Source: a virus
Direction: 5' to 3' (one strand)
Virus record (IMG/VR): IMGVR_UViG_3300047160_009070
Location: 1-64,000 of that record
Length of the DNA: 64,000 nt
Shown here: in pieces, positions 1 to 64,000 of the stretch
Layout: each line of letters begins with the position of its first letter
How positions within the stretch are numbered: the first letter of the stretch is position 1
Translations under genes and position numbers: made by a program
The notes under the pieces: generated by a model
What the model was told of the DNA's origin: nothing
The model's input: the letters and a program-made list of their open reading frames with translations, nothing else
Databases searched by the model: none

Positions 1-1051
1 CGAGCCGGATCTGCTGAGGGCACCGTAGCGAACGAGCGAGCCGAGTCTCCGGAGGGCACCGAAGAACATGAGCGAGCCGCGTCGCCGAAGGGCGCCGAAG
101 ATGGAGAGCGAGTCGTGCTGTTCGAGGGCGCCGCACTGTGCGAGCGAGCCGTTCTATGGGAGAGCGCCGTGGGTTGGGAGCGAGCCGAGTTTGACGAGAG
201 CACCGCGCAGGTTGAGCGAGCCGCCACGTACGAGAGCACCGTGGTTTGGGAGCGAGTCGAGTCGCGTGAGGGCATCGAACAACAGGAGCGAGCCGTGACA
301 TTGGAGAGTGCCGATGGAACTGAGCGAGCCGTCGGGTCGTGAGTGCACCGCAGTGATTGAGCGGGCCGTGCTGGCCGAGGGCGCCGAAGGATCAGAGCGG
401 GCCGTAGGGTAGGAGTGCGCCGAAACCGGGGAGCGAGCCGAAGATCTCGAGAGCACCGTGGCCTCGGAGCGAGCCGTCCGACCTGAGTGCACCGTACCTC
501 CCGAGCGAGCCGAGCCGATCGAGGGCATCGAGAGTGAAGAGCGAGCCGAGCAGATGGAGAGCACCGCCGGACTTGAGCGAGCCGTGTAGTGATAGAGCAC
601 CGGGCTGCTTGAGCGAGCCGTGGTAAGTAGAGCGCCGAAACGGGAGAGCGAGCCGTAGATGTGGAGAGCACTGTCCAGCATGAGCGAGCCGAACCAGTTG
701 TGTGTGCCGAGAGAAGGTAGCGAGCCGGCGACAACGAGAGCACCGAGGAACACGAGCGAGCCGCGAAGCTGGAGGGCACCGTCCAGCATGAGCGAGCCGT
801 CACGGCGGAGAGCGCCGTTATCAATGAGCGAGCCGAACGACATGAGAGCGCTGTACTGGGCGAGCGAGCCGCAGAGCCCGAGGGCGCCGAACTGGTAGAG
901 CGAGCCGTTGCAGCCGAGAGCACCGTGATTTACGAGTGTTGAGCCGCCTGGCGTAGAGCGCCGTGGTAGATCAGCGTCGAGTCGAAAAAAGTGAGAGCAC
1001 CGAGTAACCCGAGCGAGCCGCCCAGAGTGAGAGCACCGGAGCAAGTGAGCG
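1..1051 (+). repeat. Dual-repeat interspaced array with 36-nt period (TIGR-like guide RNA array); 5' end truncated by window edge
   Basis: GAGCGAGCCG and GAG(A/G/T)GC(A/G)CCG alternate strictly, separated by variable 8-nt spacers (9 nt if the variable first base of the repeat is counted). I count 58 spacers, i.e. 29 units. Occasional +/-1 nt units break codon phase, so it is not a coding repeat. Confidence 0.85.
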
Positions 1052-1082
1052 TCCTACCATCCCGCTAGGATGAACCGAACAG

Positions 1083-2225
1083 ATGAGCGACATCGAACTC
1101 ACAAACGAGCAGGCGGACGTCGTCGACGACATCCGCGACTGGTTCTGGCGGCTCCAACACCGGCGCGGCACCGACCAGTGCATCACCGTCGGCGGGCTCG
1201 CCGGCACCGGCAAAACGACGTTGGCGAACATGCTGCCGGAACGTCTCGAGATCGCCCGGCACAAGGTCGCCTATTGCGCCTACACCGGCAAGGCCGCCAG
1301 CCGGCTGAACGGCGGATCGACGATTCACCGTTTGATCTACAAGCCGCGTGAGCAGCATTGCGAGAAATGCCCGAAGTTCATCGACAAGGAGCTCGTCTGC
1401 CATGGGGACTGTGCGGACTGCACCACCCACTGGGACAGGATCGACCAGCTGTCCGGGCTTGACCTGGTGATCGTCGACGAGGCGAGCATGGTCGACTACC
1501 GCATCTTCGAGGACTTGACGTCGTTCGGTGTCCCGGTCGTGTGGATCGGCGACCACGGCCAGCTACCCCCGATCTGGGGGACGTTCAACCTGATGGCCGA
1601 CCCGCAGCTACGGTTGGAGACGATCCACCGCCAGCTCGCGGACTCGCCGATCCTGAAGCTCGCGATGCAGGCGCGGCGCAACGGCCGTGTCCCGTTCGGG
1701 TTTCACGGCCCGGGTGTCCTGAAACGCCACCGCAACGGGCATTACCCGCTGTTCGCCGACCTGCTGCTGTGCGGGCGCAACAACACGAGGGTGGCGTTGA
1801 ACGCCGCCGCCAGGGCGGAGCGCGGGTTCCCGGAGGACCGGCCGGTCGCCGGCGACCGTGTGGTGTGTCTGCGCAACAACCATGACCTCGGGGTGTACAA
1901 CGGGATCACAGCCCGCGTCACCGCCTGCACCGAGGACCCGGAGGACGTGGAGTGCTGGAAGCTTTCGGTTGAGCTGGACGGGCCCGAGCGCGAGCGCATC
2001 ACGGACATGGTGTGGAGAGGGCAGTTCGGCCAGCTGAAAACGCTTGCTGACGCCCCCCGCGGCGTTGGGCTGTGGGATTACGGGTATGCGTTGACGGTGC
2101 ATAAGGCGCAGGGTTCGGAGGCGGAGCGGGTGGTGCTGCTGGAGCAGCCGGTCACCGACCCGCGGCGTTGGCTGTATACGGGGATCACGCGAGCTCGCCG
2201 GTCGCTCGAGATCATCGCCCGCTGA
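1083..2225 (+). CDS. RecD/Dda-like SF1B DNA helicase
   Basis: Walker A GLAGTGKTT, AYTGKAA, TIHRLIY, IVDEASMV, IGDHGQLPP, IHRQ, YALTVHKAQGSE, LYTGITRA; Cys-rich insert CEKC...CADC. Confidence 0.93.
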   Translation: MSDIELTNEQADVVDDIRDWFWRLQHRRGTDQCITVGGLAGTGKTTLANMLPERLEIARHKVAYCAYTGKAASRLNGGSTIHRLIYKPREQHCEKCPKFIDKELVCHGDCADCTTHWDRIDQLSGLDLVIVDEASMVDYRIFEDLTSFGVPVVWIGDHGQLPPIWGTFNLMADPQLRLETIHRQLADSPILKLAMQARRNGRVPFGFHGPGVLKRHRNGHYPLFADLLLCGRNNTRVALNAAARAERGFPEDRPVAGDRVVCLRNNHDLGVYNGITARVTACTEDPEDVECWKLSVELDGPERERITDMVWRGQFGQLKTLADAPRGVGLWDYGYALTVHKAQGSEAERVVLLEQPVTDPRRWLYTGITRARRSLEIIAR

Positions 2226-2230
2226 CCGTC

Positions 2231-2256
2231 TTTCAGGTTACACGTGTAACCTGAAA
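2231..2256. promoter_or_regulatory. Perfect 26-bp palindrome with parS-like core
   Basis: TTTCAGGTTACAC|GTGTAACCTGAAA; core GTTACACGTGTAAC versus bacterial parS GTTTCACGTGAAAC; lies just upstream of two ParB-like genes. Confidence 0.7.
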
Positions 2257-2339
2257 ACTAACTGCCTCTATGTTCGTAGGATCAGTCGTTTGCTTGACAG
2301 CGGCTATAGGATGGCTGAAACCAACTACCGGGAGGCTAG

Positions 2340-3353
2340 ATGCCTACTATCAAGGATCGGGACCAAGTGCCCGACAACGCCAAGCCGGTCATCGATCTCG
2401 TCGAGCGCCTCGGCTTCAAATGGGAGTTCGACTATGAGTACGCGGTGCCGAACACCTCGCGGCGCGTCCAGATTCGCGAGGAGAAGCATCACGCTCCCAA
2501 AGGGCAGGTCAGCCGCTACAAGAACGCTCTCAAGCAGGGTGACAAGTTCGCGCCGATCGTGGTCTCGAAGGACGGTTTCATCGTCGATGGCAATACGCGC
2601 AGCCAAGCGTCGTCCGAACTCGGCTACCCGACGATCCAAGCGGTCATCCTCGACCGTCCGTGGGAGGGAACCGGCGCGGAACACCAGAAGGTGCAGCGAC
2701 GCATGAAAATGCTCGGAGCGGGCTTCAACGTTCGCAACGGCAAGGGCATCGACAACGAGGAAATCCGGCTTCTGATCGAGTTCGTCGGCGAAGGGTCCGG
2801 CTATGACGCAACCCGGATTGCAGCTCTGATCGGTGTGACCGCGACTACCGTCACGAACTTCTTCCATGAGAAGACTGCGCGTGAGCGTGCCGAGGAACTC
2901 GGCGTGCGTCTAAACGGTTCGCTTTCCGCCACCCAGCTTCGTGCGTTGGGCAAGGCCAAGGTCAACGACCGCCCGTGGAAGGCTGTCGCGGAACTCACGC
3001 AGAAATCGGGCATGAAGGCCGGCGAGATCGATGATCTCGTCAAGCGCTCGAAGGACGCCGGCGACGACCAGAAGGCACTTAGCCTGATCGAGCACGAGGA
3101 GGAAGTCCGGGCCGACCAAATCGCGGATTACACCGCCAGCGGCAAATCGATACCGCCGGCGGCTGCCCGGCTCAGGCAGAAGCTCGGGACGCTGTTGCAG
3201 ATGGATGCCGACTCCACGTCGATGGTCGAGCGGACCCCTGGCCACATGGAGGAGCATCTCGATGTGCTCCAGAGGTCGCTCGCCATACTTGAACGGGTGA
3301 TCGACGAGCAGCAGCAGGCGATCGACAAGCGCGACGCCGCGGTCGCGGCATGA
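2340..3353 (+). CDS. ParB/Srx N-terminal-domain protein with HTH-like region
   Basis: GDKFAPIVVSKDGFIVDGNTR (ParB-type GxxR arginine patch); ATRIAALIGVTATTV HTH-like; SD GGAGG. Confidence 0.75.
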   Translation: MPTIKDRDQVPDNAKPVIDLVERLGFKWEFDYEYAVPNTSRRVQIREEKHHAPKGQVSRYKNALKQGDKFAPIVVSKDGFIVDGNTRSQASSELGYPTIQAVILDRPWEGTGAEHQKVQRRMKMLGAGFNVRNGKGIDNEEIRLLIEFVGEGSGYDATRIAALIGVTATTVTNFFHEKTARERAEELGVRLNGSLSATQLRALGKAKVNDRPWKAVAELTQKSGMKAGEIDDLVKRSKDAGDDQKALSLIEHEEEVRADQIADYTASGKSIPPAAARLRQKLGTLLQMDADSTSMVERTPGHMEEHLDVLQRSLAILERVIDEQQQAIDKRDAAVAA

Positions 3354-4555
3354 GGCTGTACCCGGGTATGGAGCGCCTCGTCGGCGGCGCAACGGAGGAG
3401 GGCGGCGTAGAGCTGCCCTCCCTCTTCTTCGCGCTTCTGCAGGCGGCGCGCCAAGGACCGCTCGACTTGGACGGTGCGGTGAAAATCATCAAGCCGTCTC
3501 ACGCGAACCAGTTCTCGAGGATGCGCGAGCTCTACTCAGCCAACGGGGCAGATGGCGTGAAGACATGCGTCAGGGTTGTGCTCGGCCAGATGGAGCGACG
3601 CCGACTGCTCTCGCTCGAGGATGACCACTGGATCAGGGGCCCCCGGTTTGACGAGAACAAGCCGATGCTTGTCGTGCCCGGCATGAAGGTGACGCTCACG
3701 GGCGGCTCTGACCTGTCCAACCAGGTCGACCAGATCAGGATGGACTTCGCTCATCTCGCGCGCCTGCTGGAGCCGCACGCCGAAGGTCTTCGCCCGGTCG
3801 ACCGCGGCCATGTGGACGCGATCAAGAAAAGCGTCGAGGACTGGGGACTGCTGCCGGGCTCGCCGATCGTGCGTGACAAGAACGGCCGGATTCTCGCCGG
3901 CCGGCATCGCTTGAGGGCTGCTGAGGAGCTCGGGATCCAGTGGCCGGAGGCTGCGCCGGTCAATGCCGACGATGCTCAGGCGGTGAGGATCGCGATGGCC
4001 TCGAATGTGCAGCGCCCTTGGGGGCGCGCCGACTACAGCCGCCTTGAGAGCAAGGGTCTCGGTTCGACCCGGCAGGAAGCGGTTCGGCGCCTGATCGAGT
4101 TGGCTTTGCTGGAGAAGGCTAATCGCTCGAATCGCTCGATTGCGCGCTTGGTCGGTTGCCGTCACGAAACGGTGCAGCCGGTCCGGGAACGCCTTGAGGA
4201 AACTGGCGAAATTCGCCAGTTTGAGCCGGTGCTCGGCGGCAGGGGCAAGACCGAGCGGACTGAAAGAACCCGCGCTCTTAGGACAACGATCACCGAAGCC
4301 CAGAGAGCCGAGATCGAGAACCGGTTGGAGCAGGGCCAGTCCAAGGCACAGATCAAGAAGGACATGCTGGGGGGCAGCGGTCATTCCTCGTCCGCGATCG
4401 ACAAGATCGCTGCGCGCCGGGAGGGCAGACAGCAACCACCGTCGCCCGCCGTCGAGCCAGAAGTCGAAGTCAAGGTCGAAGTCGAGTCCGAAGTCAAAGA
4501 GCCGCACGCCTGCAGGGGTAAGTGCGAGGTCTGTGGCGAGTTGATCACCGCTTAG
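3350..4555 (+). CDS. ParB-like protein (ParB-N + HTH)
   Basis: HVDAIKKSVEDWGLL..PIVRDKNGRILAGRHRLRAAEELG, ASNVQR, SNRSIARLVGCRHETV; ATGA coupling to the upstream gene. Confidence 0.85.
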   Translation: MRLYPGMERLVGGATEEGGVELPSLFFALLQAARQGPLDLDGAVKIIKPSHANQFSRMRELYSANGADGVKTCVRVVLGQMERRRLLSLEDDHWIRGPRFDENKPMLVVPGMKVTLTGGSDLSNQVDQIRMDFAHLARLLEPHAEGLRPVDRGHVDAIKKSVEDWGLLPGSPIVRDKNGRILAGRHRLRAAEELGIQWPEAAPVNADDAQAVRIAMASNVQRPWGRADYSRLESKGLGSTRQEAVRRLIELALLEKANRSNRSIARLVGCRHETVQPVRERLEETGEIRQFEPVLGGRGKTERTERTRALRTTITEAQRAEIENRLEQGQSKAQIKKDMLGGSGHSSSAIDKIAARREGRQQPPSPAVEPEVEVKVEVESEVKEPHACRGKCEVCGELITA

Positions 4556-5023
4556 ATGACCGAGTTCGATGACGACATGACGCTGGGCGAAGCCCGCGAC
4601 CTGCTGCGAACGCTTGTCAAGAAAGGCCATCACTGCCCGCTCTGCACCCAGTACGCAAGGGTTTACAGACGCCCTCTGAACGCCGGCATCGCCCGGGCGC
4701 TGATCCTGATGTACCTCCGGGGCGGCACGGACTGGATTCACAAGCCAACGGTCCTCAACGGGATCGGTGCCGCGGCGCGCGACGAGAGCATCTCCCGCTA
4801 CTGGGGTTTGACCGAGGAGGAGATCGAGCGTCGCGAGGACGGTGGCCGTGCCGGCTGGTGGCGGATCACCGAGGACGGCGAACGCTGGGTTCGTAGACAG
4901 AGCACCGTCTCGAAGTACGCGCTGATCTACGACCAGCGCTGCTTGGGCTTCGACGGTCCGCAGGTCACGATCGTTGATGCGCTCGGCGACAGGTTCGACT
5001 GGCGTGAGTTGATGAACTCCTGA
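4556..5023 (+). CDS. Hypothetical phage protein with CxxC motif
   Basis: HCPLCTQ motif; abuts previous gene; coding-like GC3 bias. Confidence 0.7.
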   Translation: MTEFDDDMTLGEARDLLRTLVKKGHHCPLCTQYARVYRRPLNAGIARALILMYLRGGTDWIHKPTVLNGIGAAARDESISRYWGLTEEEIERREDGGRAGWWRITEDGERWVRRQSTVSKYALIYDQRCLGFDGPQVTIVDALGDRFDWRELMNS

Positions 5024-5059
5024 TGTAGCCGCTTAGCGGCCTATGATCCCCTCTCGAGC

Positions 5060-5332
5060 ATGGGCGTGTTCGACGAGATCATCGTTCTGGACGAGACGAG
5101 CAGCTTCACCGTCGCCACGATCGCCCGTCCAGGGGGACCGTTGGACGAGGGCCTGTTCGACGCGACCGGCACCTGGGTGCCGGATCCGGGAGCCCGCAAT
5201 CTCGAGGTCCCCGGCTTCGGGATAGACAAGAACGGCTTGCCGTACTACGACACCGAGCAGGTCACGCCCGGGGACGAGTCGCAGTTGTGGATCGATGCGG
5301 TCAACGACCTGATTTGGCTGGAGAAGTCCTGA
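5060..5332 (+). CDS. Small acidic hypothetical protein
   Basis: 90-aa ORF with coding-like codon usage, directly before the depolymerase gene. Confidence 0.6.
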   Translation: MGVFDEIIVLDETSSFTVATIARPGGPLDEGLFDATGTWVPDPGARNLEVPGFGIDKNGLPYYDTEQVTPGDESQLWIDAVNDLIWLEKS

Positions 5333-5333
5333 C

Positions 5334-7718
5334 TTGAGGGTCTATCTGAACCAGGGCGGAGGGGGAGGCGGGGGCACCACCACAGTCGGCGGGGCTCTCA
5401 CCGGCACCTATGGCCGCAGCAGCACCAGCGCCGTCCCTGTCCTGCGGTCGTTCGCGGACCCGATGGACTGGGGGGCGAAGGGCGACGGCATCAACGACGA
5501 CGGGCCGGCGTTCCGTGCCGCGGTCGCTGCGTTGAACTGGAACGGGAAGCTGTGGGTTCCCGCCGGGAACTTCCTCATGGGGTCCGCGTCGACGGTCGGT
5601 GGTGCGATCTACATGACCGACAACCAGGCGGGGATGTTCATCACCGGCCAGGGGGAGGGTGTCACCACCATCACCCTGACGTCGTCATGCCCGCGGTTCT
5701 GCGACTTTCAGAGGACCGCCGACTATCAGACGTTGCAGAACTTGACGATCATGGACATGACCGTCGACGCGAACAGCACCACAGGCGACGACCATGTGGT
5801 GTGCGGCACCCTGCAGTCCGGCTGGTGGTTGGGGCGCGTGAACGTCGACAACGTGAAGGTGTGGCGCGTCACGACCCTCAACGTGTTCTCGAGCAGCCTG
5901 CATTCGAGGATGAGCGTCGGGATCGGCTGTTCGCACATCTCGTCGAACGAGTCCACCCAGAACACGATCACGAACGTCGACATCGGGTGGTGCTCGTTCT
6001 ACGGCGGCCGGTTCGGCGCCACCGTTCAGGGTGCGGTGACGGGCGGCGCGTTCGGCGCGAACGTGTGGTGGGACAGCATCCGCATCCACGACCTCTTCCA
6101 CGACGTGCTGATCACCCCGACGTCCAACATCTCCGGCGCGACCGTCCAACTCGGACAGTCCGGGTGGGGTGGCGTCGGCTCGGTCTGGAACTGCGAAGGC
6201 CGGAACTCGCCGGACGTGACGATCGAGATCGACCAGTGCGTGTTCGTGCTGGTCCAGAAGTGCGTGGCGGTCAACGGCTGGTCGCTGCTGTTCCTGATGA
6301 GCTCCTACCACGACCCGCTGTACTCGAGCGGCGGCAGCTACGCGTCAAGCCAGACGGTGGTGTTCGAGGATTGCACGGTGACGGTCACGATCAACACCGG
6401 CGTCCAGAAGTTCGGGGCGTTCGAGAACACCGGCGCGAGCGGCGTGACGCACACCGCGCTCGGGACCGTGTTCTTCATCCGGCCGGTGTTCAACTGGTCC
6501 AAGGCGACGATCGACGCCGGCGCGTTCAGCAACGGCGCGATGTTCGGCATCAACGCCTCCGACCATCTCGGCTGCAACCTGGTGGCGTTCGTGATCGACG
6601 GGCTCCGCGCGGCCGTGAAGGGGTTCACGTACACGTCGGGGTCCGCCACCACCTTCTCGATGATGCATTTCCTGTTTCCGCTGACGCCGACCGGCGTGAC
6701 GCCGGTCCTGCGGATGCATGACAGCCGGATCGCGGTGTCCGGCACCCAGGGCGGCGCCGGCGGGCTGACGTTCCGCTATGTCGGGATCAACGGCACCGTC
6801 AACGTCGACATCGACGGGTTGACGTGCAATCACGCGATCTCCGGCCAGTCCGGCTATGCGTGGATGATCGACTTTGCGCAGGGCGGGCCGGTGAACACCA
6901 TCAACGGGTCGCAGGCGTTCCCGCGCGGCACCACCACCGTCAACTCGACCGCCGGCTTCCCGACGTCCGGCACCTTGTTCATCGGCGGCGTGACCGGCAG
7001 CGTCACCTACACCGGCCTTGGGGGCGGCGGCACCACTTTCACCGGCTGCACAGGCGGGACGGGGACCGCCGCGAACGGCGCGTTCGTGACGTTGACGTCC
7101 ACCAACAACGTCGTGAACACCAGCGTCACCGGCACCGTCAACAAGCTCCGCGCGATCGGTACATGGCCAGCCGGCGGCCTGTCGAACGGGCTGCATGTGT
7201 GGGACGGCCAGTTCGGGACCGGCGTCGGGGACGTGCCGTACCAGCTGCGGTTCAACGACGCCGACTTCCAGGCGTTCCCGTCCGACGGTCTGGTGCAGAA
7301 CTGGACGAGCGGCAGCGTCCCAGCCACCGTGAGCTGGTGGAACTACCTGGATGTCAACGGAGGGTCGCTCACGAACCCTTGGGGGACCGGCACCGGGGGA
7401 AGCGGCCAGAGCGCCCCTGTGTCCAAGGCGGTCGACTATGCGATGTCGCCGACCGACTCGGTCGTGAAGGTGACGGTCTCCGGCAAGACGATCACTTTGC
7501 CGTCCGGCGTGTCCGCCGGCCAGCGGGTGTTCTCGTGGGCGGTCGTGAACGCCTCCAACGGCGGCACCAGTGTGATCCCTCCCGGCAGCCAGGTCATCAA
7601 CAACTGGTCGGGAGGCGGGCAGTACACGTCCAGCATCCCGCTCACGATCGCGGCTGGCGCCCAGGCCGTGGTGTTCATGATCGATCCGGACAACACCGCC
7701 AACTTCATGATCATCTAG
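5334..7718 (+). CDS. Pectate-lyase-like beta-helix protein (tailspike/depolymerase)
   Basis: DWGAKGDGINDDGPAFRAAV...LWVPAGNF...ITGQGEGVT, typical start of Pectate_lyase_3 beta-helices; Gly/Thr/Asn-rich; TTG start. Confidence 0.8.
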   Translation: MRVYLNQGGGGGGGTTTVGGALTGTYGRSSTSAVPVLRSFADPMDWGAKGDGINDDGPAFRAAVAALNWNGKLWVPAGNFLMGSASTVGGAIYMTDNQAGMFITGQGEGVTTITLTSSCPRFCDFQRTADYQTLQNLTIMDMTVDANSTTGDDHVVCGTLQSGWWLGRVNVDNVKVWRVTTLNVFSSSLHSRMSVGIGCSHISSNESTQNTITNVDIGWCSFYGGRFGATVQGAVTGGAFGANVWWDSIRIHDLFHDVLITPTSNISGATVQLGQSGWGGVGSVWNCEGRNSPDVTIEIDQCVFVLVQKCVAVNGWSLLFLMSSYHDPLYSSGGSYASSQTVVFEDCTVTVTINTGVQKFGAFENTGASGVTHTALGTVFFIRPVFNWSKATIDAGAFSNGAMFGINASDHLGCNLVAFVIDGLRAAVKGFTYTSGSATTFSMMHFLFPLTPTGVTPVLRMHDSRIAVSGTQGGAGGLTFRYVGINGTVNVDIDGLTCNHAISGQSGYAWMIDFAQGGPVNTINGSQAFPRGTTTVNSTAGFPTSGTLFIGGVTGSVTYTGLGGGGTTFTGCTGGTGTAANGAFVTLTSTNNVVNTSVTGTVNKLRAIGTWPAGGLSNGLHVWDGQFGTGVGDVPYQLRFNDADFQAFPSDGLVQNWTSGSVPATVSWWNYLDVNGGSLTNPWGTGTGGSGQSAPVSKAVDYAMSPTDSVVKVTVSGKTITLPSGVSAGQRVFSWAVVNASNGGTSVIPPGSQVINNWSGGGQYTSSIPLTIAAGAQAVVFMIDPDNTANFMII

Positions 7719-9686
7719 GTGCTGCGCAGGCCGGACCATCACGGGCTGCCGAGGGAACCCTCGAAGCTGCAGACGGTGTCGGGGGTGGTGGCTGCGATGG
7801 CGGTATCGCTCGCCGCGTTCATCTGGATCCTCACCCAGCCGGCCAAGCCGACGATCGAGCCGACATGGCCTCCGCAGAGCTCGTCGCCCGTCAACATTTC
7901 GGCGCCGACCATCTTCGGCACGTACGCCGTCGGGCAACTGATGTTCAGCAGGCTCGGTGACTGGACCCAGGACCCCCGCTACTTCACCGTCCAGTGGCAG
8001 CAGTGCAACGCTGCCGGGGCGAGTTGCGCGGACATCGGCGGCGCTACCAACCGCAGCTATACGTTGCAGAACGCCGACAGCGGCAACACGGTGCGCGTCG
8101 GGATAACCGCGCACAACGGGTTCGGCAGCACCCTGCAGTACAGCGCTGTGACGCCGGTGATCTCCGGCGGCACCCAGAACCTCACCCCGTCCGCGTCCGG
8201 CTCCAGCCAGGCGACGAACAGCGTGTCGACACCGTCGTTCGTGAACGGCAAGTGCGGCACCGGCGGCTGCACCGTCAACACCGGCGCGATCTTTCATGTC
8301 AACGCCGCAGACTCGAGCTCAGCGCCCTACGGCGGGGTTTGCTACCCGGTCGGGTCGTGCACCTCTTCGCCGGCGACGATCTCGATGCAGATCGTGGTCG
8401 CCCGCCCCGGCAACCTGTGCGGAGGCAGCTCGCCTCCGGCCGGCTGCTCCGGCGCCGCCGGGTCCGCCACCAACCCGCGCCCGCCTGTGGTGATCACATG
8501 GGGGCAGACGGTGTCCGGCTACAACGACATGTACAACGCGGCAGCGAACCCGATCGCCGGCCTCGGACCGTTCATCGTCGTCGAGATCAACAACACGTTC
8601 AACCCGGGCGGCAACCAGCTGCCGCGCTTCCCGACCGTCCAGTGGCAGACGTGGTGCTATCTCACCGGGGCGTGCACGAACAACGCCGGCCAGAGCTTCG
8701 CGTGCGGCACCACCGCCCAGGACCTGTGCGACCCGATCCCGACGGTGCTGGCGGTCCTGTCCGCGATGAACTGCCCCTACACCGGCTCCGGCATCTGCCA
8801 GGGCTACAACACCAACGAGGTGTTCATGCTCGGAACGTCGGCGTCAGCGATCGCGACCGAGGACGTGGCCTGCGACACCCGCACCTCGGCGAGCTTCGCC
8901 GGCGTCGCGATCGTCGCGGACAAGTTCCTGCCGCCGTCGCGCATCAACCAGTCAGCAGCCGCCCAGTGGGACACCGGCTTCCCGCTTGGGCCTCCCTACG
9001 GCGTCCAGACCGCCCACATGAACGTGCAGCCGCCGAACTGCCCCGAGCTCTACCACCCCAACTCGACGTACTGTGTGCAGGACTGCATCACCACCAGCCC
9101 GAACACCAACATGTCGTGGATCTTCCTGTACGGCACCCAGGACACCCAGAACGGCGGCTGCACCCCGTCGGCGGGGAACTGTGGTGGCACCACATGGTCG
9201 TGCATGCCGCAGTCCGACGCGAACGACTGCGCCGGGAACGGAGCGTGGCAGAGCACCGCGCCGGACATCTGGTACGGCGGGATCATCAACGACGCATCCC
9301 AGTTCGTGGCGCCCGCGCTCGGGTGTAGCAGCACACCCACGAACACCTACAGCGAGGGTTTGGCGAACGAGCTTGACGTCCGGATCTACCACACCGGCTG
9401 CACCAACCCGAATGTCGCCGTCGAACTGGTTCGTGGCCACTGCTCCACCAACTGCGGGGCGAACGGCGTGTCTCACCAGCCGAACACTTGGCCGTGCGGC
9501 CCCGGGAGTTCCACGCCCGCGCAGGGGTTCCAGTATCTGTCCACACCCACCATCAGCGCGCCTGTCCCGTACTGCACCGGCGGGACGGGCCAAACCCCGA
9601 TCCATGACGACACCAACCCGCCGAACGGGTCGGGGCTTCAGCAGATCGCTGAAGCTTGGACGTTCTGGACCACGTATTTCCCGTGA
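7719..9686 (+). CDS. Membrane-anchored/secreted Ig-like domain + alpha/beta-hydrolase (PHB depolymerase/LpqC-like esterase)
   Basis: N-terminal TM; PVNISAPTI...QWQQCNAAGASCADIGGATNRSYTL Ig-like repeat; VFMLGTSAS nucleophile elbow, FAGVAIVA, LYGTQD, SHQPNTWP, AWTFW. Confidence 0.65.
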   Translation: MLRRPDHHGLPREPSKLQTVSGVVAAMAVSLAAFIWILTQPAKPTIEPTWPPQSSSPVNISAPTIFGTYAVGQLMFSRLGDWTQDPRYFTVQWQQCNAAGASCADIGGATNRSYTLQNADSGNTVRVGITAHNGFGSTLQYSAVTPVISGGTQNLTPSASGSSQATNSVSTPSFVNGKCGTGGCTVNTGAIFHVNAADSSSAPYGGVCYPVGSCTSSPATISMQIVVARPGNLCGGSSPPAGCSGAAGSATNPRPPVVITWGQTVSGYNDMYNAAANPIAGLGPFIVVEINNTFNPGGNQLPRFPTVQWQTWCYLTGACTNNAGQSFACGTTAQDLCDPIPTVLAVLSAMNCPYTGSGICQGYNTNEVFMLGTSASAIATEDVACDTRTSASFAGVAIVADKFLPPSRINQSAAAQWDTGFPLGPPYGVQTAHMNVQPPNCPELYHPNSTYCVQDCITTSPNTNMSWIFLYGTQDTQNGGCTPSAGNCGGTTWSCMPQSDANDCAGNGAWQSTAPDIWYGGIINDASQFVAPALGCSSTPTNTYSEGLANELDVRIYHTGCTNPNVAVELVRGHCSTNCGANGVSHQPNTWPCGPGSSTPAQGFQYLSTPTISAPVPYCTGGTGQTPIHDDTNPPNGSGLQQIAEAWTFWTTYFP

Positions 9687-10315
9687 GCCGGTCTGCCCGC
9701 AGAGCCGAGCAGCGTGCCGCTCACAGGCGCAAGGTGGAGCGCTACGACAGCCAGTACCCCACCAGGGCGAGGGCGGTGCTGGCGTACATCGACGATCATC
9801 TGAACTCGACGCCGGGGAGCGTGCCGCGACGCACCCGGGTGGAGGAGATGCGTTTGCGTGCACGGTCGTTCGAGTCCAAGAGAGGCGGGCGCGGCCATCC
9901 CGGGAACGTCAACCCGCAGGACCGCAAACGGGCGCTCAGCAACATTTCGCCGGCCGAGCAGCAGCGCCGGGCGCGCTGGACGAACGCGTGGATGAGCAAA
10001 GAGCTCGACGGGGTGTCCGTCGGCAGCCTCCGCCTAGCCGCTGAACAGGAGGCGCCGGTGCTGCTCGAGGTGCTGACCGTCGACGGCGTGAACGTCACAC
10101 CCCGCCATTCCCGCTACCCGGAGTTGTTCGCGAAAACGGTCGACTATCTGGTGGGTGTGTGGGGCGAGGTGATGCGCTCGTTCCCGTTCGAGCCCGCCTG
10201 GGGCGACCGTCCGCTGCCGTCGTTTGAGGAGTGGGAGCAGATGGGCAAACCCGGTCAGGACGGCTCGTACCCGCCGCTGTCGCCGGTGTCGTCTACGGGA
10301 TCGTCGGGCACGTAG
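9683..10315 (+). CDS. Hypothetical protein
   Basis: GTGA-coupled start at 9683; ~210 aa. Confidence 0.55.
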   Translation: MSRSARRAEQRAAHRRKVERYDSQYPTRARAVLAYIDDHLNSTPGSVPRRTRVEEMRLRARSFESKRGGRGHPGNVNPQDRKRALSNISPAEQQRRARWTNAWMSKELDGVSVGSLRLAAEQEAPVLLEVLTVDGVNVTPRHSRYPELFAKTVDYLVGVWGEVMRSFPFEPAWGDRPLPSFEEWEQMGKPGQDGSYPPLSPVSSTGSSGT

Positions 10316-10482
10316 GTTTCGTCTGTTTCCCGCTGGTGGGTGAGATGCGAACGCTGGTGGCTGAGGCCGCGGGCGCGCCCACGACTCGCGTGTGTGGCGT
10401 GCACCGCGAACGCGATCTGAAACCGGTTCTTGCGGGCCTTCCCTCTCCGTCTGCGTGTCATGCCCGAAGAGTAGTGTCCGGA

Positions 10483-10555
10483 TGCGGCGTAGAGCAAACG
10501 GTAGCTCGCTGGCCCCATAAGCCGGAGGTTGCGGGTTCGAGTCCCGTCGCCGCCA
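10483..10555 (+). tRNA. tRNA-Met(CAT), initiator-like, no encoded CCA
   Basis: TGCGGCG/CGCCGCC acceptor with 1:72 mismatch, GAGC/GCTC D stem (A11-U24), CTGGC-CC CAT AA-GCCGG anticodon arm (CAT 10516-10518), GCGGG TTCGAGT CCCGT T arm. Confidence 0.92.
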
Positions 10556-10556
10556 T

Positions 10557-10727
10557 GTGTCGATCGCCAAACAACGGCCACCGCATCTGCGTCCCGCCAG
10601 CTCGCCGGACCGCTCTTGCCACACATGCCGCTCGGTGAACCGCACAACCGGCTTCTGCGTCCGGTTTCAGTGGAAGGTGCAGCGCAACGAGGTGTGCGAC
10701 AAGTGGACGCCGCGCACCCTCAGCTAG
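10557..10727 (+). CDS. Small Cys4 protein with HiPIP-like pattern (not in ORF track)
   Basis: MSIAKQRPPHLRPASSPDRSCHTCRSVNRTTGFCVRFQWKVQRNEVCDKWTPRTLS; CxxC-x9-C-x12-CxxW. Confidence 0.6.
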   Translation: MSIAKQRPPHLRPASSPDRSCHTCRSVNRTTGFCVRFQWKVQRNEVCDKWTPRTLS

Positions 10728-10900
10728 CGGCGTTTCGGCTGTCCCTCCACCTGCGGCAGCTGCCTTTTCGGTCGTGTCGGGAACATCTTGCCGGGACGCG
10801 AACGCCCCTGCCGGCTGGGTGCGACACGTTTCGCCGCCACCCTCTTCTTGCGCCTCGGCTGGCCTTCCGGCATCAGCGGACGCTGCGGGTTGATAGCCAT
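10724..10900 (-). CDS. Small basic protein, leaderless
   Basis: MAINPQRPLMPEGQPRRKKRVAAKR...; -10 TACCGT 7 nt before ATG on the minus strand. Confidence 0.5.
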   Translation of the reverse strand: MAINPQRPLMPEGQPRRKKRVAAKRVAPSRQGRSRPGKMFPTRPKRQLPQVEGQPKRR

Positions 10901-10923
10901 GCACAGAACGGTAGCCTTACGCC
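10901..10923. promoter_or_regulatory. Bidirectional leaderless promoter
   Basis: TAGCCT (+, 10912-10917) and TACCGT (-, 10913-10908) overlap at TA; divergent ATGs at 10924 and 10900. Confidence 0.6.
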
Positions 10924-11124
10924 ATGGCCTCGCGCAAGCAGATGATGCCTCGCCCCGGCTCTGTGACTTTCGCACGCGGACGGCGGAGGAAGGAACTGGA
11001 TGTGGACGAGAACACGCACGTCCGCTCGCGAGGCCATACCCGTGCTGCGCCGAGCACTGCGACAGGCGGCATGTCGGGCGCCAAGGTCGGCCTGGTGTGG
11101 CGCCCCGTCAAACGCGACCCGTAA
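10924..11124 (+). CDS. Small basic protein, leaderless
   Basis: MASRKQMMPRPGSV...; TAGCCT-N6-ATG, no SD. Confidence 0.55.
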   Translation: MASRKQMMPRPGSVTFARGRRRKELDVDENTHVRSRGHTRAAPSTATGGMSGAKVGLVWRPVKRDP

Positions 11125-11224
11125 AGGGAGGGCGGCCGGCGAGGGTGTGCGCAGGCCGCCCCACAGGCCGGAGAGGGTCTGCTGCGTCTCACACAGCGCC
11201 GGCCCTGCGCGTTAGTCTAAGGCC

Positions 11225-11443
11225 ATGGAGGTCGAGTACATCGACGGTGTCGGCCTTGTCCATTGGCGCCTGATGGAGTACCAGCCGGGGGATGCGTGTC
11301 TCGAGGTGATCCCGCAGGAGTCCCGGTGGGAGATCAACAACGAGGCGCCGGTGCTCCGCATCCCGCTTGAGCATGCCGACCATGACGTCGAGGTCGCGAA
11401 GGGTATGGTGCTCGAGGGGTTGCAGCAGATGGCTGGTGTCTAG
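11225..11443 (+). CDS. Small acidic hypothetical protein, leaderless
   Basis: TAGTCT(11213-11218)-N6-ATG. Confidence 0.6.
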   Translation: MEVEYIDGVGLVHWRLMEYQPGDACLEVIPQESRWEINNEAPVLRIPLEHADHDVEVAKGMVLEGLQQMAGV

Positions 11444-12122
11444 CGAGCTCCTGACCGTCTGGCGCCAAGGTGCGTTCAAGGTGCCGGAGGGGCAGGCCGG
11501 TCCGTGGCGGGTGGTCCGGTCGTTCATCACTCCTCGGCAGGCCGCCGAGAACCAGAGGCAGGCGGAGGCGTTCGGGGGTCCTGTCCGCTATTCGCCGGCG
11601 GGGTTCTACACCGCACTCGTCCGTGACGGCGATGTGTGGATGGCGGACACCCCCGACGAGATGCTCGACCATCTCGAATGCTTCGAGCAGGCGAAGGCCC
11701 GCGGCGGCAGGGTGCTGATTCATGGCCTGGGTCTCGGTTTGATCGCCAGGGCTGTGCTGTCGCTCGAGAACGTCACCCACGTCGACGTTGTCGAGGTGGA
11801 CTATGACGTGATCAAACTCGTTCGCCCCGCGTTCATCAACCATGTGCAGAACGGGCGCATGTCGATTCGCCACGGCGACTGTTTCAGCAACCGGTGGCTG
11901 CCGGAGGACCGCTGGACGGTGGTGTGGCACGACATCTGGCAGGGGATGGTGGAGGAGAACCTACCGGAGATGGACCGTTTGCACCGCTTGTTCGCCGACC
12001 GCTGCGACTGGCAGGGAAGCTGGGGCGAACAGTGGATTCTGGAGCAGCGTTCCCGCCGGATCCGCTACGGCAACGAGTTGGGCGTCGAGCAACCACCCGT
12101 CGCCGTCTACAGGCCGGACTAG
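11436..12122 (+). CDS. Class I SAM-dependent methyltransferase/spermidine-synthase-like protein
   Basis: GRVLIHGLGLG motif I, VDVVEVDYDVIKLV, IRHGDCF, VVWHDIW; GTG start at 11436 overlaps the upstream gene. Confidence 0.8.
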   Translation: MSSELLTVWRQGAFKVPEGQAGPWRVVRSFITPRQAAENQRQAEAFGGPVRYSPAGFYTALVRDGDVWMADTPDEMLDHLECFEQAKARGGRVLIHGLGLGLIARAVLSLENVTHVDVVEVDYDVIKLVRPAFINHVQNGRMSIRHGDCFSNRWLPEDRWTVVWHDIWQGMVEENLPEMDRLHRLFADRCDWQGSWGEQWILEQRSRRIRYGNELGVEQPPVAVYRPD

Positions 12123-12132
12123 ACTTCCCGGC

Positions 12133-12330
12133 ATGGCCAACGGAATCCCACGTATCGCAAACAGCCGCTTCCCGAAGGCGGCACGACGCAGCGCCCGTCT
12201 GATCGTCATCAACCGTTCGACGTCATCCACCCCACGACAGTCCGGCCGTAACGCCGGCAGCGTCGGGTTCGGTCACTGGGCGCCGGCGAACCGTGGTCGT
12301 GCCGTCCGCGCTGGCCGCTGGCGCTGGTAG
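12133..12330 (+). CDS. Small Arg-rich protein, leaderless
   Basis: MANGIPRIANSRFPKAARRS...GRWRW; TAGACT(12120-12125)-N7-ATG. Confidence 0.55.
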   Translation: MANGIPRIANSRFPKAARRSARLIVINRSTSSTPRQSGRNAGSVGFGHWAPANRGRAVRAGRWRW

Positions 12331-12340
12331 GCTTCGCCGC

Positions 12341-12787
12341 ATGGCTAAAGCACGACGTCTCCAGGTGATGCCCAGGGGCGGCACGGTTCGTTTCAACCAG
12401 CGGCCGAACGCCAGCTTCCCGTCACCGAAGCCGATGGCCTCCACGGGTTTCTCTGGTAGGCAGTTCAGCCGTGGAGGATCTGGTATGGCAAACCGCTCCG
12501 GCGGAAGCAGGGGAAGCAAGCAGTTCAACCCTCGTCCCAGCAACGGCTTCCGTCAGCCGATGCCGACGAACAGCTCGCCGGTGATGGCCGGTGCGCGTTT
12601 CAGTCGGGGAGGGCGGGGTGCCGCTCCTGCCCGCAGCCACGCCCGCGCGTTCTCGAAGGCGCCGGGCTACGGTTCGTTCGCCAACCCGGCGCCGCGTGGG
12701 GGAAGGACCAAGGCGCCGTTCCGGTGGTCTCGAGGCTCTGTCTCGATCACCCCGGATCATGTCGCGGCGAAGCGCCACACGGGCTGA
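12341..12787 (+). CDS. RGG-rich basic disordered protein, leaderless
   Basis: MAKARRLQVMPRGG...FSRGG...FSRGGRG...PRGGR; extended -10 TGgTAGGCT-N7-ATG. Confidence 0.6.
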   Translation: MAKARRLQVMPRGGTVRFNQRPNASFPSPKPMASTGFSGRQFSRGGSGMANRSGGSRGSKQFNPRPSNGFRQPMPTNSSPVMAGARFSRGGRGAAPARSHARAFSKAPGYGSFANPAPRGGRTKAPFRWSRGSVSITPDHVAAKRHTG

Positions 12788-12941
12788 CCGCCGGCCGAGA
12801 GCTCGCCGGGGTTTCCCTCGAGCTCCCGGCCACGCGGCCAAATCCCAGCCGACTCCGAGGGGTGCTGGCGCCAAACGGATCTATCGCCGCTGGCGGTCCG
12901 GGTTTCAGCGTCCCGGCGGTTTCGGGGGCCCCGGGCTGTAG
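12759..12941 (+). CDS. Small Arg/Gly-rich protein
   Basis: MSRRSATRADRRPRARRGFPR...GGFGGPGL; overlaps end of the previous gene. Confidence 0.4.
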   Translation: MSRRSATRADRRPRARRGFPRAPGHAAKSQPTPRGAGAKRIYRRWRSGFQRPGGFGGPGL

Positions 12942-12944
12942 GCG

Positions 12945-13124
12945 ATGAGTGACTGGACCTACCCGTACGAGGCTCCCGTTCGGGAACCGCAGGCCGCTGG
13001 TAAATGCGAATGCGGCGGCGAGTGCTCCGCGAACCTTGTGTCACGGGCCGGGCAATTCAGCTACGAGCGGCTCACTGAAGCGCAAATTCAGGTGCTCATC
13101 CGCGACAGCACGGACTACCGATGA
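12945..13124 (+). CDS. Small hypothetical protein with CECGGEC motif (not in ORF track)
   Basis: MSDWTYPYEAPVREPQAAGKCECGGECSANL...; fills the gap between neighbours. Confidence 0.45.
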   Translation: MSDWTYPYEAPVREPQAAGKCECGGECSANLVSRAGQFSYERLTEAQIQVLIRDSTDYR

Positions 13125-13157
13125 AAGTGGTTACGGTCGTCTAGACAGGAGGGGGTG

Positions 13158-13391
13158 ATGGCACGATTGACCAGCAAGCGTAGGAAGAAGCTCCCGAAAA
13201 GCTCGTTCGGGATGCCTGGCTCGCGGAAATACCCTATGCATGACAGGGCGCATGCCGCGAACGCGAAGGCCCGCGCCACCCAGCAGTACCGCAAGGGCCG
13301 GATCAGCAAGTCGACGATGCAGCGCATTCACGCGAAAGCGAATCGCAAGCTCGGCAAGACGACCACGAAGCGCAAACGCAAGAAGCGCTGA
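13158..13391 (+). CDS. Small basic protein, DUF6582-like
   Basis: LTSKRRKKLPKSSFGMPGSRKYPMHDRAHAANAKAR motif; SD AGGAGG. Confidence 0.75.
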   Translation: MARLTSKRRKKLPKSSFGMPGSRKYPMHDRAHAANAKARATQQYRKGRISKSTMQRIHAKANRKLGKTTTKRKRKKR

Positions 13392-13406
13392 CAGCAAGAC
13401 CGTATC

Positions 13407-13691
13407 GTGGCGCGCCAAACGGTCTCGCAGCTGAAGGCCGAGTTGGCGAGACAGACCGAGTTCATCGAGCAGCAGGCGGAGGAACGCGACGAGTTGATGC
13501 GCCAACTCGAGATCGCCCAGGAGCGCTGCATCACGTTCGGCAGGGCTCTCACCGACATCGCCCGCGGCTCCCGCTGGAGCCTGTCGCATCCCGACACCGC
13601 CAGGCGTGCGCTGGAGCGCGGGAAGGGCACCCCGCCGCTCGTCGTCCCCCAACCCGGGACCGACGGTCCGGAGGTCCCCGCCGAGGTGTGA
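13407..13691 (+). CDS. Hypothetical coiled-coil protein
   Basis: 94-aa ORF, coupled to the next gene. Confidence 0.55.
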   Translation: MARQTVSQLKAELARQTEFIEQQAEERDELMRQLEIAQERCITFGRALTDIARGSRWSLSHPDTARRALERGKGTPPLVVPQPGTDGPEVPAEV

Positions 13692-14074
13692 TGGCGTTCT
13701 TCTGGATCACACAACGGGAGTGGGAGCGGGCGACCGCCAAGATCGAACAGTTGGAGGAGCGGACGGTCGCGAACACCAAACTGCTTGAGAGGCACGCTGA
13801 CGCGATCGACAAGATTCATGAGGCGCGCTCCAAACCGTTCAAAACGCTCGGCTACATGCTGAAGGTCGCGGTCCCGGCGCTCGCGGCGGTGCTGCTGGTG
13901 CTGGTGACGGCGGACAGCGTGTTCCACTGGACGATCCCGCAGTCAACGAAGATCGTGCGGATCTCGACGGTGAAGCACCAGACGATCACCGTGCAGATCC
14001 CGGTGACGGCGCACCACCGGGCGAACCAGCGGCAACGCAACCGGCGCCAACGCCAACGCCAGCGTCAGCGCTGA
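13688..14074 (+). CDS. Membrane protein with coiled coil and (RQ)n tail
   Basis: TM VAVPALAAVLLVLVTA; C-terminus RQRNRRQRQRQRQR. Confidence 0.6.
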   Translation: MMAFFWITQREWERATAKIEQLEERTVANTKLLERHADAIDKIHEARSKPFKTLGYMLKVAVPALAAVLLVLVTADSVFHWTIPQSTKIVRISTVKHQTITVQIPVTAHHRANQRQRNRRQRQRQRQR

Positions 14075-14201
14075 ACCGGACCACTTTCCCTCGGGGTGTG
14101 GTTTTGGTCCGGTTCGGTTCGCAACTTTGCGTCCGTTCTCTCCGCAAAGTTGCGTCCGTTCGCGGTCTGGAGTCCCCCTCCGTTTCTGTGCGGCTGGAGA
14201 G

Positions 14202-14230
14202 TTGCCCAACCCACGGCAACGCCGTATACT
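14202..14230 (+). promoter_or_regulatory. Sigma70/HrdB-type promoter
   Basis: TTGCCC-N17-TATACT; ATG 6 nt downstream (14237). Confidence 0.65.
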
Positions 14231-14364
14231 GTTGGTATGGTGGTGCCGGTGGGTCAAAGCGTGGTTTTTTTCTTGGCATTGTCCACGGTCAAGGTCGGCC
14301 CAGCAGCACACCACAGCTGACCTGCCCACCGGACCGCCAACTGTTCTTTTGAGGAGGTGATGCC

Positions 14365-15137
14365 ATGGCCGATCGGACCCTCATCGCATGGACCGACCAC
14401 ACCTTCAACCCTTGGATGGGTTGTTTCAAAGTGTCTCAGGGCTGTACTTGACCCACTGCTACGCGGAGACGATGACCAGCGGGCGGATGGGTCTTGACGT
14501 GTTCGGCCATGACACCTCTAAGCGTCAGCGTACGTCTGAGCGGACGTGGAAGAACCCGTTGCGCTGGAACCGCGAAGCCCAGGCGAACAACGTTCCGGCC
14601 AGGACGTTCTGCGCAAGCTTGGCGGACGTGTTCGAGGACGCCCCGGGACCGAACGCTTGGCGCAAAGAGTTGTGGGAGCTGGTGGACGAGTGCCGCTGGC
14701 TGGACTGGCAGATCCTGACCAAGCGCCCGGAGAACATCGCCCGGATGCTCCCGGACGATTGGGGTGACGGCTGGCGCCATGTGTGGCTGGGCACGTCGAT
14801 CGAGGACAACCGGGTTGCGGAGCGCTCGACGATCCTGACGCAGGTGCCGGCGTTCGTGCATTTCGTCAGCTACGAGCCGGCGATCGGTCCCGGCGACGAG
14901 ATCCCGCTTGAGGGTGTCGACTGGTTGATCTGCGGCGGCGAGTCCGGCCCGGGGTTCCGCAAGATGGATTTGGGCTGGGCGATCGACATGTGGGTTCGTT
15001 GCCGCGACGTCGGCGTCCCGTTCTTCTTCAAGCAGGATTCGGGGTATCGCACCGAGATGGGCATTGACGCTTTGGGTGTGGTGGTGCGCGAGTACCCGGT
15101 GTCGTGGGAGCGCCGGGCTGTGCTCGGCCTGTTCTGA
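14365..15137 (+). CDS. DUF5131 (phage Gp37/Gp68, radical-SAM-like) protein interrupted by a 5-nt stop-containing insert
   Basis: SD GAGGAGG; MADRTLIAWTDHTFNPWMGCFKVSQGCT, then TGA, continuing in another frame as HCYAE...FCASLADVF...WQILTKRPEN...VSYEP...WLICGGESG...FFFKQ. Confidence 0.85.
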
Positions 15138-15727
15138 TGCTGGTGCTATCTGTCGGCCCTGCGGCGGGGCCCCGTCCGGAGGTCACGCCGTTCGAGCTTG
15201 TCTATGTGACTCCGGAGGACGACTACGACTACAGCCGCTGGTTCTCCCGGATGTGGCGCGAGGGTTGCGGCTTCATCAACCTCGAGCCGGACGTCCTCCC
15301 GTGGTATGACGCGCTCGCTCCGCTGTGGTGGTGTCCGCATCCGGTGTGCAACTACGCGTACGGTGTTCCCGGCGGGCAGATGGTCGCGGCGCTGGGGTGC
15401 ATCAAGTTCTCCAAGCAGTTCATCGAGGGCAACCTTGAGTTGTGGCGGAGTTGGGACGGCGCGCACTGGACAGCTCTTGACGGGCGCGTCGATACCGCGC
15501 TCGCGTCGGTGGGTGTGACACCGCACCGCCATGAACCGCCTCTGTTCCACGCCCGCTCCGCCGGGCACGCCTGCCCGTATCTCCGGACGCAGTGCTGGGC
15601 GGCCGGTCGCTGCGTCCCGGGCGAACGCGGCGCCGACGTGGGGTGGGACGAGAATTTCCATCTTCCGTGCGAGATGGTTCAGGTATCGGCCGCGCAGCAG
15701 GCCGATGGCCGGATGGGAACCGGCTGA
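15137..15727 (+). CDS. Glycosyltransferase-like (GT-A fold) protein
   Basis: FINLEPDVLP (DxD-like) and ALGCIKFS motifs. Confidence 0.5.
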   Translation: MLVLSVGPAAGPRPEVTPFELVYVTPEDDYDYSRWFSRMWREGCGFINLEPDVLPWYDALAPLWWCPHPVCNYAYGVPGGQMVAALGCIKFSKQFIEGNLELWRSWDGAHWTALDGRVDTALASVGVTPHRHEPPLFHARSAGHACPYLRTQCWAAGRCVPGERGADVGWDENFHLPCEMVQVSAAQQADGRMGTG

Positions 15728-15822
15728 AGCGGGTGGCGGGAAGGACCGGCGGTATGGCTGCGCTCTCCGCCGGTGAACCGCCACCCGCTGCTTTAGTCTT
15801 GCGTTCGACAAGGAGGAATCGG

Positions 15823-16371
15823 ATGCAGATGCAAGTACCGAAGCTGACCGGCCCGATGGTGAAACTCGTCCGCACCGGCGAGGGGGTGCTGGTGTTCGGG
15901 GCGAACGCGGCGATCATCGTCGCGACCGCGATCACCCAGAACCTGTCGCCGGTGAACGGCGTGAAGTACGCCGTCATCCTGAACTCGGTGACGGTCATCT
16001 CACGCTCGATCTTGAAGGCTGTGAGCGCCACCCAAGGGTTGACGGGCGTCACGCCGGAGCAGTTCAACCCGCAGGCGCTCCCGGATCTGCAGACTCTGGT
16101 TGACGCTGTCTCCAAACAGGTGAGGGATGACCTGGCGGGCGCGAGCGCCGGGACGGTCGCCGGCCAGGCCGCCGAGGACATCCCGGATCTTGAGCAACTC
16201 GTCGCGGACGCCGAGCATTTTGACGAGGTGCCGCCCGCAACGCCGGAACCTCGGACGGAGGCGGAGGTCACACAGGCTCTCCAGGACGAGGCCCAGGTGG
16301 ATCTGACCGCCAAGCCCGAGTCGGCGGTCACACCCGACCCGCCGGCCGAGCCGACCCCCGCGGGCAGCTGA
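15823..16371 (+). CDS. Holin-like membrane protein with acidic tail
   Basis: SD AAGGAGG; two hydrophobic segments; directly upstream of lysozyme. Confidence 0.55.
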   Translation: MQMQVPKLTGPMVKLVRTGEGVLVFGANAAIIVATAITQNLSPVNGVKYAVILNSVTVISRSILKAVSATQGLTGVTPEQFNPQALPDLQTLVDAVSKQVRDDLAGASAGTVAGQAAEDIPDLEQLVADAEHFDEVPPATPEPRTEAEVTQALQDEAQVDLTAKPESAVTPDPPAEPTPAGS

Positions 16372-17117
16372 TGGACATCGACAGCGCCGGGCTTCATTTG
16401 ATCGAGGAGTTCGAGGGCTACTCCTACCACGCCTACTGGGATCCGTACGGTCGTGTGTGGACGGTCGGCTACGGCGAGACGAGCGGTGTCGGTCCCGGCA
16501 GCACCATGACGCGCGAGCAGGCGGAGGCCGATCTGAAGGGACGCGTCGTCCGCGAGTACGAGCCGGCGATCAAGGCGCTGGGTGTGCCGTTGAACCAGAA
16601 CCAGTTCAACGCGCTGTGCTCGTTCGTGTGGAACCTCGGCCCCGGGTCGATGCAATGGGACATCGGGCAGCTGCTGCGCCGCCGCGAGTATGGGGCGGCC
16701 GCCAACGCGATGCTCGAGTATTGCCGCGCCGGCGGTGTGGTGCTGCAGGGTTTGGTGAACCGCCGGATGGCTGAGCGCCGGCTGTTCCTCACCCCGGCAG
16801 GTCCGCCGCCTCCGCCCCCGGACCCGTACCGGGTTTATCCGCGTGGGCGCATTCCCGGTCTCGGGATCGACGAGCATGCGACGGTGGCGATGACCCACCG
16901 GCTGTTGAAGGAGCCGAGGCGCTACCGCCGGCTGTTGAAGGGGTTGATGTACATGCGGTTGCGCGAGCTCCGTGACCGGTGCTTCCGGCTGGCGAAGTAT
17001 CTGCCGCCGTCCTACCAGCAGCTGAGTCCGCATCCGGCGTGGACGGACGGACGTCATCTCGGGCGCCGCTGGCATGGTTTGAACGGGTTGATGAAGGAGA
17101 TCGAGAAGATCCGCTAG
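16371..17117 (+). CDS. Endolysin, GH24 (phage lysozyme)
   Basis: LIEEFEGYSYHAYWDPYGRVWTVGYGET, NQNQFNALCSFVWNLG, GLVNRRMAERRLF; Pro linker and basic C-domain. Confidence 0.92.
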   Translation: MDIDSAGLHLIEEFEGYSYHAYWDPYGRVWTVGYGETSGVGPGSTMTREQAEADLKGRVVREYEPAIKALGVPLNQNQFNALCSFVWNLGPGSMQWDIGQLLRRREYGAAANAMLEYCRAGGVVLQGLVNRRMAERRLFLTPAGPPPPPPDPYRVYPRGRIPGLGIDEHATVAMTHRLLKEPRRYRRLLKGLMYMRLRELRDRCFRLAKYLPPSYQQLSPHPAWTDGRHLGRRWHGLNGLMKEIEKIR

Positions 17118-17842
17118 TGCCGGGCGGTCAGCGTGCTGTCGGCTGGGGACGCGACCGTTCCCAGCACATCGGCTATCACCGCAAGTATCTGCTGCGCAAA
17201 CGGCTGCTGCGGTGGGCTTCGGACGGTGCCGCCTATGTGCCGTTCATCGGTGACGGCGACCTCGCAGCCGACCTGTACGACCAGCGTCTGATCCTGGGTG
17301 TCGACGAGGACCCGGAGCGTGTCGATGTCGCACAGCAGCGCCTGACCGGCGACATTCGTGTCGGTGACGCCGACGGCTGGCTGTTCACCGAGCACCGCAA
17401 GCCGCCGGTGGCGATCGCCGACTTCGACGCCTGGGCGAACCCTTACAGGTCGATGATCGCGTTTTGGGAGCACGCGCCGAAAGCCGACCGGCTGCTGCTG
17501 TTCTTCACCGACGGGATGAAGATCCCGTTGATGGCGGACGGCCTGTTCATACATCCGGACGGCACTAGGGAGAAGCTGCTGACGACCGTCGAGCGCCAGC
17601 GGGCGTTCTACTTCTATTTCAGCCGAACGGTGTGGCCGTGGTTCGAGGACACGATCCGGCCTTACACGGTGCTTGACAGGATTCGCTATCTGCAGGGCCA
17701 GCTGCTGTACTTCGGCGCAGCGATCGAGAGGAGCAGCGGTGGCCAGAGGAAAGCTCGCGAACTTCAAGGGCAAGCAGGCCGGCAAGTTCAAGAAGGGCGG
17801 CGGGCGCAAAAGAAAGCCGGCCGCGAAAGCCAAGCCGCGTAA
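17117..17842 (+). CDS. Hypothetical, methyltransferase-like Rossmann fold
   Basis: YVPFIGDG, ILGVDED, IADFDAWANPY, FFTDG. Confidence 0.5.
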   Translation: MPGGQRAVGWGRDRSQHIGYHRKYLLRKRLLRWASDGAAYVPFIGDGDLAADLYDQRLILGVDEDPERVDVAQQRLTGDIRVGDADGWLFTEHRKPPVAIADFDAWANPYRSMIAFWEHAPKADRLLLFFTDGMKIPLMADGLFIHPDGTREKLLTTVERQRAFYFYFSRTVWPWFEDTIRPYTVLDRIRYLQGQLLYFGAAIERSSGGQRKARELQGQAGRQVQEGRRAQKKAGRESQAA

Positions 17843-17912
17843 GCGCGCGAACGCCGCCCAGCTCAGGTTGCTGCGCAGGCACGCCAGATACCCGTTCGGC
17901 GGGGGACCGTAG
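17739..17912 (+). CDS. Small Lys/Arg-rich protein
   Basis: SD GAGGAG + GTG; ARGKLANFKGKQAGKFKKGGGRKRKPAAKAKPRKR. Confidence 0.55.
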   Translation: MARGKLANFKGKQAGKFKKGGGRKRKPAAKAKPRKRANAAQLRLLRRHARYPFGGGP

Positions 17913-17932
17913 GGCGAGTACTCTTCACGGCG

Positions 17933-18349
17933 ATGGCGCCACGCAAGAAGGCCCCGCCGGCGTTCCGTTTCCCGCCCGTCAAACAGGCCGAGTTCCTCGG
18001 GCATCTCCGCGCCGGGATGCGCCGCGGCGCTGCGGCGGACACGTTGAAGCTCGAGCGTTTGAAGGTCCGCGAGTTCATCGCGGCGCACCCCGAGTTTCTT
18101 GTGCTGGTCGAGGACGCAGAGCTTGACGCGAACGAGCATGTGGAGGAGGCGCTGTACCAGGCGGCGATCTCCGGATCGGTGCCGGCCGCCAAGACGTGGC
18201 TGGAGTTGAAGGGCGTCCAGTTCCCGGAGCATCGCGGCCGTCCCGCGAACCCGTTGCCGGAGATCCCGCCGGACCCGTTCGCCGATCTCGGGAACGTGGA
18301 AGCGCTCGACCCGCGTAGGCGCCGCAAGCAGATGGAGGACCAGCAGTGA
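17933..18349 (+). CDS. terS: Terminase small subunit
   Basis: KQAEFLGHLRAG HTH-like, VEEALYQAAISGSVPAAKTWL; upstream of TerL. Confidence 0.75.
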   Translation: MAPRKKAPPAFRFPPVKQAEFLGHLRAGMRRGAAADTLKLERLKVREFIAAHPEFLVLVEDAELDANEHVEEALYQAAISGSVPAAKTWLELKGVQFPEHRGRPANPLPEIPPDPFADLGNVEALDPRRRRKQMEDQQ

Positions 18350-18351
18350 CT

Positions 18352-18369
18352 GGTCTCAGCGCTGAGACC
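18352..18369. repeat. 18-bp palindrome GGTCTCAGCGCTGAGACC (copy 1)
   Basis: Perfect palindrome; further copies at 32326 and 62050. Confidence 0.8.
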
Positions 18370-18374
18370 GGCTG

Positions 18375-19913
18375 ATGGCCGAGCTTGAGCCGTTCTCCGT
18401 CCCGCACTTTCTGGCGTTCGCGCAGCGGCTGGTGCTGGACACGTTCGAGACGTGGGATGTCGAGGATTTCCAGGTCGACATGTTCGAGCCGATCCTGCGC
18501 GGCATCCGCGAAACATGGAACGTGATCCCGGAGGGGAACACCAAGACGACGTCGTCGGCCGGCTTCGGCCTGTATCACTGCCAGTACACGAAGGCGCCGT
18601 GGGTGCCGATCGTCGCCAGCTCGCGCGACCAGGCGGAGATCCTCGCCCAGCAGGCGTACGGGATCATTCGCATGACCCCCGGGCTCGAGTACAACCAGCG
18701 CACCCACACCGGCTACTTCCGGATCTACGAGGGGTACAGGCAGATCAAGAACATGCGCACCGGCGGACGCGGGATCAAGGTGTACGCCGCCGATGTCGGC
18801 ACGTCCGACGGCGGCATCCCGACGCTGGTGCTGTGCGACGAGGGGCACCGCTGGCCGGACCTCAGCCCGTACCGGTTGTGGAAGGGGAAGCTCGGCAAAC
18901 GCCAGGGACAGATCGCGATGACGTCAACCGCCGGCGAGCCGGGCGGGGATTTCGAGGAGCAGCGCGACAAGATCCGAGAGGCCGCCACGTCACGCGCGCT
19001 GAACGGCTGCCACGGCTTTTACGAGGGCCCGAACATCGTGATGAACGAGTGGATGGTGCAGAAGGCCGAGCATGTGACCGACATGGTGAGGGTGAAGGAG
19101 GCCAACCCTTTTTCCGGGATCTCGGTCGCGTCGCTGACTGAGGAGTACAACTCGCCGACGACCGACCTCGGCGACTTCACGCGCCTGAAGTGCAACCGGC
19201 CGGCGCGCAGCATCTCGTCCGCTATCACCGAGGGCGACTGGTCGAAGGCGCTTCACCCGAATCTGCGGGAGATCCCGGACGGCGAGCATGTGAGCGTCGG
19301 GATGGACGTGGCGTGGAAGAAGGACACGTTCGCGATCGTGCCGTGCTGGCAGTTCCTCCCGGTCGAGTTCGAGCGCCTGTCCGACGAGGTGCGGGCGATG
19401 CTGGAGGAGGTGGAGATGCACACCAGGGCGTGGCGTCTTCTCGGCACCCCGCGCATCCTGACGCCCCCGAGGGACGGCTCGACGATGCATCCGGACAAGG
19501 TGAAGATCGCGTTCGAGGAGTTGCATGCCCGCAACCCGGTGGATGTGGTGGTGATCGACATGCAGCGGGCTGAGGACATCGCGGCGTGGATCGAGGACGA
19601 GTTCGACATCGGGGTGCTGGACCGCACCCAGAGCAACGCCCTGGCGGTCGAGGACTTCGACGCGTTCATGAAGGGCCTGCGGTCCAACACGCTGTGGCAT
19701 ACAGGCGACCGGGGGTTGCGTAAGCATGTGATGAATGCGATCTCGAGACGGCTGCCGTCCGACAAGTACCGGTTCGACCGTCCGTCGCAGTCGCGAGCTC
19801 GCCGCAAACAGGAGGTTCGTGTGATCGACGCGCTGACAGCAGCGGCGATGGTCAACCAATACTTTGACGGCCTTGAGCCGGAGAACGCCGAACCCTTGGT
19901 GTCATGGCGGTAG
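18375..19913 (+). CDS. terL: Terminase large subunit
   Basis: Walker A-like IPEGNTKTT, ASSRDQA, Walker B LVLCDEGH, TSTAG, ANP, nuclease VGMDVAWKKD and IDALTAAAM. Confidence 0.93.
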   Translation: MAELEPFSVPHFLAFAQRLVLDTFETWDVEDFQVDMFEPILRGIRETWNVIPEGNTKTTSSAGFGLYHCQYTKAPWVPIVASSRDQAEILAQQAYGIIRMTPGLEYNQRTHTGYFRIYEGYRQIKNMRTGGRGIKVYAADVGTSDGGIPTLVLCDEGHRWPDLSPYRLWKGKLGKRQGQIAMTSTAGEPGGDFEEQRDKIREAATSRALNGCHGFYEGPNIVMNEWMVQKAEHVTDMVRVKEANPFSGISVASLTEEYNSPTTDLGDFTRLKCNRPARSISSAITEGDWSKALHPNLREIPDGEHVSVGMDVAWKKDTFAIVPCWQFLPVEFERLSDEVRAMLEEVEMHTRAWRLLGTPRILTPPRDGSTMHPDKVKIAFEELHARNPVDVVVIDMQRAEDIAAWIEDEFDIGVLDRTQSNALAVEDFDAFMKGLRSNTLWHTGDRGLRKHVMNAISRRLPSDKYRFDRPSQSRARRKQEVRVIDALTAAAMVNQYFDGLEPENAEPLVSWR

Positions 19914-20110
19914 TCGAACAGGAGCGCCAGGCGCCGCGCCTGCCGCTCGGCCGGCTGGTGCTGTCCGCGACGCTGGTGCTGATCGGCGCGCTGATGATTC
20001 TTGTCACGGTCGGGTTTCTGTTCTGGCCGGCGGACATCATCATCGTCGGTGCTGTGCTGGTGTTGATCGGCGCGTTCTTCGTGCAGCTCGCGGAACCTCC
20101 GAGGCAGTGA
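19904..20110 (+). CDS. Small two-TM membrane protein
   Basis: Hydrophobic 68-aa ORF between terL and portal. Confidence 0.65.
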   Translation: MAVVEQERQAPRLPLGRLVLSATLVLIGALMILVTVGFLFWPADIIIVGAVLVLIGAFFVQLAEPPRQ

Positions 20111-20115
20111 GCTAA

Positions 20116-21690
20116 GTGGCAAATCTCGTCACCTGGGCAAGGAGGGGCGGCCGCCAGGCGGAGCGTGCGGGACCGAACCCGTGGCCGTCGATAACTCTTG
20201 ACCAGCTGCCCTATTGGTTTGGGCAGTTCGGCTACCAAGGGCTCGGTTACGGGCCCACGATGATCCAGACGATCCAGCAGAACCGCGAGTACATCGCGGC
20301 GGATTTCATGGGGTTCATCAACGGGGCGTTCAAGACGAACGGAGCCATCTTCGCGTGCATGCTGTGCCGAGCTCTGCTGTTCTCGGAGGCCCGGTTCATT
20401 TTTCAGCGGATGAACAACGGGCGCCCCGGGCTGCTGTTCGGGACACGCGACCTCGAGTTGCTGGAGAACCCGTGGCCGAACGCCACCACCGGCGACCTGT
20501 TGACGAAGGCGATCATCGACGTCGACCTGTCCGGCAACTACTACGCCGCGAAGGTCGCCCGCCTCGACCGCAAGGGCATGAAGATCGCCCGTCTGCGCCC
20601 GGACTGGGTGACGATCATCAAGGGCACCACCGAGGACTCCGATCTCTCCCAGACATGGGATCCGTCGGCCGAGCTCCTCGGCTACATCTACACGCCGGGT
20701 GGTCCCGGCTCGCCGATCCCGCCGAAGATCTTCCTGCCGGACGAAATTTGCCATGTCGCGCCGATCCCCGACCCGATCGCCACCTACCGCGGCATGAGTT
20801 GGGTGCAGCCGATCCTGATCGAGGTGCTCGGGGACAGGGCGATGGCGACCCACAAAGTTATGTACTTTGAAAACGGCGCAACTCCGAACATGGTGGTGTC
20901 GATGGACACCGGCAAGATGGACCGCAAGACGTTCCAGGAGTGGGTGGACGCGTTCGAGGCGGAGCACGCCGGGTCTTTGAACGCCTATAAAACACTCTAC
21001 TTGGGGCAAGGGGCGACCGCTACGGTCGTCGGCACCAACCTCCGCGATCTGGACTATTCGATGGTGGTCGGCCAGACCGAGCTCAGGATCGCGGCTGCCG
21101 CCGGCATACCGCCGATGCTGCTCGGGTTCGACAAGGGTTTGCAGGCGTCGACGCTCGCGAACTATTCCCAGGCTCGCCGTTGGTGCGCGGACCGGACGAT
21201 GCGTCCGCTGTGGCGCAACTTCGTCGGGTCGATGGCTACCCTGGTGCCGCCGCCGCCGGGTGCGCGGCTGTGGTACGACGACCGTGACATCCCGTTCCTG
21301 AAGGACGACGAGTCCGACATGGCGAACGTGATGCTCACCAAAGCCACCGCGATGCGTCTGTTGACGGACGCCGGCTTCGACCCGGATTCGATCGTGGCGG
21401 CGATCGAGAACAACGACTTCACGAAGCTCACCCACTCCGGCCTGTACTCGGTGCAGCTGCGCCCACCCGGCTCGGAGCAGCAGATGCCCGCGAACGCAGC
21501 AGGCATAGGGAATGGCAACGGGAATGGCAACGGTGCCGCACCTCCGCCGGCGATCGGTGGACCGGAGGGTGTGGTCGCCTCATCGACGATCACTGACAGT
21601 TCCGTTGCGGCGCGGCGTACAATGCTCGCCAACGTCCACAACGTGGAACAACTCGCGAAAGCGCTCATAGCGGCTAGGGCGGGCGACTGA
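20116..21690 (+). CDS. Portal protein (HK97 family)
   Basis: LLENPWPN, LSGNYY, RLRPDWV, YRGMSW, YFENGATP, IAAAAGIPP. Confidence 0.93.
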   Translation: MANLVTWARRGGRQAERAGPNPWPSITLDQLPYWFGQFGYQGLGYGPTMIQTIQQNREYIAADFMGFINGAFKTNGAIFACMLCRALLFSEARFIFQRMNNGRPGLLFGTRDLELLENPWPNATTGDLLTKAIIDVDLSGNYYAAKVARLDRKGMKIARLRPDWVTIIKGTTEDSDLSQTWDPSAELLGYIYTPGGPGSPIPPKIFLPDEICHVAPIPDPIATYRGMSWVQPILIEVLGDRAMATHKVMYFENGATPNMVVSMDTGKMDRKTFQEWVDAFEAEHAGSLNAYKTLYLGQGATATVVGTNLRDLDYSMVVGQTELRIAAAAGIPPMLLGFDKGLQASTLANYSQARRWCADRTMRPLWRNFVGSMATLVPPPPGARLWYDDRDIPFLKDDESDMANVMLTKATAMRLLTDAGFDPDSIVAAIENNDFTKLTHSGLYSVQLRPPGSEQQMPANAAGIGNGNGNGNGAAPPPAIGGPEGVVASSTITDSSVAARRTMLANVHNVEQLAKALIAARAGD

Positions 21691-21711
21691 TGAACAACGC
21701 GAGGAGTTTTC

Positions 21712-22659
21712 ATGGCTGTCGCCGACGAGGCTCGCACCGATACGCCGCCCGAACTCGAAGAGCTGGCCCGTGAATTCGGCGTAGTCCCCGGTGTTCCCCG
21801 CCATGGGGAGACCGCGATGCGCTGGGACGCCGGCGCAAGCCTGGGGGTGCGCGAGAAGGACGAGCGTCTCGGTCCGGGCTATCTGGGTGTCCTGAACGGG
21901 CATTTCTGTGTGTTCAACCGCTGGACCGAGATCGACAGCTTCTTCGAGGGACGGTTCATGGAGCAGATCGCCCCGGGCGCGTGCAAGAAGACGTTCGAGG
22001 AGAACCGGCGCGGGATGCGCTGCATGCTGCAGCACGGCCGCGACCCGCAGTTCGGGATGAAGCCGCTCGGCCCGATCCGCGAGCTTGAGGAGGACGACAT
22101 CGGCGGTCGCTACGAGGTGGGTTTGCTGGATACCGCCCTGAACCGCGACCTGCTGCCGGCGTTGAAGGAGGAGTTGTACGGCGCCTCGTTCCGCTTCCAG
22201 GTCCTTCGCGAGGAGGTGGTGAACGAGCCACCCCGGTCCGAGCACAACCCGGAGGGGATCGAGGAGCGCACGATCACAGAGATGCGTGTCCGCGAGTTCG
22301 GCCCGGTGACGTTCCCCGCCTACGAGGACGCCACAGCCGGCGTACGGTCGATCAACGACTGGTGGCTGGATCTCGACCTCGAGATTTTCTCTCGCGGGCA
22401 TCCGGATGCTTTTCCGGAGCGCCTCGCCGAGTTGCTGGCAAGTCTTCGCTCACAGGGCCGCCCGTCGCTGGCGGCTGCTGCCGAGCTTAGGGAGGATGGG
22501 AAGGAGAAGGAGGCGTCCGCTGAGGCGCCAACCCAGGACGCACCCTCGCCAAGGGCGCCGGACGCAGGCCGCAGAAGCCTGCGCACCACCCACTTGTCGG
22601 GCGCCGCGCACAACACACTACGTACGACACAGGAGGATCCGCCTTGGAAACTCAGCTGA
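21712..22659 (+). CDS. HK97-family prohead protease
   Basis: FMEQIAPGACKKT, MLQHG, GASFRF, EFGPVTFPAYEDAT. Confidence 0.92.
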   Translation: MAVADEARTDTPPELEELAREFGVVPGVPRHGETAMRWDAGASLGVREKDERLGPGYLGVLNGHFCVFNRWTEIDSFFEGRFMEQIAPGACKKTFEENRRGMRCMLQHGRDPQFGMKPLGPIRELEEDDIGGRYEVGLLDTALNRDLLPALKEELYGASFRFQVLREEVVNEPPRSEHNPEGIEERTITEMRVREFGPVTFPAYEDATAGVRSINDWWLDLDLEIFSRGHPDAFPERLAELLASLRSQGRPSLAAAAELREDGKEKEASAEAPTQDAPSPRAPDAGRRSLRTTHLSGAAHNTLRTTQEDPPWKLS

Positions 22660-24221
22660 TAGCTGTCACCAAAGACGGCGTCCAACTCTCGGACGGTCGT
22701 GTGCTGCCCCGGATCGCTGGGGGGGCGCCGATGACCATCGAGGAGTTGGATGTCCGCAACGACGAGATCCGCACCCGCCTACGGCAGATCGATGAGGACG
22801 GCAAGGGCCGTGTCCTGATCGAGGACGAGCTTGCCGAGTGGAACCGGATCTCCGACGAACTCGAAACGAACGAGCGCGCGATCAAGCAGATGCAGCAGCG
22901 CAAGGACTGGCTGTCGACGATCGACGACGAGAAGGACCGCCGGGAGCAGGGCGTGCATTTCGGCGTTCCGCCCGCAAGCTCGCAGACCGCCCGCGAGGAC
23001 ATCTGGGATCTCACCACGATCCGGTCGAACTTCGGTGATCCGAACGACATGATCCATGAGGCGAAGGATCGTGCCGCCCGGGCGATCGACACGTTCGTGT
23101 TCCCGCACCCCGAGATCCAGCGCGGCAAGATGATCTCCCAAGAGGACGTCAAGCAGCATCTGGTTCGCTTGATGGAGACGGTGCAGGAGGAGCAGCCCGG
23201 CGACTTCGCCCGGTACATCCTCAAGTACGGCTCGCCGCTGTACAAGCGGGCGTTCGGCAAGTCGGTGATGGGCGCGACGCTCACCAGCGACGAAACCCGC
23301 GCGCTGGCTCTGTCACCAGGATCGGCCGGCGGGTTCGCGGTGCCGATCACGCTGGACCCGACACTGATCCCAACGTCGAACGGTGTGGTCAACCCGATGC
23401 GCAGGATCGCGCGTATCGAAACGATCATCGGCCTCGAGTACCGTGGCCTGACCGCCGGCGCCGTCGTCGCGTCGTACGCCCCGGAGGGAACCGAGGCGTC
23501 TGACAACACGCCGGTTCTCGCCCAGCCCGACCTGTATGTGGAGAGGGCGCAAGCCTTCGTCCCGTACTCGATCGAAATCGGGATGGACTGGAACGGGCTG
23601 CAGGCCGGGATGGCGAAGCTCATCCAGGACGCCAAGGACGTGCTGGAGGGCCTCAAGTTCACGCTCGGTTCAGGCCACGGCTCCAACGAGCCGCAGGGCT
23701 TGATCACCGGCGCGACGTCGACTGTCGCGACCGGTACGTCGAGCGCGTTCGCGATCGCCGACCTGTACGCACTCGAGCAGGCGCTGCCTCCGCGTTTCCG
23801 CCCGCTCGGCCAGTGGTTCGCGAACCGCGCGATCTACAACCAGGTCCGCCAGTTCACGACCCAGGCGACACCGCTTGCCGCTCTGTGGCAGACGGTCGTG
23901 AACCCGAACGTCGGTCCGCTGGGTATCGGGCTGGACAACATGCCGTTCGAGGAGGGCGGCAACATCGGCCAGAAGCTGCTGGGCTACGGTGCGAACGAGG
24001 TGTCCGACATGGTGTCGGTCCTCACGCACGGCTCAAGCATCTTGGCGATCGGGGATCCGAACTACTACATCATCATCGACCGTATCGGCATGACGATCGA
24101 GTTGATTCCCCACCTGTTCGGGTCCAACCGGCGTCCGACCGGCCAGCGCGGCCTGTACGCCTACTGGCGCAACACAGGCGCTGTCGTGGATCCGAACGCT
24201 TGGAGGATCTTGGTCACCTGA
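22644..24221 (+). CDS. Major capsid protein (HK97 fold, with delta domain)
   Basis: SD AGGAGG + TTG; coiled-coil N-domain; GGFAVP, GSGHGSNEPQGLIT, GDPNYYIIIDRIGM, PTGQRGLYAYWR. Confidence 0.93.
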   Translation: METQLIAVTKDGVQLSDGRVLPRIAGGAPMTIEELDVRNDEIRTRLRQIDEDGKGRVLIEDELAEWNRISDELETNERAIKQMQQRKDWLSTIDDEKDRREQGVHFGVPPASSQTAREDIWDLTTIRSNFGDPNDMIHEAKDRAARAIDTFVFPHPEIQRGKMISQEDVKQHLVRLMETVQEEQPGDFARYILKYGSPLYKRAFGKSVMGATLTSDETRALALSPGSAGGFAVPITLDPTLIPTSNGVVNPMRRIARIETIIGLEYRGLTAGAVVASYAPEGTEASDNTPVLAQPDLYVERAQAFVPYSIEIGMDWNGLQAGMAKLIQDAKDVLEGLKFTLGSGHGSNEPQGLITGATSTVATGTSSAFAIADLYALEQALPPRFRPLGQWFANRAIYNQVRQFTTQATPLAALWQTVVNPNVGPLGIGLDNMPFEEGGNIGQKLLGYGANEVSDMVSVLTHGSSILAIGDPNYYIIIDRIGMTIELIPHLFGSNRRPTGQRGLYAYWRNTGAVVDPNAWRILVT

Positions 24222-24229
24222 GTACGGTT

Positions 24230-24299
24230 GCACCTGCGGCTCATGGGAGCCGGGCCGGGTTCGCACCGGTCAGAGGCGGTTCGATTCCGCTCAGGTGCA
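24230..24299 (+). ncRNA. tRNA-like cloverleaf (nominal anticodon TCG) downstream of capsid gene
   Basis: GCACCTG/CAGGTGC acceptor + A; GCTC-ATGG-GAGC D arm; GCCGG-GTTCGCA-CCGGT anticodon arm; GGCGG-TTCGATT-CCGCT T arm. Confidence 0.7.
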
Positions 24300-24320
24300 T
24301 TTCAAACCAAGGAGGACGCA

Positions 24321-24590
24321 GTGTCAGGAGTTTTGGAGAGCCGCTACAACCCGAGCCAGATCCTGGAGGCGACGGAGAGCTTCGCGACCGACGATTTCGG
24401 CGAGCGGATCACGGTGCACCAGGGCATCACGCGGGTGACCGCCGACCACGAGTTGGCGAAGCGCTTCCCCCAGTATTTCCGCCCGGTGGAGGAGGGGTTG
24501 ACGTACCCGCCGGTCGAGGCGGCGACCGCCAACCCTGGTGAGATCCGGGCGAGGCCGTCACGGGCGTCGAAGGGCAAGGAGGAGGACTGA
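24321..24590 (+). CDS. Hypothetical head-region protein
   Basis: SD AAGGAGG + GTG; VEAATANPGE motif. Confidence 0.7.
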   Translation: MSGVLESRYNPSQILEATESFATDDFGERITVHQGITRVTADHELAKRFPQYFRPVEEGLTYPPVEAATANPGEIRARPSRASKGKEED

Positions 24591-24952
24591 TGGAAGCAAG
24601 CGAGCTGACCACCCCGGAGCCGCCGGCCCCTCCCGCCCGGGTAGGGCCTCCGGAGCCGGAGCCAACAGAACAGGAGACAGAGATGGCAGAGTCGACAGAG
24701 ACAGCCGGCGCGGTCGACGAGTGGGCGGCCGCCACAGCCGCCGAGGCCGCCCGGGTTGCTGCTGAGGAGGCAACGAACGATCACGTCAACGCGGTGCGCG
24801 CCGAGATGCGCGCGGCGTACAACGACTCGGATGCCGGTGTCGCCGCCGCACAGCACCGGGAGGCGGCAAGGATCATGTCGCTGCCGACCCCTCACGCGCT
24901 CGACGAGATCGGCTCTGTCGTCGGCGACCCGACGTTGGGTCCCGCGAGCTGA
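24590..24952 (+). CDS. Acidic Pro/Ala-rich hypothetical protein
   Basis: TGATG coupling; SD GGAGG. Confidence 0.6.
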   Translation: MEASELTTPEPPAPPARVGPPEPEPTEQETEMAESTETAGAVDEWAAATAAEAARVAAEEATNDHVNAVRAEMRAAYNDSDAGVAAAQHREAARIMSLPTPHALDEIGSVVGDPTLGPAS

Positions 24953-24966
24953 CGGAGCCTCTGGCC

Positions 24967-25629
24967 GTGACGAGCATCGACGAGACGACAGAACGGCTCC
25001 TGGAGCAGGGAGCCGTTCTTCTCGTTCCCGACGGACCCGCCAGGCTGTCGGAGTACGGGAAGCGCTGGATCGAGGAGACATGGACGGCGATCGACAGGTT
25101 CGCCGGGGTGCTCCGCGACGTGTTCCGCCTCGCCGAATATGAGCGGGGGTACTGGGACCGGATCGAGGATCTGCTGAGACGCGAGGGCGTGCCGGTGGCG
25201 ATCACGTCCGGCGTCAGCCAGTACGGGATGGCGAAGCTGATCGATCACATCGACGGCAAGACGTCATTCACGATGCCCTCAACGGTCGCGCTCGCGCTCG
25301 CCACGGCCGCTCCGTCGTCCACCACCACCGGGGCGACGTTGACGGAGGCTGCCTACACCGGCTACGGCCGGCAGACGATCGCGGGCGCCGGGTTCAACGC
25401 CGCGACCGCGGCGACACCGTCGGTGTCCACCAACAACGGCGCGATCACGTTCGGTAACTGCACGGCGGGGAGCTCGACGCTGCTGGGTTTCATGGTCGCC
25501 GACTCGGCGTCCACCGGCGCCGGCAACAGCCTGTGGTACGGCACGCTTACGTCAACCACCATCTCGACGACCCAGACACCGCCGACGGTCGCGAACGCGG
25601 CGATGTCGCTATCCATGACCGGGACATAG
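24967..25629 (+). CDS. Putative virion structural/fibre-associated protein
   Basis: C-half EAAYTGYGRQTI...STNNGAITF...ADSASTGAGNSLWYGTL typical of phage structural proteins. Confidence 0.65.
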   Translation: MTSIDETTERLLEQGAVLLVPDGPARLSEYGKRWIEETWTAIDRFAGVLRDVFRLAEYERGYWDRIEDLLRREGVPVAITSGVSQYGMAKLIDHIDGKTSFTMPSTVALALATAAPSSTTTGATLTEAAYTGYGRQTIAGAGFNAATAATPSVSTNNGAITFGNCTAGSSTLLGFMVADSASTGAGNSLWYGTLTSTTISTTQTPPTVANAAMSLSMTGT

Positions 25630-25630
25630 C

Positions 25631-26002
25631 ATGAGCGAACTGACACCGGACGTCCCGCCGACCGAGGCTCCTCCGCCCGCACCGGAGGGTGACGAGCTTG
25701 ATCCTCGTCAGGTGCCGGGCTACGAGCCGAAGTTCCCGCGCCTGTCCACCACCAGACGCGTTCTCGGCCATGTCACCGACGAGGTGGACCAGTCCGCGCT
25801 CGGTCCCCGGAACACGCTGACCGCGCTCGCCTACGCGCTGTGGCGTGACGACAACACCCCGGAGATCGGCGGAGAGCTCTCAGACGCGACGGTGGCCACC
25901 AAGGAGCATCTGGACCAACTCGTCGGAGCTGGCTTGGTGGAGGATCGTGGCGACGGCTCCTACGGAGTCACGGACGCCGGCTGGGTCGAGCTTCACAACT
26001 AG
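25631..26002 (+). CDS. Hypothetical protein, winged-helix-like C-terminus
   Basis: HLDQLVGAGLVEDRGDGSYGVTDAG. Confidence 0.6.
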   Translation: MSELTPDVPPTEAPPPAPEGDELDPRQVPGYEPKFPRLSTTRRVLGHVTDEVDQSALGPRNTLTALAYALWRDDNTPEIGGELSDATVATKEHLDQLVGAGLVEDRGDGSYGVTDAGWVELHN

Positions 26003-26014
26003 GGGGTCGTCGCT

Positions 26015-26359
26015 GTGTCGATGACTGTCGTCGGGTCGGGTACGCAGACCGCGATCATCGGCAGCGAGCACACGCTGCAGGACACGTCGGCGATCGGTAT
26101 CTACACGTTCGAGGTGGATACCGTCAACATGGCGGCGCTCGACATCCTCGAGCTTCGGGTGTACAAGATGGTGCTGACGTCCGGCACCCGCCGTGTCTGC
26201 TATCTGGAGAGGTTCACGGACGCGCAGCCGACGGACGATCTGATCAAGGTGTCGGTGCCGATCTCGACGGCGCTGACCGACTCCGGCGCGCTGAGGTTCA
26301 CGCTGAAACAGATCGCCGGCACGGGGCGCGCCTATCCGTGGTCGGTCAACAGCTTTTAG
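26015..26359 (+). CDS. Putative structural protein
   Basis: Beta-rich 114-aa ORF in the structural operon. Confidence 0.6.
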   Translation: MSMTVVGSGTQTAIIGSEHTLQDTSAIGIYTFEVDTVNMAALDILELRVYKMVLTSGTRRVCYLERFTDAQPTDDLIKVSVPISTALTDSGALRFTLKQIAGTGRAYPWSVNSF

Positions 26360-26362
26360 CCG

Positions 26363-26914
26363 GTGGATTTCGCGAAGGCGCCCATCGACCCCTATGGGGG
26401 CTTCGGCTGTCTGTCGTCGGTGGGTCCCGGCTCGCCGCTGCAGGAGATGTACTTGGCGGCTGTCGCGACCACGACGCTGGCGGGCGCGTGGCCGTCCGCG
26501 AACGAGGCGCTGTTCTACCCGGTGCTGGTCCGCGAGCCGGTGTCGGTGTACGGGTTCGGGTGGAGCAACGGCGCGTCGGTCAGCGGGAATGTGGACGCCG
26601 GGATCTACGACACGCACGGGACGCGTCTCGCGAGCCTCGGTTCGACGGCGATGTCCGGCACCTCGGCGCTGCAGTCCGCGGCGCTCGGCGGGCCGCAGGC
26701 GATCGACCCGGGGTTGTACTACCTCGGGATGGCGGCGGACAACACGACGGCGACGTTCATGCGGGTCAGCACCGTCCACCTCGAGTATCTCCGCGCGTCC
26801 GGTGTCCAGAAGATGGCGTCGGCGTTCGCGCTCCCGTCAACGGCGACGTATGCGGCGATGGACCAGGGGTACACGCCGCTGGTGTTCGCCTACATCGAGA
26901 GCTCGACGTTCTGA
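26363..26914 (+). CDS. Putative structural protein, paralog 1 of 3
   Basis: AWPSANEALFYPV...NGASVSGNVDAGIYD. Confidence 0.7.
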   Translation: MDFAKAPIDPYGGFGCLSSVGPGSPLQEMYLAAVATTTLAGAWPSANEALFYPVLVREPVSVYGFGWSNGASVSGNVDAGIYDTHGTRLASLGSTAMSGTSALQSAALGGPQAIDPGLYYLGMAADNTTATFMRVSTVHLEYLRASGVQKMASAFALPSTATYAAMDQGYTPLVFAYIESSTF

Positions 26915-27468
26915 TGGAACTGTCCCGCCACATGGTCGCCCCGTTCAGCCCGTTCGGCTGCATGTCAACGGCCGGGGAGGGCGGCCTGTCCGCCCAGGAC
27001 ACGTTCGCGGTGAACGCGTCAACGTGGGCTGACATTGCGTGGCCGTCCGCGAACCTTGCGTTCTACTGCCCGGTGCTGCTGGAGGACATCGTGACGGTGT
27101 ACGCGATCGGCTGGCAGAACGGCAACGCGGTGTCCGGCAACGCCGACGCCGGGATCTACGACACGAACGGGACACGGTTGCTGAGCGCCGGGTCGACAGC
27201 CCAGTCGGGCACGTCCGCGCCGCAGGTCGTGACGCTCGGCACCCCGGTGGTCCTGAACCCCGGGCTTTATTACATGGCGGCGGTGCTGGACAACACGACC
27301 GGCCACATCGTTCGCTGCCAGTCGGGGGGCGCGGTGTTGCAGCGTGTCAGCGGCGTGCAGCAGCAGGCGTCCGCGCTGCCGCTGCCGTCTACCGCCACGT
27401 TCGCGGCCGGCGGCACGAACGCCCAGACGGCGCTGATCATGGCCGCGATCGAAAGCGCGACGTTCTGA
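26914..27468 (+). CDS. Putative structural protein, paralog 2 of 3
   Basis: AWPSANLAFYCPV...NGNAVSGNADAGIYD; TGATG coupling. Confidence 0.7.
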   Translation: MELSRHMVAPFSPFGCMSTAGEGGLSAQDTFAVNASTWADIAWPSANLAFYCPVLLEDIVTVYAIGWQNGNAVSGNADAGIYDTNGTRLLSAGSTAQSGTSAPQVVTLGTPVVLNPGLYYMAAVLDNTTGHIVRCQSGGAVLQRVSGVQQQASALPLPSTATFAAGGTNAQTALIMAAIESATF

Positions 27469-28007
27469 TGGACTATCCGCGCGACGCAGCGGTCCCGACG
27501 CACATTCACAGCTTCATGCGGTTCTGCAACATCCTGGCCGCCAAGAACATCGGCAATATCGGGGTGCCCGCGTCCGGCGCCTGGGGGACGGCGAACACCG
27601 CGATCTACATTCCGGTTCGCATCCCGTGGCCGTATGTGGTGCGCCGCATGTTCTGGGTGAACGGGTCAGCCGCCGGCGGGAACTGCGACATCGGCCTGTA
27701 TTCGATCGGCGGCGGCAAGATCTACACGGCAGGGTCGACCGCCGGGTCCGGCAACACCGCCCCCCAGTATGTGACGCCCGGCACCGAGATCCTGCTGTCC
27801 CCCGGCGTGTATTTCATCGCGTTCGCGGCCGACAACACAACCGCGAACCGTCTCACCCTGTCCGCTTTGACAGCTGCGAGCGGACGCCCCGTCGGCTACT
27901 ACCAGCAGGCGTCGGCGTTCGCGCTGCCGAGCCCCGCGTCGTTCGCCGCGTACAACGCCGTCGGGATCCCGTTGGTGGGGATCACCAACTCAAGCTCGGG
28001 GTTCTAG
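27468..28007 (+). CDS. Putative structural protein, paralog 3 of 3
   Basis: AWGTANTAIYIPV...NGSAAGGNCDIGLYS; TGATG coupling. Confidence 0.7.
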   Translation: MDYPRDAAVPTHIHSFMRFCNILAAKNIGNIGVPASGAWGTANTAIYIPVRIPWPYVVRRMFWVNGSAAGGNCDIGLYSIGGGKIYTAGSTAGSGNTAPQYVTPGTEILLSPGVYFIAFAADNTTANRLTLSALTAASGRPVGYYQQASAFALPSPASFAAYNAVGIPLVGITNSSSGF

Positions 28008-28010
28008 CCG

Positions 28011-28796
28011 GTGGCCGGACCGACCATCCGGCACGCCGAGGTCCTGGCGCCGGCGGCAGGTCCGGACCTGACGCCGTCGGCGACGGACACCACGTCCGCG
28101 ACGTCGTCGCTGACCGCCGCGACGCTGCTGTCGCCGTCGGCGACGGACACCACGTCGGCGACCGCGGCCACAACCGCCGCGACGCTGCTCACACCGTCCG
28201 CTGCGGGTGTGTCAGCGGCAACGATGTCGGTCAGCGCCGGGGCGTCCCTGACGCCGTCCGCCTCGGCGACCACGTCAGCGACCGCGGCCACAACCGCAGC
28301 CTCGCTGGTCACACCGTCCGCGACGGACACGACCGCCGCGAGCATGACGGTGCTGACGGGGGTGACGATCATCCCGTCGGCGGCTGGCGCGTCGAGCGCC
28401 ACCATCTCCGCGATCGTGGTGGGGATGCGGCTGTCGCCGTCGGCGACGGCCACGACGTCGGCGACGCTGCCGGGCTTGATGCCTGTCCTCGGCCCGATCG
28501 CGGCCGGGGCGTCCGCCGCCACCGCTGGCCTGAAACCGTATCTGGCGGGCAGCGCCAGCAGTGTCACAACTGCGCTGGTGACGATCTTCGCGCCGGTGAT
28601 CCACCTGCCGGACATTGTGTTCTGCACCGAGGCGTTCGTGATCCGTCCCGAACTGTTCTCCCCGCTCGCGGCCACCCCGACGACCCGCTCGCCGCTCGGC
28701 TCGCCTCACGTCCCGGCGGTCCCGGCGTCCCCCCGGCAGGCTGCGCCGGTCGGACAGTCGACGAACACGGCACTGCTCGCACCGACTGTCTGCTGA
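28011..28796 (+). CDS. Thr/Ser/Ala-rich repeat protein (20-aa period)
   Basis: Repeats L(T/S)PSATDTTSATAATTAAT; 60-nt DNA repeats at 28071-28460. Confidence 0.7.
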   Translation: MAGPTIRHAEVLAPAAGPDLTPSATDTTSATSSLTAATLLSPSATDTTSATAATTAATLLTPSAAGVSAATMSVSAGASLTPSASATTSATAATTAASLVTPSATDTTAASMTVLTGVTIIPSAAGASSATISAIVVGMRLSPSATATTSATLPGLMPVLGPIAAGASAATAGLKPYLAGSASSVTTALVTIFAPVIHLPDIVFCTEAFVIRPELFSPLAATPTTRSPLGSPHVPAVPASPRQAAPVGQSTNTALLAPTVC

Positions 28797-28830
28797 CCGT
28801 GATCGTTTCTAAACTCATCTAGGAGGCGCG

Positions 28831-29385
28831 ATGTCCATCTCGACCCCAACCCCGACATGGAAGCGGTTTGACACCTATCCGCCTCTGATCGGCGCGCTGC
28901 AGTCCGCCGGCCTGTTCGTCGATCTGACGTCGGCGACCGCGATCAAGGCGATCTTGAAGGGCACGACGGCGCTGGTGACGGGGTCGTGCACCAAGCTGAC
29001 GGTGGCGACACCCACCGGCACTTTGACGCTCGGCTCTGCGTCGATCACCGCCGTGTCGGCTCTCACGAACATCGTGGTCGGGTCCTCGATCCAGGGTGCC
29101 GGTGTTCCGCAGGGAGCCCGGGTCGGTTCGATCAATTCGGTCACGAACGTGATCACGATGGTCGACGTCAACAACAACCCGATCGGCGCGACCGCAGCCG
29201 GCACCGGGGTGACGTTGACGATCAACGTCGGCACCGTGTCCTACACCTGGGGCGGCTCGGATCTGTCGGTAGCGGACACCTACCAGCAGGAGTTCGAGGT
29301 GACGTGGACCGGCGGCGCGATCGAAACGTTCCCGAACGACTCGTACAACACGATCATCGTCAAGCCGGATCTCGAAAACGCCTGA
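28831..29385 (+). CDS. BppU-N-like structural protein
   Basis: KRFDTYPPL..VDLTSAT...GTVSYTW...YQQEFEVTW..IETFPNDSY. Confidence 0.7.
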   Translation: MSISTPTPTWKRFDTYPPLIGALQSAGLFVDLTSATAIKAILKGTTALVTGSCTKLTVATPTGTLTLGSASITAVSALTNIVVGSSIQGAGVPQGARVGSINSVTNVITMVDVNNNPIGATAAGTGVTLTINVGTVSYTWGGSDLSVADTYQQEFEVTWTGGAIETFPNDSYNTIIVKPDLENA

Positions 29386-29419
29386 CTATGATAATGTCTA
29401 AGCCGGACCTCGAGAACGC

Positions 29420-29836
29420 GTGATGGCGATCAGGTTCCTGAAGGAAGCCAGGACCGACACTTGGCGTCTGCTGACCGAGGAGGAACGCGCCGAGATGGTT
29501 CCGGCGGCGGTGGTCGAGAGGCCCCGGTTCGTGTCGCTGGCACTGCGGCAGGACATCGAGGCGCCCAGGATCGGTGAGACGGTGCGCCTGTCGATGACGG
29601 TGGTGGACCTCGAGCAGCTCGAGGGCCCGTCGCTGCGCGGGCGCGCGAAGGCGGACGTCGAACTGGTCGCGTCGCTGTCGGACTCGCTCGGGATCACCCA
29701 TCAGGCGGACGTGGTCCGTGACAACCAGGGCTCCTACCACGCCGACTTTGCGGTGGAGCGCGCCGGCCGGCATGTGTGGGGTGTCTCTACCGTCGGCGCG
29801 AACGCCCAGCTCGCGTTCCACGCAAGGCCCGCCTGA
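29420..29836 (+). CDS. Hypothetical structural protein
   Basis: Ig-like C-half GSYHADFAVERAGRHVW; coupled on both sides. Confidence 0.6.
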   Translation: MMAIRFLKEARTDTWRLLTEEERAEMVPAAVVERPRFVSLALRQDIEAPRIGETVRLSMTVVDLEQLEGPSLRGRAKADVELVASLSDSLGITHQADVVRDNQGSYHADFAVERAGRHVWGVSTVGANAQLAFHARPA

Positions 29837-30678
29837 TGGACCGTCTGCAGCAGGGACAGTCCGGCACCCTGAACGCCTACTGGGAGCGCAACGGTGTCGC
29901 CTGGGACCCGGGGACGGTGCAGGTGTCGGTGTCCAGCCAGGCGACCGGGACGGTGATCGCGTCCGGTCTCGCGACCGGGACCGGCAACTCGGGCAGAACG
30001 TTCGTGCTCGCCCCGTCGAACACGGCGGGCCTTGACTATCTGACGATCACGTGGACGTCGCTGTCCGACAGTTCGGTGCTGACGACGTATGCGGAGATCG
30101 TCGGCGACTTTCATTTCACGGTCGCGTTCGCCCGCACCCGCACCCCGCTCGGCGACACCGCGACCTACTCCACCCAGCAGGTTCTGGACTACCGGACGTT
30201 GGCGGAGATGGCGATCGAGGACATCTGCGGCGTGTCGTTCGTTCCCCGCTACCGCTACGACATCGCCCGGATCGTGAGTTGGGGGATGCTCGAGCTTCCG
30301 CGGCGCAGGATCCGCAGCGTGCTGAACATCTACACGCAGGCGGACAGCCCGTCGCCGGTCGCGATCCCGTCTTTGGCGGGTTTGCGGATCGAGAACGGCG
30401 GTCTGATCTTCATGCCCGCCATGTTCAACTGGTGGTCAACCCCGATCTATGTGAGCTACGTGTCCGGCTACGACTTCGTGCCGCCCCGCGTCGCCAGGGC
30501 GTCGCTCGAGCTGTGTCGCCGCTGGCTGGTGGAGTCGCCGTGGGATGAGCGCACCACCGGGTTCCGCACCAGGGACGGCGGGCAGATGACGATCCTGACG
30601 GCGAACCACACGGACGCGTTCGACATTCCCGAGGTGGTCGCGGTCGCCGACGCGTACGGCACCCCGGCGGTGATGTAG
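29836..30678 (+). CDS. Head-tail adaptor/connector protein
   Basis: AEMAIEDICGVSFVPR, YVSGYDFVPPRVARASL, IPEVVAV. Confidence 0.75.
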   Translation: MDRLQQGQSGTLNAYWERNGVAWDPGTVQVSVSSQATGTVIASGLATGTGNSGRTFVLAPSNTAGLDYLTITWTSLSDSSVLTTYAEIVGDFHFTVAFARTRTPLGDTATYSTQQVLDYRTLAEMAIEDICGVSFVPRYRYDIARIVSWGMLELPRRRIRSVLNIYTQADSPSPVAIPSLAGLRIENGGLIFMPAMFNWWSTPIYVSYVSGYDFVPPRVARASLELCRRWLVESPWDERTTGFRTRDGGQMTILTANHTDAFDIPEVVAVADAYGTPAVM

Positions 30679-30707
30679 CCATTTATCTTTTAGGCCATAA
30701 CGCGAAC

Positions 30708-31052
30708 ATGACGATGATCCAGATGCCGGCCACCCCGGCGGACCCACAGAAGGGCGTTCCGGGGACGGGACCGCTGATCCGCTGGCAGGGTTCGGTGCAG
30801 GCGTACATCGATGAGGACATCGCCGACGTGATCAAGGGGCACCAGCGGATGCAGGTGTCCCAGACGATCGTTGACCTGCCCGCGAACGTGCCGATCTGGC
30901 CCAACGAGGAGGATCTGATCACGATCGTGCGTGTCGGTGTCGTCGCCCGCTACGCGCCCGCCGGCCCGCAGACCGAGCAGCTGCTGGTCCGCAAGACGGA
31001 CGGCGGTCTGCTGATGCTCGGCAAGCTGCGGCTGATGGTCGTCAGGAGCTAG
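30708..31052 (+). CDS. Putative head-closure protein (start uncertain)
   Basis: Position after adaptor; RWQGSVQAYI; frame is open upstream through an AT-rich patch. Confidence 0.6.
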   Translation: MTMIQMPATPADPQKGVPGTGPLIRWQGSVQAYIDEDIADVIKGHQRMQVSQTIVDLPANVPIWPNEEDLITIVRVGVVARYAPAGPQTEQLLVRKTDGGLLMLGKLRLMVVRS

Positions 31053-31054
31053 CG

Positions 31055-31765
31055 GTGGCGCTCTTCCAGCGAGCTCGCTACGAGAGGGGCGCGGACGGCT
31101 ACTGGGAGATGGACTGGCGGGGCGACGAGGTGATCGCCGACGTGACGGCCGCCACGATCGTCGCGATGGACGTGGTGATGGAGGTCGGTGTGGACATGGC
31201 GAAGGCGAACCACCAGGCGTACCCGCCGCCGTCGTTCAACACCGGCGAGGACCGGTTCCATGACCGGACCGGCCAGACGGTGAACGCGATCAAGGTGCTC
31301 ACCCCCGCCCACAATGTGGGGACCGACGAGCGCCCGCATGTGTTCGGCGACTGGGGTATCGAGGACGGGCCCGCCTACCAGGACCCGGACATCTGGCGCG
31401 AGTCCCGCGGGTTCATCAACCCGCAGGTGGGTGAGCAGCAGCATTTCGCTTCGGGCGACGAGCTGTCGATCGTGGACCGGGCGATGCTGATGGAGTTCGG
31501 CGCTCCCGGCCATTACATCCCCGCCCGCGCCGGCCGTGCAGAGAGGGCAGCACCGATCGCTGCGCGCCCGTTCATCTACCCGGCGTGGGACGCGAGCAAG
31601 CGTCTGCTACCGGCGGCGATCGCCGCCGCGTTGCGCGGCGAGTCGATCGGCGAGGCGCTGTCCAGGGAGGCGAGGATCAGTTCGGCGAACATCGCGTTCG
31701 GGAAGGTCGGCCGTGCCGCCGGCCGGTTCGTCAGCCTCGGCGGCCTGGGCAGGCGCGGCAGATGA
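31055..31765 (+). CDS. Neck/tail-completion protein (HK97 gp10-like)
   Basis: DRTGQTVNAI, MEFG, AARPFIYPAWD. Confidence 0.7.
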   Translation: MALFQRARYERGADGYWEMDWRGDEVIADVTAATIVAMDVVMEVGVDMAKANHQAYPPPSFNTGEDRFHDRTGQTVNAIKVLTPAHNVGTDERPHVFGDWGIEDGPAYQDPDIWRESRGFINPQVGEQQHFASGDELSIVDRAMLMEFGAPGHYIPARAGRAERAAPIAARPFIYPAWDASKRLLPAAIAAALRGESIGEALSREARISSANIAFGKVGRAAGRFVSLGGLGRRGR

Positions 31766-32190
31766 GTGCGGTCAGACCGAACCCGGTCTTGGCGGTCGCG
31801 GCGCTGCTGGAGGCCGACACGCTGGTGCAGGGGCTGTGCGGCGCCAACGTGTTCGACCATGAGCTCCCGGTCGCCGAGGACGTGCTGATGCCGACGAAGG
31901 CGATCGTGGTGATCCCGCACGGAGGCCCGGCGGGGTTCGCGACCCTGACGGTGTACGAGGCGAGGCTGGCGTTGTGGTGCTACGGCGAAACCCAGAACCT
32001 CGCCTACCAGGTGTTCGATGCGGCGTACATGGCGTTGAAGAACAGCGCCCCGTCCGTCTGGGCTGCGACATACATTTACAACGTGATGCTGGCCGGCGGT
32101 CCGACACCGAGCCGCGATCCTGTGCTCCAGTGGCCGTACAACATCTCGACGTTTCTGATAAAGACCTCGGATGTGGAGGGAGCGGTGTAG
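31762..32190 (+). CDS. Tail terminator-like protein
   Basis: Position; LWCYGET, GGPTPSRDP. Confidence 0.7.
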   Translation: MSAVRPNPVLAVAALLEADTLVQGLCGANVFDHELPVAEDVLMPTKAIVVIPHGGPAGFATLTVYEARLALWCYGETQNLAYQVFDAAYMALKNSAPSVWAATYIYNVMLAGGPTPSRDPVLQWPYNISTFLIKTSDVEGAV

Positions 32191-32442
32191 ATGGCCGTGA
32201 AGCACTATCGCTTTGAGGCGGACAACCGCCGGCTTGAGATCGCGGGGGTGACGCTTGAGCCGGGTGACGAGATCGATCTCGAGGAAACGCTCGCGGCGCA
32301 GTTCCCCGGGCTCGTCGAAACAGCCGGTCTCAGCGCTGAGACCACCGTGATCACCCCCGACCAGCCGGCGGGCTGGCCACCACAGCCGCAGACAGGCACA
32401 GCGCCCGTCCAGAATGTCGGGTACGGCGGAGCCTCCGAATGA
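32191..32442 (+). CDS. Small hypothetical protein
   Basis: 83 aa; contains palindrome copy 2. Confidence 0.6.
   Translation: MAVKHYRFEADNRRLEIAGVTLEPGDEIDLEETLAAQFPGLVETAGLSAETTVITPDQPAGWPPQPQTGTAPVQNVGYGGASE
32326..32343. repeat. 18-bp palindrome GGTCTCAGCGCTGAGACC (copy 2)
   Basis: Identical to 18352-18369. Confidence 0.8.
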
Positions 32443-33248
32443 TCCGCGAGGGGTTGCGCCAGGACACCCTGCTCGGGTTCGCGGAGAACGGCGCCGTCGC
32501 CACCTGTTTCATGCAGTCGGTGTTCGAGGCCGCGACCGAGGACTCGCTGCGCGGCGAGAAGCGACGGTGGGGCGACTGGTTCTTCGGGAACGGCCCGTAC
32601 ATCGTCGATAACCGCGCACGGATCGCCCGCTACTTCCTTGAGTGCACCGACAAGCAGTGGCTGTGGATGCTCGACAACGACATCAAGTTCCCCGCCGACT
32701 CGCTGTACCGGCTGCTGGACGCCGCCGAGGAGTTCGACTACAAGGTGATCGGCGCCGCCTACTGGAACCAGTATCCCGGCACCCACTGCTATCTGTCGTG
32801 GCTGGTGTTCACGACCGACAAGCTGCACGCCGTTCCCGAGCTCCCGGAGGACCGCTCGGTGCCGTGCGAGGTGTCGTCGGTCGGGATGGGATGCACGCTG
32901 ATTCACCGTGATGTGCTGCAGGACGTGGCGAACCGCCACCCGAACGATCCGTGGGACACGTTCGGCCAGGACATCCTGGTGCAGTTCGCTGACGGGGAGC
33001 AGCCGGCGTTCGTGATGGCACGCAGCCCCGAGGACTTCGACGAGGACATGCTGCTGAAACGGCCGATCGCCCGTATCGACCGGTGCGGCGAGGACGTCAC
33101 GTTCTGTTTGCGCGCCCGCCGGGAGGGACACCAGATCTGGGGTTTGCCGTCGCTTGAGGTCGAGCATTTCAAGCCGCACTTCATGAACCACGGCGACGGC
33201 GCGCCGTCGATCCGGGTGGTTGAGCCTGATCTGGCGGAGGCGGTGTAA
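32439..33248 (+). CDS. Glycosyltransferase family 2-like protein
   Basis: WLWMLDNDIKF (DxD), VGMGCTLIHRDVL, GEDVTFCLRAR. Confidence 0.85.
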   Translation: MIREGLRQDTLLGFAENGAVATCFMQSVFEAATEDSLRGEKRRWGDWFFGNGPYIVDNRARIARYFLECTDKQWLWMLDNDIKFPADSLYRLLDAAEEFDYKVIGAAYWNQYPGTHCYLSWLVFTTDKLHAVPELPEDRSVPCEVSSVGMGCTLIHRDVLQDVANRHPNDPWDTFGQDILVQFADGEQPAFVMARSPEDFDEDMLLKRPIARIDRCGEDVTFCLRARREGHQIWGLPSLEVEHFKPHFMNHGDGAPSIRVVEPDLAEAV

Positions 33249-33345
33249 ACACTGCCGCTGGACTGGCCATTAGACTGTGCGAAGTTTGGCGTGGGCATCG
33301 CTGATGCCGGAGCCCCATTTCTGAACGTCAGGAGGCTCCTAGCCC

Positions 33346-33954
33346 ATGCAACCGTATGAAGTGATCTGCTTCCCATACGTGGCGTACGTCGCTCCGGTTG
33401 GGAGCTCTTTCCCTCCAGTCAGCGCAAGCTTCGGCTCCGGTGGGTTCTCCGGCCCGCAGAACACTCCGCCGGCGCCTTGGACGACGCTTGGTTCGTCCGG
33501 CAACAAGTCCTACATCGACACGGGCGTGACGGTGTCGCATCCGCAGACGATCGGCACGTTCGTCCCGGGCGGCTCGACCGCTATCCGCAAGGCGTGGCGC
33601 CAGACGGAGGAGCTGACGTGCGCGTTCTCGCTCGCCGATCTGTCCCCGGCGCAGTATGCGTTCACGTTGAACAACGCGACGGTCACGACCGTCGCGCAGT
33701 CGACGTCGTCCGGCGACGAGCATTTCGAGGTGTACCGCGGTGTGCTGGTCAACTCGTTCGCGCTGCTGGTCCGTGGCGTCAGTCCGTTCCAGGAGGCGTA
33801 CGCAGCCCAGTACGAGATCCCGGCCGCCTACAACGCCGGCAACGCCGCCCCCGTGTTCTCCAAGCAGGGTCCGGCGGTACTCGCCGTCGAGTGGCATGCG
33901 TACGAGTTGACGATCGGCCAGCTCGCGACGTTCAGGGCGCAGCAGACTCCGTAG
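33346..33954 (+). CDS. Major tail (tube) protein
   Basis: AYVAPVGSSFP, WTTLG..G..SY...GVTVSH; upstream of chaperones and tape measure. Confidence 0.8.
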   Translation: MQPYEVICFPYVAYVAPVGSSFPPVSASFGSGGFSGPQNTPPAPWTTLGSSGNKSYIDTGVTVSHPQTIGTFVPGGSTAIRKAWRQTEELTCAFSLADLSPAQYAFTLNNATVTTVAQSTSSGDEHFEVYRGVLVNSFALLVRGVSPFQEAYAAQYEIPAAYNAGNAAPVFSKQGPAVLAVEWHAYELTIGQLATFRAQQTP

Positions 33955-33957
33955 CGG

Positions 33958-34299
33958 ATGGCGGTTGACGTCGTTCAGGAGGAGTGGCATCCGAGCCACA
34001 TCACGGCCAGGACGGCGCAGGCGATTTCTGACGACATTCGCCGCCAGGTAGACGCCGATCCTGAGCTTGCCGCGCTTGAGGCGCAGCGCTGCTACCGCGA
34101 GTTCAGGGAGCAGCGGTATGAGGCCCGGCGGCACCAGCGCCGGGCTCGTCGTGCGATATTCCGCGCCAAAACGTTCCAGCGCGACCTTGAGGCGCTCGGG
34201 ATCACCGTGATCTTCGAGCTGGGCCCCCGGGAGCGCGCCCGTCAACTCAACGCCACAGAAGGAGGCGACAGTGACAACCAGGCAGCGCAAGCCACCTAG
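33958..34299 (+). CDS. Hypothetical protein
   Basis: 113-aa ORF in the tail operon. Confidence 0.5.
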   Translation: MAVDVVQEEWHPSHITARTAQAISDDIRRQVDADPELAALEAQRCYREFREQRYEARRHQRRARRAIFRAKTFQRDLEALGITVIFELGPRERARQLNATEGGDSDNQAAQAT

Positions 34300-34828
34300 C
34301 GAACAGACGCCGGCTGCGAACGGCGCGGTGCCGGAGGAGGACTCCAGCAAGGTTCTCGATCTGATCAGCCTCACCCCGAGCCGCAAGCTCGTGAGGCTGC
34401 CGACGAAGGACCATCCGGAGGGGGAGACGTTCGAGTTGCGGCTCGTCGACGATTTCGGGATCGAGATGCAGCAGAAGCTGCTCGCATGGAGCCGGCAGTT
34501 CACCAATCTCATGTCGTCGGAGGAGGAGCTTGACGACGACCAGGCGGCACGGATGCGGTTTCTTCTGGAGAGCCTGTTCGAGCAGGTGCTCGGCCCGTCG
34601 CCGGACATGACGAAAACCGAGTTCGCGGACGCGAGGCGGGGTATGGACGACGCGGTTCGCCACCGGGTGGTTCAGGCTTTTTCGTGGGCGCCGGTGCTGG
34701 CGCGAAACGAGTTGCAGACCGAGTTGATCAAGCGGCTGGTGGACAGGAAGTATCTGAAGCAGGAGCAGGTGGACGAGGTGATGGACGAGCTCAGGCTGGA
34801 GTTGACGAGGTCGACTTCGGGGAGTTGA
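34271..34828 (+). CDS. Tail assembly chaperone (gpG-like)
   Basis: SD AAGGAGG; position before tape measure. Confidence 0.7.
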   Translation: MTTRQRKPPSEQTPAANGAVPEEDSSKVLDLISLTPSRKLVRLPTKDHPEGETFELRLVDDFGIEMQQKLLAWSRQFTNLMSSEEELDDDQAARMRFLLESLFEQVLGPSPDMTKTEFADARRGMDDAVRHRVVQAFSWAPVLARNELQTELIKRLVDRKYLKQEQVDEVMDELRLELTRSTSGS

Positions 34829-35187
34829 TCCCCAGGCTGCATGAGCTCTACGGGCCGGCTGATCCTGTGTACGGGTCTTGGTGGGATGTGCCCGCCAAGA
34901 AGTTCTGGGCGTACGTGCGGATGATGCCGGTGCTGCGCGCCCGCGCGTCGATCTCGAGGATCAACGAGATGTCGTTGGCGTTCGGGTCGATGCAGAAGGA
35001 GACCGCCAACTCGTTCATGCTGCAGCTGAGGACGGCGGCGACTTTGGACAGCGGCGACAGCGGCCCGAGGGTGTACCGGCCGCGGTCGCCTGCCGAGATG
35101 GCCGGTCTGGCTGGTGCGGGTACGGCGGTGGTGATGGAACAGGGCCCGAGGACACGCTCCTCCGCAACCCCGGTCGGTACGCCGTGA
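34825..35187 (+). CDS. Tail assembly chaperone C-part (gpT-like), in -1 frame
   Basis: -1 frame open across TCG GGG AGT TGA; LIPRLHELYG...WWDVP; either a -1 slip or a TTG start. Confidence 0.6.
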   Translation: MIPRLHELYGPADPVYGSWWDVPAKKFWAYVRMMPVLRARASISRINEMSLAFGSMQKETANSFMLQLRTAATLDSGDSGPRVYRPRSPAEMAGLAGAGTAVVMEQGPRTRSSATPVGTP

Positions 35188-35329
35188 GACGCCGTGTAAC
35201 GCGTTCTGAGCGGCCGGACCGTGTACCGGCCCTTGGCCATGCACACACCCCGCGGGGCGTGACAGGCGCCTGCAGGCGCTGCGAGACGCAGCAAATTGAC
35301 AGGTCGAGGAAAGGAGGTCCGGTACTCTC

Positions 35330-38300
35330 ATGACAGAGTACCTTTGACCTCGGCGATGCCGTCCTCGAGTTCGACGGGGACATCGAGCCGCTCGCGAGGA
35401 AGGTCCAGGAAGCCCACCAGATGGTCAAGACCGGCCTGGACGGAATGGGCCGTGAGATCCAGGGCTTCACCGCACTGGCGATCCGTTCGGGGCAGGAGCT
35501 CGAGCTTGCGTACATCCAGCCGCTGAAGCGAGGCTTCGACGAGCTTTCGCTCGCCGTGTTCGCCTACCACGAGCGTCTGACCGGGGTGATAGGCGTCACG
35601 CACGAGGCTGCGGGCGCGATGCTGCAGCTGGGTGCCGCGTCGTCGCAGATGGCGGAGCAGACCGTCCGTGCGCTCGCCGACGTGCGGGGTGCTGTGGAGA
35701 GCACGGCGCTGCTGATCATCGCGGCTGCCCGCAGCGAGGTTGACGCGATCAACGAGGTGACGGCCGCGTATCTGCGCCAGGCGGCGGCTGCTCGTCTCGC
35801 GGGGGGCAGTGCCGGGGTGACGCTCGCGGCGGGTGCGCTTCCGCTTCCGTCGTTGCGGGCGGGGGTTGCGCCGGCTGCTCTCGGCCCCGCCCCGGGGCAG
35901 CCGCTCGCCGGCAACTACCGGATTTGGGGTTCGCGTGGTGACGCCGCCCCCGGCTCGATGGTGAACCCGGTTGTGGTCGCGATCGAGTCCGGCCAGTACG
36001 CCGGTCTCGGCGCACGCGCCGCGGCGCTCGGGTTCACGGCGGGCGCCCAGCCGTCCGGGTCGATCCTCGATCCGGTCACCGCCCAGGCTTTGCGTGACAT
36101 CGCGCAACGCCAGATCGCTGCGGCGCCGGCGTTGACGCCGGGGGAGATCATCACTGCCGCCAGGGCGCTGCCGCAGGAGGACCTGCGCCGGCTGGTGGGA
36201 ATCCTGGACCGCCCGATCGCCGGCGGCGCCGGTCCACCGATCGACTGGCGGCCGGACCCGACGTTCCGGCGTGCCGTCCAGTCGGTTTTGGCGGGCGGTC
36301 CGTTCGCCGAGCCGAACGTGTCGGTGTCGGGTTTGCAGCGGTCGCTGCAACTGCAGTACACGCAGGCGCTCCAACTCCAGAGACAGCTTCAGCAGGTGGG
36401 TCTGATCGAGTTGCGGTCCGGCGGCGGGTTCCGGGTTGTTCAGCCGAAGGTGCAGGAGTACCAGCGCCTGATGTTCGGCGCGACCGGTCCTGCGTTCCCG
36501 GGCGCCAGCTATGGCCGTGCGCCGACGGGCGAGATGGCCGGGATACCGCAGCCGGCCGAGCGACTCGACATTTTCGGGGCGCTCGCCGAGCAGCAGGCTG
36601 CACAGGAGGCGCAGATCGCACAGCAGCAGGCTGATCTCGCGAGACAGGAGGCGCAACTCGGCCGGCAGATGTCGCTGTTCGAGGGGATGGCCCGCCGCGG
36701 CGGGATCTGGCCCGGTGTCGTGGCCGCGATGGGTCCCGAGCCGCTCGGGCCGTACGGGCCCGTAGGCCGGTTCGCGTACCGGCCTTTGGGGGTTCCGGGT
36801 GAAGCCGAGACCGGGTATGAGGCTCTGAGGGCGGGTGCGACCGGTGCGACTGCCCGCCCGACGTGGATGGGCGGGACGGTCCTGCCGCCTGAGCCGACGG
36901 TCAAGATCGACGCTGCGCAACTCGCGGCGCTTGAGGCTGCTCTGAAGGAGGGCCGGATCAGCCAGACGCAGTTCGATGCGCTGTCCTCCGCGCTCGCGCT
37001 CGGCGGCACCCCCGGTGCCCCCGGCGGGGGAGGCGGAGGCGGAGGGGTTCCCCCGGTGGCTGTCGGTCCACCCGGTGGCGGAGGCGGCGGAGGCGGCCGT
37101 GCCTTGTGGCCTTTGGCGCTGGCTGCTCTGTGGGGACGCCCGACTCTCGGCGCACGAATCCCGTTCACTCCGTTCTCGCTGCCGATGGCCGGGTTCGGAA
37201 GCCTCGGCTCGCTCGCCGGTCTCGGCCCGGAGCATTGGCTGATGACCGCTTTGGGGATCGGCGGGTTCGCTGCCGCCGGCGCCGCCGGCGCGGGTGCGAT
37301 AGCGCTCGGTTCGGCTGGCACGCTCGCGGCCGGTGCCGGCTCGAACGCGGCTGTGATGTCGTCGACGATCAAGGACACCCAGACGCTGTCGCAGGCGATG
37401 ACTGCGGTGCAGACGGCGCAGCAGAACGTGGCGCAGTCCCAGGCCGCGTATGCGGCGGCGGTTCACCAGTTCGGGCGCAACTCGACGCAGGCGACAGCCG
37501 CCGCGAGCCAGCTGACGGGCGCCACCAACACGCTGACGACCGCCCAGCAGAACTACAACAGCACCGTCAGCCAACTCGGAGGCCCGCGCGCCCCGGGTGT
37601 GCAGGCGGAGATCCAGTTGGCGAAACAGACACAGGCGCTCAACAAGTTCTGGGACCAGCAGACGCAGATGGCCCGGGTCGCCGCGGTGCACGTGCTCGAG
37701 CAGGTGGTGCAGCTGGGTCACGACTACGTGCCGCTGGTGGCGCAGGCGGCGCAGCAGAACCTGACGATCATCAACCAGGACATCAAACCGTTGTTCTCAT
37801 GGCTCGAGGGTCCGCAGGGAAGAGGCATCTTCCTGCAACTCGAGGACCAGTTCAAAAGGACTCTGCCGACCGCGATCGACGCGTTCTCCAAGGCGATCGA
37901 GGTTGTGCTGCGGGTCACGCAGGTCGCGTCCCAGTACAGCGGCACGTTCGTCTCCTGGCTCGACAAGTTGGTGAACCGCTTCAACAGCATGTCGAACGTC
38001 CAGTTCGCGAACACGATCCGGCGGCTCGTCGGCGACTTCCGGGACTGGGAGAGGTTCGCGAAGGCGATCGCCACCGACCTGTATCTGCTGTTCAGCCAGG
38101 ACGTCGGCACCGGCAAGTCGATCATCACCACGCTCACCACCATGCTCGAGCATCTCGGCAAGTGGGAGAGCTCAGTGAAGGGGCGCGAGGAGATCCGCAC
38201 GATCTTCGACGTGCATCTGCACGAGGTGCAGGCGCTGCTCGGGATCATGCCGAAGCTGTTCGGCGTGTTCGGCCAGCTCTACATGACGTTGGCGCCGCCG

Positions 38301-41300
38301 CTCACCCAACTGATGACGCTGATCTTGGATGTGGTGAAGGCGCTCGAGCAGATACCCGGTGGTGCGTGGGTGCTCGGTTTGGGGTTGCTGTTCAGCAGGC
38401 TCGGTATTCTCGGCGGTGTCCTCAGAGGTCTCGGACGGGCGCTCGGGATCCTCGGTGCCGGTGAGGCCGTCGCAGCAGCCGGTGGTGTGGCAGCCGGGGG
38501 GGCGGGTGTTGCGGGTGTCGGTGCTGCTGGCGTTGCCGGTGCTGCCGCAGGCGGTGGCCTGCTGGCGAGGATGGCACCGACCGCGATCGCGACACGGTTG
38601 CTGGGAGGGCTGTCCAGGCGTCTCGGGATGGGTGAGGCAAGCGCGCTGCTCGGCTCCGCTGTTCCGGCGCTCGCCGGCACGATCGCGGCGGGTGGTGGTC
38701 TGCTTGCTGGTGACTTCGTCCAGCACCTGTTCGGTCTGCGCGGCGGGACTGGGACGACGGTCGCCGGCGGTGTGGTGGGAGGTTTGCTCGGTGGACTGGC
38801 CTTCGGCCCGTGGGGAGCGGCGATCGGCGCCGGTATCACCTCGGCGCTCCTTCCGACACTCACGCACCTGTTCGATCCTAGCCGTCCGACTCCTCGCCTT
38901 CCGAGGGGCACGGTGGAACGTCCGGTTCTGCCCGGCATGGACACACGGTTCGCTGCGGTGCTGCAGCGGGGACCGGGTGCTCTGAGGGAGTTCATCACGC
39001 AGCCGCGTGAGGTTGTTGGACCGGGAGGCAGAGCGACAATGCTGCCCGGCCAGAGCCTCGCCGATGTTGCTGCGACCAAGGAGGCGGGGGCGGCGCTGGA
39101 CCAGTGGGTGAAGTCCGCCACTAATTCGGCGAACGTTGCCCAGATGAACGTCGGCCAGTTGAAGGCGATGCGCCGCGAGGGGCAGGCGCTACGGGAGATC
39201 TTCCCTGACGCTGCCCCGATCATCAACAAGGCGCTCGGGGATATTCACAGCGGCATCATCGGCGCGATGGTGCCGATGCAGAAGCTCTGGGGCACCGTCA
39301 TCAACCGCTGGCAGGACGACACCTCCAAGGGTCTCGGTTCGATGGTCGACATCTTCAACAGCAACATGCGGCTGATCGACACCAGCGCCGGCCAGGGGTC
39401 GACGCACGCACGCCAGGTAATGCGCGCGAACCTGCAGAAGATGGTGGACGACGTCACCGCCGGGATGGCCGCCGGAACGATCTCGACGAAGGCCGGGATG
39501 GACGCGATCAACAAGGCGATCGCCGAGGGCTCCAAGGCCGGCGCGATCGGGTGGGAGATGGCGACCCACGACCAGTTCACGACGCTGATGGCGTTGCACG
39601 ACGCCCACAAGATCAAGGTGTCGACATACATGCGGGACCTTGGCGGCATATACCGGACCGGGTTCTCGAACATCAAGCAGGACACCGAGAACCAGTCGAA
39701 GGCGATGCACGACTATCTCGACGCGCAGGAGCACAAGGGGCTGCTCACCCACCACGCGGCGATGCAGGCTTGGCACACCTACCAGCTGCAGGCCAACCAG
39801 CAGGAACAGGCCGACATGTCGCACTTCTCCGGCAACATCATCAATGCGCTCGCGAAGGCCGGTGCCGCGTCCGGCGGTGCCGTCGAAGCGATCCTGAAAC
39901 CCCTGCTGCAGGCGCTGAAGGCGCTGGGGGTGTCGTCGTCGAGCGTCAGCCAGGTCGAGGCGGCGATCAAGGACGCCCCCAAGTTCGCCGGCACCTTCCT
40001 GAACGAGGTGACGCAGGGACTGCCGATCGGGATCGGCCCGCAGGCAGCCGGTTCCACACCCGGCGGCGCGATCGGCACCACCACCGGTCACGGCCAGCAC
40101 GGTCTGATGATCCAGTTCGGGCAGCCCGGCCAGCGTGGCCAGGACACCATCCACGCGAACTTCGGCGGCCAGCCGGTGATGGTCGCTCCCGGCGAGGTGG
40201 GGATGGTGCTCACCGGCCAGCAGCAGAACTTCCTGAACACCCGTCTCGCCGACGTCGGTGGCCTCCCCGGCATGTTCTCCACCGTCAATCAGCCGCACGC
40301 GCAGGGTTGGGGCTGGGGTGAGGGATACCAGCGCGGAGGGATGATGCTGTCCTACAGCCAACTCGAGGGGCTGTGGATCAGAGCCGGCGGTCCGCCTGCG
40401 CTCGCGTCGACGATGGCGTCGATAGCGATGGCCGAGTCGGGTGGCCGCACCAACGCGTACAACCCGTCCGGCGCGTCCGGTCTGTGGCAGATCTTGGGGT
40501 TGCCGTTCCCCGGCAACCCGTTCGACCCGATGACGAACGCCAGGATGGCTGTCACAAAGTTCCGCACCCAGGGGCTCGGCGCCTGGGTGACGTACACGTC
40601 CGGCGCCTACAGGAGCTATCTGCACGGCGGGGTGCCTCCGTCGATGACCGCGTTCCCGCACATCCCGGTTCCCCACATCACCGGCACCGGGGCGCTCGCC
40701 GACATCGTCCGCGGCGGCGCGACGATGCTCACCCACGACGCGAACGCGTTCCTTGCACGCCAGGTCGGCCGGATGGCCGGTCGCGCTGGCGCGGGTGTCC
40801 CGTTCACCCACGGGATGCTGACGTTCCCGCTGCCGGCTGGGACGTGGCGCGGCGAGAGCCTCGACATGGGGTGGGACATCGCCGCCGCAGGCCACACACC
40901 CCTGTACGCGGTGGGTGCCGGCACGATCGTCGGCCACGGGATCCCCGGGTTCGGCCCGTGGGCGCCGATCCTCCAACTCGCATCCGGCGCCCGCGTCTAC
41001 TACGGCCACGCCGGTCCCGGCCACGAGCTCCCGGTCGGCACCCATGTCAGAGCCGGCCAGATCCTGGGTGAGGTGGGAGCCGGGATCGTGGGTGTGTCCA
41101 CCGGACCGCATCTCGAGATCGGCTGGTATCCGCCGGGGAGTGCGTCGGGTGCGTCGATGAAGTCGGCGCTCGGGTTCCAGCATGGCGGCATGGTGTTCGC
41201 CCAGCGGGGCCACTTCCCCGGTCAGCATGCACCGGTTGGCCAGACGTTCGCCGGCCAGACAGTCACCGGCCACACCCGGTCGGGGACCGCCGTCTCCGGT

Positions 41301-43031
41301 TCGGGCGCGAGCCGCCTGTACTACTACCAGGGGACCGGCTGGATCACCGGAGCCCAGCTGCAGAACATCTACAACCGCCGTTACGGCCACCATCCCGCTC
41401 CCGGCTCCCCCGGCGCTGTGCATACTGCACCTGTCGTTCATCATCGCCCCGATCCGCTGCTGACGGACATCGTGGATTTCTACGACCAGGCGGGCTTGAT
41501 GGGGCAGGACAGCCCGCGGGGTGTGGGTGTGACGGTCCCCCCGGAGATCAACCTGCTCGGGAGGATCACCGAGCGGATCACCGGCCTTCGCGCCCAGGGC
41601 CTCCCGTTGGGAGGTCCGGTCAGCCTGCTGACGGGTTTGGGGAGGGTGTCGGGCGGAGGGTTCGACGCGATCCAGGCTGCGCTGAACCGGGCGATGTCAA
41701 GAATGACCGCAAGCCAGGCGTACGACCTCGCGCTGGACTACGGCCGTGCGCTGGGACGCCACCCCGCCGCACCCCGGCTGGCTGCGGAGCGCGAGCTCCG
41801 TCTTGACGAGCGTTCGCTGAGCCGTCTGACCGGCGAGATGCACAGGATCAGCGCGGAGCGCAGAAGCGAGCGTGCTCTGATGATGAAGGAGCACGGCAAC
41901 CAGCGAGCTCGTACCGGCCAGCATCTGCGCAAGCTGCGGGACGAGGCGCACAGGGACCATGTGGACGCACAGAAGATCCGTACCGACATCGCCCACGACA
42001 TGCACACCGTCGCCGCCGGGCGTCCCGCCGAGGTTCTCACCACCATCCTCACCCATGCGCTGACCGGCATCTCGAACGTGTTCACCCACCAGCAGGACCA
42101 GGCGAGCACGCTCAGCTCGTTCACCAGCGCGATCGGGAGCGTGCTGCCGAGAACGCCGCTCGCTCAACTCGGCCTGTACGGAACGCCGGGGCGCCGGGCG
42201 CTGGCACGAATGGGCCTCACCCCGCGTGACGCTCGCCTGCTCGAGGGCGGCACCGCGTACGGCGCCCAGATGGTGCAGTACGACATCTTCAGCGACCAAC
42301 TCGCCCAATACCAGCATGACCGGGCGCGTCTCGGCGAGCTGTACCGGCAGGCTTTGAAGACCCACAACAAGAAGCTGCAGAACTCGATCCTCGACGAGAT
42401 CAACACGGTCGACACCGCGATCGCCTCCACCGAAGGGGACCGCCAGACCGCCCTGTTCAACGCGATCCAGGCGAAGGCCGGCCAGATCGGCCTGCCCGCC
42501 CAAAGGATCGCCGACCAAATCACGGGGCTGCAGGCGATCCAGGGACTCGCGCCGGGAGCGAACATCGCCGGTCTGCTCGGCGGCGCGAACATCGTCCAAA
42601 CCCTCGGGCTGGGCGGCGCGCAGCCCGGCACCGGCCTGTCGTATTTCCAGAACCTCGCGTCCGCGCAGGGCGGGACGCTCACCGCCAGCCAGATCGCGGC
42701 CGCCACCGCCGGCGTGAACTCGATGAACGACATCCTCCGCAGCGAGATGGCGCCGCTCCAGAAAGAACTCCAGTATTACGAGCACGAGCTTCCTTCCCTG
42801 TCCGGCACACAGCGCGACACGGTGATCAGCGCGATGAACGGTTTGGCGCAGCAGATCTTCGGGTTGCAGGGCTCGATCGACACGAACACCACGTCGCTGA
42901 ACCAACTCACGGGCGCCACGAACGCGAACACCAGCGCCACCGGCCAGATGACCGGCACCGTCGCCTACGCCTACCAGGGCCAGAACTGGCTGGCGTCGGT
43001 GACCGGTCCGAACGTCACACAGGGAATCTGA
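35330..43031 (+). CDS. Tape measure protein with SLT-like and M23 peptidase domains; +1 frameshift at codon 5
   Basis: SD AAGGAGG, ATG ACA GAG TAC CTT TGA C, then +1 frame DLGDAVLEFDGD joins the 2536-aa ORF; IAMAESGG..ASGLWQI (SLT); DMGWDIA..YYGH..STGPHLE (M23). Confidence 0.9.
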
Positions 43032-43036
43032 AGTGA

Positions 43037-46000
43037 ATGACCGTCATCGTCTCGCCGACACCCCTCGGTCCCCCAGCCCCGCCCAGTGGCTGGAACGTCG
43101 TGTTCGCGGACGGGTTCGACCAGGCGTCCGGGCTGTGGACCGGACCGTCCGGCGGGTGGGGCCCGAGCCGCAACAACAACGCCGGCAACGGGATCTACCA
43201 GGCTCCGTTCAACACCAACGAGGTGGAGGCGTGGACACAGGACTCGGTGACCGTCGGTCCCGGCGGCCTGATCCTGACAGCCACCTACATCGGTTCGACG
43301 ACAGCCACGATCGACGGCAGCAGCCGCACGTTCCGCTACAAGTCCGGGTGTGTCACCACACAGCCGTTGCTGCCGTCCGGTGGCCAGACCGGGTTCAACA
43401 TCAACGGGTTCACGTTCCAGGTCCGCCCCGGGTTGACGTGGTGCCACGAAATCGTCTGCACGCTCCCCACCTATTTCGGCGCCGACCCGGCGTTCTGGTC
43501 GCAGGGACCCGGCACCGGCCAGATCGAGAACGACCATCCGGAGTGGACGTTCTACGCCGCCGACCACACCTCCACGGCGCTGGAGCAGGCGCTGATCGAC
43601 TGGAGCTCGCCCGGTCCGCCGCAGGTCGGCTACGAGTCGTTCAACGTCGCCCAGATGACCGACGGGGTTCAGCACACATGGACGACGGTGATGGACGGCA
43701 CCGCCCGGCAAACCAGGCTGTACATCGACGGGCACCTGTTCTCCACGTTCAACTGGCTGTCGAGCTTCGCCGGTTCGACACCCTCCTACATCGGCTCCAA
43801 CTATTTCATCTCGCATGCGCTGCGTGACGCCTACACCGGCCAGTACCCGTCGTTCACCGACACGCGAAACTTCACGGTCCGCTCGGTGGTGTGCTACGCC
43901 CCCACGTCGCAGGGCACAACAGGCACCGTCGGCGGTGGTGTCGCCCCCGGAACGCTCGTCGGCTCGCCACCCCCTCCGCCCCCACCACCACCCCCGCCTC
44001 CTCCCCCGCTGCCGCCGCCGAGCGGCACCGGCAATCCGTCGCTCTCAGGCCACTTGACCTCAGCCACCCCCGTTCTCCAGATCGGCCGGCTTGCGCTCGG
44101 CCCACCGACGATGCCGATCACCGAAAGTGTCGGGGATCCCGTCGGCCAGGTCGGCGCGACGATCGTCGGCGCCCCGCGTGTGCCGTTGCAGATCACGCTC
44201 GACATCAACACGATCCTGAGCGGCTCCTCCACCGTCGCGCACGCCCAGATGGTCCGCCGGCAGATGCGCTCGATGCTCGGCAACACCCCACTGAAGCAGC
44301 AGTGCTTCCTGTATGTGGTGTACACCGACGATCCGGAGCAGAACGGCTGGATCATCCCGCAGCCCACTTCGTTCACCAGCCCGGACGGGACGGCATGGAA
44401 GGCGGTGGCGCTGTGGGAGACACCGTCCGCCACCTGGTATCTCGCCGGCCGCAAACGCTCGATGCTCGAGGCACGGTCGATATGGATGAAGGACCTGCGG
44501 ACCGGCAACTACGAGCGTGACGTGCTCGGCTGGATCGTCTCGCAGGACTTCAACGCGCTCCCGGCGCTGCAGATCGTCGCGATGCCGAACGGCTCCATGT
44601 CGATCTCCAACTCGGTCAGCGACGCACGGCTCCCGTCCACCAACATGCCGGCAGGACGCGACGGCGGCATCGCCCAGCAGGTCCTCGGCGCGGTCGACCT
44701 CGACTTCCTGTGCTATGAGCGTTCGGAGGACACGCTGAACCTGTCCGACGTGGTGGTGTACGACCGGCGTGGCGTGATCTCCGGCTCGTTCTACCGGTCG
44801 GTGATCGTGAACGACGCGCCGAGCCTCTGGTACCGGATGGACGAAACGTCCGGCTCGACGATGGTCGACACGATGGGGAACGCGAACGGCACCTACAACG
44901 GTACGTCCACGCCGAACCTGTGCCCGTACCCGCTGACGCACAACTCGGGGGACGTGTCCGGCTGGTCAAGCGGCGCGGTCGCGGCGGTGATGGTGTCCGG
45001 CGCCACCCTGTCGTGGGTCACCTCGCCGCTGCCGCAGTTCGGTGCCCCGGCCGACGCGAGCCTCGGCGGCGAGATGCAGATCACCACCACAGCGGCAGCC
45101 AGCGAGGGAGCGAGCCTGCTTCTCGGGGGCACGTTCCTGATCAACGTCCCGTACCGCATCGACGTGTATGTGCGAGGAAACTCGGGTGGCGAGACCGTTC
45201 AGGCGGGTGTCGGCGACCCCGCCGGCGACTACGTGTTCACCAGCGCAGCGACTCTCACGAACACGGGGTGGACGAGGATCGGCATCAACTGGACACCGTC
45301 CGCGAACCGAACCAACGTCCACATCTTCGTGCGGACCACCGCCGCGTCCGCGATGACGTTCTTCCTGAACGCCGTGCAACTCACCCAAACCCCGTCCGGC
45401 GTCCAACCCTATTCCGACGTGCAGAGCTACATGCTCGGGCAGTCAGGAGCCCTTGCGGCATCCGGCGACACCGACGCTGCCGTCCTGTTCGACGGCTACA
45501 CCGGCAACGCGACGGTGCCGTTCAATCCGGCGTTCGCGACCCCGCAGTTCAGCTTCGAGTTGTGGATCAACCCGGAGGTCACCACCAGCGCCACCAACCA
45601 GTCGGTGGTGTTCACCGAGGTCACCAGCGGTGGCCGGTCCGGCGGCTACGGGCTCAGCATCCTTCCCGGCGGAACTCTCAGGATCACGATCTTCCATCCG
45701 GACGGGACGAGCCTGACGTTCAGCGGCAGTTCACTGGCGACCGACGTGTGGTCGCATGTTGTCGTCACCTACGACGGGGCGATCGTCTGGATGTACGTGA
45801 ACGGGGTTCTGGGACCGAGAGTCTCGTTCACCAACTACGGGCCCCCGTTCGGGACGCTGACGCTCGCGGCGAACGGTCCCGGCGCTGTCGGCCTGTTGAA
45901 CGCCGACATCGACGAGGTCGCGTTCTACAACTATGCGCTGACCGCAGCCCAGATCGCCGAGCACTACAACGCGGGCACCGGCATGGACGCCGGCGTGGTT

Positions 46001-47350
46001 CCCACCTCGATCAGCGGCTGGGAGGAGGTGTACGGCGTCGACTATCCGTGGAACTGGCTGACGACCGGGCAACCCACCGACGCTCCTGTTGTCGAGAACG
46101 GTCTGGTCAGGGTCCGCTACGACCACATCGTCGGTCTCCCCGGCTTCCGCGTCGACGTGTGGAACGGCTCGAGCTATGTGGAGCAGGGCAAGATGTGCGT
46201 GTACCGGCTGGGGGACAGCGGCGGCTACTGCGACACCTGGGTCGGCGCCGAGATGGTGGAGTACACCCCGGACCGTGCCGTGATCCTGTGCGTGGTCCAG
46301 AACAGCGGCGATGACTACAGCCGCGAACGGATCTATGTGACGGTGCAGCGCGGAGAGTTCGGCGCCACGTTCGAAGCCTACGCGGCGCTGCTGTCCAGCC
46401 AGCTACCCGCCGACGTGATCCTCGTGTGGCAGTCAGCCCCCGCCCCCGGGCCGGCTGCGGACGTGAACGACAGCGTCATCAAGATCGACGGCCAGGGGTC
46501 CGGTAGCTGGACTCCCAGCCCGCCGGCGGCGAACCAGGTGTCCCCGTTCCCGACCGTGATCGCGTCGACCGCCGGCACCGGCGCCGGCGCCGGCAACTCG
46601 GGTGTGTTCGGCGGTCTGGTGGCGCTCGGGAACCTGCACTTCATCACCTCCGAGAACTGGGTGACGCTGCTGCGCTACTCGGCGAACTACCATCTCCTCA
46701 CCCCGTACCAACTCACGTTCGTGGTGCTGTCCGAACCGAACGTGTTCTTCCAGTACCAGGGCAGCCGCAGCGACGCGTACGGCGTGTCCTCCAACGAGTA
46801 CATGGTCCGTTCGATCAACGGCGCCGGCTATGTGCAGGCCCAAACATGGTTCGGCCCGACGACCCCGTCCCAAACATTGGAGGGCGAATCGATGAACCTC
46901 GGGTCCGGTGTCACGACCACCTCGTCGGAGTCGACCGCGAGCGGAGGCAGCTCGGCGCAGAGCTCCAGCACCACCCCCAACCATCTGATGCTCACCGCCG
47001 CGAACTGGCCGGACAGCTTCCTCGGCACCTACCGGATACTCGCCCGCGTCAGAACGTCGGCGTCCACCCTGAACATCCGTGCGCTGACGGGAGCGACGAC
47101 AGGCTCGATCGTCCAGTGCACCCAGACCGGGTACACGTGGATTGATCTCGGCGAGATCGAAGCGAACAACACCACCCTGCAGATCGAGGCGTGGGCGACC
47201 GCCGCCGCCACGTTCCATGTAGACCGTCTCGAGGCGGTGCTGGTGGAGGACCGCCTCCGTTCCGGCGCGATCTACCAAGGAGCTCGTGACAGCGCCCAAG
47301 CGGCGCTGATGGACTCGAGGACCGTTGGCGCTCTGGCAATGAGGGGTTAG
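43037..47350 (+). CDS. Minor tail protein with GH16-like, carbohydrate-binding and LamG domains
   Basis: WNVVFADGFD, ENDHPE (ExDxxE), poly-Pro linker, WYRMDETSG, FELWINP, WSHVVVTYDG, IDEVAFYNYAL. Confidence 0.8.
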   Translation: MTVIVSPTPLGPPAPPSGWNVVFADGFDQASGLWTGPSGGWGPSRNNNAGNGIYQAPFNTNEVEAWTQDSVTVGPGGLILTATYIGSTTATIDGSSRTFRYKSGCVTTQPLLPSGGQTGFNINGFTFQVRPGLTWCHEIVCTLPTYFGADPAFWSQGPGTGQIENDHPEWTFYAADHTSTALEQALIDWSSPGPPQVGYESFNVAQMTDGVQHTWTTVMDGTARQTRLYIDGHLFSTFNWLSSFAGSTPSYIGSNYFISHALRDAYTGQYPSFTDTRNFTVRSVVCYAPTSQGTTGTVGGGVAPGTLVGSPPPPPPPPPPPPPPLPPPSGTGNPSLSGHLTSATPVLQIGRLALGPPTMPITESVGDPVGQVGATIVGAPRVPLQITLDINTILSGSSTVAHAQMVRRQMRSMLGNTPLKQQCFLYVVYTDDPEQNGWIIPQPTSFTSPDGTAWKAVALWETPSATWYLAGRKRSMLEARSIWMKDLRTGNYERDVLGWIVSQDFNALPALQIVAMPNGSMSISNSVSDARLPSTNMPAGRDGGIAQQVLGAVDLDFLCYERSEDTLNLSDVVVYDRRGVISGSFYRSVIVNDAPSLWYRMDETSGSTMVDTMGNANGTYNGTSTPNLCPYPLTHNSGDVSGWSSGAVAAVMVSGATLSWVTSPLPQFGAPADASLGGEMQITTTAAASEGASLLLGGTFLINVPYRIDVYVRGNSGGETVQAGVGDPAGDYVFTSAATLTNTGWTRIGINWTPSANRTNVHIFVRTTAASAMTFFLNAVQLTQTPSGVQPYSDVQSYMLGQSGALAASGDTDAAVLFDGYTGNATVPFNPAFATPQFSFELWINPEVTTSATNQSVVFTEVTSGGRSGGYGLSILPGGTLRITIFHPDGTSLTFSGSSLATDVWSHVVVTYDGAIVWMYVNGVLGPRVSFTNYGPPFGTLTLAANGPGAVGLLNADIDEVAFYNYALTAAQIAEHYNAGTGMDAGVVPTSISGWEEVYGVDYPWNWLTTGQPTDAPVVENGLVRVRYDHIVGLPGFRVDVWNGSSYVEQGKMCVYRLGDSGGYCDTWVGAEMVEYTPDRAVILCVVQNSGDDYSRERIYVTVQRGEFGATFEAYAALLSSQLPADVILVWQSAPAPGPAADVNDSVIKIDGQGSGSWTPSPPAANQVSPFPTVIASTAGTGAGAGNSGVFGGLVALGNLHFITSENWVTLLRYSANYHLLTPYQLTFVVLSEPNVFFQYQGSRSDAYGVSSNEYMVRSINGAGYVQAQTWFGPTTPSQTLEGESMNLGSGVTTTSSESTASGGSSAQSSSTTPNHLMLTAANWPDSFLGTYRILARVRTSASTLNIRALTGATTGSIVQCTQTGYTWIDLGEIEANNTTLQIEAWATAAATFHVDRLEAVLVEDRLRSGAIYQGARDSAQAALMDSRTVGALAMRG

Positions 47351-47362
47351 GTGCGCGGCTAG

Positions 47363-50300
47363 ATGCCGATCGCCCATCCGATAGTCGCCGGCGGCACCCG
47401 CGGCTACCGGCTCCGCCATGTGGGACCGAAGCTGCAGGTATGGCCGGCGCCCGCCGCCGCGGTTCCGACGTACGCGGTGCTGAACCAGCCGGACATGATC
47501 TCGCGCCCGCTGCCGTCGGCGCTCGCCCCCGGCGCCCCCGACTACCAGCAGGGACAGTGGTCAGGGCGCCTGCAGGACTCGGGCGACGGCCAGGTGACGT
47601 TCCCGAACTCGGTGTCGTCGGACGGCGTTCCGTGGCGCGACCGGTTCGACACGTTCGGGCACAACCAGTGGTTCGAGATCTACAACGACGCCGAGTTGGA
47701 GCAGGTGTTCTGCCTGATCAACCCGACGAAGTCCCAGAGCCAGATCATGATCTCGGGGGGCGACGGGTTCCTGCTGCTGAAGAAGGCGTTCGAACGGGAT
47801 CTTGTGGTGGTGCAGGCACCCAGGGACGTGATCGAGCGCGCCACACAGGTGTGGCAGACGCTGATCTCCGACAACTTCATTCCCGGCCTGCCTATCTCGA
47901 CAGGGTTGTGGTCGGTCAGCGCCACCGGGGCGGGGAGCGTGGACCAGAACGGTCCGCTGACGCTCCACAACGGCCTGTCCGTCGGTTCGGCGACCGTCCA
48001 GTCGAAGGTGCTTTACCCAACGCCGACGTCCGCCTGGCGCGCGGTCGCGAACGCGTCCACGATCGACATGGCGCCGACGACCGGCAGCCCCGGCACTTCT
48101 GTCGTGTCGGGAGCTGCGAGCACCGGTGTCGACAACCCGACGTACGGCACCGACCCGTGGACGAACCCGGGGGGCATCACCGGCGGATCGCCTGCCACTT
48201 GGAATTCAGCGAGCAGCGGCGACACCAGCCACTATCTGGCGTGCAGCAACTTCCACTTCGCTCTGCCGACCGGGTCGACCGTCGTCGGGATCGTCGCCTC
48301 GTTCCGGCGTGACGGCCAGACCGTCCGTGGGTTCGGGGTGCAGGACTCGTCGATCAAGCTGATCGTCGGCGGGTTCATCGTCGGCATCGACCATGCCCAG
48401 ACCTCCGTCACATGGGACCCTCTCGGGTTTCCGACGTTCGCGACCTACGGCTCCCCGACCGACACTTGGGGGCAGTCGCTCACCGAAACGGACGTGAACG
48501 CCTCGAACTTCGGGCTGGCGATCGCCGCGTTCGACAACGGCGGCGATTTTGCCGAGGTGTACGGCCCGGTGGAGATCACCCTCTACTACACCACCGCGTC
48601 GACGGTCAGCACCGTGTTCACGCTCAGCCAGACGGAAAGCACCGGCGACGCCTATTCGGTTGCGGTCCAACAGTTCGCGACCTCGGCGGTCGCGGTGTTC
48701 AACGCCGGTAGCAACGTGTCGCTTAAGAAACCGATCCCGACCGCCGCCGCCTATGCGCTGCTGCTCGAGTCCGACGGCGAATGGGTCAGCGCCTACGTCA
48801 ACGGGCAGTTCATCGACGGGTGCCGCCGGATCAACCCGTACACCACAGCCCTGCTGATGGCCGTGTCGCTGAACTCGGCTGCCGTCAGCGTCGTCAGCGA
48901 CATCGTGATCACCGGCATGTTCTGCGACGCGCTGCAGCCGTTCCTGATGCGCGGCGCCGACAAAGGCGACTTTGTGCTGCCGGGCTCGGCGTTGACATAC
49001 CCGACCGGCGGTCTGCACGCCCGCTACTTCCGCAACGCCGACCTGTCGAACTATTCGGGCAACCCAGCTTTGGGGCTGCTGCTGAACCATCCGTCCAGGA
49101 CACAGGCGCTCGGGGCGTCCGGGCTCGGCGAATACCAGAACCAGCAGGACGCGAACATCGATCACGCGAACACGTCGATGGTGAACTGGGCCCCCGCCGG
49201 CGCCCCTGTCGACTCGAGCGGCTACCAGGTGTGGTTCTCGGTGGTGTGGTTCGGGGCGATCTGGCTGCCGCTGGCGTCACAGTCCGGGACGTTCACGTTC
49301 ACGTTCACAGCCGACGACGGCGTTCGTGTGTGGATCGGAGCGACCCGGTTCGGCGATCAGATCATCGACTCGTGGGTGGAGCAGGCCGTGACCCCCTACA
49401 CCGCGTCGATCGACTGCGGCACCGGGAACATCACCCGAGGGTTCACGCCTCCTGCTGGTGCAGCAACGTCGCTGGCAGGCGGCGACGGGGCAGCCCGCGA
49501 CGGTTGGTATCCGATCAAGATCGAGTACTTCCAGGGCGCTAGCTCTGCGGCGGCTCAGTTCCATTTCACGCCGCCGACCGCATACAAAGACCCGGGCGGC
49601 ACCAACTTCACCGCAGGCGCCGACACCGCCGTCCCGAAGACGTCGCTGTCGCCGCTCGGTTGTGTGGACCAGCGCTACCAGGGACAGTCGCACTACGACC
49701 TCGCGAAGAACACCGCCGACCAGTTCGGCTACCAGATCGCGCTGGAACCCAAACGCCTCGAGTCCGGCCTGTTCCCGGGTGTGCTCGCACCCCGCATCCA
49801 TGTGGGGCACGACACCGACATCATCCTCGTGCCGGACGACGCGTGGCGCAACGACCCGATGCTGAACTACTCGAGCCAGGAGGACGCGTCTGATCTCGCA
49901 GCGAGCCTGTTCGGGAACGGCGCGAGCTTTCAGAACACCGCGTCAGGCCAGCTGCAGGCTTTGGTGTTCGACCCGCCCACCCAGATGACATCCCTGTTCG
50001 ACGTGCAGGGCTGGCAGGACGCATCTGATGTGAGCTTCGCGTCGCTGCTGAACGCTCTGCTGAACAGCATGCTCGGTCTGCGGATCACTCCGTGGCAGGT
50101 GGTGTCCGCCGACCCGGTAGGGCGTCCCAGAGAGTCGTTCACATGGCCGTTGCCGAGCCTGCTGTCGGCGATGCGCTGGCGCCCTGGTGACGGGGTGCGT
50201 CTGCGAGCTCGCGACATCAGTGTGTGGGACACCAGCCCACGCCAGGCGCTGGTGGTGCAGCGCAACTTCACTCCGCAGGGAGTGACCGGCACCACCGTCG

Positions 50301-50728
50301 GCTGGGCGAACCGCCCGCGAGGCCATCTCCACGCGCAGCGCCAGATGTTCTACAGCCTCAGCCGGCTGGGACGCGCCTACCAGCGCCAGCGCGTGTCGCT
50401 GTCCGGCACCCACGTCACCGTCGCCGGCCTCTCCGGCCCCGACATCCTGAACCGCTCGGCGTTGGCGCTGCTGCCCGGCGACCAGATCATCGGTGTATGG
50501 CTGCGGGTGACCGACAACAGCGCGTTCAGCTTGTTCCATGTGTATGTGAACGGGAGCGACAGGACAACCCAGCTGGGAGGCCCGTGGACCAGCGTTCCGC
50601 TGGTGCTCGATCTCACCGGCATCGCGGCGCTCGAGATCGGCGGTGCGAACACGATGTACGTTCAACTCAACAACACCGGCAGCGCCAGCGACTTCAAGTA
50701 CCAGCTGATCGCCGACGTGCAGAGGTAG
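47363..50728 (+). CDS. Minor tail/baseplate hub protein with PA14 domain
   Basis: GLHARYF, FSVVWFG, TFTADDGVRVWIG, GWYPIKIEYFQG. Confidence 0.75.
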   Translation: MPIAHPIVAGGTRGYRLRHVGPKLQVWPAPAAAVPTYAVLNQPDMISRPLPSALAPGAPDYQQGQWSGRLQDSGDGQVTFPNSVSSDGVPWRDRFDTFGHNQWFEIYNDAELEQVFCLINPTKSQSQIMISGGDGFLLLKKAFERDLVVVQAPRDVIERATQVWQTLISDNFIPGLPISTGLWSVSATGAGSVDQNGPLTLHNGLSVGSATVQSKVLYPTPTSAWRAVANASTIDMAPTTGSPGTSVVSGAASTGVDNPTYGTDPWTNPGGITGGSPATWNSASSGDTSHYLACSNFHFALPTGSTVVGIVASFRRDGQTVRGFGVQDSSIKLIVGGFIVGIDHAQTSVTWDPLGFPTFATYGSPTDTWGQSLTETDVNASNFGLAIAAFDNGGDFAEVYGPVEITLYYTTASTVSTVFTLSQTESTGDAYSVAVQQFATSAVAVFNAGSNVSLKKPIPTAAAYALLLESDGEWVSAYVNGQFIDGCRRINPYTTALLMAVSLNSAAVSVVSDIVITGMFCDALQPFLMRGADKGDFVLPGSALTYPTGGLHARYFRNADLSNYSGNPALGLLLNHPSRTQALGASGLGEYQNQQDANIDHANTSMVNWAPAGAPVDSSGYQVWFSVVWFGAIWLPLASQSGTFTFTFTADDGVRVWIGATRFGDQIIDSWVEQAVTPYTASIDCGTGNITRGFTPPAGAATSLAGGDGAARDGWYPIKIEYFQGASSAAAQFHFTPPTAYKDPGGTNFTAGADTAVPKTSLSPLGCVDQRYQGQSHYDLAKNTADQFGYQIALEPKRLESGLFPGVLAPRIHVGHDTDIILVPDDAWRNDPMLNYSSQEDASDLAASLFGNGASFQNTASGQLQALVFDPPTQMTSLFDVQGWQDASDVSFASLLNALLNSMLGLRITPWQVVSADPVGRPRESFTWPLPSLLSAMRWRPGDGVRLRARDISVWDTSPRQALVVQRNFTPQGVTGTTVGWANRPRGHLHAQRQMFYSLSRLGRAYQRQRVSLSGTHVTVAGLSGPDILNRSALALLPGDQIIGVWLRVTDNSAFSLFHVYVNGSDRTTQLGGPWTSVPLVLDLTGIAALEIGGANTMYVQLNNTGSASDFKYQLIADVQR

Positions 50729-50731
50729 CCG

Positions 50732-51958
50732 ATGTCGTGGACATGCCAATGGTTGACGTGCCCCCGCTACGAGATCGCGCAGGCGATCGCCAATAACCAG
50801 CCGCTGGCGCCGCTGATCGTGATGCGCCACGGCACTGCCTACTGCAGCGAGTGCGGGGCGGTCGTCACGATCCCGCACTCCAGCGCACAGTCCGTCACGC
50901 CGGTCCGGAACACCACGATCACCAACGACGGGCGCTGGAACGCGTACGGGGGGATCTGTGTGGGCACCGGCGGCAAGCTGATCGCGGTGTGCCGCGACGG
51001 GTTCGACTATGCCTCCAACGACGGGCACATCGCGGTGATGACCTCGGCCGACGGGGGTGTCACATGGAGCGGCAAGACGTTGCTCGCGCCTCCCGGCGGC
51101 GGAGCTCAGGGCTGGTATCACTACTGCTCGGTGATGCAAACCCGGACCGGGCGGCTGGTGATCACCTGCTCACCCCGGTTCTCCGGCGGCGCGATCAACG
51201 GGATCAACGTCATCACGTCCGACGACAACGGCGTCACTTGGTCGGGGCCGAACCTGATCTTCCCGTTCGGCGGCTCGCCGCCGGGGTCCGGGACCGTCAG
51301 CATCAACAACAGCGCCTGTGTGCAGCGCGACAACGGCGACCTGCTGATGCCGATCTACGGTCTCGGCGGCAGCGATGTGAGCCAGCGTCCGGGGGTGATC
51401 ATCTCCCCCGACGACGGCAACAGCTGGAGCACCCCCTCCTACATGGGTGCCGCGAACAGCGGCTACGCCTGCTACTCGATCGTGGAGACAGCCAGCGGGG
51501 GTCTGCTGGCGTTCATCGACGACGGCGCCGGCCACATCCGGATGTCCACCTCCGACGACGGTCTCACTTGGACCAACCCGGGCAGCGCGATCCCGTCCGG
51601 CGCCCCGATCTCGATCGACTCGACGTACCGGTTCAACGTCGGCTACGTCGAGGACCTCGACGGTCTGGTGCTGGTGTACAGCAACGCGTCGGCGCTCACC
51701 AGCTACCGGCTCTCCGCCGACGACGGCGCCACATGGTCAAACGAGGTGGTGCTCGCGACCGGCTACATCGCCAACCAGTTCTCGGCCGCCTGCCAGTACG
51801 GGGTGAGCCAAGTGCTCGTCGCCGACTCCCGCCAGTCAGGCAGCCAGCCGGTCGACTTCCACTTCACGCTGATGCAGGTCGTCGGGTCGCCGGGTGTCGC
51901 CGCCGATCTGCTGCCCCTCGCAACGCTCGACAACCGGCCTACCCCAGGCCCACCATAA
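50732..51958 (+). CDS. Asp-box (BNR) beta-propeller, sialidase-like
   Basis: Five Asp boxes: SADGGVTW, SDDNGVTW, SPDDGNSW, SDDGLTW, SADDGATW. Confidence 0.8.
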   Translation: MSWTCQWLTCPRYEIAQAIANNQPLAPLIVMRHGTAYCSECGAVVTIPHSSAQSVTPVRNTTITNDGRWNAYGGICVGTGGKLIAVCRDGFDYASNDGHIAVMTSADGGVTWSGKTLLAPPGGGAQGWYHYCSVMQTRTGRLVITCSPRFSGGAINGINVITSDDNGVTWSGPNLIFPFGGSPPGSGTVSINNSACVQRDNGDLLMPIYGLGGSDVSQRPGVIISPDDGNSWSTPSYMGAANSGYACYSIVETASGGLLAFIDDGAGHIRMSTSDDGLTWTNPGSAIPSGAPISIDSTYRFNVGYVEDLDGLVLVYSNASALTSYRLSADDGATWSNEVVLATGYIANQFSAACQYGVSQVLVADSRQSGSQPVDFHFTLMQVVGSPGVAADLLPLATLDNRPTPGPP

Positions 51959-51966
51959 GGAGAACG

Positions 51967-52893
51967 ATGGCACTCAAGCACGGCAAGAAACCGGCGACAT
52001 ACGACCGGCGTGACATCCAGTACAGCGATGCTCGCCCCGACAGCTTGACGATCACCGTCCCACCGAGCTTCGGCCGCGGCCGGGACTTCGCCGACGGTCC
52101 CGCGCCCGCCGGCTGGGGAATGAACGGCAACGGCCCGACCGACGACAACTCGATGCCGGCCGAGTGGACGGCGGCGTTGCAGGGCGCCGGGTGCTGCACG
52201 ATCGCCGACCCGTCGCATGTGGAGCGGATGAACGCCAAGGACTCGGGGCGTCCTGCCGTGTCGGTGTCCGGCAAGACGACGATAGACCAGTACATAGCGC
52301 TGAGCGCTCAGGACGGCGCGGCCTATGACCCGGTGTCAGGCAACAACGACAACGGGCTCGAGATCCGCCATGTCCTGAACTACCGCCAGAACCCGGGGTT
52401 CGCGGACGACGCCGGCAACCTCTACAAGATCGGCACCTACATGGGGATCGAGATCGCCAACTCGCAGCATCTCCGCGAGGCGGTGTGGCTGTTCCCGGGC
52501 GTGTCGATAGGGATCACCGTCACCCAGTCGATGATGGACCAGATCGACTCCGGCAAGATGTGGTCGGTCGTCCCGGGGATGATGGACAGCCAGCTCGGCG
52601 GCCATGACGTGCCGCTGGTCGGGCATCCGTGGGGCGGTCTGTGGACGGTGATCACCTGGGGGCAGCGCCAGGTGATGAGCTACAACCTGCTGTCGAAGGT
52701 GTGCGACGAGGCGTGGGCGTACATCGACCCGGAGCGCTACAGCACCGTGACCGGCGAGACATACAACGGCTGGAGGGACGCGGACCTCGAGAAGTTCATT
52801 GTGATGGCCGCCCAGCAGAAAGCCGCAGCGCCAGCCGGAGGCGGCGGCAAGATCACGGGGGCGCGCAAGCGCGTGACGCAAGTTGGGTACTAG
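51967..52893 (+). CDS. Papain-fold cysteine peptidase-like protein (candidate second lysin)
   Basis: GCCTIA (Cys), GGHDVPLVG (His), ITWG; followed by a holin-like gene. Confidence 0.7.
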   Translation: MALKHGKKPATYDRRDIQYSDARPDSLTITVPPSFGRGRDFADGPAPAGWGMNGNGPTDDNSMPAEWTAALQGAGCCTIADPSHVERMNAKDSGRPAVSVSGKTTIDQYIALSAQDGAAYDPVSGNNDNGLEIRHVLNYRQNPGFADDAGNLYKIGTYMGIEIANSQHLREAVWLFPGVSIGITVTQSMMDQIDSGKMWSVVPGMMDSQLGGHDVPLVGHPWGGLWTVITWGQRQVMSYNLLSKVCDEAWAYIDPERYSTVTGETYNGWRDADLEKFIVMAAQQKAAAPAGGGGKITGARKRVTQVGY

Positions 52894-53263
52894 CATCAGC
52901 ATCCCGGCGCCGGCGGTCGTGGTACTCGGGGTCCTCGCCGGCGCGCTGCAGTACCTGAACCAGGCGACGTTCACGTTCGGCCCGCCGTGGAGGGACGTGA
53001 TCACGTTCGGCCTGTACGTGGTCGCGATCATCGGTGTGTCGCCGCTGTCGCACCAAACGTTCCGCAACGCGCTGCATCTCCCGCCGGGCCTCGCGACGCT
53101 GGTGACGGTGATCGCGACGGTGCTGGCCGCAGCGATCCTCACGTTCCACGGCCTGTCGCCGCAGGCGAAGGGTGGCCTCGAGGGGGTGCTCGCGTTCCTG
53201 GCGTTCATCGGCTTCGGTGCCGCCCCCGTCCCAGCGCCCGCCGCGGCCGTGCTGACCAAGTAA
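52883..53263 (+). CDS. Holin-like multi-TM protein
   Basis: Four hydrophobic segments; last gene of the late operon. Confidence 0.65.
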   Translation: MGTSISIPAPAVVVLGVLAGALQYLNQATFTFGPPWRDVITFGLYVVAIIGVSPLSHQTFRNALHLPPGLATLVTVIATVLAAAILTFHGLSPQAKGGLEGVLAFLAFIGFGAAPVPAPAAAVLTK

Positions 53264-53384
53264 AACTGCATATCCGAGTATTGGGGTAGCCTTTAGGGCG
53301 AATCCGTCAGATTCGCCACCAGCGGAAGCTCGCCATCGTCTCTCACCCGGACCGGCGAGCTTCCGTCTTTCCGGGGTGCCACAG

Positions 53385-53413
53385 TTGCAACCCGACCGGC
53401 TTTCTGTCATACT
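53385..53413 (+). promoter_or_regulatory. Sigma70-type promoter with extended -10
   Basis: TTGCAA-N17-CATACT with TG at 53405-53406; ATG at 53420. Confidence 0.65.
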
Positions 53414-53461
53414 CCCGGTATGGACTTAGGAGTCAGCTAGCTCTCGAAAGGAGGGTGATCT

Positions 53462-54682
53462 ATGGCAGGATTGGACGAGCCTGTCAGAGCTTCGAGCGTC
53501 GAGATCAAACCGGTCATCTGGCTGTGGCGCGAAAGGGTGCCGCGCAAGATGATCACGATCTTCGGCGGACGGCGCGACCAAGGGAAGGGTTTGGGTTGCG
53601 TCCACATCGCCGCCGAGGTGTCGAACAGCACCTATGTCGGCAAGGACGGCAAGGAACGCCCCGGCTATGTGATCTACTCGGCTGCCGAGGACGCGCACGA
53701 GGAGATGACCGCGCCGCGCCTGAAAGCGGCGGGGGCGAACCTGGACAACATCGACCTGTGGCGCTTCCGGCTCCCGAAGGACCATGAGAAGCTCGCGAAG
53801 CTGCTGCTGCAGATCGACCAGCCGCGAGAGGTAGACCTGGTGGTCATGGACCCGATCGCCAGCCACCTGTCCGGCAACATTTCGCGTCATTCCGACAACA
53901 TCCGGACGGTGACGGAACCGTTGACGCGGCTGCTGGAAGCGACCGGGACGGCGTGCATCGTCGTCGAGCATGTGCTGAAGAAGGTGCCTTCGTCCGGCCA
54001 CCCGATCGACGCGATCGGCGGGGGAAGCTCCGGTCTGATCGCCGCCGCGAGGATGGCGTTCCTGCTCGGCATCGACCCGAAGGACGACGAGCGCAGGTTT
54101 TTGTGCTGCGTGAAGCACAACGTCCGCGACAAGCCGATGGAGATCGCGTTCGAGATGGACCTGGTTGACGTTCCCCCGGCGGGCGACATGCCCGCGTTGA
54201 TGTTCGACGAGGAGTGCACGTTCAACCCGATGAAGTTCCTTGTGATCACGCACGGCAACCGTGTCGGGCGTCCCCCGGACAAGCGCGCAGCCGCCTGCGA
54301 GTGGCTGGCGAACTATCTGTGGGAGGCGTACTACAAGGGTCTGCCCGCGCTCGCGAACGAACCGGCGATCCCGCCCGGTCCGGTGCTCGCCGCACGCGCG
54401 TACGAGGACGGCAAGCAACTCCAGATCTCCACCAAGACGCTGAAGCGCGCGTCGCAGGACATGGAGATCGTGAAGGACCCGCCGACCGGCGCGGGAACGA
54501 AGTGGTCGCTGCCGGACGAACTGAAGCAGCTGCTGGACGAGGCGAACGGAATCGTGAAGGGCGAGCCGATCTCGGAGCAGAACGCTCCGGGTGACGCGAC
54601 CAAGAGCCTCGAGGACGAGTTGGCGGCGATGATCGACGAGAAGAAGAAAGCGAAGAAGAAAGGCAAGAGCGATGGATCTTGA
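53462..54682 (+). CDS. AAA_25/RepA-like RecA-family helicase
   Basis: IWLWRERVP..ITIFGGRRDQGKG, YSAAED, PRLKAAGANLD, LVVMDP, VEHVLK, GSSGLIAAAR, KHN. Confidence 0.85.
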   Translation: MAGLDEPVRASSVEIKPVIWLWRERVPRKMITIFGGRRDQGKGLGCVHIAAEVSNSTYVGKDGKERPGYVIYSAAEDAHEEMTAPRLKAAGANLDNIDLWRFRLPKDHEKLAKLLLQIDQPREVDLVVMDPIASHLSGNISRHSDNIRTVTEPLTRLLEATGTACIVVEHVLKKVPSSGHPIDAIGGGSSGLIAAARMAFLLGIDPKDDERRFLCCVKHNVRDKPMEIAFEMDLVDVPPAGDMPALMFDEECTFNPMKFLVITHGNRVGRPPDKRAAACEWLANYLWEAYYKGLPALANEPAIPPGPVLAARAYEDGKQLQISTKTLKRASQDMEIVKDPPTGAGTKWSLPDELKQLLDEANGIVKGEPISEQNAPGDATKSLEDELAAMIDEKKKAKKKGKSDGS

Positions 54683-55274
54683 GAACCTGCCGTTCAAGCC
54701 GATCGCGGCGCCTGACGACACGTTCCGTGTCCCCGACCTCGCCGAGGTGGTGAAGGGCTGGCGGTGCTGGTCGCTGGAGAGCAAGACGCTGCGCTACGGC
54801 CTGAAGCCGAAGCTGTACTCGGTCGCCGGGACATCCGGATATTTCTGGGTCCCCCGGCGCGAGTCGGTCGCCGAATGCAACCGTGTCGACAAGCAGCATC
54901 CGTCGAGCGACGTTCCGCACGACGAGGCCAGCCACCTCTGCGGGTTCTATTCGGCCAAGACGTACAAGCATTTGAAGACAATGCCGTACTGGAAGTACAA
55001 CGAGGAGGTGGACGGCTACTTCAAGATCGTGGGTGTCGTCGCGAACTGGGGCAAGGTGATCGAATGCAGCCTCGGATGGCGCGCCCAGAAGGCGTACCCG
55101 AACACGCTGTTCATCCCGTACGAAGCGTGGCGGCTCGCAAGACCGCTCGCGGAGACGTACGGGGTGCCGGTGTATCTGAAGAACTTCCTGCAGGCGTACG
55201 GAAAGGAACGCCTGGGGGAGACGGACGACGACGTCGCCGTGGTGGCGGCGGGCAACACGAAAGGAGCCTCATGA
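54672..55274 (+). CDS. Conserved hypothetical phage protein
   Basis: GWRCW, HLCGFYS, WGKVIE..GWRAQKAYP. Confidence 0.7.
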   Translation: MDLENLPFKPIAAPDDTFRVPDLAEVVKGWRCWSLESKTLRYGLKPKLYSVAGTSGYFWVPRRESVAECNRVDKQHPSSDVPHDEASHLCGFYSAKTYKHLKTMPYWKYNEEVDGYFKIVGVVANWGKVIECSLGWRAQKAYPNTLFIPYEAWRLARPLAETYGVPVYLKNFLQAYGKERLGETDDDVAVVAAGNTKGAS

Positions 55275-55780
55275 CGGACCAAGAAGTGAAGAAGGTGCTT
55301 GCGAACATGCTGATCAACTTCAAGGCGATCGGCTGGACGCAGGGAACGTTCCAGAACAGCGACGGCGAGGTGTGCCTCGTCGAGAGCTTCAACACCACAC
55401 AGCGGAACGCCGGCGTTGACGCACGCGGATTCGCGGGTGAGGGCGCGATGCAGATCGCGAACGTGCTCGGGTTTCCGTCGCCGTCGGCGGCAGCGGCGTG
55501 GAACGACACGCCGGGCCGGACCGAGGACGAGATCAAGGACCTTATCCGCGCCGCGATCCGCGGGGAGATCACTCCCGTCGAGCCCGCCGACGATGTTGAC
55601 GTCTATGACGGCGAGCCGTACGACATGGAGATCGGCAAGAAGCAGCGGACGATCATCGTCGAGCCGACCACGATCCCGGTGCCGCAGCCTGAGCGTGCAC
55701 CCGCACCCGCCCGCGAGCCGGTCAGACGCCGGGAGCAGGCACCGGAGCGCGAGCCGGAGAGGGTGCCGGAGCACGCATGA
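55271..55780 (+). CDS. DUF6197-like protein with Pro/Glu-rich tail
   Basis: GWTQG, GEVCLV, AAWNDTPGRTEDEI; SD AAGGAG. Confidence 0.7.
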   Translation: MTDQEVKKVLANMLINFKAIGWTQGTFQNSDGEVCLVESFNTTQRNAGVDARGFAGEGAMQIANVLGFPSPSAAAAWNDTPGRTEDEIKDLIRAAIRGEITPVEPADDVDVYDGEPYDMEIGKKQRTIIVEPTTIPVPQPERAPAPAREPVRRREQAPEREPERVPEHA

Positions 55781-56139
55781 CCGAGGACGTTCTCCAGCAG
55801 GAGCAGCCGGACGACCAGCCCGCCAAGGCGGAGGTCGATGGCTCTATCTGGACTCGTGACAGGGCGGCCGACATTCTTGCTCGGCCGCTCCATCCGAGCA
55901 CGCTCGTAGGGTCTTGGTGCAGTGTCTGGGCGGACGGCCAGATCCTCGAGCTTGGCTTGGTGGTCGGCGAACCCGATCCGGGGCGCCGGTATCTCGTCCA
56001 GTTCTACGACGGCGGCTCGGTTGAGCAGATGACCCCGACCCACCAAGAGCATTTCAGGGTCGACGACATGGACGACTGGCATTTCTACGACACGCAGGAG
56101 GAGATGGTGGCGGCGTGGTTCAAGCACGGGCTGCAGTGA
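55777..56139 (+). CDS. Hypothetical protein
   Basis: ATGA-coupled; YLVQFYD, WHFYDT. Confidence 0.65.
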   Translation: MTEDVLQQEQPDDQPAKAEVDGSIWTRDRAADILARPLHPSTLVGSWCSVWADGQILELGLVVGEPDPGRRYLVQFYDGGSVEQMTPTHQEHFRVDDMDDWHFYDTQEEMVAAWFKHGLQ

Positions 56140-56279
56140 CGCGCAGGCTGCGCGGCATGGTTGAGCGGTTCGCGCTGTGGCTTCTCGAGAACGAGTTGGA
56201 GAACCGTTTCGGTTCGCCGGAGCAGCGCCGCGAGGCGGCCGAGACGTTCGCCAGGGCCTACCCGAACTGGCCGTCATGA
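56136..56279 (+). CDS. Small hypothetical protein (47 aa)
   Basis: GTGA/ATGA coupling on both sides. Confidence 0.5.
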   Translation: MTRRLRGMVERFALWLLENELENRFGSPEQRREAAETFARAYPNWPS

Positions 56280-56497
56280 CGGAACGCACCGGCGTGATCG
56301 TGCATTGCCTGACCCGTGAGGCGTGGATCGCGATCGCGGAGGGGGCGATCGTCAACGATCTGCCGCTCAAGCCGGCGGAGGTGGAGAGAATGAAAGCGGC
56401 GCTGGGAGGGTTGACGGCGGAGGAGCGAGCTCGTCTTGAGGAGGCGAGACGGGAGCGCGCCAAGACGCGCAACGGTAACGGGAGGAGGGCGGCATGA
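56276..56497 (+). CDS. Small hypothetical protein
   Basis: ATG 56276, coupled on both sides. Confidence 0.55.
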   Translation: MTERTGVIVHCLTREAWIAIAEGAIVNDLPLKPAEVERMKAALGGLTAEERARLEEARRERAKTRNGNGRRAA

Positions 56498-57777
56498 GCG
56501 TGACCGGTCTGACGTTGACGCCGAAGGTGAACGAGCTGCTTGCCGGCTTCACGGTGCAGGGGTTCGGGCAGGTGACGGTGCAATGGAAGGAGCAGTCGGA
56601 TCCGTCGCCTTGGGCGAACGTCCCGGTTGTGATGTTGCCCGGTGGCCAAGGCGCGAGGACGTACGCGATCACCGGCCTGAACGGCGGGGTGCCGTACACG
56701 GTGCATGTCGACTCGCCGCCGCACGGCCGCTACTCAAGGACAGCGACCGGCGTCCCGCTCGCCGCACCCCCACCGCCGCCTCCGCCTCCCCCCCCGTCGG
56801 TGTTCACCGTCCCGGCGCAACCGGGTGGTGTCACCCCGGCCGCCGGGCTGAGGGTGGTCTGCGCCGACGCGTTCAACCCCGCCTACCCGCTGTGCCCGCA
56901 GCTGTGGCTCCCGAACCGCGCGCCGTATCTGGGCGCCTACCCGGCGGGCAACGCCAGCGGGTTCAATCTGAACGAGGTGGAGGTGCTGCACCCGTCCAGG
57001 GTTGCGGTCAACCCGGCGGGCGGCGTGGACCTCGAGGCGGTGTACAACTCCGCCGGCTGGAGCTCGCCGCTGTACAACAAGACGGTGAACTGGCAGGCGG
57101 GCTGTCTCGTCACCCGCCCGCGGTCCTACCCGTCCGGGACTTCGCCGGCGTTCTCCGGCGCCCCGCCCGGCTACACCGGGTTCGGGTTCAGGTTCCCGAC
57201 CGGCGCCAGGGACATGCTGGTGCTGCGCCTGGTGTGCACGCTGCCGCCGTACCCCGGCGAGGACTGCGGCTACTGGACGTGGGAGCAGGACACGGTCGGC
57301 GAGTGCGAACAGGACTTCTGCGAGTGGTGGAACCATGGTTCCAACAACGGCCAGGGCGTCAACTGCTGGTTCGGTGACGACAAGGGCGCCAACCGGTTCT
57401 CGAACCCGGACTGCTACCACTACGTCACTGCGACCGGCGGACCGCAGCACGACGCGACCGAGCACGAGTGGACCCATGTATTCGACGGCTCGAGGTGCTG
57501 GTGTTTGCTGGACCAGCAGCCGTTCATGGTCAGCGACTCGTCCGGCACCCAGCACACTACGTCTGTTCCCTACCCGCCGCCGGGACCGAACGGCACCCCC
57601 ACCAGGCTGTGGCAGTCGATCATCCTGTCCCACGCCCTGCGGAACGTCGGCTCGGGTGCGGTGCCCGACCCGGCGAACAGCCCGTCCGTCTGGCACATCA
57701 AGTCGTTCGCCGCGTACGCGACACCGGGTGTGCAGACAGCCGGCGGTGTGGTCGCCCCCGGAACGGCGGTGGTGTGA
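56494..57777 (+). CDS. FN3-like + Pro linker + GH16-like protein
   Basis: YAITGLNGGVPYTV (FN3), poly-Pro, EQDFCE (ExDxxE), HEWT; paralogous to the N-terminus of 43037. Confidence 0.7.
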   Translation: MSVTGLTLTPKVNELLAGFTVQGFGQVTVQWKEQSDPSPWANVPVVMLPGGQGARTYAITGLNGGVPYTVHVDSPPHGRYSRTATGVPLAAPPPPPPPPPPSVFTVPAQPGGVTPAAGLRVVCADAFNPAYPLCPQLWLPNRAPYLGAYPAGNASGFNLNEVEVLHPSRVAVNPAGGVDLEAVYNSAGWSSPLYNKTVNWQAGCLVTRPRSYPSGTSPAFSGAPPGYTGFGFRFPTGARDMLVLRLVCTLPPYPGEDCGYWTWEQDTVGECEQDFCEWWNHGSNNGQGVNCWFGDDKGANRFSNPDCYHYVTATGGPQHDATEHEWTHVFDGSRCWCLLDQQPFMVSDSSGTQHTTSVPYPPPGPNGTPTRLWQSIILSHALRNVGSGAVPDPANSPSVWHIKSFAAYATPGVQTAGGVVAPGTAVV

Positions 57778-58088
57778 TGGGACATCACCAGCCGGTGTTC
57801 GACGGGCCGGTGCCGCTCGCGGTGATCGCACCCGCCACACGCCGCGAGTTGGACAGCCGCGCCAAACAGCGGTTCGGCCTGACGCTCGAGGGGATGTACG
57901 CCACCTGGGCGTACTGGTGCCGGCGCGCCGGGACGTTCAGGGCGCTGCCGTGGTGGCAGCGCCGGAGGGTGCGCACGGCGATCAGGGAAGCGGACCGCAA
58001 AGCCGAACTGAACCTTGAGCGCATACGCGCCCTATGGAATCCGTCGGTCGATGTGGTAGAAGTTGCCGACCGAACAGGAGATCCATGA
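57777..58088 (+). CDS. Hypothetical protein
   Basis: TGATG-coupled ORF. Confidence 0.55.
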   Translation: MGHHQPVFDGPVPLAVIAPATRRELDSRAKQRFGLTLEGMYATWAYWCRRAGTFRALPWWQRRRVRTAIREADRKAELNLERIRALWNPSVDVVEVADRTGDP

Positions 58089-58324
58089 CCGAGACGATTC
58101 CGATCAACGCCCCACGCCGCCGGCGCCGCGGCCCCGAGTTGATGGGCGCCAGGGAGGTAGCGGACTGCCTCGGCGTGAAGGTGTCCAACCTGCAGTTCAT
58201 CAAGGACCTGCCGCAGCCGTTGCAGGAGCTCACGTGCGGGCGTGTCTGGCTCGCCGCCGAGATCCGCAAGTTCGCGGAGGTTTACGAGGCGAGGCGCGAA
58301 GCCCGCCAGACGAAGGCTGCGTAA
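58085..58324 (+). CDS. AlpA/excisionase-like HTH protein
   Basis: LMGAREVADCLGV...LPQP...GRVWLAAEI; SD AGGAG. Confidence 0.75.
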   Translation: MTETIPINAPRRRRRGPELMGAREVADCLGVKVSNLQFIKDLPQPLQELTCGRVWLAAEIRKFAEVYEARREARQTKAA

Positions 58325-58452
58325 AGCAGCCGGTTCCTCGACCAAGGAGGTAGCACCACACGACCATTAGCGGCGCGGCCGAAGTAAGCGAGTAGGCCAA
58401 CGTGCGAGCGCCGAGCTGGGCAGTGACCTAATACCGTTCAGGAGGTTCCTTC

Positions 58453-59034
58453 ATGAAGTACCTCGTCCGGCCAGCCGTTGTGCTGGCCGTTGCTGTTCCC
58501 GGGCTGGCGGGGAGCGCGCACGCCCGGGTGTTCCCGGTCGCGCACGCGTCGTCCCGGCTGCTGGCGTCGGCGCCTGCCTGCGACAGGCTGTACAGCGTCG
58601 CGATGGCGAAACGCGCGATCGACGTCACCTACCGCCGGGGGGAGCGCCGCCACGACGTTGACCATTTGCGCCGGTTCATCCGCTGCCAGCGCAACCCCGG
58701 CCATTCGCAGTCCTATTTGAGGGGAGAGTGGGCGCGGCAACGCGCCAGATGGAGGGAGAGAACAGCACCGCCGCCGGCTCAGGTTGCGAGCTCGACGCCG
58801 GCGAGCGGGCTGGCTGTCTGCATCATCCACGCCGAGTCGGGCGGGAATTCGCAGGCCGTCAATGGACAATACGAGGGAATCGCCCAGTGGTCACCCAGTA
58901 GCTGGGCTGGCGGCGGCGGGTTGCGGTTCGCCTCGACGCCGCTGGGGGCCAGTTACAGCGAGCAGGTGATCGTCCTGAACGAGATGCTCGCCAACGGGCA
59001 GGCGTCCCAGTGGACGTGCTGCGATCCGTGCTAG
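58453..59034 (+). CDS. Secreted Rpf-like transglycosylase
   Basis: Signal peptide (..AHA); CIIHAESGGN..NGQYEGIAQW...ASYSEQ...GQASQW. Confidence 0.85.
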   Translation: MKYLVRPAVVLAVAVPGLAGSAHARVFPVAHASSRLLASAPACDRLYSVAMAKRAIDVTYRRGERRHDVDHLRRFIRCQRNPGHSQSYLRGEWARQRARWRERTAPPPAQVASSTPASGLAVCIIHAESGGNSQAVNGQYEGIAQWSPSSWAGGGGLRFASTPLGASYSEQVIVLNEMLANGQASQWTCCDPC

Positions 59035-59055
59035 AAGCTAGAAGCTAGAACTTAG

Positions 59056-59091
59056 ACGGCCGGGTGGTCATGCGATCGCCCGGCCGTTTTT
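59056..59091 (+). terminator. Intrinsic terminator
   Basis: ACGGCCGGGTG...CGCCCGGCCGT followed by a T run. Confidence 0.8.
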
Positions 59092-59244
59092 GTCGCTAGC
59101 TGCGGCAAAACCCTCGACGGCTGGCCGTCATAGCGTCACAATGCGCCGATCGTTACAGTGGGCGTCCGGTGAGCGTGGTAGCTTCGTATGGGTGAGAGAC
59201 GAGCAGGCCGATCACGGCTGTGGGCTGGACGTCCCGGGTGCGGC

Positions 59245-60384
59245 GTGACCAGGCAGCTGTCGTTCACCGAGATCCAGACCGCTTTGACGTGCGAGGGACG
59301 CCACGCGTTCCAGTACACCGGCCGTCTGACCGGCGGCGAGACTCTGAAGCGTAAGCAGATCGCCGTGGAGCTTTCCAACGGCCGCGCCTGGGGTGCTGCT
59401 GTGGCTGCGTGGCACGGCTTCCCTGCCGACACGAGCCTGCTGGACGCCTACCGGCCCGTACTCGCCAAGCAAGCCGCCCACGAGGCGCTGCTGGCGTCCT
59501 ACAGGCATGATGTGGAGGAGCAGCTCGCCGCCGGCGTGTGGGTTCCGGTGGAGGCACAGGTGGACCGCCAGACTTGGCTGGCGGAGATCCTCGACCATTA
59601 CATGGCGACCGGCGTCCCGCTCGAGAATCTCACCAGGATCGAGGGTGGGTTCGATATGCCGCTGCCGTCCCGGACAGGCAAACGTGTGTCGACGGTGTAC
59701 CGGTTCACCGGGTTTCTTGACGGCTGGACGGTCCCGGCCGGCGGTGGGCATGCGCTGGTGGAGTTCAAGTTTCGCTCCCGTCTCACCCCGCCGGACCAGG
59801 TGCAGCTGTCCCGGCAGGTCCGCTGGTATGCGCTGGCGTTGCAGCGCGAGACGGGTGTGCCGGTGATCGGCGCGGTCCTGGATGAGCGTTTGGCGGAGCC
59901 GCCGAAGCCTCCGCGTGTGGTGCAGGCGAAACGCAAGGGGGAGGGTGTGGACGGCTGGACGGTCAGTCACGCCAAGGACCAGCTCACCACCCCCGAGCTT
60001 TATCTCGAGGCGTGCGGGTTGTTCGACGCCGAGCCGGAGCCCGACACACTCGATGCTCTGCGGACTCGTTTGTGGCAGCAGCGCCACCCGATTCTGTTCC
60101 GCCCGTCCGAGTTGGCTGAGGCGGAGCGCGAGTTGGTGTCGGCGGCGAAACTGATCCGCGATCTCGATTCGGGCGCCCGCTACCCGGTGCGTAACGCCCA
60201 GACGCAGCTGTGCCGCCGCTGCCGCTATCTCGAGGCATGTCCGAACCCGGACGACCAGTTTTATCTCGACACGCTCTACGAGCGCACTGTGCCGAAGAGG
60301 CTGCGTGCTCGAGAGGAGGAGAGCACCGGCGGGGGAACTCTGGCCCCTGGACCCCCCGCCGGCCTCTTCGCGGAGGCAGCATGA
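59245..60384 (+). CDS. PD-(D/E)xK exonuclease (RecE/Cas4-like); may start at 59188
   Basis: LSFTEIQTALTC, GRAWG, FTGFLDG..LVEFK, QVRWYA, CRRCRYLEAC. Confidence 0.85.
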   Translation: MTRQLSFTEIQTALTCEGRHAFQYTGRLTGGETLKRKQIAVELSNGRAWGAAVAAWHGFPADTSLLDAYRPVLAKQAAHEALLASYRHDVEEQLAAGVWVPVEAQVDRQTWLAEILDHYMATGVPLENLTRIEGGFDMPLPSRTGKRVSTVYRFTGFLDGWTVPAGGGHALVEFKFRSRLTPPDQVQLSRQVRWYALALQRETGVPVIGAVLDERLAEPPKPPRVVQAKRKGEGVDGWTVSHAKDQLTTPELYLEACGLFDAEPEPDTLDALRTRLWQQRHPILFRPSELAEAERELVSAAKLIRDLDSGARYPVRNAQTQLCRRCRYLEACPNPDDQFYLDTLYERTVPKRLRAREEESTGGGTLAPGPPAGLFAEAA

Positions 60385-60812
60385 TGGCCTACAACGACGT
60401 GAACTTCACTTGCTGTGTGTGCGGGATCGCGATCACGATGCCGGAGGGCCTGTATCAGCAGCGGGTGACGGATCACGGCGAGTTCTATTGCGTGAACGGC
60501 CACCGGCAGCGTTTCACCCAGAAGGACAAGAAGGAGCAGGAGATCGCCCGTTTGCGCGAAGAGGTGCGAGCCAGGGACTCGCTGATCGAGACTTTCCGTA
60601 GCGAGGCGAACGAATTGTGGGATGAGCGCGAGGGTTTGATCGCTTTGCTGCGCGAATGCCCGCTCTGTGATTGGCGCTCCAGCAAGCGCATCCCCCGGGG
60701 TGGTGTTCGTGCCGGCGTTGAGCGTGTCCACCAGCAGTTGGTCGACCATTTGGCGCACGACCACGGGCTGCCGGTGCCGCAGGAGCAGCGTCTTCTGGAG
60801 GCGGGGGCGTGA
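60381..60812 (+). CDS. Zn-binding coiled-coil hypothetical protein
   Basis: CCVCG, FYCVNGH, CPLC, HLAHDH. Confidence 0.7.
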   Translation: MMAYNDVNFTCCVCGIAITMPEGLYQQRVTDHGEFYCVNGHRQRFTQKDKKEQEIARLREEVRARDSLIETFRSEANELWDEREGLIALLRECPLCDWRSSKRIPRGGVRAGVERVHQQLVDHLAHDHGLPVPQEQRLLEAGA

Positions 60813-61276
60813 GCTCCACCCGCCATGGCGTGTCCGGCAAGTGGGACGGCCTCATCGAGGAGCGCGACCGGCTGAAGGACCAGGTGCAGGGCCTGAGCGA
60901 TCATGTCGAGCGTCTGGTGGAGGAGTGCGACAGGCTGCTGGACGCCAAGGAGCTTCAGCTGCACGAGCTACGCGACCTGCTTCGGGACCAGCCGAACGAG
61001 GCTTGGGCGACTGTTTCGGGGACGGTGGAGGTCGCTCAGCGTCGTGTGGAGGAGGCCGAGGCCCGCGCCGACATCCGGCCTGACAGCGACGAGCAGGAGG
61101 CGCTCGACGCTTTGCAGAGCTACATGGCGGTGGTGGTGCACCGCTGGAAGCTCCGCGCCAACCAGGGCGAGTTGCTCGCCGCTGTTCACACTCTGCAGGG
61201 CGCTGTCCAGCAGCACCTGCTTCACCGGATCGCCCCGAACAATTGGGCTAGCTGGTGGCAGGAAAGTTCACCATGA
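60809..61276 (+). CDS. Coiled-coil hypothetical protein
   Basis: GTGA-coupled ORF. Confidence 0.6.
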   Translation: MSSTRHGVSGKWDGLIEERDRLKDQVQGLSDHVERLVEECDRLLDAKELQLHELRDLLRDQPNEAWATVSGTVEVAQRRVEEAEARADIRPDSDEQEALDALQSYMAVVVHRWKLRANQGELLAAVHTLQGAVQQHLLHRIAPNNWASWWQESSP

Positions 61277-61310
61277 GCGATCCGTTGAGGCGGAGAAGGG
61301 ACGGAATCTG

Positions 61311-62112
61311 ATGCGATTCGTGGACCGACCGGGGCCTGCTAGACCGAACATTCTGATCTACGGGCCCCCGTAAGGAACCAAAGGTGGGTAAGACGGCGGG
61401 TGCGTGCTCGTCGGGTTTGGGAACGATCCTGTTCAACCTCGATCTCCCGAACGCGACCCGTTATGCCCGTTCCAAGAAACGCGATCCGGACGGCAGGGTG
61501 ATGGAGGTCGAGTTGCCGCCGTTCGAGGAACGCAAACTCCCGGTCTTCGATCTGATGGGCGAGATCTCCCGGTCGGTCGCCGATCCGCGCCAGGAGGTGG
61601 CGGAGGTGGTGGTCACCGACCCGATGGGCGAGCTTTACCGGCGTCTGCTGGAGGAGGTGTCGAACCGGTCGATCCATCCGACGTTCGATCACCGGCTGTG
61701 GGTGACCACCCAGATCGAGCGTTACTGCCGGTTCCTGTGCGAGCTGCCGACCATTTCGGCGATCTTCGTGTGCCACGAGCTTCCGGTGAAGGACGAGTCG
61801 ACCGAGTCGTTCGAGCGGTTGCCGTTCACCGGCACCACCAACATCAATCTCGGCGCCAAGTTGATGTCGATGGTGGATGTGATCGCCTACGCCGGCGTGT
61901 CGGTGCAGGAGAACGGCGCGAAGGAGTACGGTGCCCAGTTGATCATCGACCAAGGGCGCCGCGGCGGGGACCGGTTCGATTGTCTGGGGGACTATCGCCC
62001 GCTGGATTTGAAGGACTGGTTCGCGGCGATCGCTGGGGCGGAGGTTGCCGATCTCAGCGCTGAGACCAGTAGCGAGGAGCCTGCCGGGAAGCCGGTGGCG
62101 GAGGCGGCGTGA
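61311..62112 (+). CDS. AAA_24/Sak4-like ATPase interrupted by a 10-nt stop-containing insert in Walker A
   Basis: MRFVDRPGPARPNILIYGPP-TAA...KVGKT; VVVTDPMGELY, IFVCHE, MVDVIAY; flanked by exonuclease and SSB-like genes. Confidence 0.85.
62050..62067. repeat. 18-bp palindrome copy 3 (17/18 match)
   Basis: GATCTCAGCGCTGAGACC. Confidence 0.7.
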
Positions 62113-62420
62113 CGACCACCGAGACATACAGCACCATCCACCGGGCGTTGACGGACACCGCGCTGCTGCACGGCCTGACGCGAACGGAGATGCGGGTGGT
62201 GGTCGCGCTCGCGGACCGTGGCGGCAGGTCCCGTACCGACGAGATCACCGCCGACTTGTGTTTGGGCAGCGGGTCCGCTGTCCGGCGTGCGATCGCCGAG
62301 CTCCGCAGACGCGGCCAGGTCGCGCCCGCCCGCACCGAGCTGAAGCTGTCCGCCGCCGGCCGGACGGCTCACCGGGCGTTCGTCCGGTCGTTGAAGGGAG
62401 CGCGTCATGGCGTTGTCTGA
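62109..62420 (+). CDS. MarR-like winged-HTH protein
   Basis: GLTRTEMRVVVAL...SAVRRAIAELRRRGQV...LSAAGR. Confidence 0.7.
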   Translation: MTTTETYSTIHRALTDTALLHGLTRTEMRVVVALADRGGRSRTDEITADLCLGSGSAVRRAIAELRRRGQVAPARTELKLSAAGRTAHRAFVRSLKGARHGVV

Positions 62421-62562
62421 GAGCGGTCTGCGTGCCGGCGGCGTGATCGTCGGCCACATCTACACCGACCGTGGCCGCAAGTTCACGGTTAAGCCCAAGA
62501 CGGTGAGGGCGTACCGCGCCTCGAGCCGCCGCTGGAGCCCGCCGAAGGGACGCAGACGGTGA
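62407..62562 (+). CDS. Small basic hypothetical protein (51 aa)
   Basis: MALSESGLRAGGVIVGHIYTDRGRKFTVKPK...; SD GGAG; coupled to the next gene. Confidence 0.45.
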   Translation: MALSESGLRAGGVIVGHIYTDRGRKFTVKPKTVRAYRASSRRWSPPKGRRR

Positions 62563-62765
62563 GTGTGCTGATCGGCATCCAGATCGATGTGAGCGACACG
62601 ATGATCGGCCAGGCGCTGGTGCGTGTCTCGAACCAGGAGACGGTGCAGCAGATCGGCCCTCTGGTCGATCCCGGCCTGGTGACGAGCGCGATCGAGCGGC
62701 TTGTCGAGGACGTCAGGTCTCGCGCCACGGAGCAGGCGGAGCAGTGCTTCCGGCGCATCCCATAA
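62559..62765 (+). CDS. Small hypothetical protein
   Basis: GTGA-coupled 68-aa ORF. Confidence 0.5.
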   Translation: MSVLIGIQIDVSDTMIGQALVRVSNQETVQQIGPLVDPGLVTSAIERLVEDVRSRATEQAEQCFRRIP

Positions 62766-62788
62766 CTATCTAGGAAAGGAACTGTCTG

Positions 62789-63289
62789 ATGTCAGCGTTT
62801 GATTACGGGACCGCCGAGTCCTGGGATACGTCCACCGAGACTCTGTTGCCGGTCGGCAACTTTGTGGCGGAGATCGTGATGGCCGAGCCCGGTCACACGA
62901 AGGGCAGCATGGGCCGTGAAGCGAAGCCGCAACTCGAGATCAAGGTCCAGAACGACCGGGGTTCCCGGAAGGACTGGATTGTGATCACCCCGAACACGCA
63001 GGGCAAGGTGGTGCAGGTGTTCGATGCGTCCGGGACGGAGCGTCCGAAGCAGGGCGAGTTCGATCCGTCGACGGGCGAGTTGACGGAGGAGGCGTGCGCC
63101 CGGTTGCGCGGCAAGAAGGTGGGTGTGGTGATCCGCGACGAGCAGTCGTTGAAGGATCCGACGCGCATGGAGCCTCGCATCCAGGGCTATGTGCAGCCTG
63201 ACCGGATCACGGAGGACGTGCCGATCGACACCGCCGGACTGCCTCCCGCGAACGGGCCGCAGTCCGCCGATTCGAAGATTCCCTTCTAG
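62789..63289 (+). CDS. DUF669-like single-stranded DNA-binding protein
   Basis: LLPVGNFVAEI N-motif; C-terminal IPF; SD AAAGGA. Confidence 0.75.
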   Translation: MSAFDYGTAESWDTSTETLLPVGNFVAEIVMAEPGHTKGSMGREAKPQLEIKVQNDRGSRKDWIVITPNTQGKVVQVFDASGTERPKQGEFDPSTGELTEEACARLRGKKVGVVIRDEQSLKDPTRMEPRIQGYVQPDRITEDVPIDTAGLPPANGPQSADSKIPF

Positions 63290-63291
63290 CG

Positions 63292-64000
63292 ATGGCGGTC
63301 GTGTCGCAGGCCCGCGAGCTCTCCCCCGAGGAGCAGCAGGAACGAGCGGCGTACTGCTTTGCCCTGAACGAGCAGATCAAGCAGGCGCTGTTCCTCGGCC
63401 GTCAGGCGCTGTGGGAGCTTGCTAAGGGGTTGTACGAGTTCCATCGCCAGAACGGCTGGTCGGCGCTGGATTACGAGTCGATGAACGAGTGGCTCGCGGA
63501 CCCGGAGATCAGCATTTCCCGCGCCCAGTTCACCCGGATCGTCCGGCGCTACGAGAGCTTTGTGGTGCGCAAGGCGCTGCCGGTTTCCCGCGATGAGCTT
63601 CCGGAGGAGAAGGCGAACGATCCTGGGACGGTGGTGCTGTCCGAACTCGATCCTTCCAAGCTCGATGTGGTGGTGGGCGCGATCGATTCGGGGAGGGTGA
63701 CGACGGAGGACGCGCTGGGTGATGTGCAGGCGCTCGGCTGGCGCGATCTCCGCGAGAAGTACTGGGGGTCGAAGGAGGAGAAGCCGCCGGTTGAGCCGGA
63801 GCCCGAGCCTGTCCTGGCTGCGGGAGGGAAGGAGATGGCGGTGGCTGCTGCGATGGTGGATTCGTGGCTGTCGCTGGGCGGCGATCGCCGTAAGGCGCAG
63901 CGCCATTTCGCGAAGCTCGTTCGTTTGCACCCGTTCTTCACCGCGTTGGCGGAGGTGCAGGCTTGTCTTGCGGGCGAGGAGGGCGCTCCGGTCCGGGCGG
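63292..64000 (+). CDS. Hypothetical phage protein (runs off window end)
   Basis: MAVVSQAREL...WELAKGLYEF...WSALDYESMNEWLADPEI; open to 64000. Confidence 0.65.
   Translation, partial: MAVVSQARELSPEEQQERAAYCFALNEQIKQALFLGRQALWELAKGLYEFHRQNGWSALDYESMNEWLADPEISISRAQFTRIVRRYESFVVRKALPVSRDELPEEKANDPGTVVLSELDPSKLDVVVGAIDSGRVTTEDALGDVQALGWRDLREKYWGSKEEKPPVEPEPEPVLAAGGKEMAVAAAMVDSWLSLGGDRRKAQRHFAKLVRLHPFFTALAEVQACLAGEEGAPVRA

Follow-up and report, generated by a model that had tools for sequence, protein, structure and literature searches.

A long dual-repeat TIGR array at the contig end of a high-GC tailed phage, and the nuclease-less TasA-type protein encoded beside its relatives

The stretch of DNA analysed here, referred to as the window, comprises bases 1–64000 of a 95,319-bp IMG/VR viral record. 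Its first 1051 nucleotides are best read as a dual-repeat TIGR array from which the 5′ side is missing, carried by a high-GC tailed phage; it would work as published for the SpTIGR, TaTIGR and TasA systems. We give this reading a probability of about 90%. The array is a further example of the already described TIGR-Tas systems and not a new kind. An earlier note on this DNA, which was made from the letters alone, had proposed a TIGR array or a relative of one. This identity is upheld by the architecture, the motif grammar and the truncated terminal edge repeat of the array, together with the Tas-family genes that lie beside the same repeats in other viral contigs. The record is classed as linear with a CheckV completeness of 82%, and its G+C content is 66%, close to the 65% of the array. 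Most large ORFs of the window are located on the + strand, among them a tape-measure-sized ORF of 2536 aa.

Anatomy of the array

Dual-repeat TIGR arrays consist of two alternating repeats of 8–12 nt with spacers of ~9 nt (Faure et al. 2025, PMC12045711). Processing yields 36-nt tigRNAs with both ends at the midpoint of an edge repeat. [quoted passage not shown] A rho-independent terminator after the array is typical but does not define the class (Faure et al. 2025, PMC12045711).

The array of the window (1..1051, + strand) was laid out in a 36-nt register and parsed repeat by repeat. It contains 29 units of approximately 36 nt, each of which runs from the edge repeat GAGCGAGCCG through an 8-nt spacer A and the loop repeat GAGRGCRCCG to an 8-nt spacer B. 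Both repeats are 10 nt long, and the loop repeat varies as GAG[A/G/T]GC[A/G]CCG. The 29 edge repeats alternate strictly with 29 loop repeats to give 58 spacers, and thus the number of units and spacers, the alternation and the 36-nt period reported in the earlier note are all borne out. A spacer is 8 nt long, or 9 nt when the conserved G is counted in, as is done for SpTIGR. Edge-to-edge spacing was 36 nt in 22 cases, 37 nt in one and 35 nt in one, and one spacer has 9 nt (near 340) and another 7 nt (near 627). The repeat columns carry 1.5–2.0 bits of information, against 0.05–0.5 bits for the spacer columns. The sequence GAGCGAGCCG is found 21 times within 1–1051 and once in the remaining 63 kb, compared with a mean of 0.81 copies and a maximum of 4 in shuffles. 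Both repeats conform to (G)AG....CCG, starting with box D and ending with box C.

The two ends of the array differ. Its 5′ side is lost at the contig end, where the edge repeat CGAGCCG (1..7, +) lacks its first 3 nt, so that the contig begins within the array. The 3′ end is closed by a truncated edge repeat, GAGCG (1047..1051, +), which follows the last spacer B and is succeeded by unrelated sequence. Before this end lies a degenerate zone (934..992, +) with one 7-nt spacer and two edge repeats that carry 3-nt insertions, GAGTGTTGAGCCG and CAGCGTCGAGTCG, at 934–946 and 972–984. Degeneration of the repeats toward the 3′ end, as noticed earlier, is hence real. The + orientation was assigned from the direction of the AG...CC(G/A) motifs, the same-strand tas gene of the relatives and the truncated GAGCG end. 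One spacer B, TCCAGCAT, is used twice (window 664–681 and 772–789), with differing spacers A, TAGATGTG and CGAAGCTG.

Related arrays in other viral contigs

A viral-contig collection was scanned with the pattern edge-N8-loop-N8-edge. This gave 55 places (L004–L058) in just over 50 contigs, many of which hold several arrays. The ORFs located within 5 kb of these related arrays were then clustered into families, of which a single one was dominant: a protein of ~270–300 aa, typically ~280 aa, which is encoded at 46 of the 55 places. We refer to its gene as the tas-family gene. It lies a median of 12 bp from the nearest array, either upstream or downstream, with arrays often flanking both sides, and it is always encoded on the strand that reads GAGCGAGCCG. 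The next three ORF clusters were shadow ORFs over the same gene, and no other family occurred at more than five places, so that no conserved accessory gene was found near the related arrays. Nine places are without a tas-family gene; two of them are in contigs that have it elsewhere, and at five the array lies at the end of the fetched locus. No Tas homologue was detected by hmmsearch near the arrays L022:13057–13380 and L039:4840–5324, but the fetched flanks are short on one side, and these two are hence no evidence for arrays that lack Tas.

The related arrays follow the same layout as that of the window. Their units are 36 nt long in 746 cases, 37 nt in 55, 35 nt in 13 and 38 nt in 9. Approximately 10% of their repeats finish in CCA instead of CCG, and the CCA/CCG fraction of the edge repeats tracks that of the loop repeats (r = 0.81 over 52 related arrays). 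Among the 59 related arrays that finish in a loop repeat, 40 end with exactly N8 + GAGCG, as the array of the window does, which identifies GAGCGAGCCG as the edge repeat.

In some contigs, five distinct arrays with this repeat type lie within 10 kb, with genes interleaved (L026:848–9867 and L028:3691–9270). Whole units with intact pairs of spacers A and B are common to the arrays L027:1958–2202, L029:1178–1783, L042:412–963 and L043:2437–3022, in which their order and position vary. In L029, L042 and L043, unlike in L027, the unit that directly precedes the truncated edge repeat is conserved. Such sharing of units looks like shuffling by recombination between repeats and not like the one-end addition of CRISPR arrays. 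The spacers of 84 arrays, taken from the window and L004–L058, avoid the dinucleotide TA (789 observed versus 1030 expected) and show an excess of TGA (812 versus 643) and of GA. This bias may mirror the make-up of the targets.

The partner protein of the related arrays

Single sequences of the tas-family protein matched Pfam Transposase_20, the C-terminal region of IS110 transposases, and in the PDB they matched TasR (9MTY, E = 1e-9) and TasH (3e-8). A profile built from 24 members gave its best match to TaTIGR-TasR (9MTY, 2.4e-23), followed by TasH (2.4e-11) and the IS621 bridge recombinase (4e-5). An AlphaFold (AF2) model of the protein was all-helical, with a pLDDT of 84 and a pTM of 0.78. 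When this model was submitted to Foldseek, the top ten matches were chains of TIGR-TasR (9MTY) and TasH with TM scores of 0.5–0.7, and recombinases of the IS110 family came next. Neither an HNH nor a RuvC domain was found, the longer members of the family included, and Transposase_20 was the only Pfam match. In the absence of both nuclease domains, the partner of the related arrays is a nuclease-less TasA-type protein. The Tas ORFs of L026 and L028 are ~120 aa longer at the N-terminus, and this extension has no Pfam match.

Precursor tigRNAs of dual-repeat systems are processed by a Tyr/His loop, and TasA is an RNA-guided repressor of transcription (Xu et al., preprint 10.64898/2026.09.09.750476). 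The tas-family proteins bear a C-terminal motif, PPKPY..GHAH, in which Y271 is nearly invariant and H278 is invariant. It resembles RPLY..LGHT of SpTasH, a pairing made by eye and not by structural alignment. From its sequence, PPKPY..GHAH could be the Tyr/His loop by which the precursor tigRNAs would be processed.

The recurrence of this gene also bears on the idea that the repeats of the window form some other non-coding array unrelated to Tas, be it a set of protein-binding iterons, a centromere-like site or an atypical CRISPR. In favour of this, the gene beside the array of the window is of replication type, a helicase. However, tas is the only gene that recurs beside arrays with these repeats, TIGR is matched base for base in both repeat grammar and terminal truncation, and CRISPR repeats are single and far longer. 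We consider such an array very improbable. Rfam contained no matching family and returned nothing relevant.

Lack of selection on a peptide

The array might also be read in the opposite direction, as the gene of a minus-strand tandem-repeat protein. Two long minus-strand ORFs with hexapeptide-like repeats, GSLxxxGALxxx and ARSxxx, cover it (3–923 and 154–1044), and its period is a multiple of three. The longest open run of 309 codons was matched in just 2.5% of spacer shuffles, and stop triplets on the minus strand are depleted in the related arrays (415 versus 542 ± 18 in spacer shuffles). This depletion, however, is explained by the avoidance of the TA dinucleotide: TAA, TAG, TTA and CTA are depleted (z of −5 to −8) while TCA is not, and TAA and TAG on the plus strand are struck equally.

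The reading frame is likewise not maintained. Within the array of the window, indels of +1 near 340 and −1 near 645 shift the frame, and the ORFs remain open by switching to another repeat peptide, an openness owed only to stop-poor minus-strand frames. The related arrays commonly contain units of 37, 35 or 38 nt, and in many of the 84 arrays of this repeat type, the longest included, every one of the six frames is interrupted by stops. All ten bases of the repeats are conserved with no synonymous variation, though the Tas proteins of these contigs are only 40–74% identical to the reference, and the 8-nt inserts between the repeats carry almost no information. The conservation of the repeat bases, the breaks in frame and the pattern of stops indicate selection on the nucleic acid and not on a peptide. 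A coding tandem repeat was therefore rejected, as the frame is not kept open, unit lengths deviate from multiples of three and the repeat codons show no synonymous variation; that these ORFs are real genes is extremely improbable.

Search for the tas gene in this phage

The earlier note had seen no Nop- or IS110-like gene in the window, and this was found to extend to the whole 95-kb record. Pfam Nop, Transposase_20, the Tas protein of a relative and the A1 profile gave no match in the record, and hmmsearch against its six-frame translation detected no Tas homologue, while two control loci scored 1e-115 and 2e-58. Position 1 is the contig end, and with no such gene in the record the effector could lie beyond it, where the earlier note had placed it. 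As the record is ~82% complete and position 1 falls inside an edge repeat, the partner gene is probably past the contig end. This is most simply explained by a break of the assembly inside the array, with tas belonging to the missing part; the gene would most likely stand just upstream of position 1, in the unassembled sequence. The pairing of array and protein in this phage is thus drawn from the relatives.

The array could instead be an orphan, in a phage that truly has no tas gene, and be either a relic or served in trans by a Tas protein of the host, a prophage or a co-infecting phage. The failure to find a Tas homologue in 95 kb with passing positive controls is in line with this possibility, as are the decay of the 3′ units and the unrelated helicase gene on which the array abuts. 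Against it, the usual position of tas is out of view in this record, and tas adjoins the array at most of the related places, the majority of the others having the gene elsewhere in the contig or the array at a locus end. A relic is also disfavoured by the repeats of the window array, most of which are intact. We regard an orphan array as unlikely. A further version, which we hold to be similarly doubtful, is that the array acts as a stand-alone library of 29 guides for the TasA of a host, a prophage or a co-infecting relative, or that read-through into a helicase operon couples the guides to early expression. If true, such a library could redirect the Tas of a competitor or host.

Neighbouring genes

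A gap of 31 nt (1052..1082, +) separates the array from the next gene, and its sole feature is a 5-bp inverted repeat (TCCTA...TAGGA). That gene (1083..2225, +) encodes a RecD/PIF1-like SF1 helicase (AAA_30, 5e-20; UvrD_C_2, 3e-14; PIF1, 4e-12). It is placed outside the TIGR system; though it is on the strand of the array, it is not conserved beside the related arrays. No terminator-like site was found on the + strand within 1–2400. Since this helicase gene follows only 31 nt on and on the same strand, transcriptional read-through from the array into it is plausible. Downstream of the helicase are an ORF at 2340–3353 with no Pfam match and an ORF at 3350–4555 with a weak, sub-threshold Pfam match to HTH_38.

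Near relatives of this region were also sought. Megablast of window 1–6000 against a phage collection gave no match and hence no near relative there, the helicase protein had no relatives in viral and metagenome contig collections, and an exact 40-nt pattern across the array–helicase junction was absent from metagenome contigs.

Comparison with published systems

The closest published array is that of SpTIGR from Salicola phage CGphi29, which has the edge repeat AGCGAGCCA, the loop repeat AGACAACCA, AG as box D and N8A spacers, and whose tigRNA takes the form AGCCA-N8A-AGACAACCA-N8A-AGCG (PMC12045711 supplement). SpTIGR-TasH (TasH structures 9VZX, 9W04 and 21KL) and the array of the window are both phage-borne and of dual-repeat type with a 36-nt unit. 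Eight bases of the SpTIGR-TasH edge repeat (AGCGAGCC-) are identical in the edge repeat of the window, the loop frame AGA-- ACC- is common to both, and box D is AG in both. In each, a spacer consists of eight variable bases and a ninth that is conserved, and the cut is predicted in the middle of the edge repeat. They differ in the end of box C, which is CCG in the window and CCA in SpTIGR, and in the conserved ninth base of the spacer, which is G in the window and A in SpTIGR. In addition, SpTasH has an N-terminal HNH domain, whereas the partner protein of the relatives has none, and the record of the window has no visible partner gene.

In the lack of a nuclease, the relatives are like FpTIGR-TasA of Flavonifractor plautii and MbTasA, in which a solo Nop domain accompanies a dual-repeat array. 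Box C of FpTIGR is CCN (PMC12045711 supplement). This tolerance of any third base is a further likeness to the arrays described here, and RNA-guided DNA binding with repression is expected by the same comparison. The repeat sequences of FpTIGR-TasA and MbTasA are unlike those here, and high-GC viral contigs are the source of the relatives described here. TaTIGR-TasR, the best sequence match of the relatives' partner protein, shares with TasH the top places in the fold comparison. It has the same tandem-spacer architecture, but its RuvC domain and UG/CCA motifs are absent here. The array of the window, with at least 29 units, is long compared with the usual 5–15.

The CCG-N9-AG motifs had earlier been taken as a sign of a distinct subtype. 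This suggestion is not supported by the comparison: the AG box D, the edge repeat and the N8A spacers of SpTIGR, the CCN box C of FpTIGR and the CCA-ending tenth of the repeats in the related arrays place the motifs within the published range. The UG/CCA motifs with which they had been contrasted are those of TasR arrays.

CRISPR arrays and TIGR arrays both have short conserved repeats and unique spacers, and both are processed into guides. TIGR differs by its two alternating 10-nt repeats, its paired 8-nt spacers and a guide that pairs with both DNA strands, and it is without cas or adaptation genes. A CRISPR array was rejected for the window, as it needs a single repeat of 23–55 nt with spacers of similar length, while two 10-nt repeats and 8-nt spacers were found.

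Proposed guides and their targets

By homology with the published systems, the + strand of the array would be transcribed into a long precursor from a promoter beyond the contig start. Both spacers are flanked by AG (box D) and CCG (box C) motifs, to which a dimer of the Nop-domain Tas protein is expected to bind, and the precursor would be cut within each edge repeat, between GAGCG and AGCCG. The resulting guides would be of 36 nt with the form AGCCG-N8-GAGRGCRCCG-N8-GAGCG, so that the last predicted tigRNA would have GAGCG at 1047–1051 as its 3′ end. The register of the published 36-nt tigRNA is the same as that in the array of the window. In such a guide, the two spacers are predicted to pair with opposite DNA strands, spacer A with one and spacer B with the neighbouring segment of the second, which would give a specificity of 16–18 bp. 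The likely outcome is RNA-guided DNA binding with transcriptional silencing and not cutting, as the partner family has no nuclease domain and TasA is known to repress transcription.

In the published TaTasR substrates, the sequence of spacer A runs without a gap into the reverse complement of spacer B. Targets were therefore searched as spacer A, a gap of 0–3 nt and the reverse complement of spacer B, alongside three control geometries. For 26 guides of the window, no site with one mismatch or less was present in the other 94 kb of the record, and the sites with two mismatches occurred in chance-level numbers that were no different from those of the control geometries. With these 26 guides and in these 94 kb, the phage does not target itself. 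Likewise, 888 distinct guides of the related arrays were compared with 614 kb of related DNA, which gave 1–3 matches per geometry where approximately one is expected, and none was significant.

Significance

This study adds a long array, with at least 29 guides and from a high-GC phage, to the TIGR-Tas catalogue. The edge and loop repeats of SpTasH are common, almost base for base, to nuclease-less TasA loci at 55 places in viral contigs. Such near-identity of the repeats in TasH and TasA loci suggests that TasH and TasA proteins may be able to use each other's guide scaffolds. The approximately 900 natural guides gathered here can serve in the search for the natural targets of TIGR systems.

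Follow-up and report, generated by a model that had tools for sequence, protein, structure and literature searches.

Three interrupted genes in one phage genome

The stretch of DNA analysed here (the window, 64,000 nucleotides) comprises positions 1 to 64,000 of the IMG/VR record IMGVR_UViG_3300047160_009070, a metagenome contig of 95,319 bases (~95 kb) from an uncultured soil phage that is judged 82% complete and for which no close relative turned up in the phage collection at either the nucleotide or the protein level. It contains three genes, encoding a DUF5131 protein, the tape measure protein and a Sak4-like recombination ATPase, each of which is interrupted close to its beginning (Table 1). 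As the original prediction had stated, all three begin with an ATG and a ribosome-binding site, continue for 28 (DUF5131), 5 (tape measure) and 20 (ATPase) family-like codons and reach an in-frame stop, with the remainder of the gene in another frame. Thus all three breaks lie at most 28 codons from the start. The stop (TGA, TGA and TAA, respectively) directly follows the take-off codon at every site, and the gap ends in each case with a landing codon that is synonymous with the take-off codon, the pairs being ACT/ACC across 5 nt, CTT/CTC across 7 nt and CCG/CCA across 10 nt. When these 5, 7 and 10 bases are skipped, the repaired products align without gaps to intact homologs. The downstream bodies of 227 (DUF5131), ~2560 (tape measure) and 243 codons (ATPase) are free of further stops or shifts. 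The genes are now called as N-terminally truncated proteins (P0001, P0121, P0205), and locally significant hairpins are predicted at all three sites.

A screen of coding frame and codon usage over the full 95,319-base record returned three coding runs without a start, which are these three genes, and no break beyond them; other candidates at 724, 22524, 30678, 62493 and 82656 proved to be a repeat array or ordinary gene junctions. TGA is the commonest stop of ordinary genes in this phage (78 of 114), and the TGA-C context, which ends 20 ordinary genes, is common as well; nothing therefore marks the three stops as intrinsically weak, and the idea of UGA-C as a rare context was dropped. An alternative genetic code was discarded since the insert lengths are not divisible by three and so many genes end in TGA, and transcriptional slippage since long homopolymers are absent. 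Self-avoidance of the phage's own TIGR-like array was likewise rejected, as no spacer match of more than 7 nt spans any repaired junction. The codon TTA is nearly absent from the genome (2 of 28,787 codons).

Table 1. Coordinates of the coding segments, gaps and predicted hairpins at the three sites
Feature	Position	Strand	Details
DUF5131 N-terminal segment MADRTLIAWTDHTFNPWMGCFKVSQGCT	14365..14448	+	28 codons; ends GGC TGT ACT; take-off ACT 14446-14448
DUF5131 coding gap TGACC, 5 nt	14449..14453	+	stop TGA 14449-14451; landing ACC 14451-14453; identical insert in L101
DUF5131 body, HCYAE to stop	14454..15137	+	PF07505 profile 26-221, E 3e-50; 6161 homologs
Predicted hairpin starting in stop/landing codon	14450..14493	+	-22.3 kcal/mol, z -4.0; not conserved in L101
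Predicted two-tier hairpin at tape-measure start	35314..35351	+	SD GAGGUC pairs with GACCUC, which holds landing CUC; -22 kcal/mol, z -3.75
Tape-measure start MTEYL	35330..35344	+	ATG + 5 codons; take-off CTT 35342-35344; homologs start MTEVLG
Tape-measure gap TGACCTC	35345..35351	+	stop TGA 35345-35347; landing CTC 35349-35351; 7-nt hop
Tape-measure body, ~2560 codons	35352..43031	+	35352-35420 coding without in-frame start codon
Sak4-like / AAA_24 ATPase N segment (..NILIYGPP)	61311..61370	+	20 codons; take-off CCG 61368-61370
Predicted hairpin directly 5' of ATPase stop, ending at take-off codon	61328..61371	+	-21.8 kcal/mol, z -2.7
ATPase coding gap TAAGGAACCA, 10 nt	61371..61380	+	stop TAA; SD-like AAGGA; landing CCA 61378-61380
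ATPase body, KVGKT to stop	61381..62112	+	phrog_124 Sak4-like; homologs carry PF13479

The DUF5131 gene and its relatives

The start codon of the DUF5131 gene is preceded by GAGGAGG, and beyond the gap the body resumes in a different frame with CAC TGC TAC. The N-terminal piece matches positions 2-25 of the PF07505 profile (E 1.6e-8) and positions 1-28 of PHROG 2045 (phrog_2045), and the C-terminal piece positions 29-235 of the latter. The two pieces thus abut exactly in profile coordinates, which sets the insert at 5 nt. At the junction eight intact relatives read GC[KST][HN]CYAE or GC[KA]HCYAA. The product is a three-cysteine enzyme with the motif Cx6Cx2C, and the break falls inside this motif. 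A -1 or +2 slip was rejected for this site, as it would either find no slippery pairing or make the Cx2C spacing longer; a dip in synonymous changes around the junction proved to be the same as between pairs of intact homologs.

The same insert is present in a diverged homolog. In L101, an unrelated metagenome contig from JGI, a DUF5131 gene of 58% identity carries ACT TGA CC CAC at the same codon and, between HT and WNPW, a second insert of the same type, ACC TGA CT, so that its take-off/landing pairs are ACT/ACC and ACC/ACT; it shows no other lesion. A 99.6% match to the L101 protein (P0093) comes from other sources. The original prediction had taken relaxed selection downstream of the breaks as a sign against recoding. 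Between this phage and L101 dN/dS is ~0.10 over the 28 N-terminal codons and ~0.31 in the body, values that would mostly reflect time without the insert if the insert is recent, and neither gene has lesions beyond those described.

Among 173 DUF5131 loci with DNA, frame breaks occur in this phage, in L096, in L101 (twice) and in L154, every one of them at profile positions 10-28 of 255. The called proteins P0005, P0006 and those of the P0021 cluster (22 members) begin with a peptide from another frame, implying further breaks in the same stretch. L096 reads CGA TTA CGT at the DUF5131 spot and has a NUMOD4 + HNH_3 homing endonuclease gene directly upstream of its broken DUF5131 gene. In the family tree the DUF5131 protein of this phage groups with the intact P0002 and P0004, and L101 belongs to another clade; from this patchy distribution the insert may have entered both lineages recently. 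Each of the 53 matches in cultured phages is one uninterrupted piece that spans 80% or more of the query, and a scan of genome_contigs and viral_contigs for the exact insert pattern gave no match. Sequence from the DUF5131 region of this phage is present in 23 soil runs.

The tape measure gene

The ATG at 35330 is preceded by AAGGAGG. The frame of the tape measure body is open from 35334, contains no ATG, GTG or TTG before 35421 and acquires coding likelihood, judged by codon usage, at ~35340. Moreover, the stretch 35352-35420 is conserved with the N-termini of tape-measure homologs. Since this stretch is conserved and coding and has no in-frame start, only the out-of-frame ATG 35330 can serve the gene. 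Tailed phages cannot do without a tape measure.

How could the frame be reached from this ATG? For this site a slip of CTT onto TTT had been proposed, which skips T 35345 alone (a +1 slip on CTT-T). This option exists, but its product (MTEYLDLGDAV) needs a two-residue gap against the homologs, whereas the product of a 7-nt hop from CTT at 35342 to CTC at 35349, an option that we add here, reads MTEYLGDAV... and aligns gap-free to P0200, P0201, P0202 and P0203 (MTEVLGEAV...). Judged by these alignments, the hop would account for the site at least as well as a slip like that of prfB. The shift heptamer CUU UGA C (35342-35348), with a Tyr codon before it, occurs five times on the plus strand of the record, and the TGA of this copy is the only one that leads into coding sequence in another frame. 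An SD-like stimulator 3 nt upstream of the CUU is absent, the sequence there being ACAGAG TAC; the real Shine-Dalgarno sequence of the gene lies 22 nt before the CUU codon. The inner part of the predicted hairpin at 35314..35351 is an 8-bp stem with the AUG in its loop.

A tape-measure fragment of 97-98% identity on a 1,923-nt contig (P0199) is called from the same internal methionine as 35421. This start would fit a frame broken in the same way and lends weak support to it, but the fragment's own end is odd.

The recombination ATPase

The N segment of the ATPase ends with ATC TAC GGG CCC CCG followed by TAA at 61371-61373, and after the gap the body reads AAG GTG GGT AAG ACG in the +1 frame. 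In homologs, NILLYGPPKSGKTAGACS is uninterrupted, which places the 10-nt insert inside the Walker A motif. The repaired motif, GPPKVGKT, is the same as in P0123 and P0124. Hence the expectation that hops restore the family motif exactly is borne out here and at the DUF5131 site, and the re-pairing options originally named for these two genes, ACT>ACC and CCG>CCA, do exist. A +1 slip on CCC-C was rejected, as it either lacks slippery pairing or would lengthen the P-loop. None of the four relatives with readable DNA (L093, L174, L175 and L176) carries the ATPase insert, all being intact, so a recent knock-out is possible at this gene. In the comparison of the inserts with homologs, which had been proposed as a check, the DUF5131 insert recurs in L101 and that of the ATPase in none of these four.

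As to raw reads, another proposed check, the region 60300-62500 was compared with Logan contigs of runs X1-X4, which are short, the phage depth in these runs being 2-5x. One contig of run X2 matches 61103-61386 without any difference and so contains the whole 10-nt insert. It stops 6 nt past the insert; under the 31-letter rule no contig bridges the site, and those of X1, X3 and X4 do not cover it. An origin of the breaks in assembly or sequencing errors would be helped by this low depth and the unbridged site, and at the tape measure just one extra T in a TTT run would suffice. We nevertheless regard errors as a very improbable explanation, as 5- and 10-nt inserts are atypical of short-read errors, the X2 contig reproduces the ATPase insert exactly, the 5-nt insert recurs in L101 and P0093, which are independent assemblies of another phage, and the call of P0199 from Met 35421 is what would be expected if it were likewise broken.

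Could the downstream parts be translated by a fresh start? According to such a termination-reinitiation scheme the genes would be split, translation would restart at TTG 14448 and GTG 61384, and the two chains would assemble or the N-terminal part would be dispensable. The TTG overlaps the DUF5131 stop (TTGA), and gene callers start the L101 protein (P0093) at that very TTG; in addition, TAAGGA followed by 7 nt and GTG at the ATPase resembles the normal junctions of the phage at 51956 and 72532. The breaks, however, cut through the Cx6Cx2C motif and the loop of Walker A, positions at which a division into two chains is implausible, L101 would have to produce one fragment of 13 residues and another of 15 that begins at a CTG, and the tape-measure frame has no start codon from 35334 to 35420 despite the conservation of this stretch. 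Reinitiation thus appears improbable to us.

A more serious contender, if still an unlikely one, is that the inserts are inactivating indels in a defective or recently damaged variant, in which DUF5131, the ATPase and possibly the tape measure are young pseudogenes. The intact ATPase genes of all four readable relatives, the intact nearest DUF5131 relatives P0002 and P0004, the fact that many phages can do without DUF5131 and Sak4, and the nature of the record as an incomplete metagenome contig all suit this explanation. On the other hand, three random indels would not all lie so early, with an immediate stop and a synonymous codon at the end. L101 has the identical insert and a second one of the same type and is otherwise undamaged; loss of the tape measure would kill the phage, whose DUF5131 region was nevertheless found in 23 soil runs; and no secondary damage is seen in the 2560-codon frame of the tape measure or in the other two bodies. 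The view that the breaks are not random decay and that each is best repaired by one recoding event is supported by the exact co-linearity with homologs, the insert that L101 shares, the concentration of DUF5131 breaks within the first 28 codons and the N-termini of the tape-measure homologs.

Short hops across a stop codon as a probable explanation

We lean towards the view that the three breaks are short translational hops triggered by a stop codon, for which the closest counterparts would be the terminase inserts of phiHau3 and synthetic stop-hops; we hold this to be probable, if with considerable reserve. Briefly, translation would initiate at the upstream ATG of each broken gene. With the stop in the A site, the peptidyl-tRNA would let go of its P-site codon (ACU, CUU or CCG) in competition with termination; after a slide of the mRNA by 5, 7 or 10 nt this tRNA would pair again, with the synonymous codon ACC, CUC or CCA. 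Decoding would restart at the next codon to yield ..GCT-HCYAE.. (DUF5131), MTEYL-GDAV.. (tape measure) and ..GPP-KVGKT.. (ATPase). In the tape measure a +1 slip on CUU-U would give the same frame. That ribosomes hop at these sites, how efficiently they would do so and why the gaps are there, we infer from the sequence.

As to their origin, the patchy occurrence of the DUF5131 insert and the HNH gene beside the broken copy of a relative point to horizontally spread inserts, and most likely these would be of the kind left around homing-endonuclease target sites. The lowered expression of DUF5131, tape measure and ATPase would then be a side effect. The families PF01844, PF13392 and PF01541 (HNH, HNH_3 and GIY-YIG) are absent from the whole record of this phage, and no nuclease family occurs among the neighbours of the DUF5131 and ATPase sites. 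Alternatively, a lineage of soil actinophages could have a family of 5-10-nt stop-hops that is independent of homing endonucleases and acts as a translational gate on unrelated genes including the tape measure, with an efficiency set by RF2/RF1 competition and local hairpins. In such a gate, the Shine-Dalgarno sequence of the tape-measure start would, in the predicted fold, pair with the landing site. This alternative seems rather improbable; if true, it would be the first natural multi-gene stop-hop regulon.

The original prediction went further and proposed a phage-wide switch, a single regulatory circuit in which slow termination, caused by a scarce or inhibited release factor, turns on recombination and tail genes. 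The stop in the A site at all three sites lets recoding compete with termination, as established for prfB, UGA at two of the sites is read by RF2 only, and the sites are very close to the gene starts, like that of prfB, so that little would be wasted. We found no evidence for the switch and consider it quite improbable: nothing points to an inhibitor or sensor of release factors, the stop at one site is UAA, and low RF2 would disturb everything in a phage with UGA as its main stop. Furthermore, the three genes belong to different modules, and the patchy DUF5131 insert with the adjoining homing endonuclease of a relative is more in keeping with selfish or immunity-type inserts than with a conserved regulon.

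If the hops are real, short stop-hops would prove to be a recurrent, natural means of tolerating tiny inserts or exploiting them, in three genes of which one is essential. The three sites are compact enough to serve as test cassettes in reporters (<60 nt each). The same feature may be hidden in many of the DUF5131 entries that metagenome catalogues list as "short", which is a warning for annotation, and the DUF5131 start region, with its diverse inserts and the HNH gene beside one relative, could be a test bed for gaps as immunity against homing endonucleases.

Comparison with known recoding systems

Bench proof of bypassing exists for T4 gene 60 and, partly, for phiHau3, and very short stop-hops are known mainly from synthetic reporters. 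In T4, the gene 60 bypass is accompanied by the mobA homing-endonuclease element, and the insert is thought to protect the endonuclease target (Huang 1988; Manning and Atkins, bioRxiv 10.1101/2022.08.31.505936). Like gene 60, our sites have a stop after the take-off codon and a landing codon that matches it, and two frames would yield one protein; the HNH gene directly upstream of the broken DUF5131 gene in L096 recalls mobA. The T4 gap, however, measures 50 nt and depends on a take-off stem-loop and a 46-codon nascent-peptide signal, whereas the gaps here are 5-10 nt long and the nascent chains have 5-28 residues. A take-off stem-loop of the gene 60 form is absent at the three sites, where the predicted hairpins flank the sites and have a different form.

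With the +1 frameshift of prfB (RF2) the tape measure shares the identical heptamer CUU UGA C, the preceding Tyr codon and the early position in the gene. It lacks the strong Shine-Dalgarno sequence 3 nt upstream, having GAG only, and, as the tape measure is not a release factor, the autoregulatory logic of prfB does not apply. In E. coli, ribosomes that stall at a UGA codon hop to codons matching the P-site anticodon (PMC6815119), and +5 and +6 stop-hops are reported by Weiss 1987, as cited in PMC10732093. We propose that peptidyl-tRNA re-pairs across the stop over equal distances at our sites as in these stop-hops (Weiss et al. 1987; PMC6815119), which were seen in reporters or as by-products at about the per-cent level, whereas here natural genes, one of them essential, would depend on them.

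In the Streptomyces phage phiHau3 and two prophages, the gene for the large terminase carries UUA-associated inserts of 10 and 7 nt (Smith et al. 2013; Antonov et al. 2023, PMC10732093), and for the 10-nt insert of phiHau3 bypass was seen by mass spectrometry in E. coli after UUA had been changed to UAA (PMC10732093). Our phage differs from phiHau3 in having a genuine stop (UGA, UGA, UAA) in the A site instead of the rare UUA, in gaps of 5, 7 (or 1) and 10 nt, none of them more than 28 codons from the start, and in having them in three genes of one genome that are different from the terminase gene. Common to both are very short frame-breaking inserts (7-10 nt in the terminase genes) in high-GC, TTA-poor phage genomes, flanks that are co-linear with uninterrupted homologs, and matched take-off and landing codons, the signals proposed for phiHau3 being a 5' stem-loop and an SD-like element.

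Three genes with a stop codon near their start

In the DUF5131 gene (site 1), the tape-measure gene (site 2) and a Sak4-like AAA ATPase gene (site 3) of the phage a start codon is followed by an in-frame stop, and the coding sequence continues in a different frame (see table), which bears out the original prediction of three stop-broken genes. At both site 1 and site 3 a P-site tRNA would take off from the codon preceding the stop and land on a synonymous codon at the end of the gap. Since the N- and C-terminal pieces of DUF5131 abut exactly on the family profile, the insert measures 5 nt, and a hop of this length from ACT to ACC gives back the Cx6Cx2C motif. ATPase homologs run uninterrupted through NILLYGPPKSGKTAGACS, which places 10 extra bases inside the Walker A motif, and a 10-nt hop from CCG to CCA yields GPPKVGKT. 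In both hop cases the family motif is thus restored exactly, as had been claimed. On balance, and with moderate confidence, recoding is the best explanation for all three sites jointly; DUF5131 and the tape measure make the stronger cases, the ATPase a weaker one. Random decay of the reading frames fails to account for the joint three-site pattern, and is a live option for the ATPase. When the full 95 kb were screened by codon likelihood, no fourth case of coding sequence continuing without a start came up; the other candidates were rejected as repeat array or normal gene junctions.

Interrupted genes and predicted hairpins; hairpin z scores are inflated, as short windows were picked after a first fold
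Feature	Position	Strand	Details
DUF5131 N-terminal piece	ATG 14365	+	28 codons; GAGGAGG upstream; PF07505 profile 2-25
DUF5131 in-frame stop	TGA 14449	+	directly after the 28-codon piece
DUF5131 body	from CAC 14454	+	other frame; PF07505 profile 26-221
Tape-measure start	ATG 35330, TGA 35345	+	MTEYL; AAGGAGG upstream
Tape-measure frame	open from 35334	+	2565 codons; codon-usage signal from about 35340
ATPase N-terminal piece	ATG 61311, TAA 61371	+	20 codons ending NILIYGPP
ATPase body	after TAA 61371	+	KVGKTAGACS... in +1 frame
Hairpin, site 1	14450-14493		predicted; z -4.0 (inflated); begins in stop
Hairpin, site 2	35314-35351		predicted; z -3.75 (inflated); Shine-Dalgarno sequence pairs with GACCUC, landing codon inside; AUG in loop
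Hairpin, site 3	61328-61371		predicted; z -2.7 (inflated); ends at take-off codon

How could the tape-measure frame be entered? Between 35334 and 35421 it contains no ATG, GTG or TTG. Because the N-termini of homologs align to 35352-35420, their comparison shows this segment as probably translated, by hop or +1 slip alike, and the out-of-frame ATG 35330 is the only possible start for it. The prediction had proposed a slip from CTT to TTT on the prfB heptamer CUU UGA C. This option exists, but its product MTEYLDLGDAVLEF requires a two-residue gap against the homologs, whereas a 7-nt hop from CTT (35342) to CTC (35349) gives MTEYLGDAVLEF..., which aligns gap-free to the starts of the only tape-measure homologs detected (MTEVLGEAVLDL, VTEVLGEAV, MEVLGDAV and MEELGVAI). 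Residues 308-369 of the frame (36255-36440) match the FtsK gamma winged-helix family PF09397 weakly (24 bits, below the cut-off) and also an FtsK/SpoIIIE-like PHROG family, which is unusual for a tape-measure protein. The preceding tail-assembly-chaperone pair (34271-35187) comprises frames 34271-34828 and 34534-35187 in a -1 relation; coding signal of the second frame begins at about 34804, and no classical XXXYYYZ heptamer was seen near 34800-34828.

The evidence at the junctions also bears on split genes with reinitiation, in which a second start would be used behind the stop. This is suggested by the TTGA overlap at site 1 and by TAAGGA-N7-GTG at site 3, which resembles the normal junctions at 51956 and 72532; the 10-nt gap of site 3 contains AAGGA. 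However, the cuts fall inside the metal-binding motif (site 1) and the P-loop (site 3), the tape-measure frame lacks a restart codon, and pieces of 13 and 15 residues would be required in L101, a metagenome locus with a related DUF5131. For recoding, the codons at sites 1 and 2 follow a common order, with rare, T-ending take-off codons and common, C-ending landing codons, which would favour release and re-pairing of the tRNA. The prediction also envisaged a release-factor regulatory switch; the use of stops is the sole point in its favour, and the switch is unsupported.

Distribution of the inserts among relatives

DUF5131 is uninterrupted in all 92 IMG/VR loci and in all 53 cultured-phage matches, and frame-broken in three of 80 metagenome loci (L101, L096 and L154). 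The gene body of L101 is 58% identical to the window DUF5131, and the same codon holds an identical ACT TGA CC CAC. A second, like-built insert, CAC ACC TGA CT TGG, lies 15 codons upstream, with the opposite order of a common C-ending take-off and a rare T-ending landing codon; the hairpin of site 1 is not kept in L101. Random decay does not account for this locus, and an artefact is unlikely as the 5- and 10-nt inserts recur in independent assemblies: protein P0093, from other sources, matches the L101 DUF5131 at 99.6% identity, and a contig of soil-metagenome run X2 equals 61103-61386 without difference, including the whole 10-nt insert, and ends 6 nt past the gap. Contigs of the other runs do not reach site 3.

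In L096 an extra base follows TTT (TTT C AAG) within the first 30 codons, and a palindromic 6-nt insert creates CGA TTA CGT (TTACGTAA) at the same spot of the cysteine motif as the window's 5-nt gap; L154 lacks one base. All DUF5131 breaks fall at profile positions 10-28 of 255, and none in the remaining 225 codons. Out-of-frame N-terminal peptides in P0005 (..SHLT LNPWMGC), P0006 and the 22-member P0021 cluster imply probable further breaks in this stretch. Among the 120 closest DUF5131 proteins the called start is the Met of ..NPW-M-GC.. in 14 and that of ..R-M-GLDVFG.. in 10 (P0008, P0023, P0031, P0044, P0057, P0058, P0063 and others are called from such internal Mets), which suggests that many more metagenomic copies may be broken in the first 40 codons. 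Between window and L101, dN/dS is about 0.10 for the N-terminal piece and about 0.31 for the body; synonymous sites are close to saturated. In the gene-body tree the window groups with the intact P0002 and P0004 and the N-truncated call P0003, and L101 falls in a different clade; the insert is therefore patchy, through either horizontal spread, repeated origin or several precise losses, and the dN/dS values are then less informative on how long the gene has carried it.

Of the three cases, that of the ATPase is the weakest. Its insert is absent from all four relatives with readable DNA (L093, L174, L175 and L176; 37-47% identical, intact). In some of the JGI homologs the called start lies just past Walker A, whereas members of the same cluster at 90% identity are complete (P0182 versus P0220, P0186 versus P0223), which hints at possible similar breaks.

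Genome context and possible origin

The 95,319-base record is linear, with a CheckV completeness of 82%, and the window is its first 64 kb; the genes are essentially all encoded on the + strand. The host is likely a high-GC actinobacterium because G+C content is 66%, TTA is nearly absent (2 of 28,787 codons), words of the stretch 14000-15500, which holds DUF5131, are present in 23 soil-metagenome runs, and the nearest cellular match of the Sak4-like gene is a Solirubrobacterales MAG. ARAGORN called tRNA-Met (cat) at window 10483-10555, a 72-nt tRNA-Arg(tcg)-like element at window 24229-24300, starting 8 nt past the preceding gene's stop, and a 95-nt tRNA-Gln(ctg)-like element at genome 72428-72522; none of the three decodes Thr, Leu or Pro codons or a stop codon. 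The contig start cuts a non-coding array (window 1-1051) of units of about 36 nt, each with GAGCGAGCCG (21 copies between 34 and 1011), whose spacers match the repaired junctions over no more than 7 nt. Same-frame junctions TAG CCG GTG/ATG (26357, 28005, 50726) and TAG CGG ATG (33952), with no visible Shine-Dalgarno sequence, suggest that translation is tightly coupled in the structural module. DUF5131 is apparently the first gene of a transcription unit of its own, as the 290 nt ahead of it (14075-14364) are non-coding, with a hairpin at about 14122-14152 and a sigma-70-like TTGCCC-17 nt-TATACT at about 14202-14236.

In L096 a NUMOD4 + HNH_3 homing endonuclease (65-523) ends 6 nt before the broken DUF5131 (529-660), and in L172 a related nuclease precedes an intact DUF5131. 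This arrangement fits the idea from T4 mobA/gene 60 that small inserts near the 5' end of a gene disarm a homing site, which would also account for the clustering of breaks near gene starts. Nuclease families gave no match in the genes flanking sites 1 and 3, nor did HNH, HNH_3 and GIY-YIG profiles in the whole 95-kb record; if the inserts came with homing endonucleases, these elements are now gone from the genome.

Comparison with known systems

Ribosomes stalled at UGA hop to codons matching the P-site anticodon (PMC6815119). The closest known case is the phiHau3 terminase, with short inserts of 10 and 7 nt and, as here, matched codons, whose bypass was seen by mass spectrometry in E. coli after changing UUA to UAA (PMC10732093; PMC5009743). 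In contrast to phiHau3, the record of the phage studied here yielded no endonuclease, true stops stand at all sites, the sites lie 5-28 codons from the start, and three unrelated genes are hit in one genome.

Follow-up and report, generated by a model that had tools for sequence, protein, structure and literature searches.

The DUF5131 gene of an uncultured phage is interrupted by five surplus bases, which sit between the codons for the second and third cysteines of its three-cysteine motif. The best explanation of this break, with a probability of roughly 0.6 as judged from the sequence, is a +5 translational hop, that is, short-distance bypassing. Read in this way, the gap would add a form of short translational bypassing not described before, 5 nt long and led by UGA. 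What speaks for a hop and against decay of the gene is the recurrence of the gap in a relative, the restriction of such breaks to one clade, the retained conserved residues, and a parallel in a Sak4-like gene of the same phage. Natural short-distance bypassing has been long expected and barely documented, the published cases being T4 gene 60 and its homologues, the byps of yeast mitochondria, and the UUA-led gaps in the terminases of a few Streptomyces phages. If the proposal is true, a 5-nt UGA-led hop lacking evident helper signals would mean that the minimal "stop-hop" of the 1987 E. coli constructs is used or tolerated in nature, and the DUF5131 site would be a very small recoding cassette.

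The window, meaning the whole stretch of 64,000 nucleotides that was analysed, is the first 64 kb of an IMG/VR record of 95,319 bases with a G+C content of 66% and an estimated completeness of 82%. The + strand of the record carries tightly packed genes. Uninterrupted frames of 2566, 1438, and 1122 codons run through the contig and argue for a clean assembly of the record. Among cultured phages, near and distant DNA searches with the window returned only a weak match to a Tetraselmis virus, and the terminase of the phage is without a cultured relative. The DUF5131 gene lies in the vicinity of genes for a methyltransferase, a lysozyme, and terminase subunits; it is present in single copy, a second one having been searched for in the 95-kb record and not found. 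Its parts are given below.

14351 to 14357, + strand: Shine-Dalgarno sequence GAGGAGG, 7 nt ahead of the start ATG of the N-part, read directly
14365 to 14448, + strand: N-part of DUF5131, starting with ATG at 14365; 28 codons, with the first two cluster cysteines, ending with the putative take-off codon
14446 to 14448, + strand: putative take-off codon ACT (Thr), preceded by TGT at 14443 to 14445
14449 to 14453, + strand: five surplus bases TGACC, namely the stop TGA (14449 to 14451) and then C; the related contig L019 has the same eight bases at the same codon
14451 to 14453, + strand: putative landing codon ACC (Thr), the last three bases of the gap
14454 to 15137, + strand: C-part of DUF5131, opening with CAC and then TGC (third cysteine); 227 codons, in the +2/-1 frame

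The stop codon of the C-part (15135-15137) overlaps the ATG of the next gene. Both parts match Pfam PF07505 (DUF5131 / Gp37-Gp68) separately and above its gathering cut-off of 28.9 bits. The N-part covers profile positions 2-25 (34.8 bits, E 1.6e-8), and the C-part, from its second residue, covers positions 26-221 (172.3 bits, E 1.6e-50). Nothing is lost from the profile between the two matches, which meet at positions 25 and 26, so that the DNA has an excess of exactly five bases. Codons for all three cysteines can be read, the third being out of frame, and a motif on one chain requires that 5 nt be skipped. The first-pass annotation had read the site as a hop from ACT to ACC across UGA-C, restoring C-T-H-C and the spacing of the family in an otherwise intact gene. 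Its statements on the sequence are all borne out. The two Thr codons and the UGA-C between them are found at the positions listed, and the last two cysteines are spaced as Cx2C in 229 of 229 related loci with a parsable motif. Skipping TGACC gives C-T-H-C, whose T-H pair is found in 12 intact relatives. Moreover, the C-part of the window gene is unchanged at all 66 conserved columns, defined as those at least 95% conserved in intact relatives. The take-off and landing codons do not overlap and are both readable by one tRNA, ACC at +5 being the nearest downstream cognate codon. By the authors' own estimate, a random 5-mer after ACT would provide a matched landing codon together with an A-site stop about once in 250.

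DUF5131 has been placed in the radical SAM superfamily, in megacluster 5-2, next to spore photoproduct lyase (PMC9477430). The structure model of a close intact relative, P0004 (pLDDT 90.8), has spore photoproduct lyase, DesII, and SuiB as its top PDB matches, and the only match in NCBIfam, to "radical SAM mobile pair protein A", is weak. As DUF5131 is of the radical SAM type, the gap parts the second from the third ligand of the presumed iron-sulfur cluster. Judged from the superfamily placement and the fold model, the gene is one that needs its N-part, and the C-part by itself should be inactive.

Relatives of the gene were read as DNA at 251 loci from viral, metagenome, and GTDB collections, and the N- and C-parts lie in differing frames at three of them (L019, L015, and L055). 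Three gapped genes, those of the window, L019, and L015, were compared as DNA, and the exact gap is common to two of these. L019 is a 1.4-kb soil-metagenome contig encoding a protein 60% identical to that of the window, and at the window's codon it reads TGC ACT TGA CC CAC. It carries a second gap 16 codons upstream, between conserved Thr and Trp, which reads ACC TGA CT TGG. An A-site UGA followed by C is found at both L019 sites and in the window. When the three segments of L019 are joined by two +5 hops, a perfect family N-terminus results, and family residues are kept in all three. The L019 protein recurs in a separate Logan/ENA assembly as P0095. The upstream gap of L019 has the look of a 5-nt tandem duplication with imperfections, an origin that would make codons appear matched.

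The gene in L015 (585-640) has an extra T in a TGC TTT C run, and its second cysteine is followed by CGA TTA CGT, in which matched Arg codons surround UUA, a codon used 0 times among 9410 codons of the window phage. Additionally, a 6-nt insertion in L015 creates a 10-bp palindrome, ATTACGTAAT, plus an in-frame Cx4C. The change in L055 is a plain one-base deletion. Other loci differ in other ways: an in-frame stop lies about 49 codons into the DUF5131 match of L121, the gene being otherwise intact, and the three-cysteine motif has Cys-to-Tyr in L043 and Cys-to-Ser in L082. A gene for an HNH_3/NUMOD4 homing endonuclease (L015:59-520) ends 9 nt before the start of the broken DUF5131 gene, and a homologue (L086:1537-1890) lies directly upstream of an intact one; these placements suggest nuclease homing at the 5' end of DUF5131 genes. 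Scanning of IMG/VR for DNA patterns of the gap motif, at the one site or the other, returned nothing, or chance matches outside DUF5131. A protein search with the wrong-frame leader peptide gave one irrelevant candidate only, and one with the L019 query gave almost no further clade members.

Relatives seen as proteins comprise the 120 best database hits (clusters), arranged in a tree built from their C-domains. Database proteins were scored as broken if their start lies beyond the cysteine motif or if they enter the motif in the wrong frame. The comparison with related DUF5131 genes proposed in the first-pass annotation, besides yielding the L019 gap, shows that such breaks are specific to one clade, where 12 of 28 clusters are affected, as compared with 1 of the 92 elsewhere (Fisher P = 3e-8, among the 120 best hits). 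Within the same 120, eight clusters start at the conserved Met that follows the cysteine motif. The nearest neighbour of the window protein, P0005 (75% identical), is truncated too. P0007 has a wrong-frame read-in to the motif that back-translates to ACC TGA CN at the upstream site. Back-translation also implies a 5-nt surplus at the window's site for P0008 and an 8-nt surplus at the upstream site for P0024, with no evident matched codons in either. In the P0024 cluster, whose 22 members come from many JGI and ENA contigs, two different types of broken allele occur. Its C-domain is near-identical to that of L015 and its 5' end is quite different, a contrast that points to recombination where the gene begins. 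In the C-domain tree, broken genes are intermingled with intact ones. Fourteen further database proteins, which start at a Met just before the first cysteine, are scattered tree-wide and were not counted as breaks.

Divergence on the level of a pseudogene, which the first-pass annotation had named as speaking against a hop, is not seen in the C-parts: those of the window and L019 have a dN/dS of 0.30, within the 0.18-0.38 of intact pairs. Conserved-column deviations (mean, of 66 columns) amount to 0.73 in broken genes (n=15) and 0.66 in intact ones, with none in the window, and the 15 broken genes have no second lesion in about 215 downstream codons. Over the 19 codons that lead up to the gap, the window has its nearest sequence in L019 and vice versa, rare codons are common to both, and their N-parts differ by 6 synonymous and 3 nonsynonymous bases (P = 0.01 against neutrality). 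This substitution pattern fits an N-part that is still translated and joined. As the two are mutually nearest in the N-part and share rare codons, their common gap may be one event spread by recombination and not a product of long co-inheritance; the data suggest that the gapped 5' segment moves between genes by recombination.

Under the proposed mechanism, ribosomes would start at the ATG at 14365 and translate 28 codons, and then pause; the P site would hold peptidyl-tRNA-Thr (anticodon GGU) on the rare ACU codon, and the A site UGA-C, at which termination is poor. Among the Thr codons of the phage, ACT is the least used (4.7%). tRNA-Thr(GGU) reads ACU and ACC, the former through G-U wobble, and UGA-C is a weak termination context that is used by prfB. 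In a share of the ribosomes, the anticodon would release, the mRNA would slide by five bases, and the tRNA would re-pair with ACC. This re-pairing would swap the wobble G-U for G-C, with decoding restarting at CAC. This should yield a DUF5131 protein of 255 residues in which the Cx6Cx2C iron-sulfur motif is normal, and its predicted tryptic junction peptide is VSQGCTHCYAETMTSGR. The other ribosomes would terminate to give a 28-residue peptide, and the amount of enzyme would be lowered or gated in this way.

RNA folding around both sites gave z-scores of -0.9 to +1.6 and nothing common to the window and L019. Near the gap, the search for an internal Shine-Dalgarno sequence met just weak GG-rich runs 7 nt upstream, and ARAGORN found no phage tRNA-Thr or odd tRNA. 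Since no conserved hairpin, clear internal Shine-Dalgarno sequence, or phage tRNA-Thr was found, hopping may be inefficient, in which case the site may work as a throttle. In E. coli constructs, hops without assistance proceed poorly, at about 1% or less. The purpose of the hop could be dosage control, or the tolerance of an insertion that shields the motif DNA from a homing nuclease; its occurrence, efficiency, and purpose are all what we infer. The pattern ACYTGACY is not enriched in the window, where it occurs twice against an expectation of 6; the occurrence besides the gap is in frame. The tRNA-like genes reported by ARAGORN are a tRNA-Arg(tcg)-like one right after a capsid-region gene (window 24229-24300), a tRNA-Met (10483-10555), and a tRNA-Gln (L255:8428-8522).

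Several other routes across the gap were rejected. Reading of UGA as a sense codon does not restore the frame, and TGA terminates most long genes. Transcriptional slippage lacks a homopolymer run, and phase variation lacks a repeat tract. A +1 shift of the prfB type does not apply because the needed shift is +2/-1, and because CUU is not cognate for tRNA-Thr.

The 95-kb record was also scanned for short leaders that have a start and a ribosome-binding site and end at a stop, where a cognate codon follows within 15 nt and a long frame becomes open from that point only. The scan returned three sites only, with stops at 14449, 35345, and 61371; the first is the DUF5131 gap, and the other two are as follows.

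61311 to 61383 of the window: split site of a gene for a Sak4-like ATPase (PHROG 124), with a 20-codon leader ending in CCG and the remainder in another frame
35330 to 35425 of the window: beginning of the tape-measure-like frame of 2566 codons, with a Shine-Dalgarno sequence, ATG, four codons, and CTT TGA C, the stop being at 35345

The Sak4-like gene reads GGG CCC CCG TAA GGAA CCA AAG, with the stop at 61371 (candidate hop site 61368-61383), and a hop from CCG to CCA over 10 nt would give the Walker A motif GPPKVGKT. In about 40 Sak4-like relatives, found by searching 1.8 billion cluster representatives, Walker A is contiguous and lies about 20 residues from the start. Two of the relatives, P0161 and P0183, have N-termini that lack the hydrophobic strand and the beginning of Walker A and resemble wrong-frame read-ins; other phages may have Walker A gaps at the same site. 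Decay does not readily account for the fact that, in a genome that is otherwise clean, two enzyme motifs are each interrupted by a stop with matched codons on either side. At the tape-measure site (35342-35350), the long frame could be entered by a prfB-like +1 shift or by a CTT-to-CTC hop (+7), and the next standard start in it is near 35421.

The main rival to the hop is that an insertion of five bases has inactivated an accessory gene that the phage can do without, the allele persisting or recurring untranslated, and the insertion being perhaps a scar of escape from a homing nuclease or of repair. Several observations are in keeping with such a null allele. The lesions differ among relatives (+1, +5, and +6 in DNA, and +8 inferred), broken and intact genes interleave in the tree, an HNH_3/NUMOD4 gene adjoins the broken gene of L015 as its homologue adjoins the intact one of L086, and a recent break would be undetectable by pairwise dN/dS. 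However, in three gaps that were read directly a slow codon is flanked by a matched pair (ACT/ACC; ACC/ACT; and, with TTA between them, CGA/CGT of L015), and the Sak4-like gene contributes a fourth matched-codon gap. The same gap, moreover, occurs in genes that are only 60% identical and whose N-part changes are mainly synonymous, and the 15 broken genes are without an excess of conserved-column change or a second lesion. The neighbours of the window's DUF5131 gene gave no nuclease matches, and HNH_3, HNH, and GIY-YIG profiles found no match in the 95-kb record. Taken with this evidence, a dead gene is an unlikely explanation, although one to be reckoned with.

Translation might also stop at UGA and restart, either at the overlapping UUG (TTGA, 14448-14451) or at the ATG at 14475 or 14490, giving a 28-residue peptide and a separate C-domain that act apart or assemble non-covalently. 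TTGA does resemble the ATGA stop-start overlaps between genes of the phage, and gene callers started P0095 at that UUG and others at the conserved Met. This arrangement would, however, put the ligands of one iron-sulfur cluster on two chains, and in L019 on three (13, 16, and 233 residues). With a family HMM made from 101 intact relatives, the joined protein outscores the isolated C-part by 66-85 bits. None of the starts at 14448, 14475, and 14490 has a well-placed ribosome-binding site, and it would be left unexplained that the codon after YUG always matches the codon before UGA. Two separate products are accordingly quite improbable.

An ordinary -1 or +2 frameshift at ACU UGA, giving C-T-L-T-H-C or C-T-T-H-C, respectively, is more improbable still. 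Either move restores the frame, and the in-frame Cx4C of L015 indicates that a longer spacing may be tolerated. The point made at first reading, that a -1 shift would add two residues between the last cysteines, proved correct, the result being Cx4C; yet Cx3C and Cx4C are otherwise absent from the 229 loci. As read from the sequence, neither move allows cognate re-pairing, for tRNA-Thr cannot re-pair at UAC (-1) or UUG (+2). Furthermore, the hop product scores 457.4 bits on the family HMM, higher than both the +2 product (451.8) and the -1 product (450.9). Lastly, an assembly or sequencing artefact is very unlikely: the window is a metagenome-assembled contig, but the same eight bases occur in the much-diverged L019 contig, whose protein is found in a second assembly, the contig of the window has its three long uninterrupted frames, and a 5-nt non-repeat insertion is an unusual type of error.

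The proposed +5 hop has its nearest known counterpart in the large terminase of Streptomyces phage phiHau3 and in two prophages, which have UUA-led gaps of 7-10 nt (Smith 2013; Antonov et al. 2023, PMC10732093). Bypassing of the phiHau3 terminase gaps has been proven by mass spectrometry in E. coli (PMC10732093). As in the DUF5131 gene, a short frame-breaking gap lies inside a highly conserved motif of a high-GC phage, with a slow A-site codon after the take-off codon. In both systems a hop is preferred to a frameshift since the junction residues are invariant, and one gene may carry more than one gap. The systems differ in that the slow codon here is the stop UGA and not the rare sense codon UUA, so that control by a bldA-type tRNA is inapplicable. 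Moreover, the gap here is only 5 nt, the gene family is another one, and no flanking RNA structure was found. CGA TTA CGT in L015 represents a UUA-type counterpart within the DUF5131 family.

T4 gene 60 has a 50-nt bypass within the MobA element, and in natural gene 60 homologues the codons for take-off and for landing match via U/C wobble (Manning & Atkins, bioRxiv 10.1101/2022.08.31.505936). It resembles the DUF5131 site in having a stop or hungry codon after take-off and an insertion at invariant residues of an enzyme. However, its gap is ten times longer and requires a nascent-peptide signal, a take-off stem-loop, and an internal Shine-Dalgarno sequence, and a homing endonuclease travels along with it. 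No take-off stem-loop, clear internal Shine-Dalgarno sequence, or homing endonuclease was found in the window, and an HNH gene adjoins only the gapped relative L015. In the mitochondria of Magnusiomyces capitatus, likewise, many short inserts (byps) are neutralised by bypassing, several of them without perfect matching. The byps differ in being mitochondrial inserts of 27-55 nt with an unused A-site codon and relaxed decoding.

Stop-hops and +5/+6 hops have been made synthetically in E. coli (Weiss et al. 1987, as cited in PMC5009743 and PMC10732093). They are alike in that peptidyl-tRNA crosses a stop and pairs again with a matched codon lying a few bases downstream, but they come from engineered constructs and have a low yield. 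According to a 2016 review, no natural in-frame stop-hop was known. The +1 frameshift of prfB (RF2) at CUU UGA C offers a further likeness, as an early UGA-C context could sense release-factor activity, and a literal CTT TGA C stands at codon 5 of the tape-measure frame in the same phage. In contrast to the DUF5131 site, prfB shifts by one base onto an overlapping codon and requires a Shine-Dalgarno sequence 3 nt upstream of the shift codon; at the DUF5131 site, +1 neither restores the frame nor permits re-pairing.

A wider proposal is put forward tentatively, with the odds somewhat against it. Within one soil-phage clade, DUF5131 genes would have tiny coding gaps in and beside the cysteine motif, measuring 5 to about 8 nt and numbering at most two per gene, and these would be crossed by unassisted UGA or UUA hops. 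The same device would serve in the Walker A motif of the Sak4-like gene and perhaps at the start of the tape-measure gene. It would set or time output phage-wide, for example by sensing host release-factor activity, or would represent nuclease-proof insertions in essential motifs. This raises the question whether the gaps act as gates on expression or as protection of conserved DNA against homing nucleases. They also matter for annotation, as gene callers split or truncate genes of this kind, and about a dozen clusters of the clade start past the cysteine motif. Upstream of the window's DUF5131 gene, a 290-nt non-coding stretch (14075-14364) holds a paired repeat with an inverted core (14122-14163), and a promoter-like TTGCCC-17-TATACT lies near 14205-14233.

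Follow-up and report, generated by a model that had tools for sequence, protein, structure and literature searches.

Candidate stop-triggered recoding at the start of a phage tape measure gene and at two sister sites of the same genome

The window analysed here comprises positions 1 to 64,000 (64,000 nucleotides, one strand) of the virus record IMGVR_UViG_3300047160_009070, part of a 95-kb contig. An ORF called at 35421..43031 (2536 aa) matches phrog_167 (E 1.4e-13) and carries M23 peptidase and SLT-like domains. By family homology and by its position in the tail module, with small tail-module ORFs upstream and ORFs of 1437 and 1121 aa downstream, this gene encodes the tail tape measure protein (TMP). 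The ORFs upstream of it gave no Pfam or PHROG match. Upstream of TMP there also seems to be a G/GT-type −1 arrangement, separate from the site described below, in which a 185-aa ORF (34271..34828) would lead into a frame running to 35187, with a candidate site at ~34819-34828.

A preliminary description of this DNA had noted a Shine-Dalgarno (SD) element AAGGAGG followed by ATG ACA GAG TAC CTT TGA C, and a TMP frame that is closed by a TGA at 35331 and has no standard start before 35421; both observations are borne out, the former at 35311-35348. From ATG 35330 the sequence translates as MTEYL and a stop. The TMP frame, closed by the TGA at 35331-33, is open from 35334 to 43031 and reads QSTFDLGDAVLEF... 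from 35334; there is no ATG, GTG or TTG in this frame before ATG 35421, and the sole near-cognate codon is ATC at 35382. Of the 25 TMP-frame codons upstream of Met 35421, 23 have G or C at the third position. The coordinates of all features are collected in Table 1.

Table 1. Features of the TMP gene start and of the two sister sites (positions in the window).
Feature	Position	Strand	Remarks
Shine-Dalgarno AAGGAGG	35311..35317	+	12 nt before ATG 35330
Five-codon start segment ATG ACA GAG TAC CTT = MTEYL	35330..35344	+	matches homologue N-termini MTEVL
CUU (Leu), take-off or shift codon	35342..35344	+	rare codon
UGA stop, then C	35345..35348	+	A site when P site = CUU
Candidate landing codon CUC (Leu)	35349..35351	+	7 nt from CUU; resume codon GGC 35352
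TMP frame	35346..43031	+	entry at GAC 35346 (+1 shift) or GGC 35352 (hop); phrog_167, M23, SLT-like domains
ATG, first canonical in-frame TMP start	35421..35423	+	gene callers' choice; AGGAAG 8 nt upstream; rival start
Hairpin GAGGUC-C-GGUACUCU, loop CAUGAC, AGAGUACC-UUU-GACCUC	35314..35351	+	−22 kcal/mol, z = −3.4
Sister site 1, DUF5131 gene	14365..15137	+	ATG 14365 to ACU 14446, UGA 14449 then C, landing ACC 14451, resume CAC 14454; 5-nt gap
Sister site 2, AAA_24 (PF13479) ATPase	61311..62112	+	ATG 61311 to CCG 61368, UAA 61371, landing CCA 61378, resume AAG 61381; 10-nt gap in Walker A

The TMP homologues (29-36% identical) form four groups, with N-termini MTEVLGEAVLDL, VTEVLG.., MEVLGDAVLDL and MEELGVAILEL; in all four an M(T)EVLGxAVLDL-type start is encoded, uninterrupted, in a single frame. 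Because the homologues start in one frame, MTEYL from frame 0 and (D)LGDAVLEF from the +1 frame are both read as real N-terminal sequence, and DLGDAVLEF, which had earlier been proposed as a TMP-like N-terminus, indeed matches the homologue starts. Against an HMM of the homologue N-termini, the product of a 7-nt hop from CUU to CUC scores 61.4 bits, aligned without gaps from profile position 1; the +1 product scores 58.1 bits, and the product started at Met 35421 only 20.3 bits, some 40 bits lower. At 3 bits, the hop leads the +1 shift by a small margin. The hop product is colinear with the uninterrupted homologues, and the +1 product contains 2 residues absent from all four groups. The preliminary description had suggested conservation of CTTTGAC in related TMP genes as a check: no site of this type occurs in any of the four homologue groups, so that the family as a whole does not conserve it.

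By itself the 7-mer CTTTGAC is not rare, as the 95-kb contig has 5 copies of it on the + strand, versus ~3 expected from base composition; the non-random part is its placement, as it marks the exact point at which the SD-led MTE.L frame meets the frame holding the remainder of the family N-terminus. CTT accounts for 7% of the Leu codons in this genome. The predicted hairpin around the site has the SD paired, the AUG in the loop, and a 3' arm that covers take-off codon, gap and landing codon. No known RNA family, promoter or terminator was found at the TMP site.

Two other genes of the phage, coding for a DUF5131 protein and for an AAA_24 ATPase that is likely a recombination ATPase, share with TMP a common build: a start behind a ribosome binding site, a short N-terminal piece that resembles the family, then a stop, and in the new frame a synonymous codon. 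The two pieces of the DUF5131 gene match positions 2-25 and 26-221 of the PF07505 profile, which are contiguous; the gene therefore contains exactly 5 extra nt. The predicted hop product of the ATPase, ...NILIYGPPKVGKTAGACS, aligns without gaps to ~40 homologues with GPPK[ST]GKT, and its P-loop is thereby restored, whereas a +1 shift would insert 3 residues into the P-loop. In conceptual translation, the family sequence of both proteins is restored only by a hop (of 5 and 10 nt, respectively). The stop lies directly 3' of the take-off codon at each site (UGA-C in TMP, UGA-C in the DUF5131 gene, UAA-G in the ATPase gene), and the take-off/landing pairs are CUU/CUC, ACU/ACC and CCG/CCA; CUU 35342 and CUC 35349 both lie in what we take to be the codon box of tRNA-Leu(GAG). 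Each pair joins a rare A/U-ending codon (CTT 7%, ACT 5%, CCA 4% of the codon family) with a common one, and at two of the three sites the take-off pairing is a G-U wobble and the landing pairing Watson-Crick. None of the three gates is further in than codon 28 of its gene. The whole genome was scanned for short SD-led ORFs whose stop falls within a long coding ORF and that have a matched codon no more than 10 nt away. Of the 10 matches, only these three lack a usable start in the frame downstream; the rest are ordinary stop/start overlaps or intragenic. Scans for further candidates, both mid-gene and N-terminal, gave only ordinary ATGA or GTGA stop/start overlaps. No RNA structure common to the three sites was found, and the hairpins of the sister sites are not significant.

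At the two sister sites, the same sequence is implied by proteins from other assemblies: two other contigs (JGI, ENA) contain an exact copy of the 249-aa ORF spanning the DUF5131 gap, and one ENA contig contains the exact ATPase ORF, called from GTG 61384. The other contigs found were all identical in sequence. Another contig of the same phage has a 20-nt deletion inside TMP, and therefore variant or faulty assemblies exist. Elsewhere the contig shows clean coding, and ORFs of 2565, 1437 and 1121 codons are intact; judging from the sequences compared, an error peculiar to this assembly is unlikely. Megablast and tblastn against GenBank phages retrieved no DNA relatives, and the terminase gave a single weak match among them. 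No related loci were found in viral, metagenome and genome contigs with the TMP N-terminus, P0002, P0003, P0004, an alignment or the terminase as queries, and a word-index protein search with the TMP N-terminus returned no match.

As the TMP N-terminus extends upstream of Met 35421 and is split between frames at CUU-UGA-C, stop-triggered recoding is the best reading of the locus, and the arrangement makes recoding of some kind at the TMP start likely. Since two further genes of this phage have an interruption of the same kind, the ribosome probably gets past the stop by slipping or hopping. For the fuller proposal, that TMP is made by stop-triggered programmed recoding and represents one of three such gates in the phage, the chances appear about even. 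Initiation at AUG 35330 behind AAGGAGG would yield fMet-Thr-Glu-Tyr-Leu; with CUU in the P site and UGA followed by C in the A site, release would be slow. UGA-C is the slowest termination context in E. coli, according to published work. The peptidyl-tRNA-Leu (anticodon GAG) would then leave CUU, to which it is bound by a third-position G-U wobble, and re-pair downstream. The likeliest landing would be on the perfectly matched CUC 7 nt on, with translation resuming at GGC 35352 to give MTEYL-GDAVLEF... (junction peptide MTEYLGDAVLEF); along a minority or alternative path, the tRNA would slip by +1 onto UUU, as in prfB, to give MTEYL-DLGDAVLEF.... Hop and slip would enter the same frame and both lead to full-length TMP. 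Since terminating ribosomes would release only the pentapeptide, the gate, combined with a hairpin that hides the SD and the AUG, would limit how much is made of this very large, low-copy protein, and the output would be tied to the efficiency of termination. The re-pairing itself, its path, its efficiency and any regulatory role are inferred. Short peptidyl-tRNAs drop off easily, and therefore the efficiency of recoding may be very low.

As far as can be judged from sequence, hopping 7 nt from CUU to CUC explains the TMP start no less well than a +1 shift. The preliminary description had proposed the latter. In a pure prfB-type frameshift, tRNA-Leu would slip from CUU to UUU while UGA-C awaits RF2, the product would be MTEYLDLGDAVLEF..., and the level of TMP would report RF2 activity. 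We consider this rather unlikely, even if part of the proposal holds. The E. coli prfB core is UAU CUU UGA C, and the 10 nt UAC CUU UGA C found here match it except for the synonymous Tyr codon; the main ORF is in the +1 frame, which is open and coding from 35346, and its product still scores well against the family N-terminus (see above). Moreover, re-pairing from CUU to UUU is the best documented +1 mechanism. The part that does not hold is the purine run 3 nt upstream, as in prfB: the SD-like stimulator that defines an efficient prfB site is absent 3 nt 5' of CUU. The sequence from −9 to −4 is ACAGAG, in which only GAG is complementary and which shares only GAG, the longest match to AGGAGG, with the SD consensus; hence it is not a prfB-type AGGGGG, and the real SD is 24 nt upstream. 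In addition, the two residues peculiar to the +1 product have no counterpart among the homologues, and a 1-nt shift cannot repair the two sister gates, so that a prfB-type reading needs a second mechanism in the same phage. One of those gates uses UAA, which is also read by RF1 and is thus not RF2-specific.

It is still less probable that there is no recoding at all, the pentapeptide being a small upstream ORF, TMP starting at AUG 35421 either directly (from AGGAAG) or by re-initiation, and the 25-30 conserved N-terminal residues a recent relic. ATG 35421 is the only canonical start, with a weak SD-like AGGAAG at good spacing; gene callers picked it on two contigs (TMP is called from the same Met on a second JGI contig), and its Met is an internal residue in two homologue groups. 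These points have to be set against the ~40 bits of family homology upstream of Met 35421, which include the invariant L, G, A, L and D, and against the codon bias of the same stretch, which is fully coding; the frame-0 MTE.L match would have to be a coincidence, the ATPase would lose half of its P-loop, and the DUF5131 protein two of its three Cys. An artefact or a defective genome is very improbable in our estimate. On the first view, sequencing or assembly wrongly put one T into CTT GAC (or inserted 7 nt); on the second, the phage is dead and the insertion inactivated the gene. One extra T in CTTGAC does create the motif automatically, and the 20-nt TMP deletion mentioned above can be counted on the same side. 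Nonetheless, the three interruptions (5, 7 and 10 nt) do not have the form of homopolymer errors; each begins with a stop, and the codon just before it finds a synonymous partner where reading resumes, an arrangement for which we roughly estimate a chance probability of ~0.002 per site; the proteins of other assemblies argue against error at both sister sites; and the ORFs, intact over ~95 kb apart from these sites, speak against decay.

Other explanations were considered and rejected. TGA ends most genes, and the frame changes at each site in any case, which speaks against reassignment of UGA; the phage tRNAs are only those for Met, Arg and Gln, leaving no suppressor or expanded-anticodon tRNA; and transcriptional slippage would need a longer run than three T. 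A non-canonical in-frame TMP start was discarded as its sole candidate, ATC 35382, is downstream of conserved residues, and a homing-endonuclease cassette as neither HNH nor GIY-YIG domains lie close to the gates of the DUF5131 and ATPase genes, and as the ORFs upstream of TMP matched no Pfam or PHROG family.

These gates can be compared with known recoding systems. With E. coli prfB the TMP site shares the core of Tyr codon, CUU, UGA and C, a main ORF in the +1 frame, and an outcome dependent on the competition with release at UGA. It differs in having no AGGGGG-type SD 3 nt upstream, in its location at codon 5 instead of 25-26, in its lack of conservation among homologues, in the gene concerned, which is not prfB, and in the matched CUC 7 nt downstream, which offers a hop that prfB does not need. 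In T4 gene 60 there is likewise a stop right after the take-off codon, a matched landing site, RNA structure at take-off, and the joining of two frames into one essential protein. Here, however, the gap is 7 nt rather than 50, the hairpin geometry is different, take-off and landing codons are synonymous and not identical, and no homing-endonuclease gene was found beside any of the three sites; furthermore, only 5 residues are made before the TMP gate, so that a nascent-peptide signal of the gene 60 type is impossible, which weighs against recoding. The tail assembly chaperone G/GT −1 frameshift is also a case of recoding in the tail module adjoining TMP, although in another gene, in another direction, and for another purpose (a fixed ratio of two products).

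[quoted passage not shown] Like the present genome, Hau3 is a high-GC phage in which short gaps of 7-10 nt shift the frame within a conserved protein, a slow-to-decode A-site codon directly follows take-off, there is local RNA structure around the site, and the bypass product is colinear with homologues, where a 1-nt shift would add residues. In Hau3, however, the A-site codon is a rare sense UUA, dependent on the bldA tRNA, instead of the stops UGA, UGA and UAA; a single gene is affected there, versus three unrelated ones here, with gates in the first 28 codons; and at the TMP gap there is no SD-like element just 5'. Re-pairing of a peptidyl-tRNA from a pre-stop codon to a matched codon a few nt downstream is known from synthetic 'stop-hops' in E. 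coli (Weiss et al. 1987, as cited in PMC5009743 and PMC10732093), but these had been engineered and were of low efficiency. For short hops in nature there is hardly any documentation (PMC5009743).

Recoding over a stop is a rare way of reading a gene, and in this phage the same compact gate is shared by three unrelated genes, one of them coding for an essential structural protein. The documented natural cases of short-distance bypassing are, to our knowledge, T4 gene 60, the Hau3 candidate, and yeast mitochondria. In their 2016 review, Atkins and colleagues ask for bypassing that is regulatory, as opposed to the repair of selfish inserts (PMC5009743). The DUF5131 gene, the likely recombination ATPase and the essential TMP might constitute a small 'regulon' of stop-triggered 5-, 7- and 10-nt hops, in which the three yields would be set by the rate of host termination at UGA or UAA; we hold this possibility to be slightly short of an even chance. 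In terms of annotation, all three proteins have been truncated by gene callers. If such a regulon exists, no natural set of regulatory stop-hops would have come before it, mitochondria and the single-gene phage cases apart. If confirmed, the gates would provide a simple, reporter-testable system for hops of 5-10 nt over a stop that do not rely on a nascent-peptide signal, and could show whether phages read the termination capacity of their host.

All the elements that the preliminary description had listed at the start of the tail tape measure protein (TMP) gene are present in the sequence. As had been stated, a TGA at 35331-33 closes the TMP frame, in which no ATG, GTG or TTG occurs before 35421. 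The third position is G or C in 23 of the 25 TMP-frame codons preceding Met 35421, as is characteristic of coding sequence in this genome. The CTTTGAC 7-mer is present in 5 copies on the + strand versus about 3 expected; it is not rare per se, and the signal is its placement. Of the interpretation originally put forward, stop-triggered recoding at CUU-UGA-C stands as the best explanation and is quite probable overall; the mechanism fares less well, as a 7-nt hop is preferred to the prfB-like +1 shift, and sensing of RF2 by the TMP gate is a plausible conjecture.

Positions of the features discussed in the text
Feature	Position	Strand	Basis
SD AAGGAGG	35311-17	+	sequence
ATG, then ACA GAG TAC	from 35330	+	sequence
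CTT	35342-44	+	sequence
TGA, then C	35345-47	+	sequence
Predicted hairpin	35314-35351
Hairpin outer stem: GAGGUC of the SD with GACCUC (the latter across gap and landing codon)
Hairpin inner stem: GGUACUCU with AGAGUACC
Hairpin loop, containing AUG; UUU is a bulge
TMP ORF	35421..43031
DUF5131 gene	14365-15137
AAA_24 ATPase gene	61311-62112
Spacer	35188-35329
Imperfect direct repeat	29362-29423

The window covers the first 64 kb of an IMG/VR virus contig of 95,319 nt with a GC content of 66% and essentially all genes on the + strand, for which no close relatives were found among GenBank phages or in IMG/VR. The TMP ORF is recognized by phrog_167 (E 1.4e-13) and also carries M23 peptidase and SLT-like domains; it is preceded by the genes for terminase, portal, protease and capsid and followed by 1437-aa and 1121-aa ORFs. 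The leading 400 residues of the open TMP frame, run as an exhaustive HMMER query against 1.8 billion cluster representatives, matched only five clusters, one of which is the same phage on a different contig. The N-termini of the remaining four are MTEVLGEAVLDLTADLAPLARK, VTEVLGEAVLDL, MEVLGDAVLDL and MEELGVAILEL; comparison with frame 0 (MTEYL) and with the +1 frame, (D)LGDAVLEFDGDIEPLARK, indicates that both segments are homologous to one uninterrupted N-terminus. Conservation of the CTTTGAC site in related TMP genes, which had been envisaged as a check, was not borne out, the homologues themselves being uninterrupted. Scored against a profile of the homologues' N-termini, a product starting at Met 35421 reaches 20.3 bits, versus 58-61 bits for the two recoded products.

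These two products correspond to two paths that would enter the same TMP frame: a prfB-type +1 slip from CUU to UUU, which would yield MTEYLDLGDAV..., or a 7-nt hop from CUU, the take-off codon before the stop, to the synonymous landing codon CUC, which would yield MTEYLGDAV.... The spacing of the hop product is exactly that of the homologues, and its profile score is 3.3 bits above that of the +1 product. The proposed identity as a prfB-type site holds in part: UAC CUU UGA C matches E. coli prfB bar a synonymous change, but the SD-like stimulator 3 nt upstream, to which the prfB site owes its efficiency, is absent (ACAGAG). Two other genes of the contig have the same kind of gate (an SD-led start, a short N-terminal segment, a stop, then a synonymous codon in the new frame); since these sister gates can be repaired only by hops, parsimony favours a hop at TMP as well. 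Hop and +1 slip may both operate there.

In the DUF5131 gene, GAGGAGG is followed by ATG 14365, which opens a segment encoding MADRTLIAWTDHTFNPWMGCFKVSQGCT; after codon 28 comes UGA-C, with the remainder in another frame. The first piece corresponds to positions 2-25 of the Pfam PF07505 profile and the piece from CAC 14454 to positions 26-221; because positions 25 and 26 are contiguous, the gap amounts to exactly five extra bases, flanked by ACU and ACC (ACU UGA C, then ACC). A -1 shift would lack a slippery site and would leave two extra residues between the motif's last two cysteines.

In the gene for the AAA_24 (Sak4-like) ATPase, ATG 61311 opens a segment encoding MRFVDRPGPARPNILIYGPP, then UAA; CCA lies ten nucleotides past CCG and is followed by AAG GTG GGT AAG ACG, so that the 10 extra bases fall within Walker A (CCG UAA GGAA CCA). 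The hop product ...YGPPKVGKTAGACS aligns without gaps to about 40 homologues with GPPK[ST]GKT. A +1 shift would place three extra residues in the P-loop. The gap also contains an SD-like AAGGA 7 nt ahead of GTG 61384; the product of a start there would be without half its P-loop.

Two main rivals have to be weighed against recoding: that TMP starts at Met 35421, the upstream N-terminus being vestigial, and that the interruption reflects an artefact or a defective genome. Both rivals are weakened by the two sister gates. A genome-wide scan sought short RBS-led ORFs whose end falls within a long coding ORF and which have a synonymous codon no more than 10 nt away; of its ten hits, only TMP, DUF5131 and the ATPase offer no start that could be used in the frame downstream, the others being ordinary stop/start overlaps or intragenic. 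No genome decay was seen elsewhere, ORFs of 2565, 1437 and 1121 codons being intact, and sequencing errors do not typically take the form of 5-, 7- and 10-nt insertions. In every case the inserted bases begin with a stop, and the codon just ahead of it has its synonymous counterpart where reading would resume, a layout whose chance is roughly estimated at about 0.002 per site.

The exact 249-aa ORF crossing the DUF5131 gap out of frame occurs on two further contigs (JGI and ENA), and the exact ATPase ORF is called from GTG 61384 on an ENA contig, as is expected only with the frame closed upstream. For TMP there is another JGI contig, 1923 nt long, on which the protein is called from that same Met and is identical across 148 residues; this contig may stop short of the gate. 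All the other contigs are sequence-identical, which excludes an artefact of one assembler but does not bear on evolutionary conservation. Past its 148 identical residues, the TMP protein of the second contig (P0002) follows the window sequence in another frame, changing at 35865-35884 in the manner of a 20-nt deletion between GGGCGGGG and CCCCGCCCC; the difference represents a variant or else faulty assembly at a GC-rich repeat.

Each take-off/landing pair consists of one rare A/U-ending and one common codon, the rare ones contributing 7% (CTT), 5% (ACT) and 4% (CCA) of their own families. Two gates combine a G-U wobble at take-off with a Watson-Crick pair at landing, an arrangement that would favour forward re-pairing. 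Leu, Thr or Pro is decoded by none of the contig's three tRNA genes (e.g. 72428-72522), which are Met, an odd Arg(TCG) that immediately follows the capsid gene, and a Gln(CTG) of unusual length (95 nt). TTA has 0 uses in about 17,500 codons sampled over the whole contig.

The hairpin predicted at the TMP start (-22 kcal/mol, z = -3.4) is equalled by 1 of 200 shuffles, and should limit initiation. More speculatively, it might re-form behind the ribosome and aid forward movement, somewhat like the mRNA-pairing driver proposed for gene 60 in a preprint (bioRxiv 10.1101/2024.12.09.627546). No significant common structure was found at the sister sites.

The 142-nt spacer that separates the chaperone region from the start of TMP is non-coding, and searches of it yielded no consensus promoter, terminator or Rfam family. 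The preceding 34271-35187 is likely a G/GT-type pair: a 185-aa ORF with its own SD starts at GTG 34271 and terminates at TGA 34826-28, past which the coding signal runs on in the -1 frame as far as 35187, no convincing start being present. The slip site could be the GGGG run 34819-22, ahead of a rare AGU codon. Elsewhere, at the 24-nt imperfect direct repeat, the upstream gene ends in ...KPDLENA*; a short ORF, MIMSKPDLENA*, has these seven residues again (three synonymous changes) and overlaps the ATG of the next gene with its TGA. The repeat might be a scar left by recombination or a device for translational coupling.

The closest case in the literature is Streptomyces phage Hau3's gene for terminase, with two 10-nt gaps, a 7-nt gap in a related prophage, and a junction peptide in E. 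coli as support for bypassing (PMC10732093). In Hau3 the hungry codon in the A site is UUA, whereas it is a stop in this phage. T4 gene 60 has the take-off/stop/landing logic in common with these gates, but its 50-nt gap, nascent-peptide signal and homing-endonuclease context are not seen here. Few natural cases of bypass are known, and regulatory ones are still sought (2016 review, PMC5009743).
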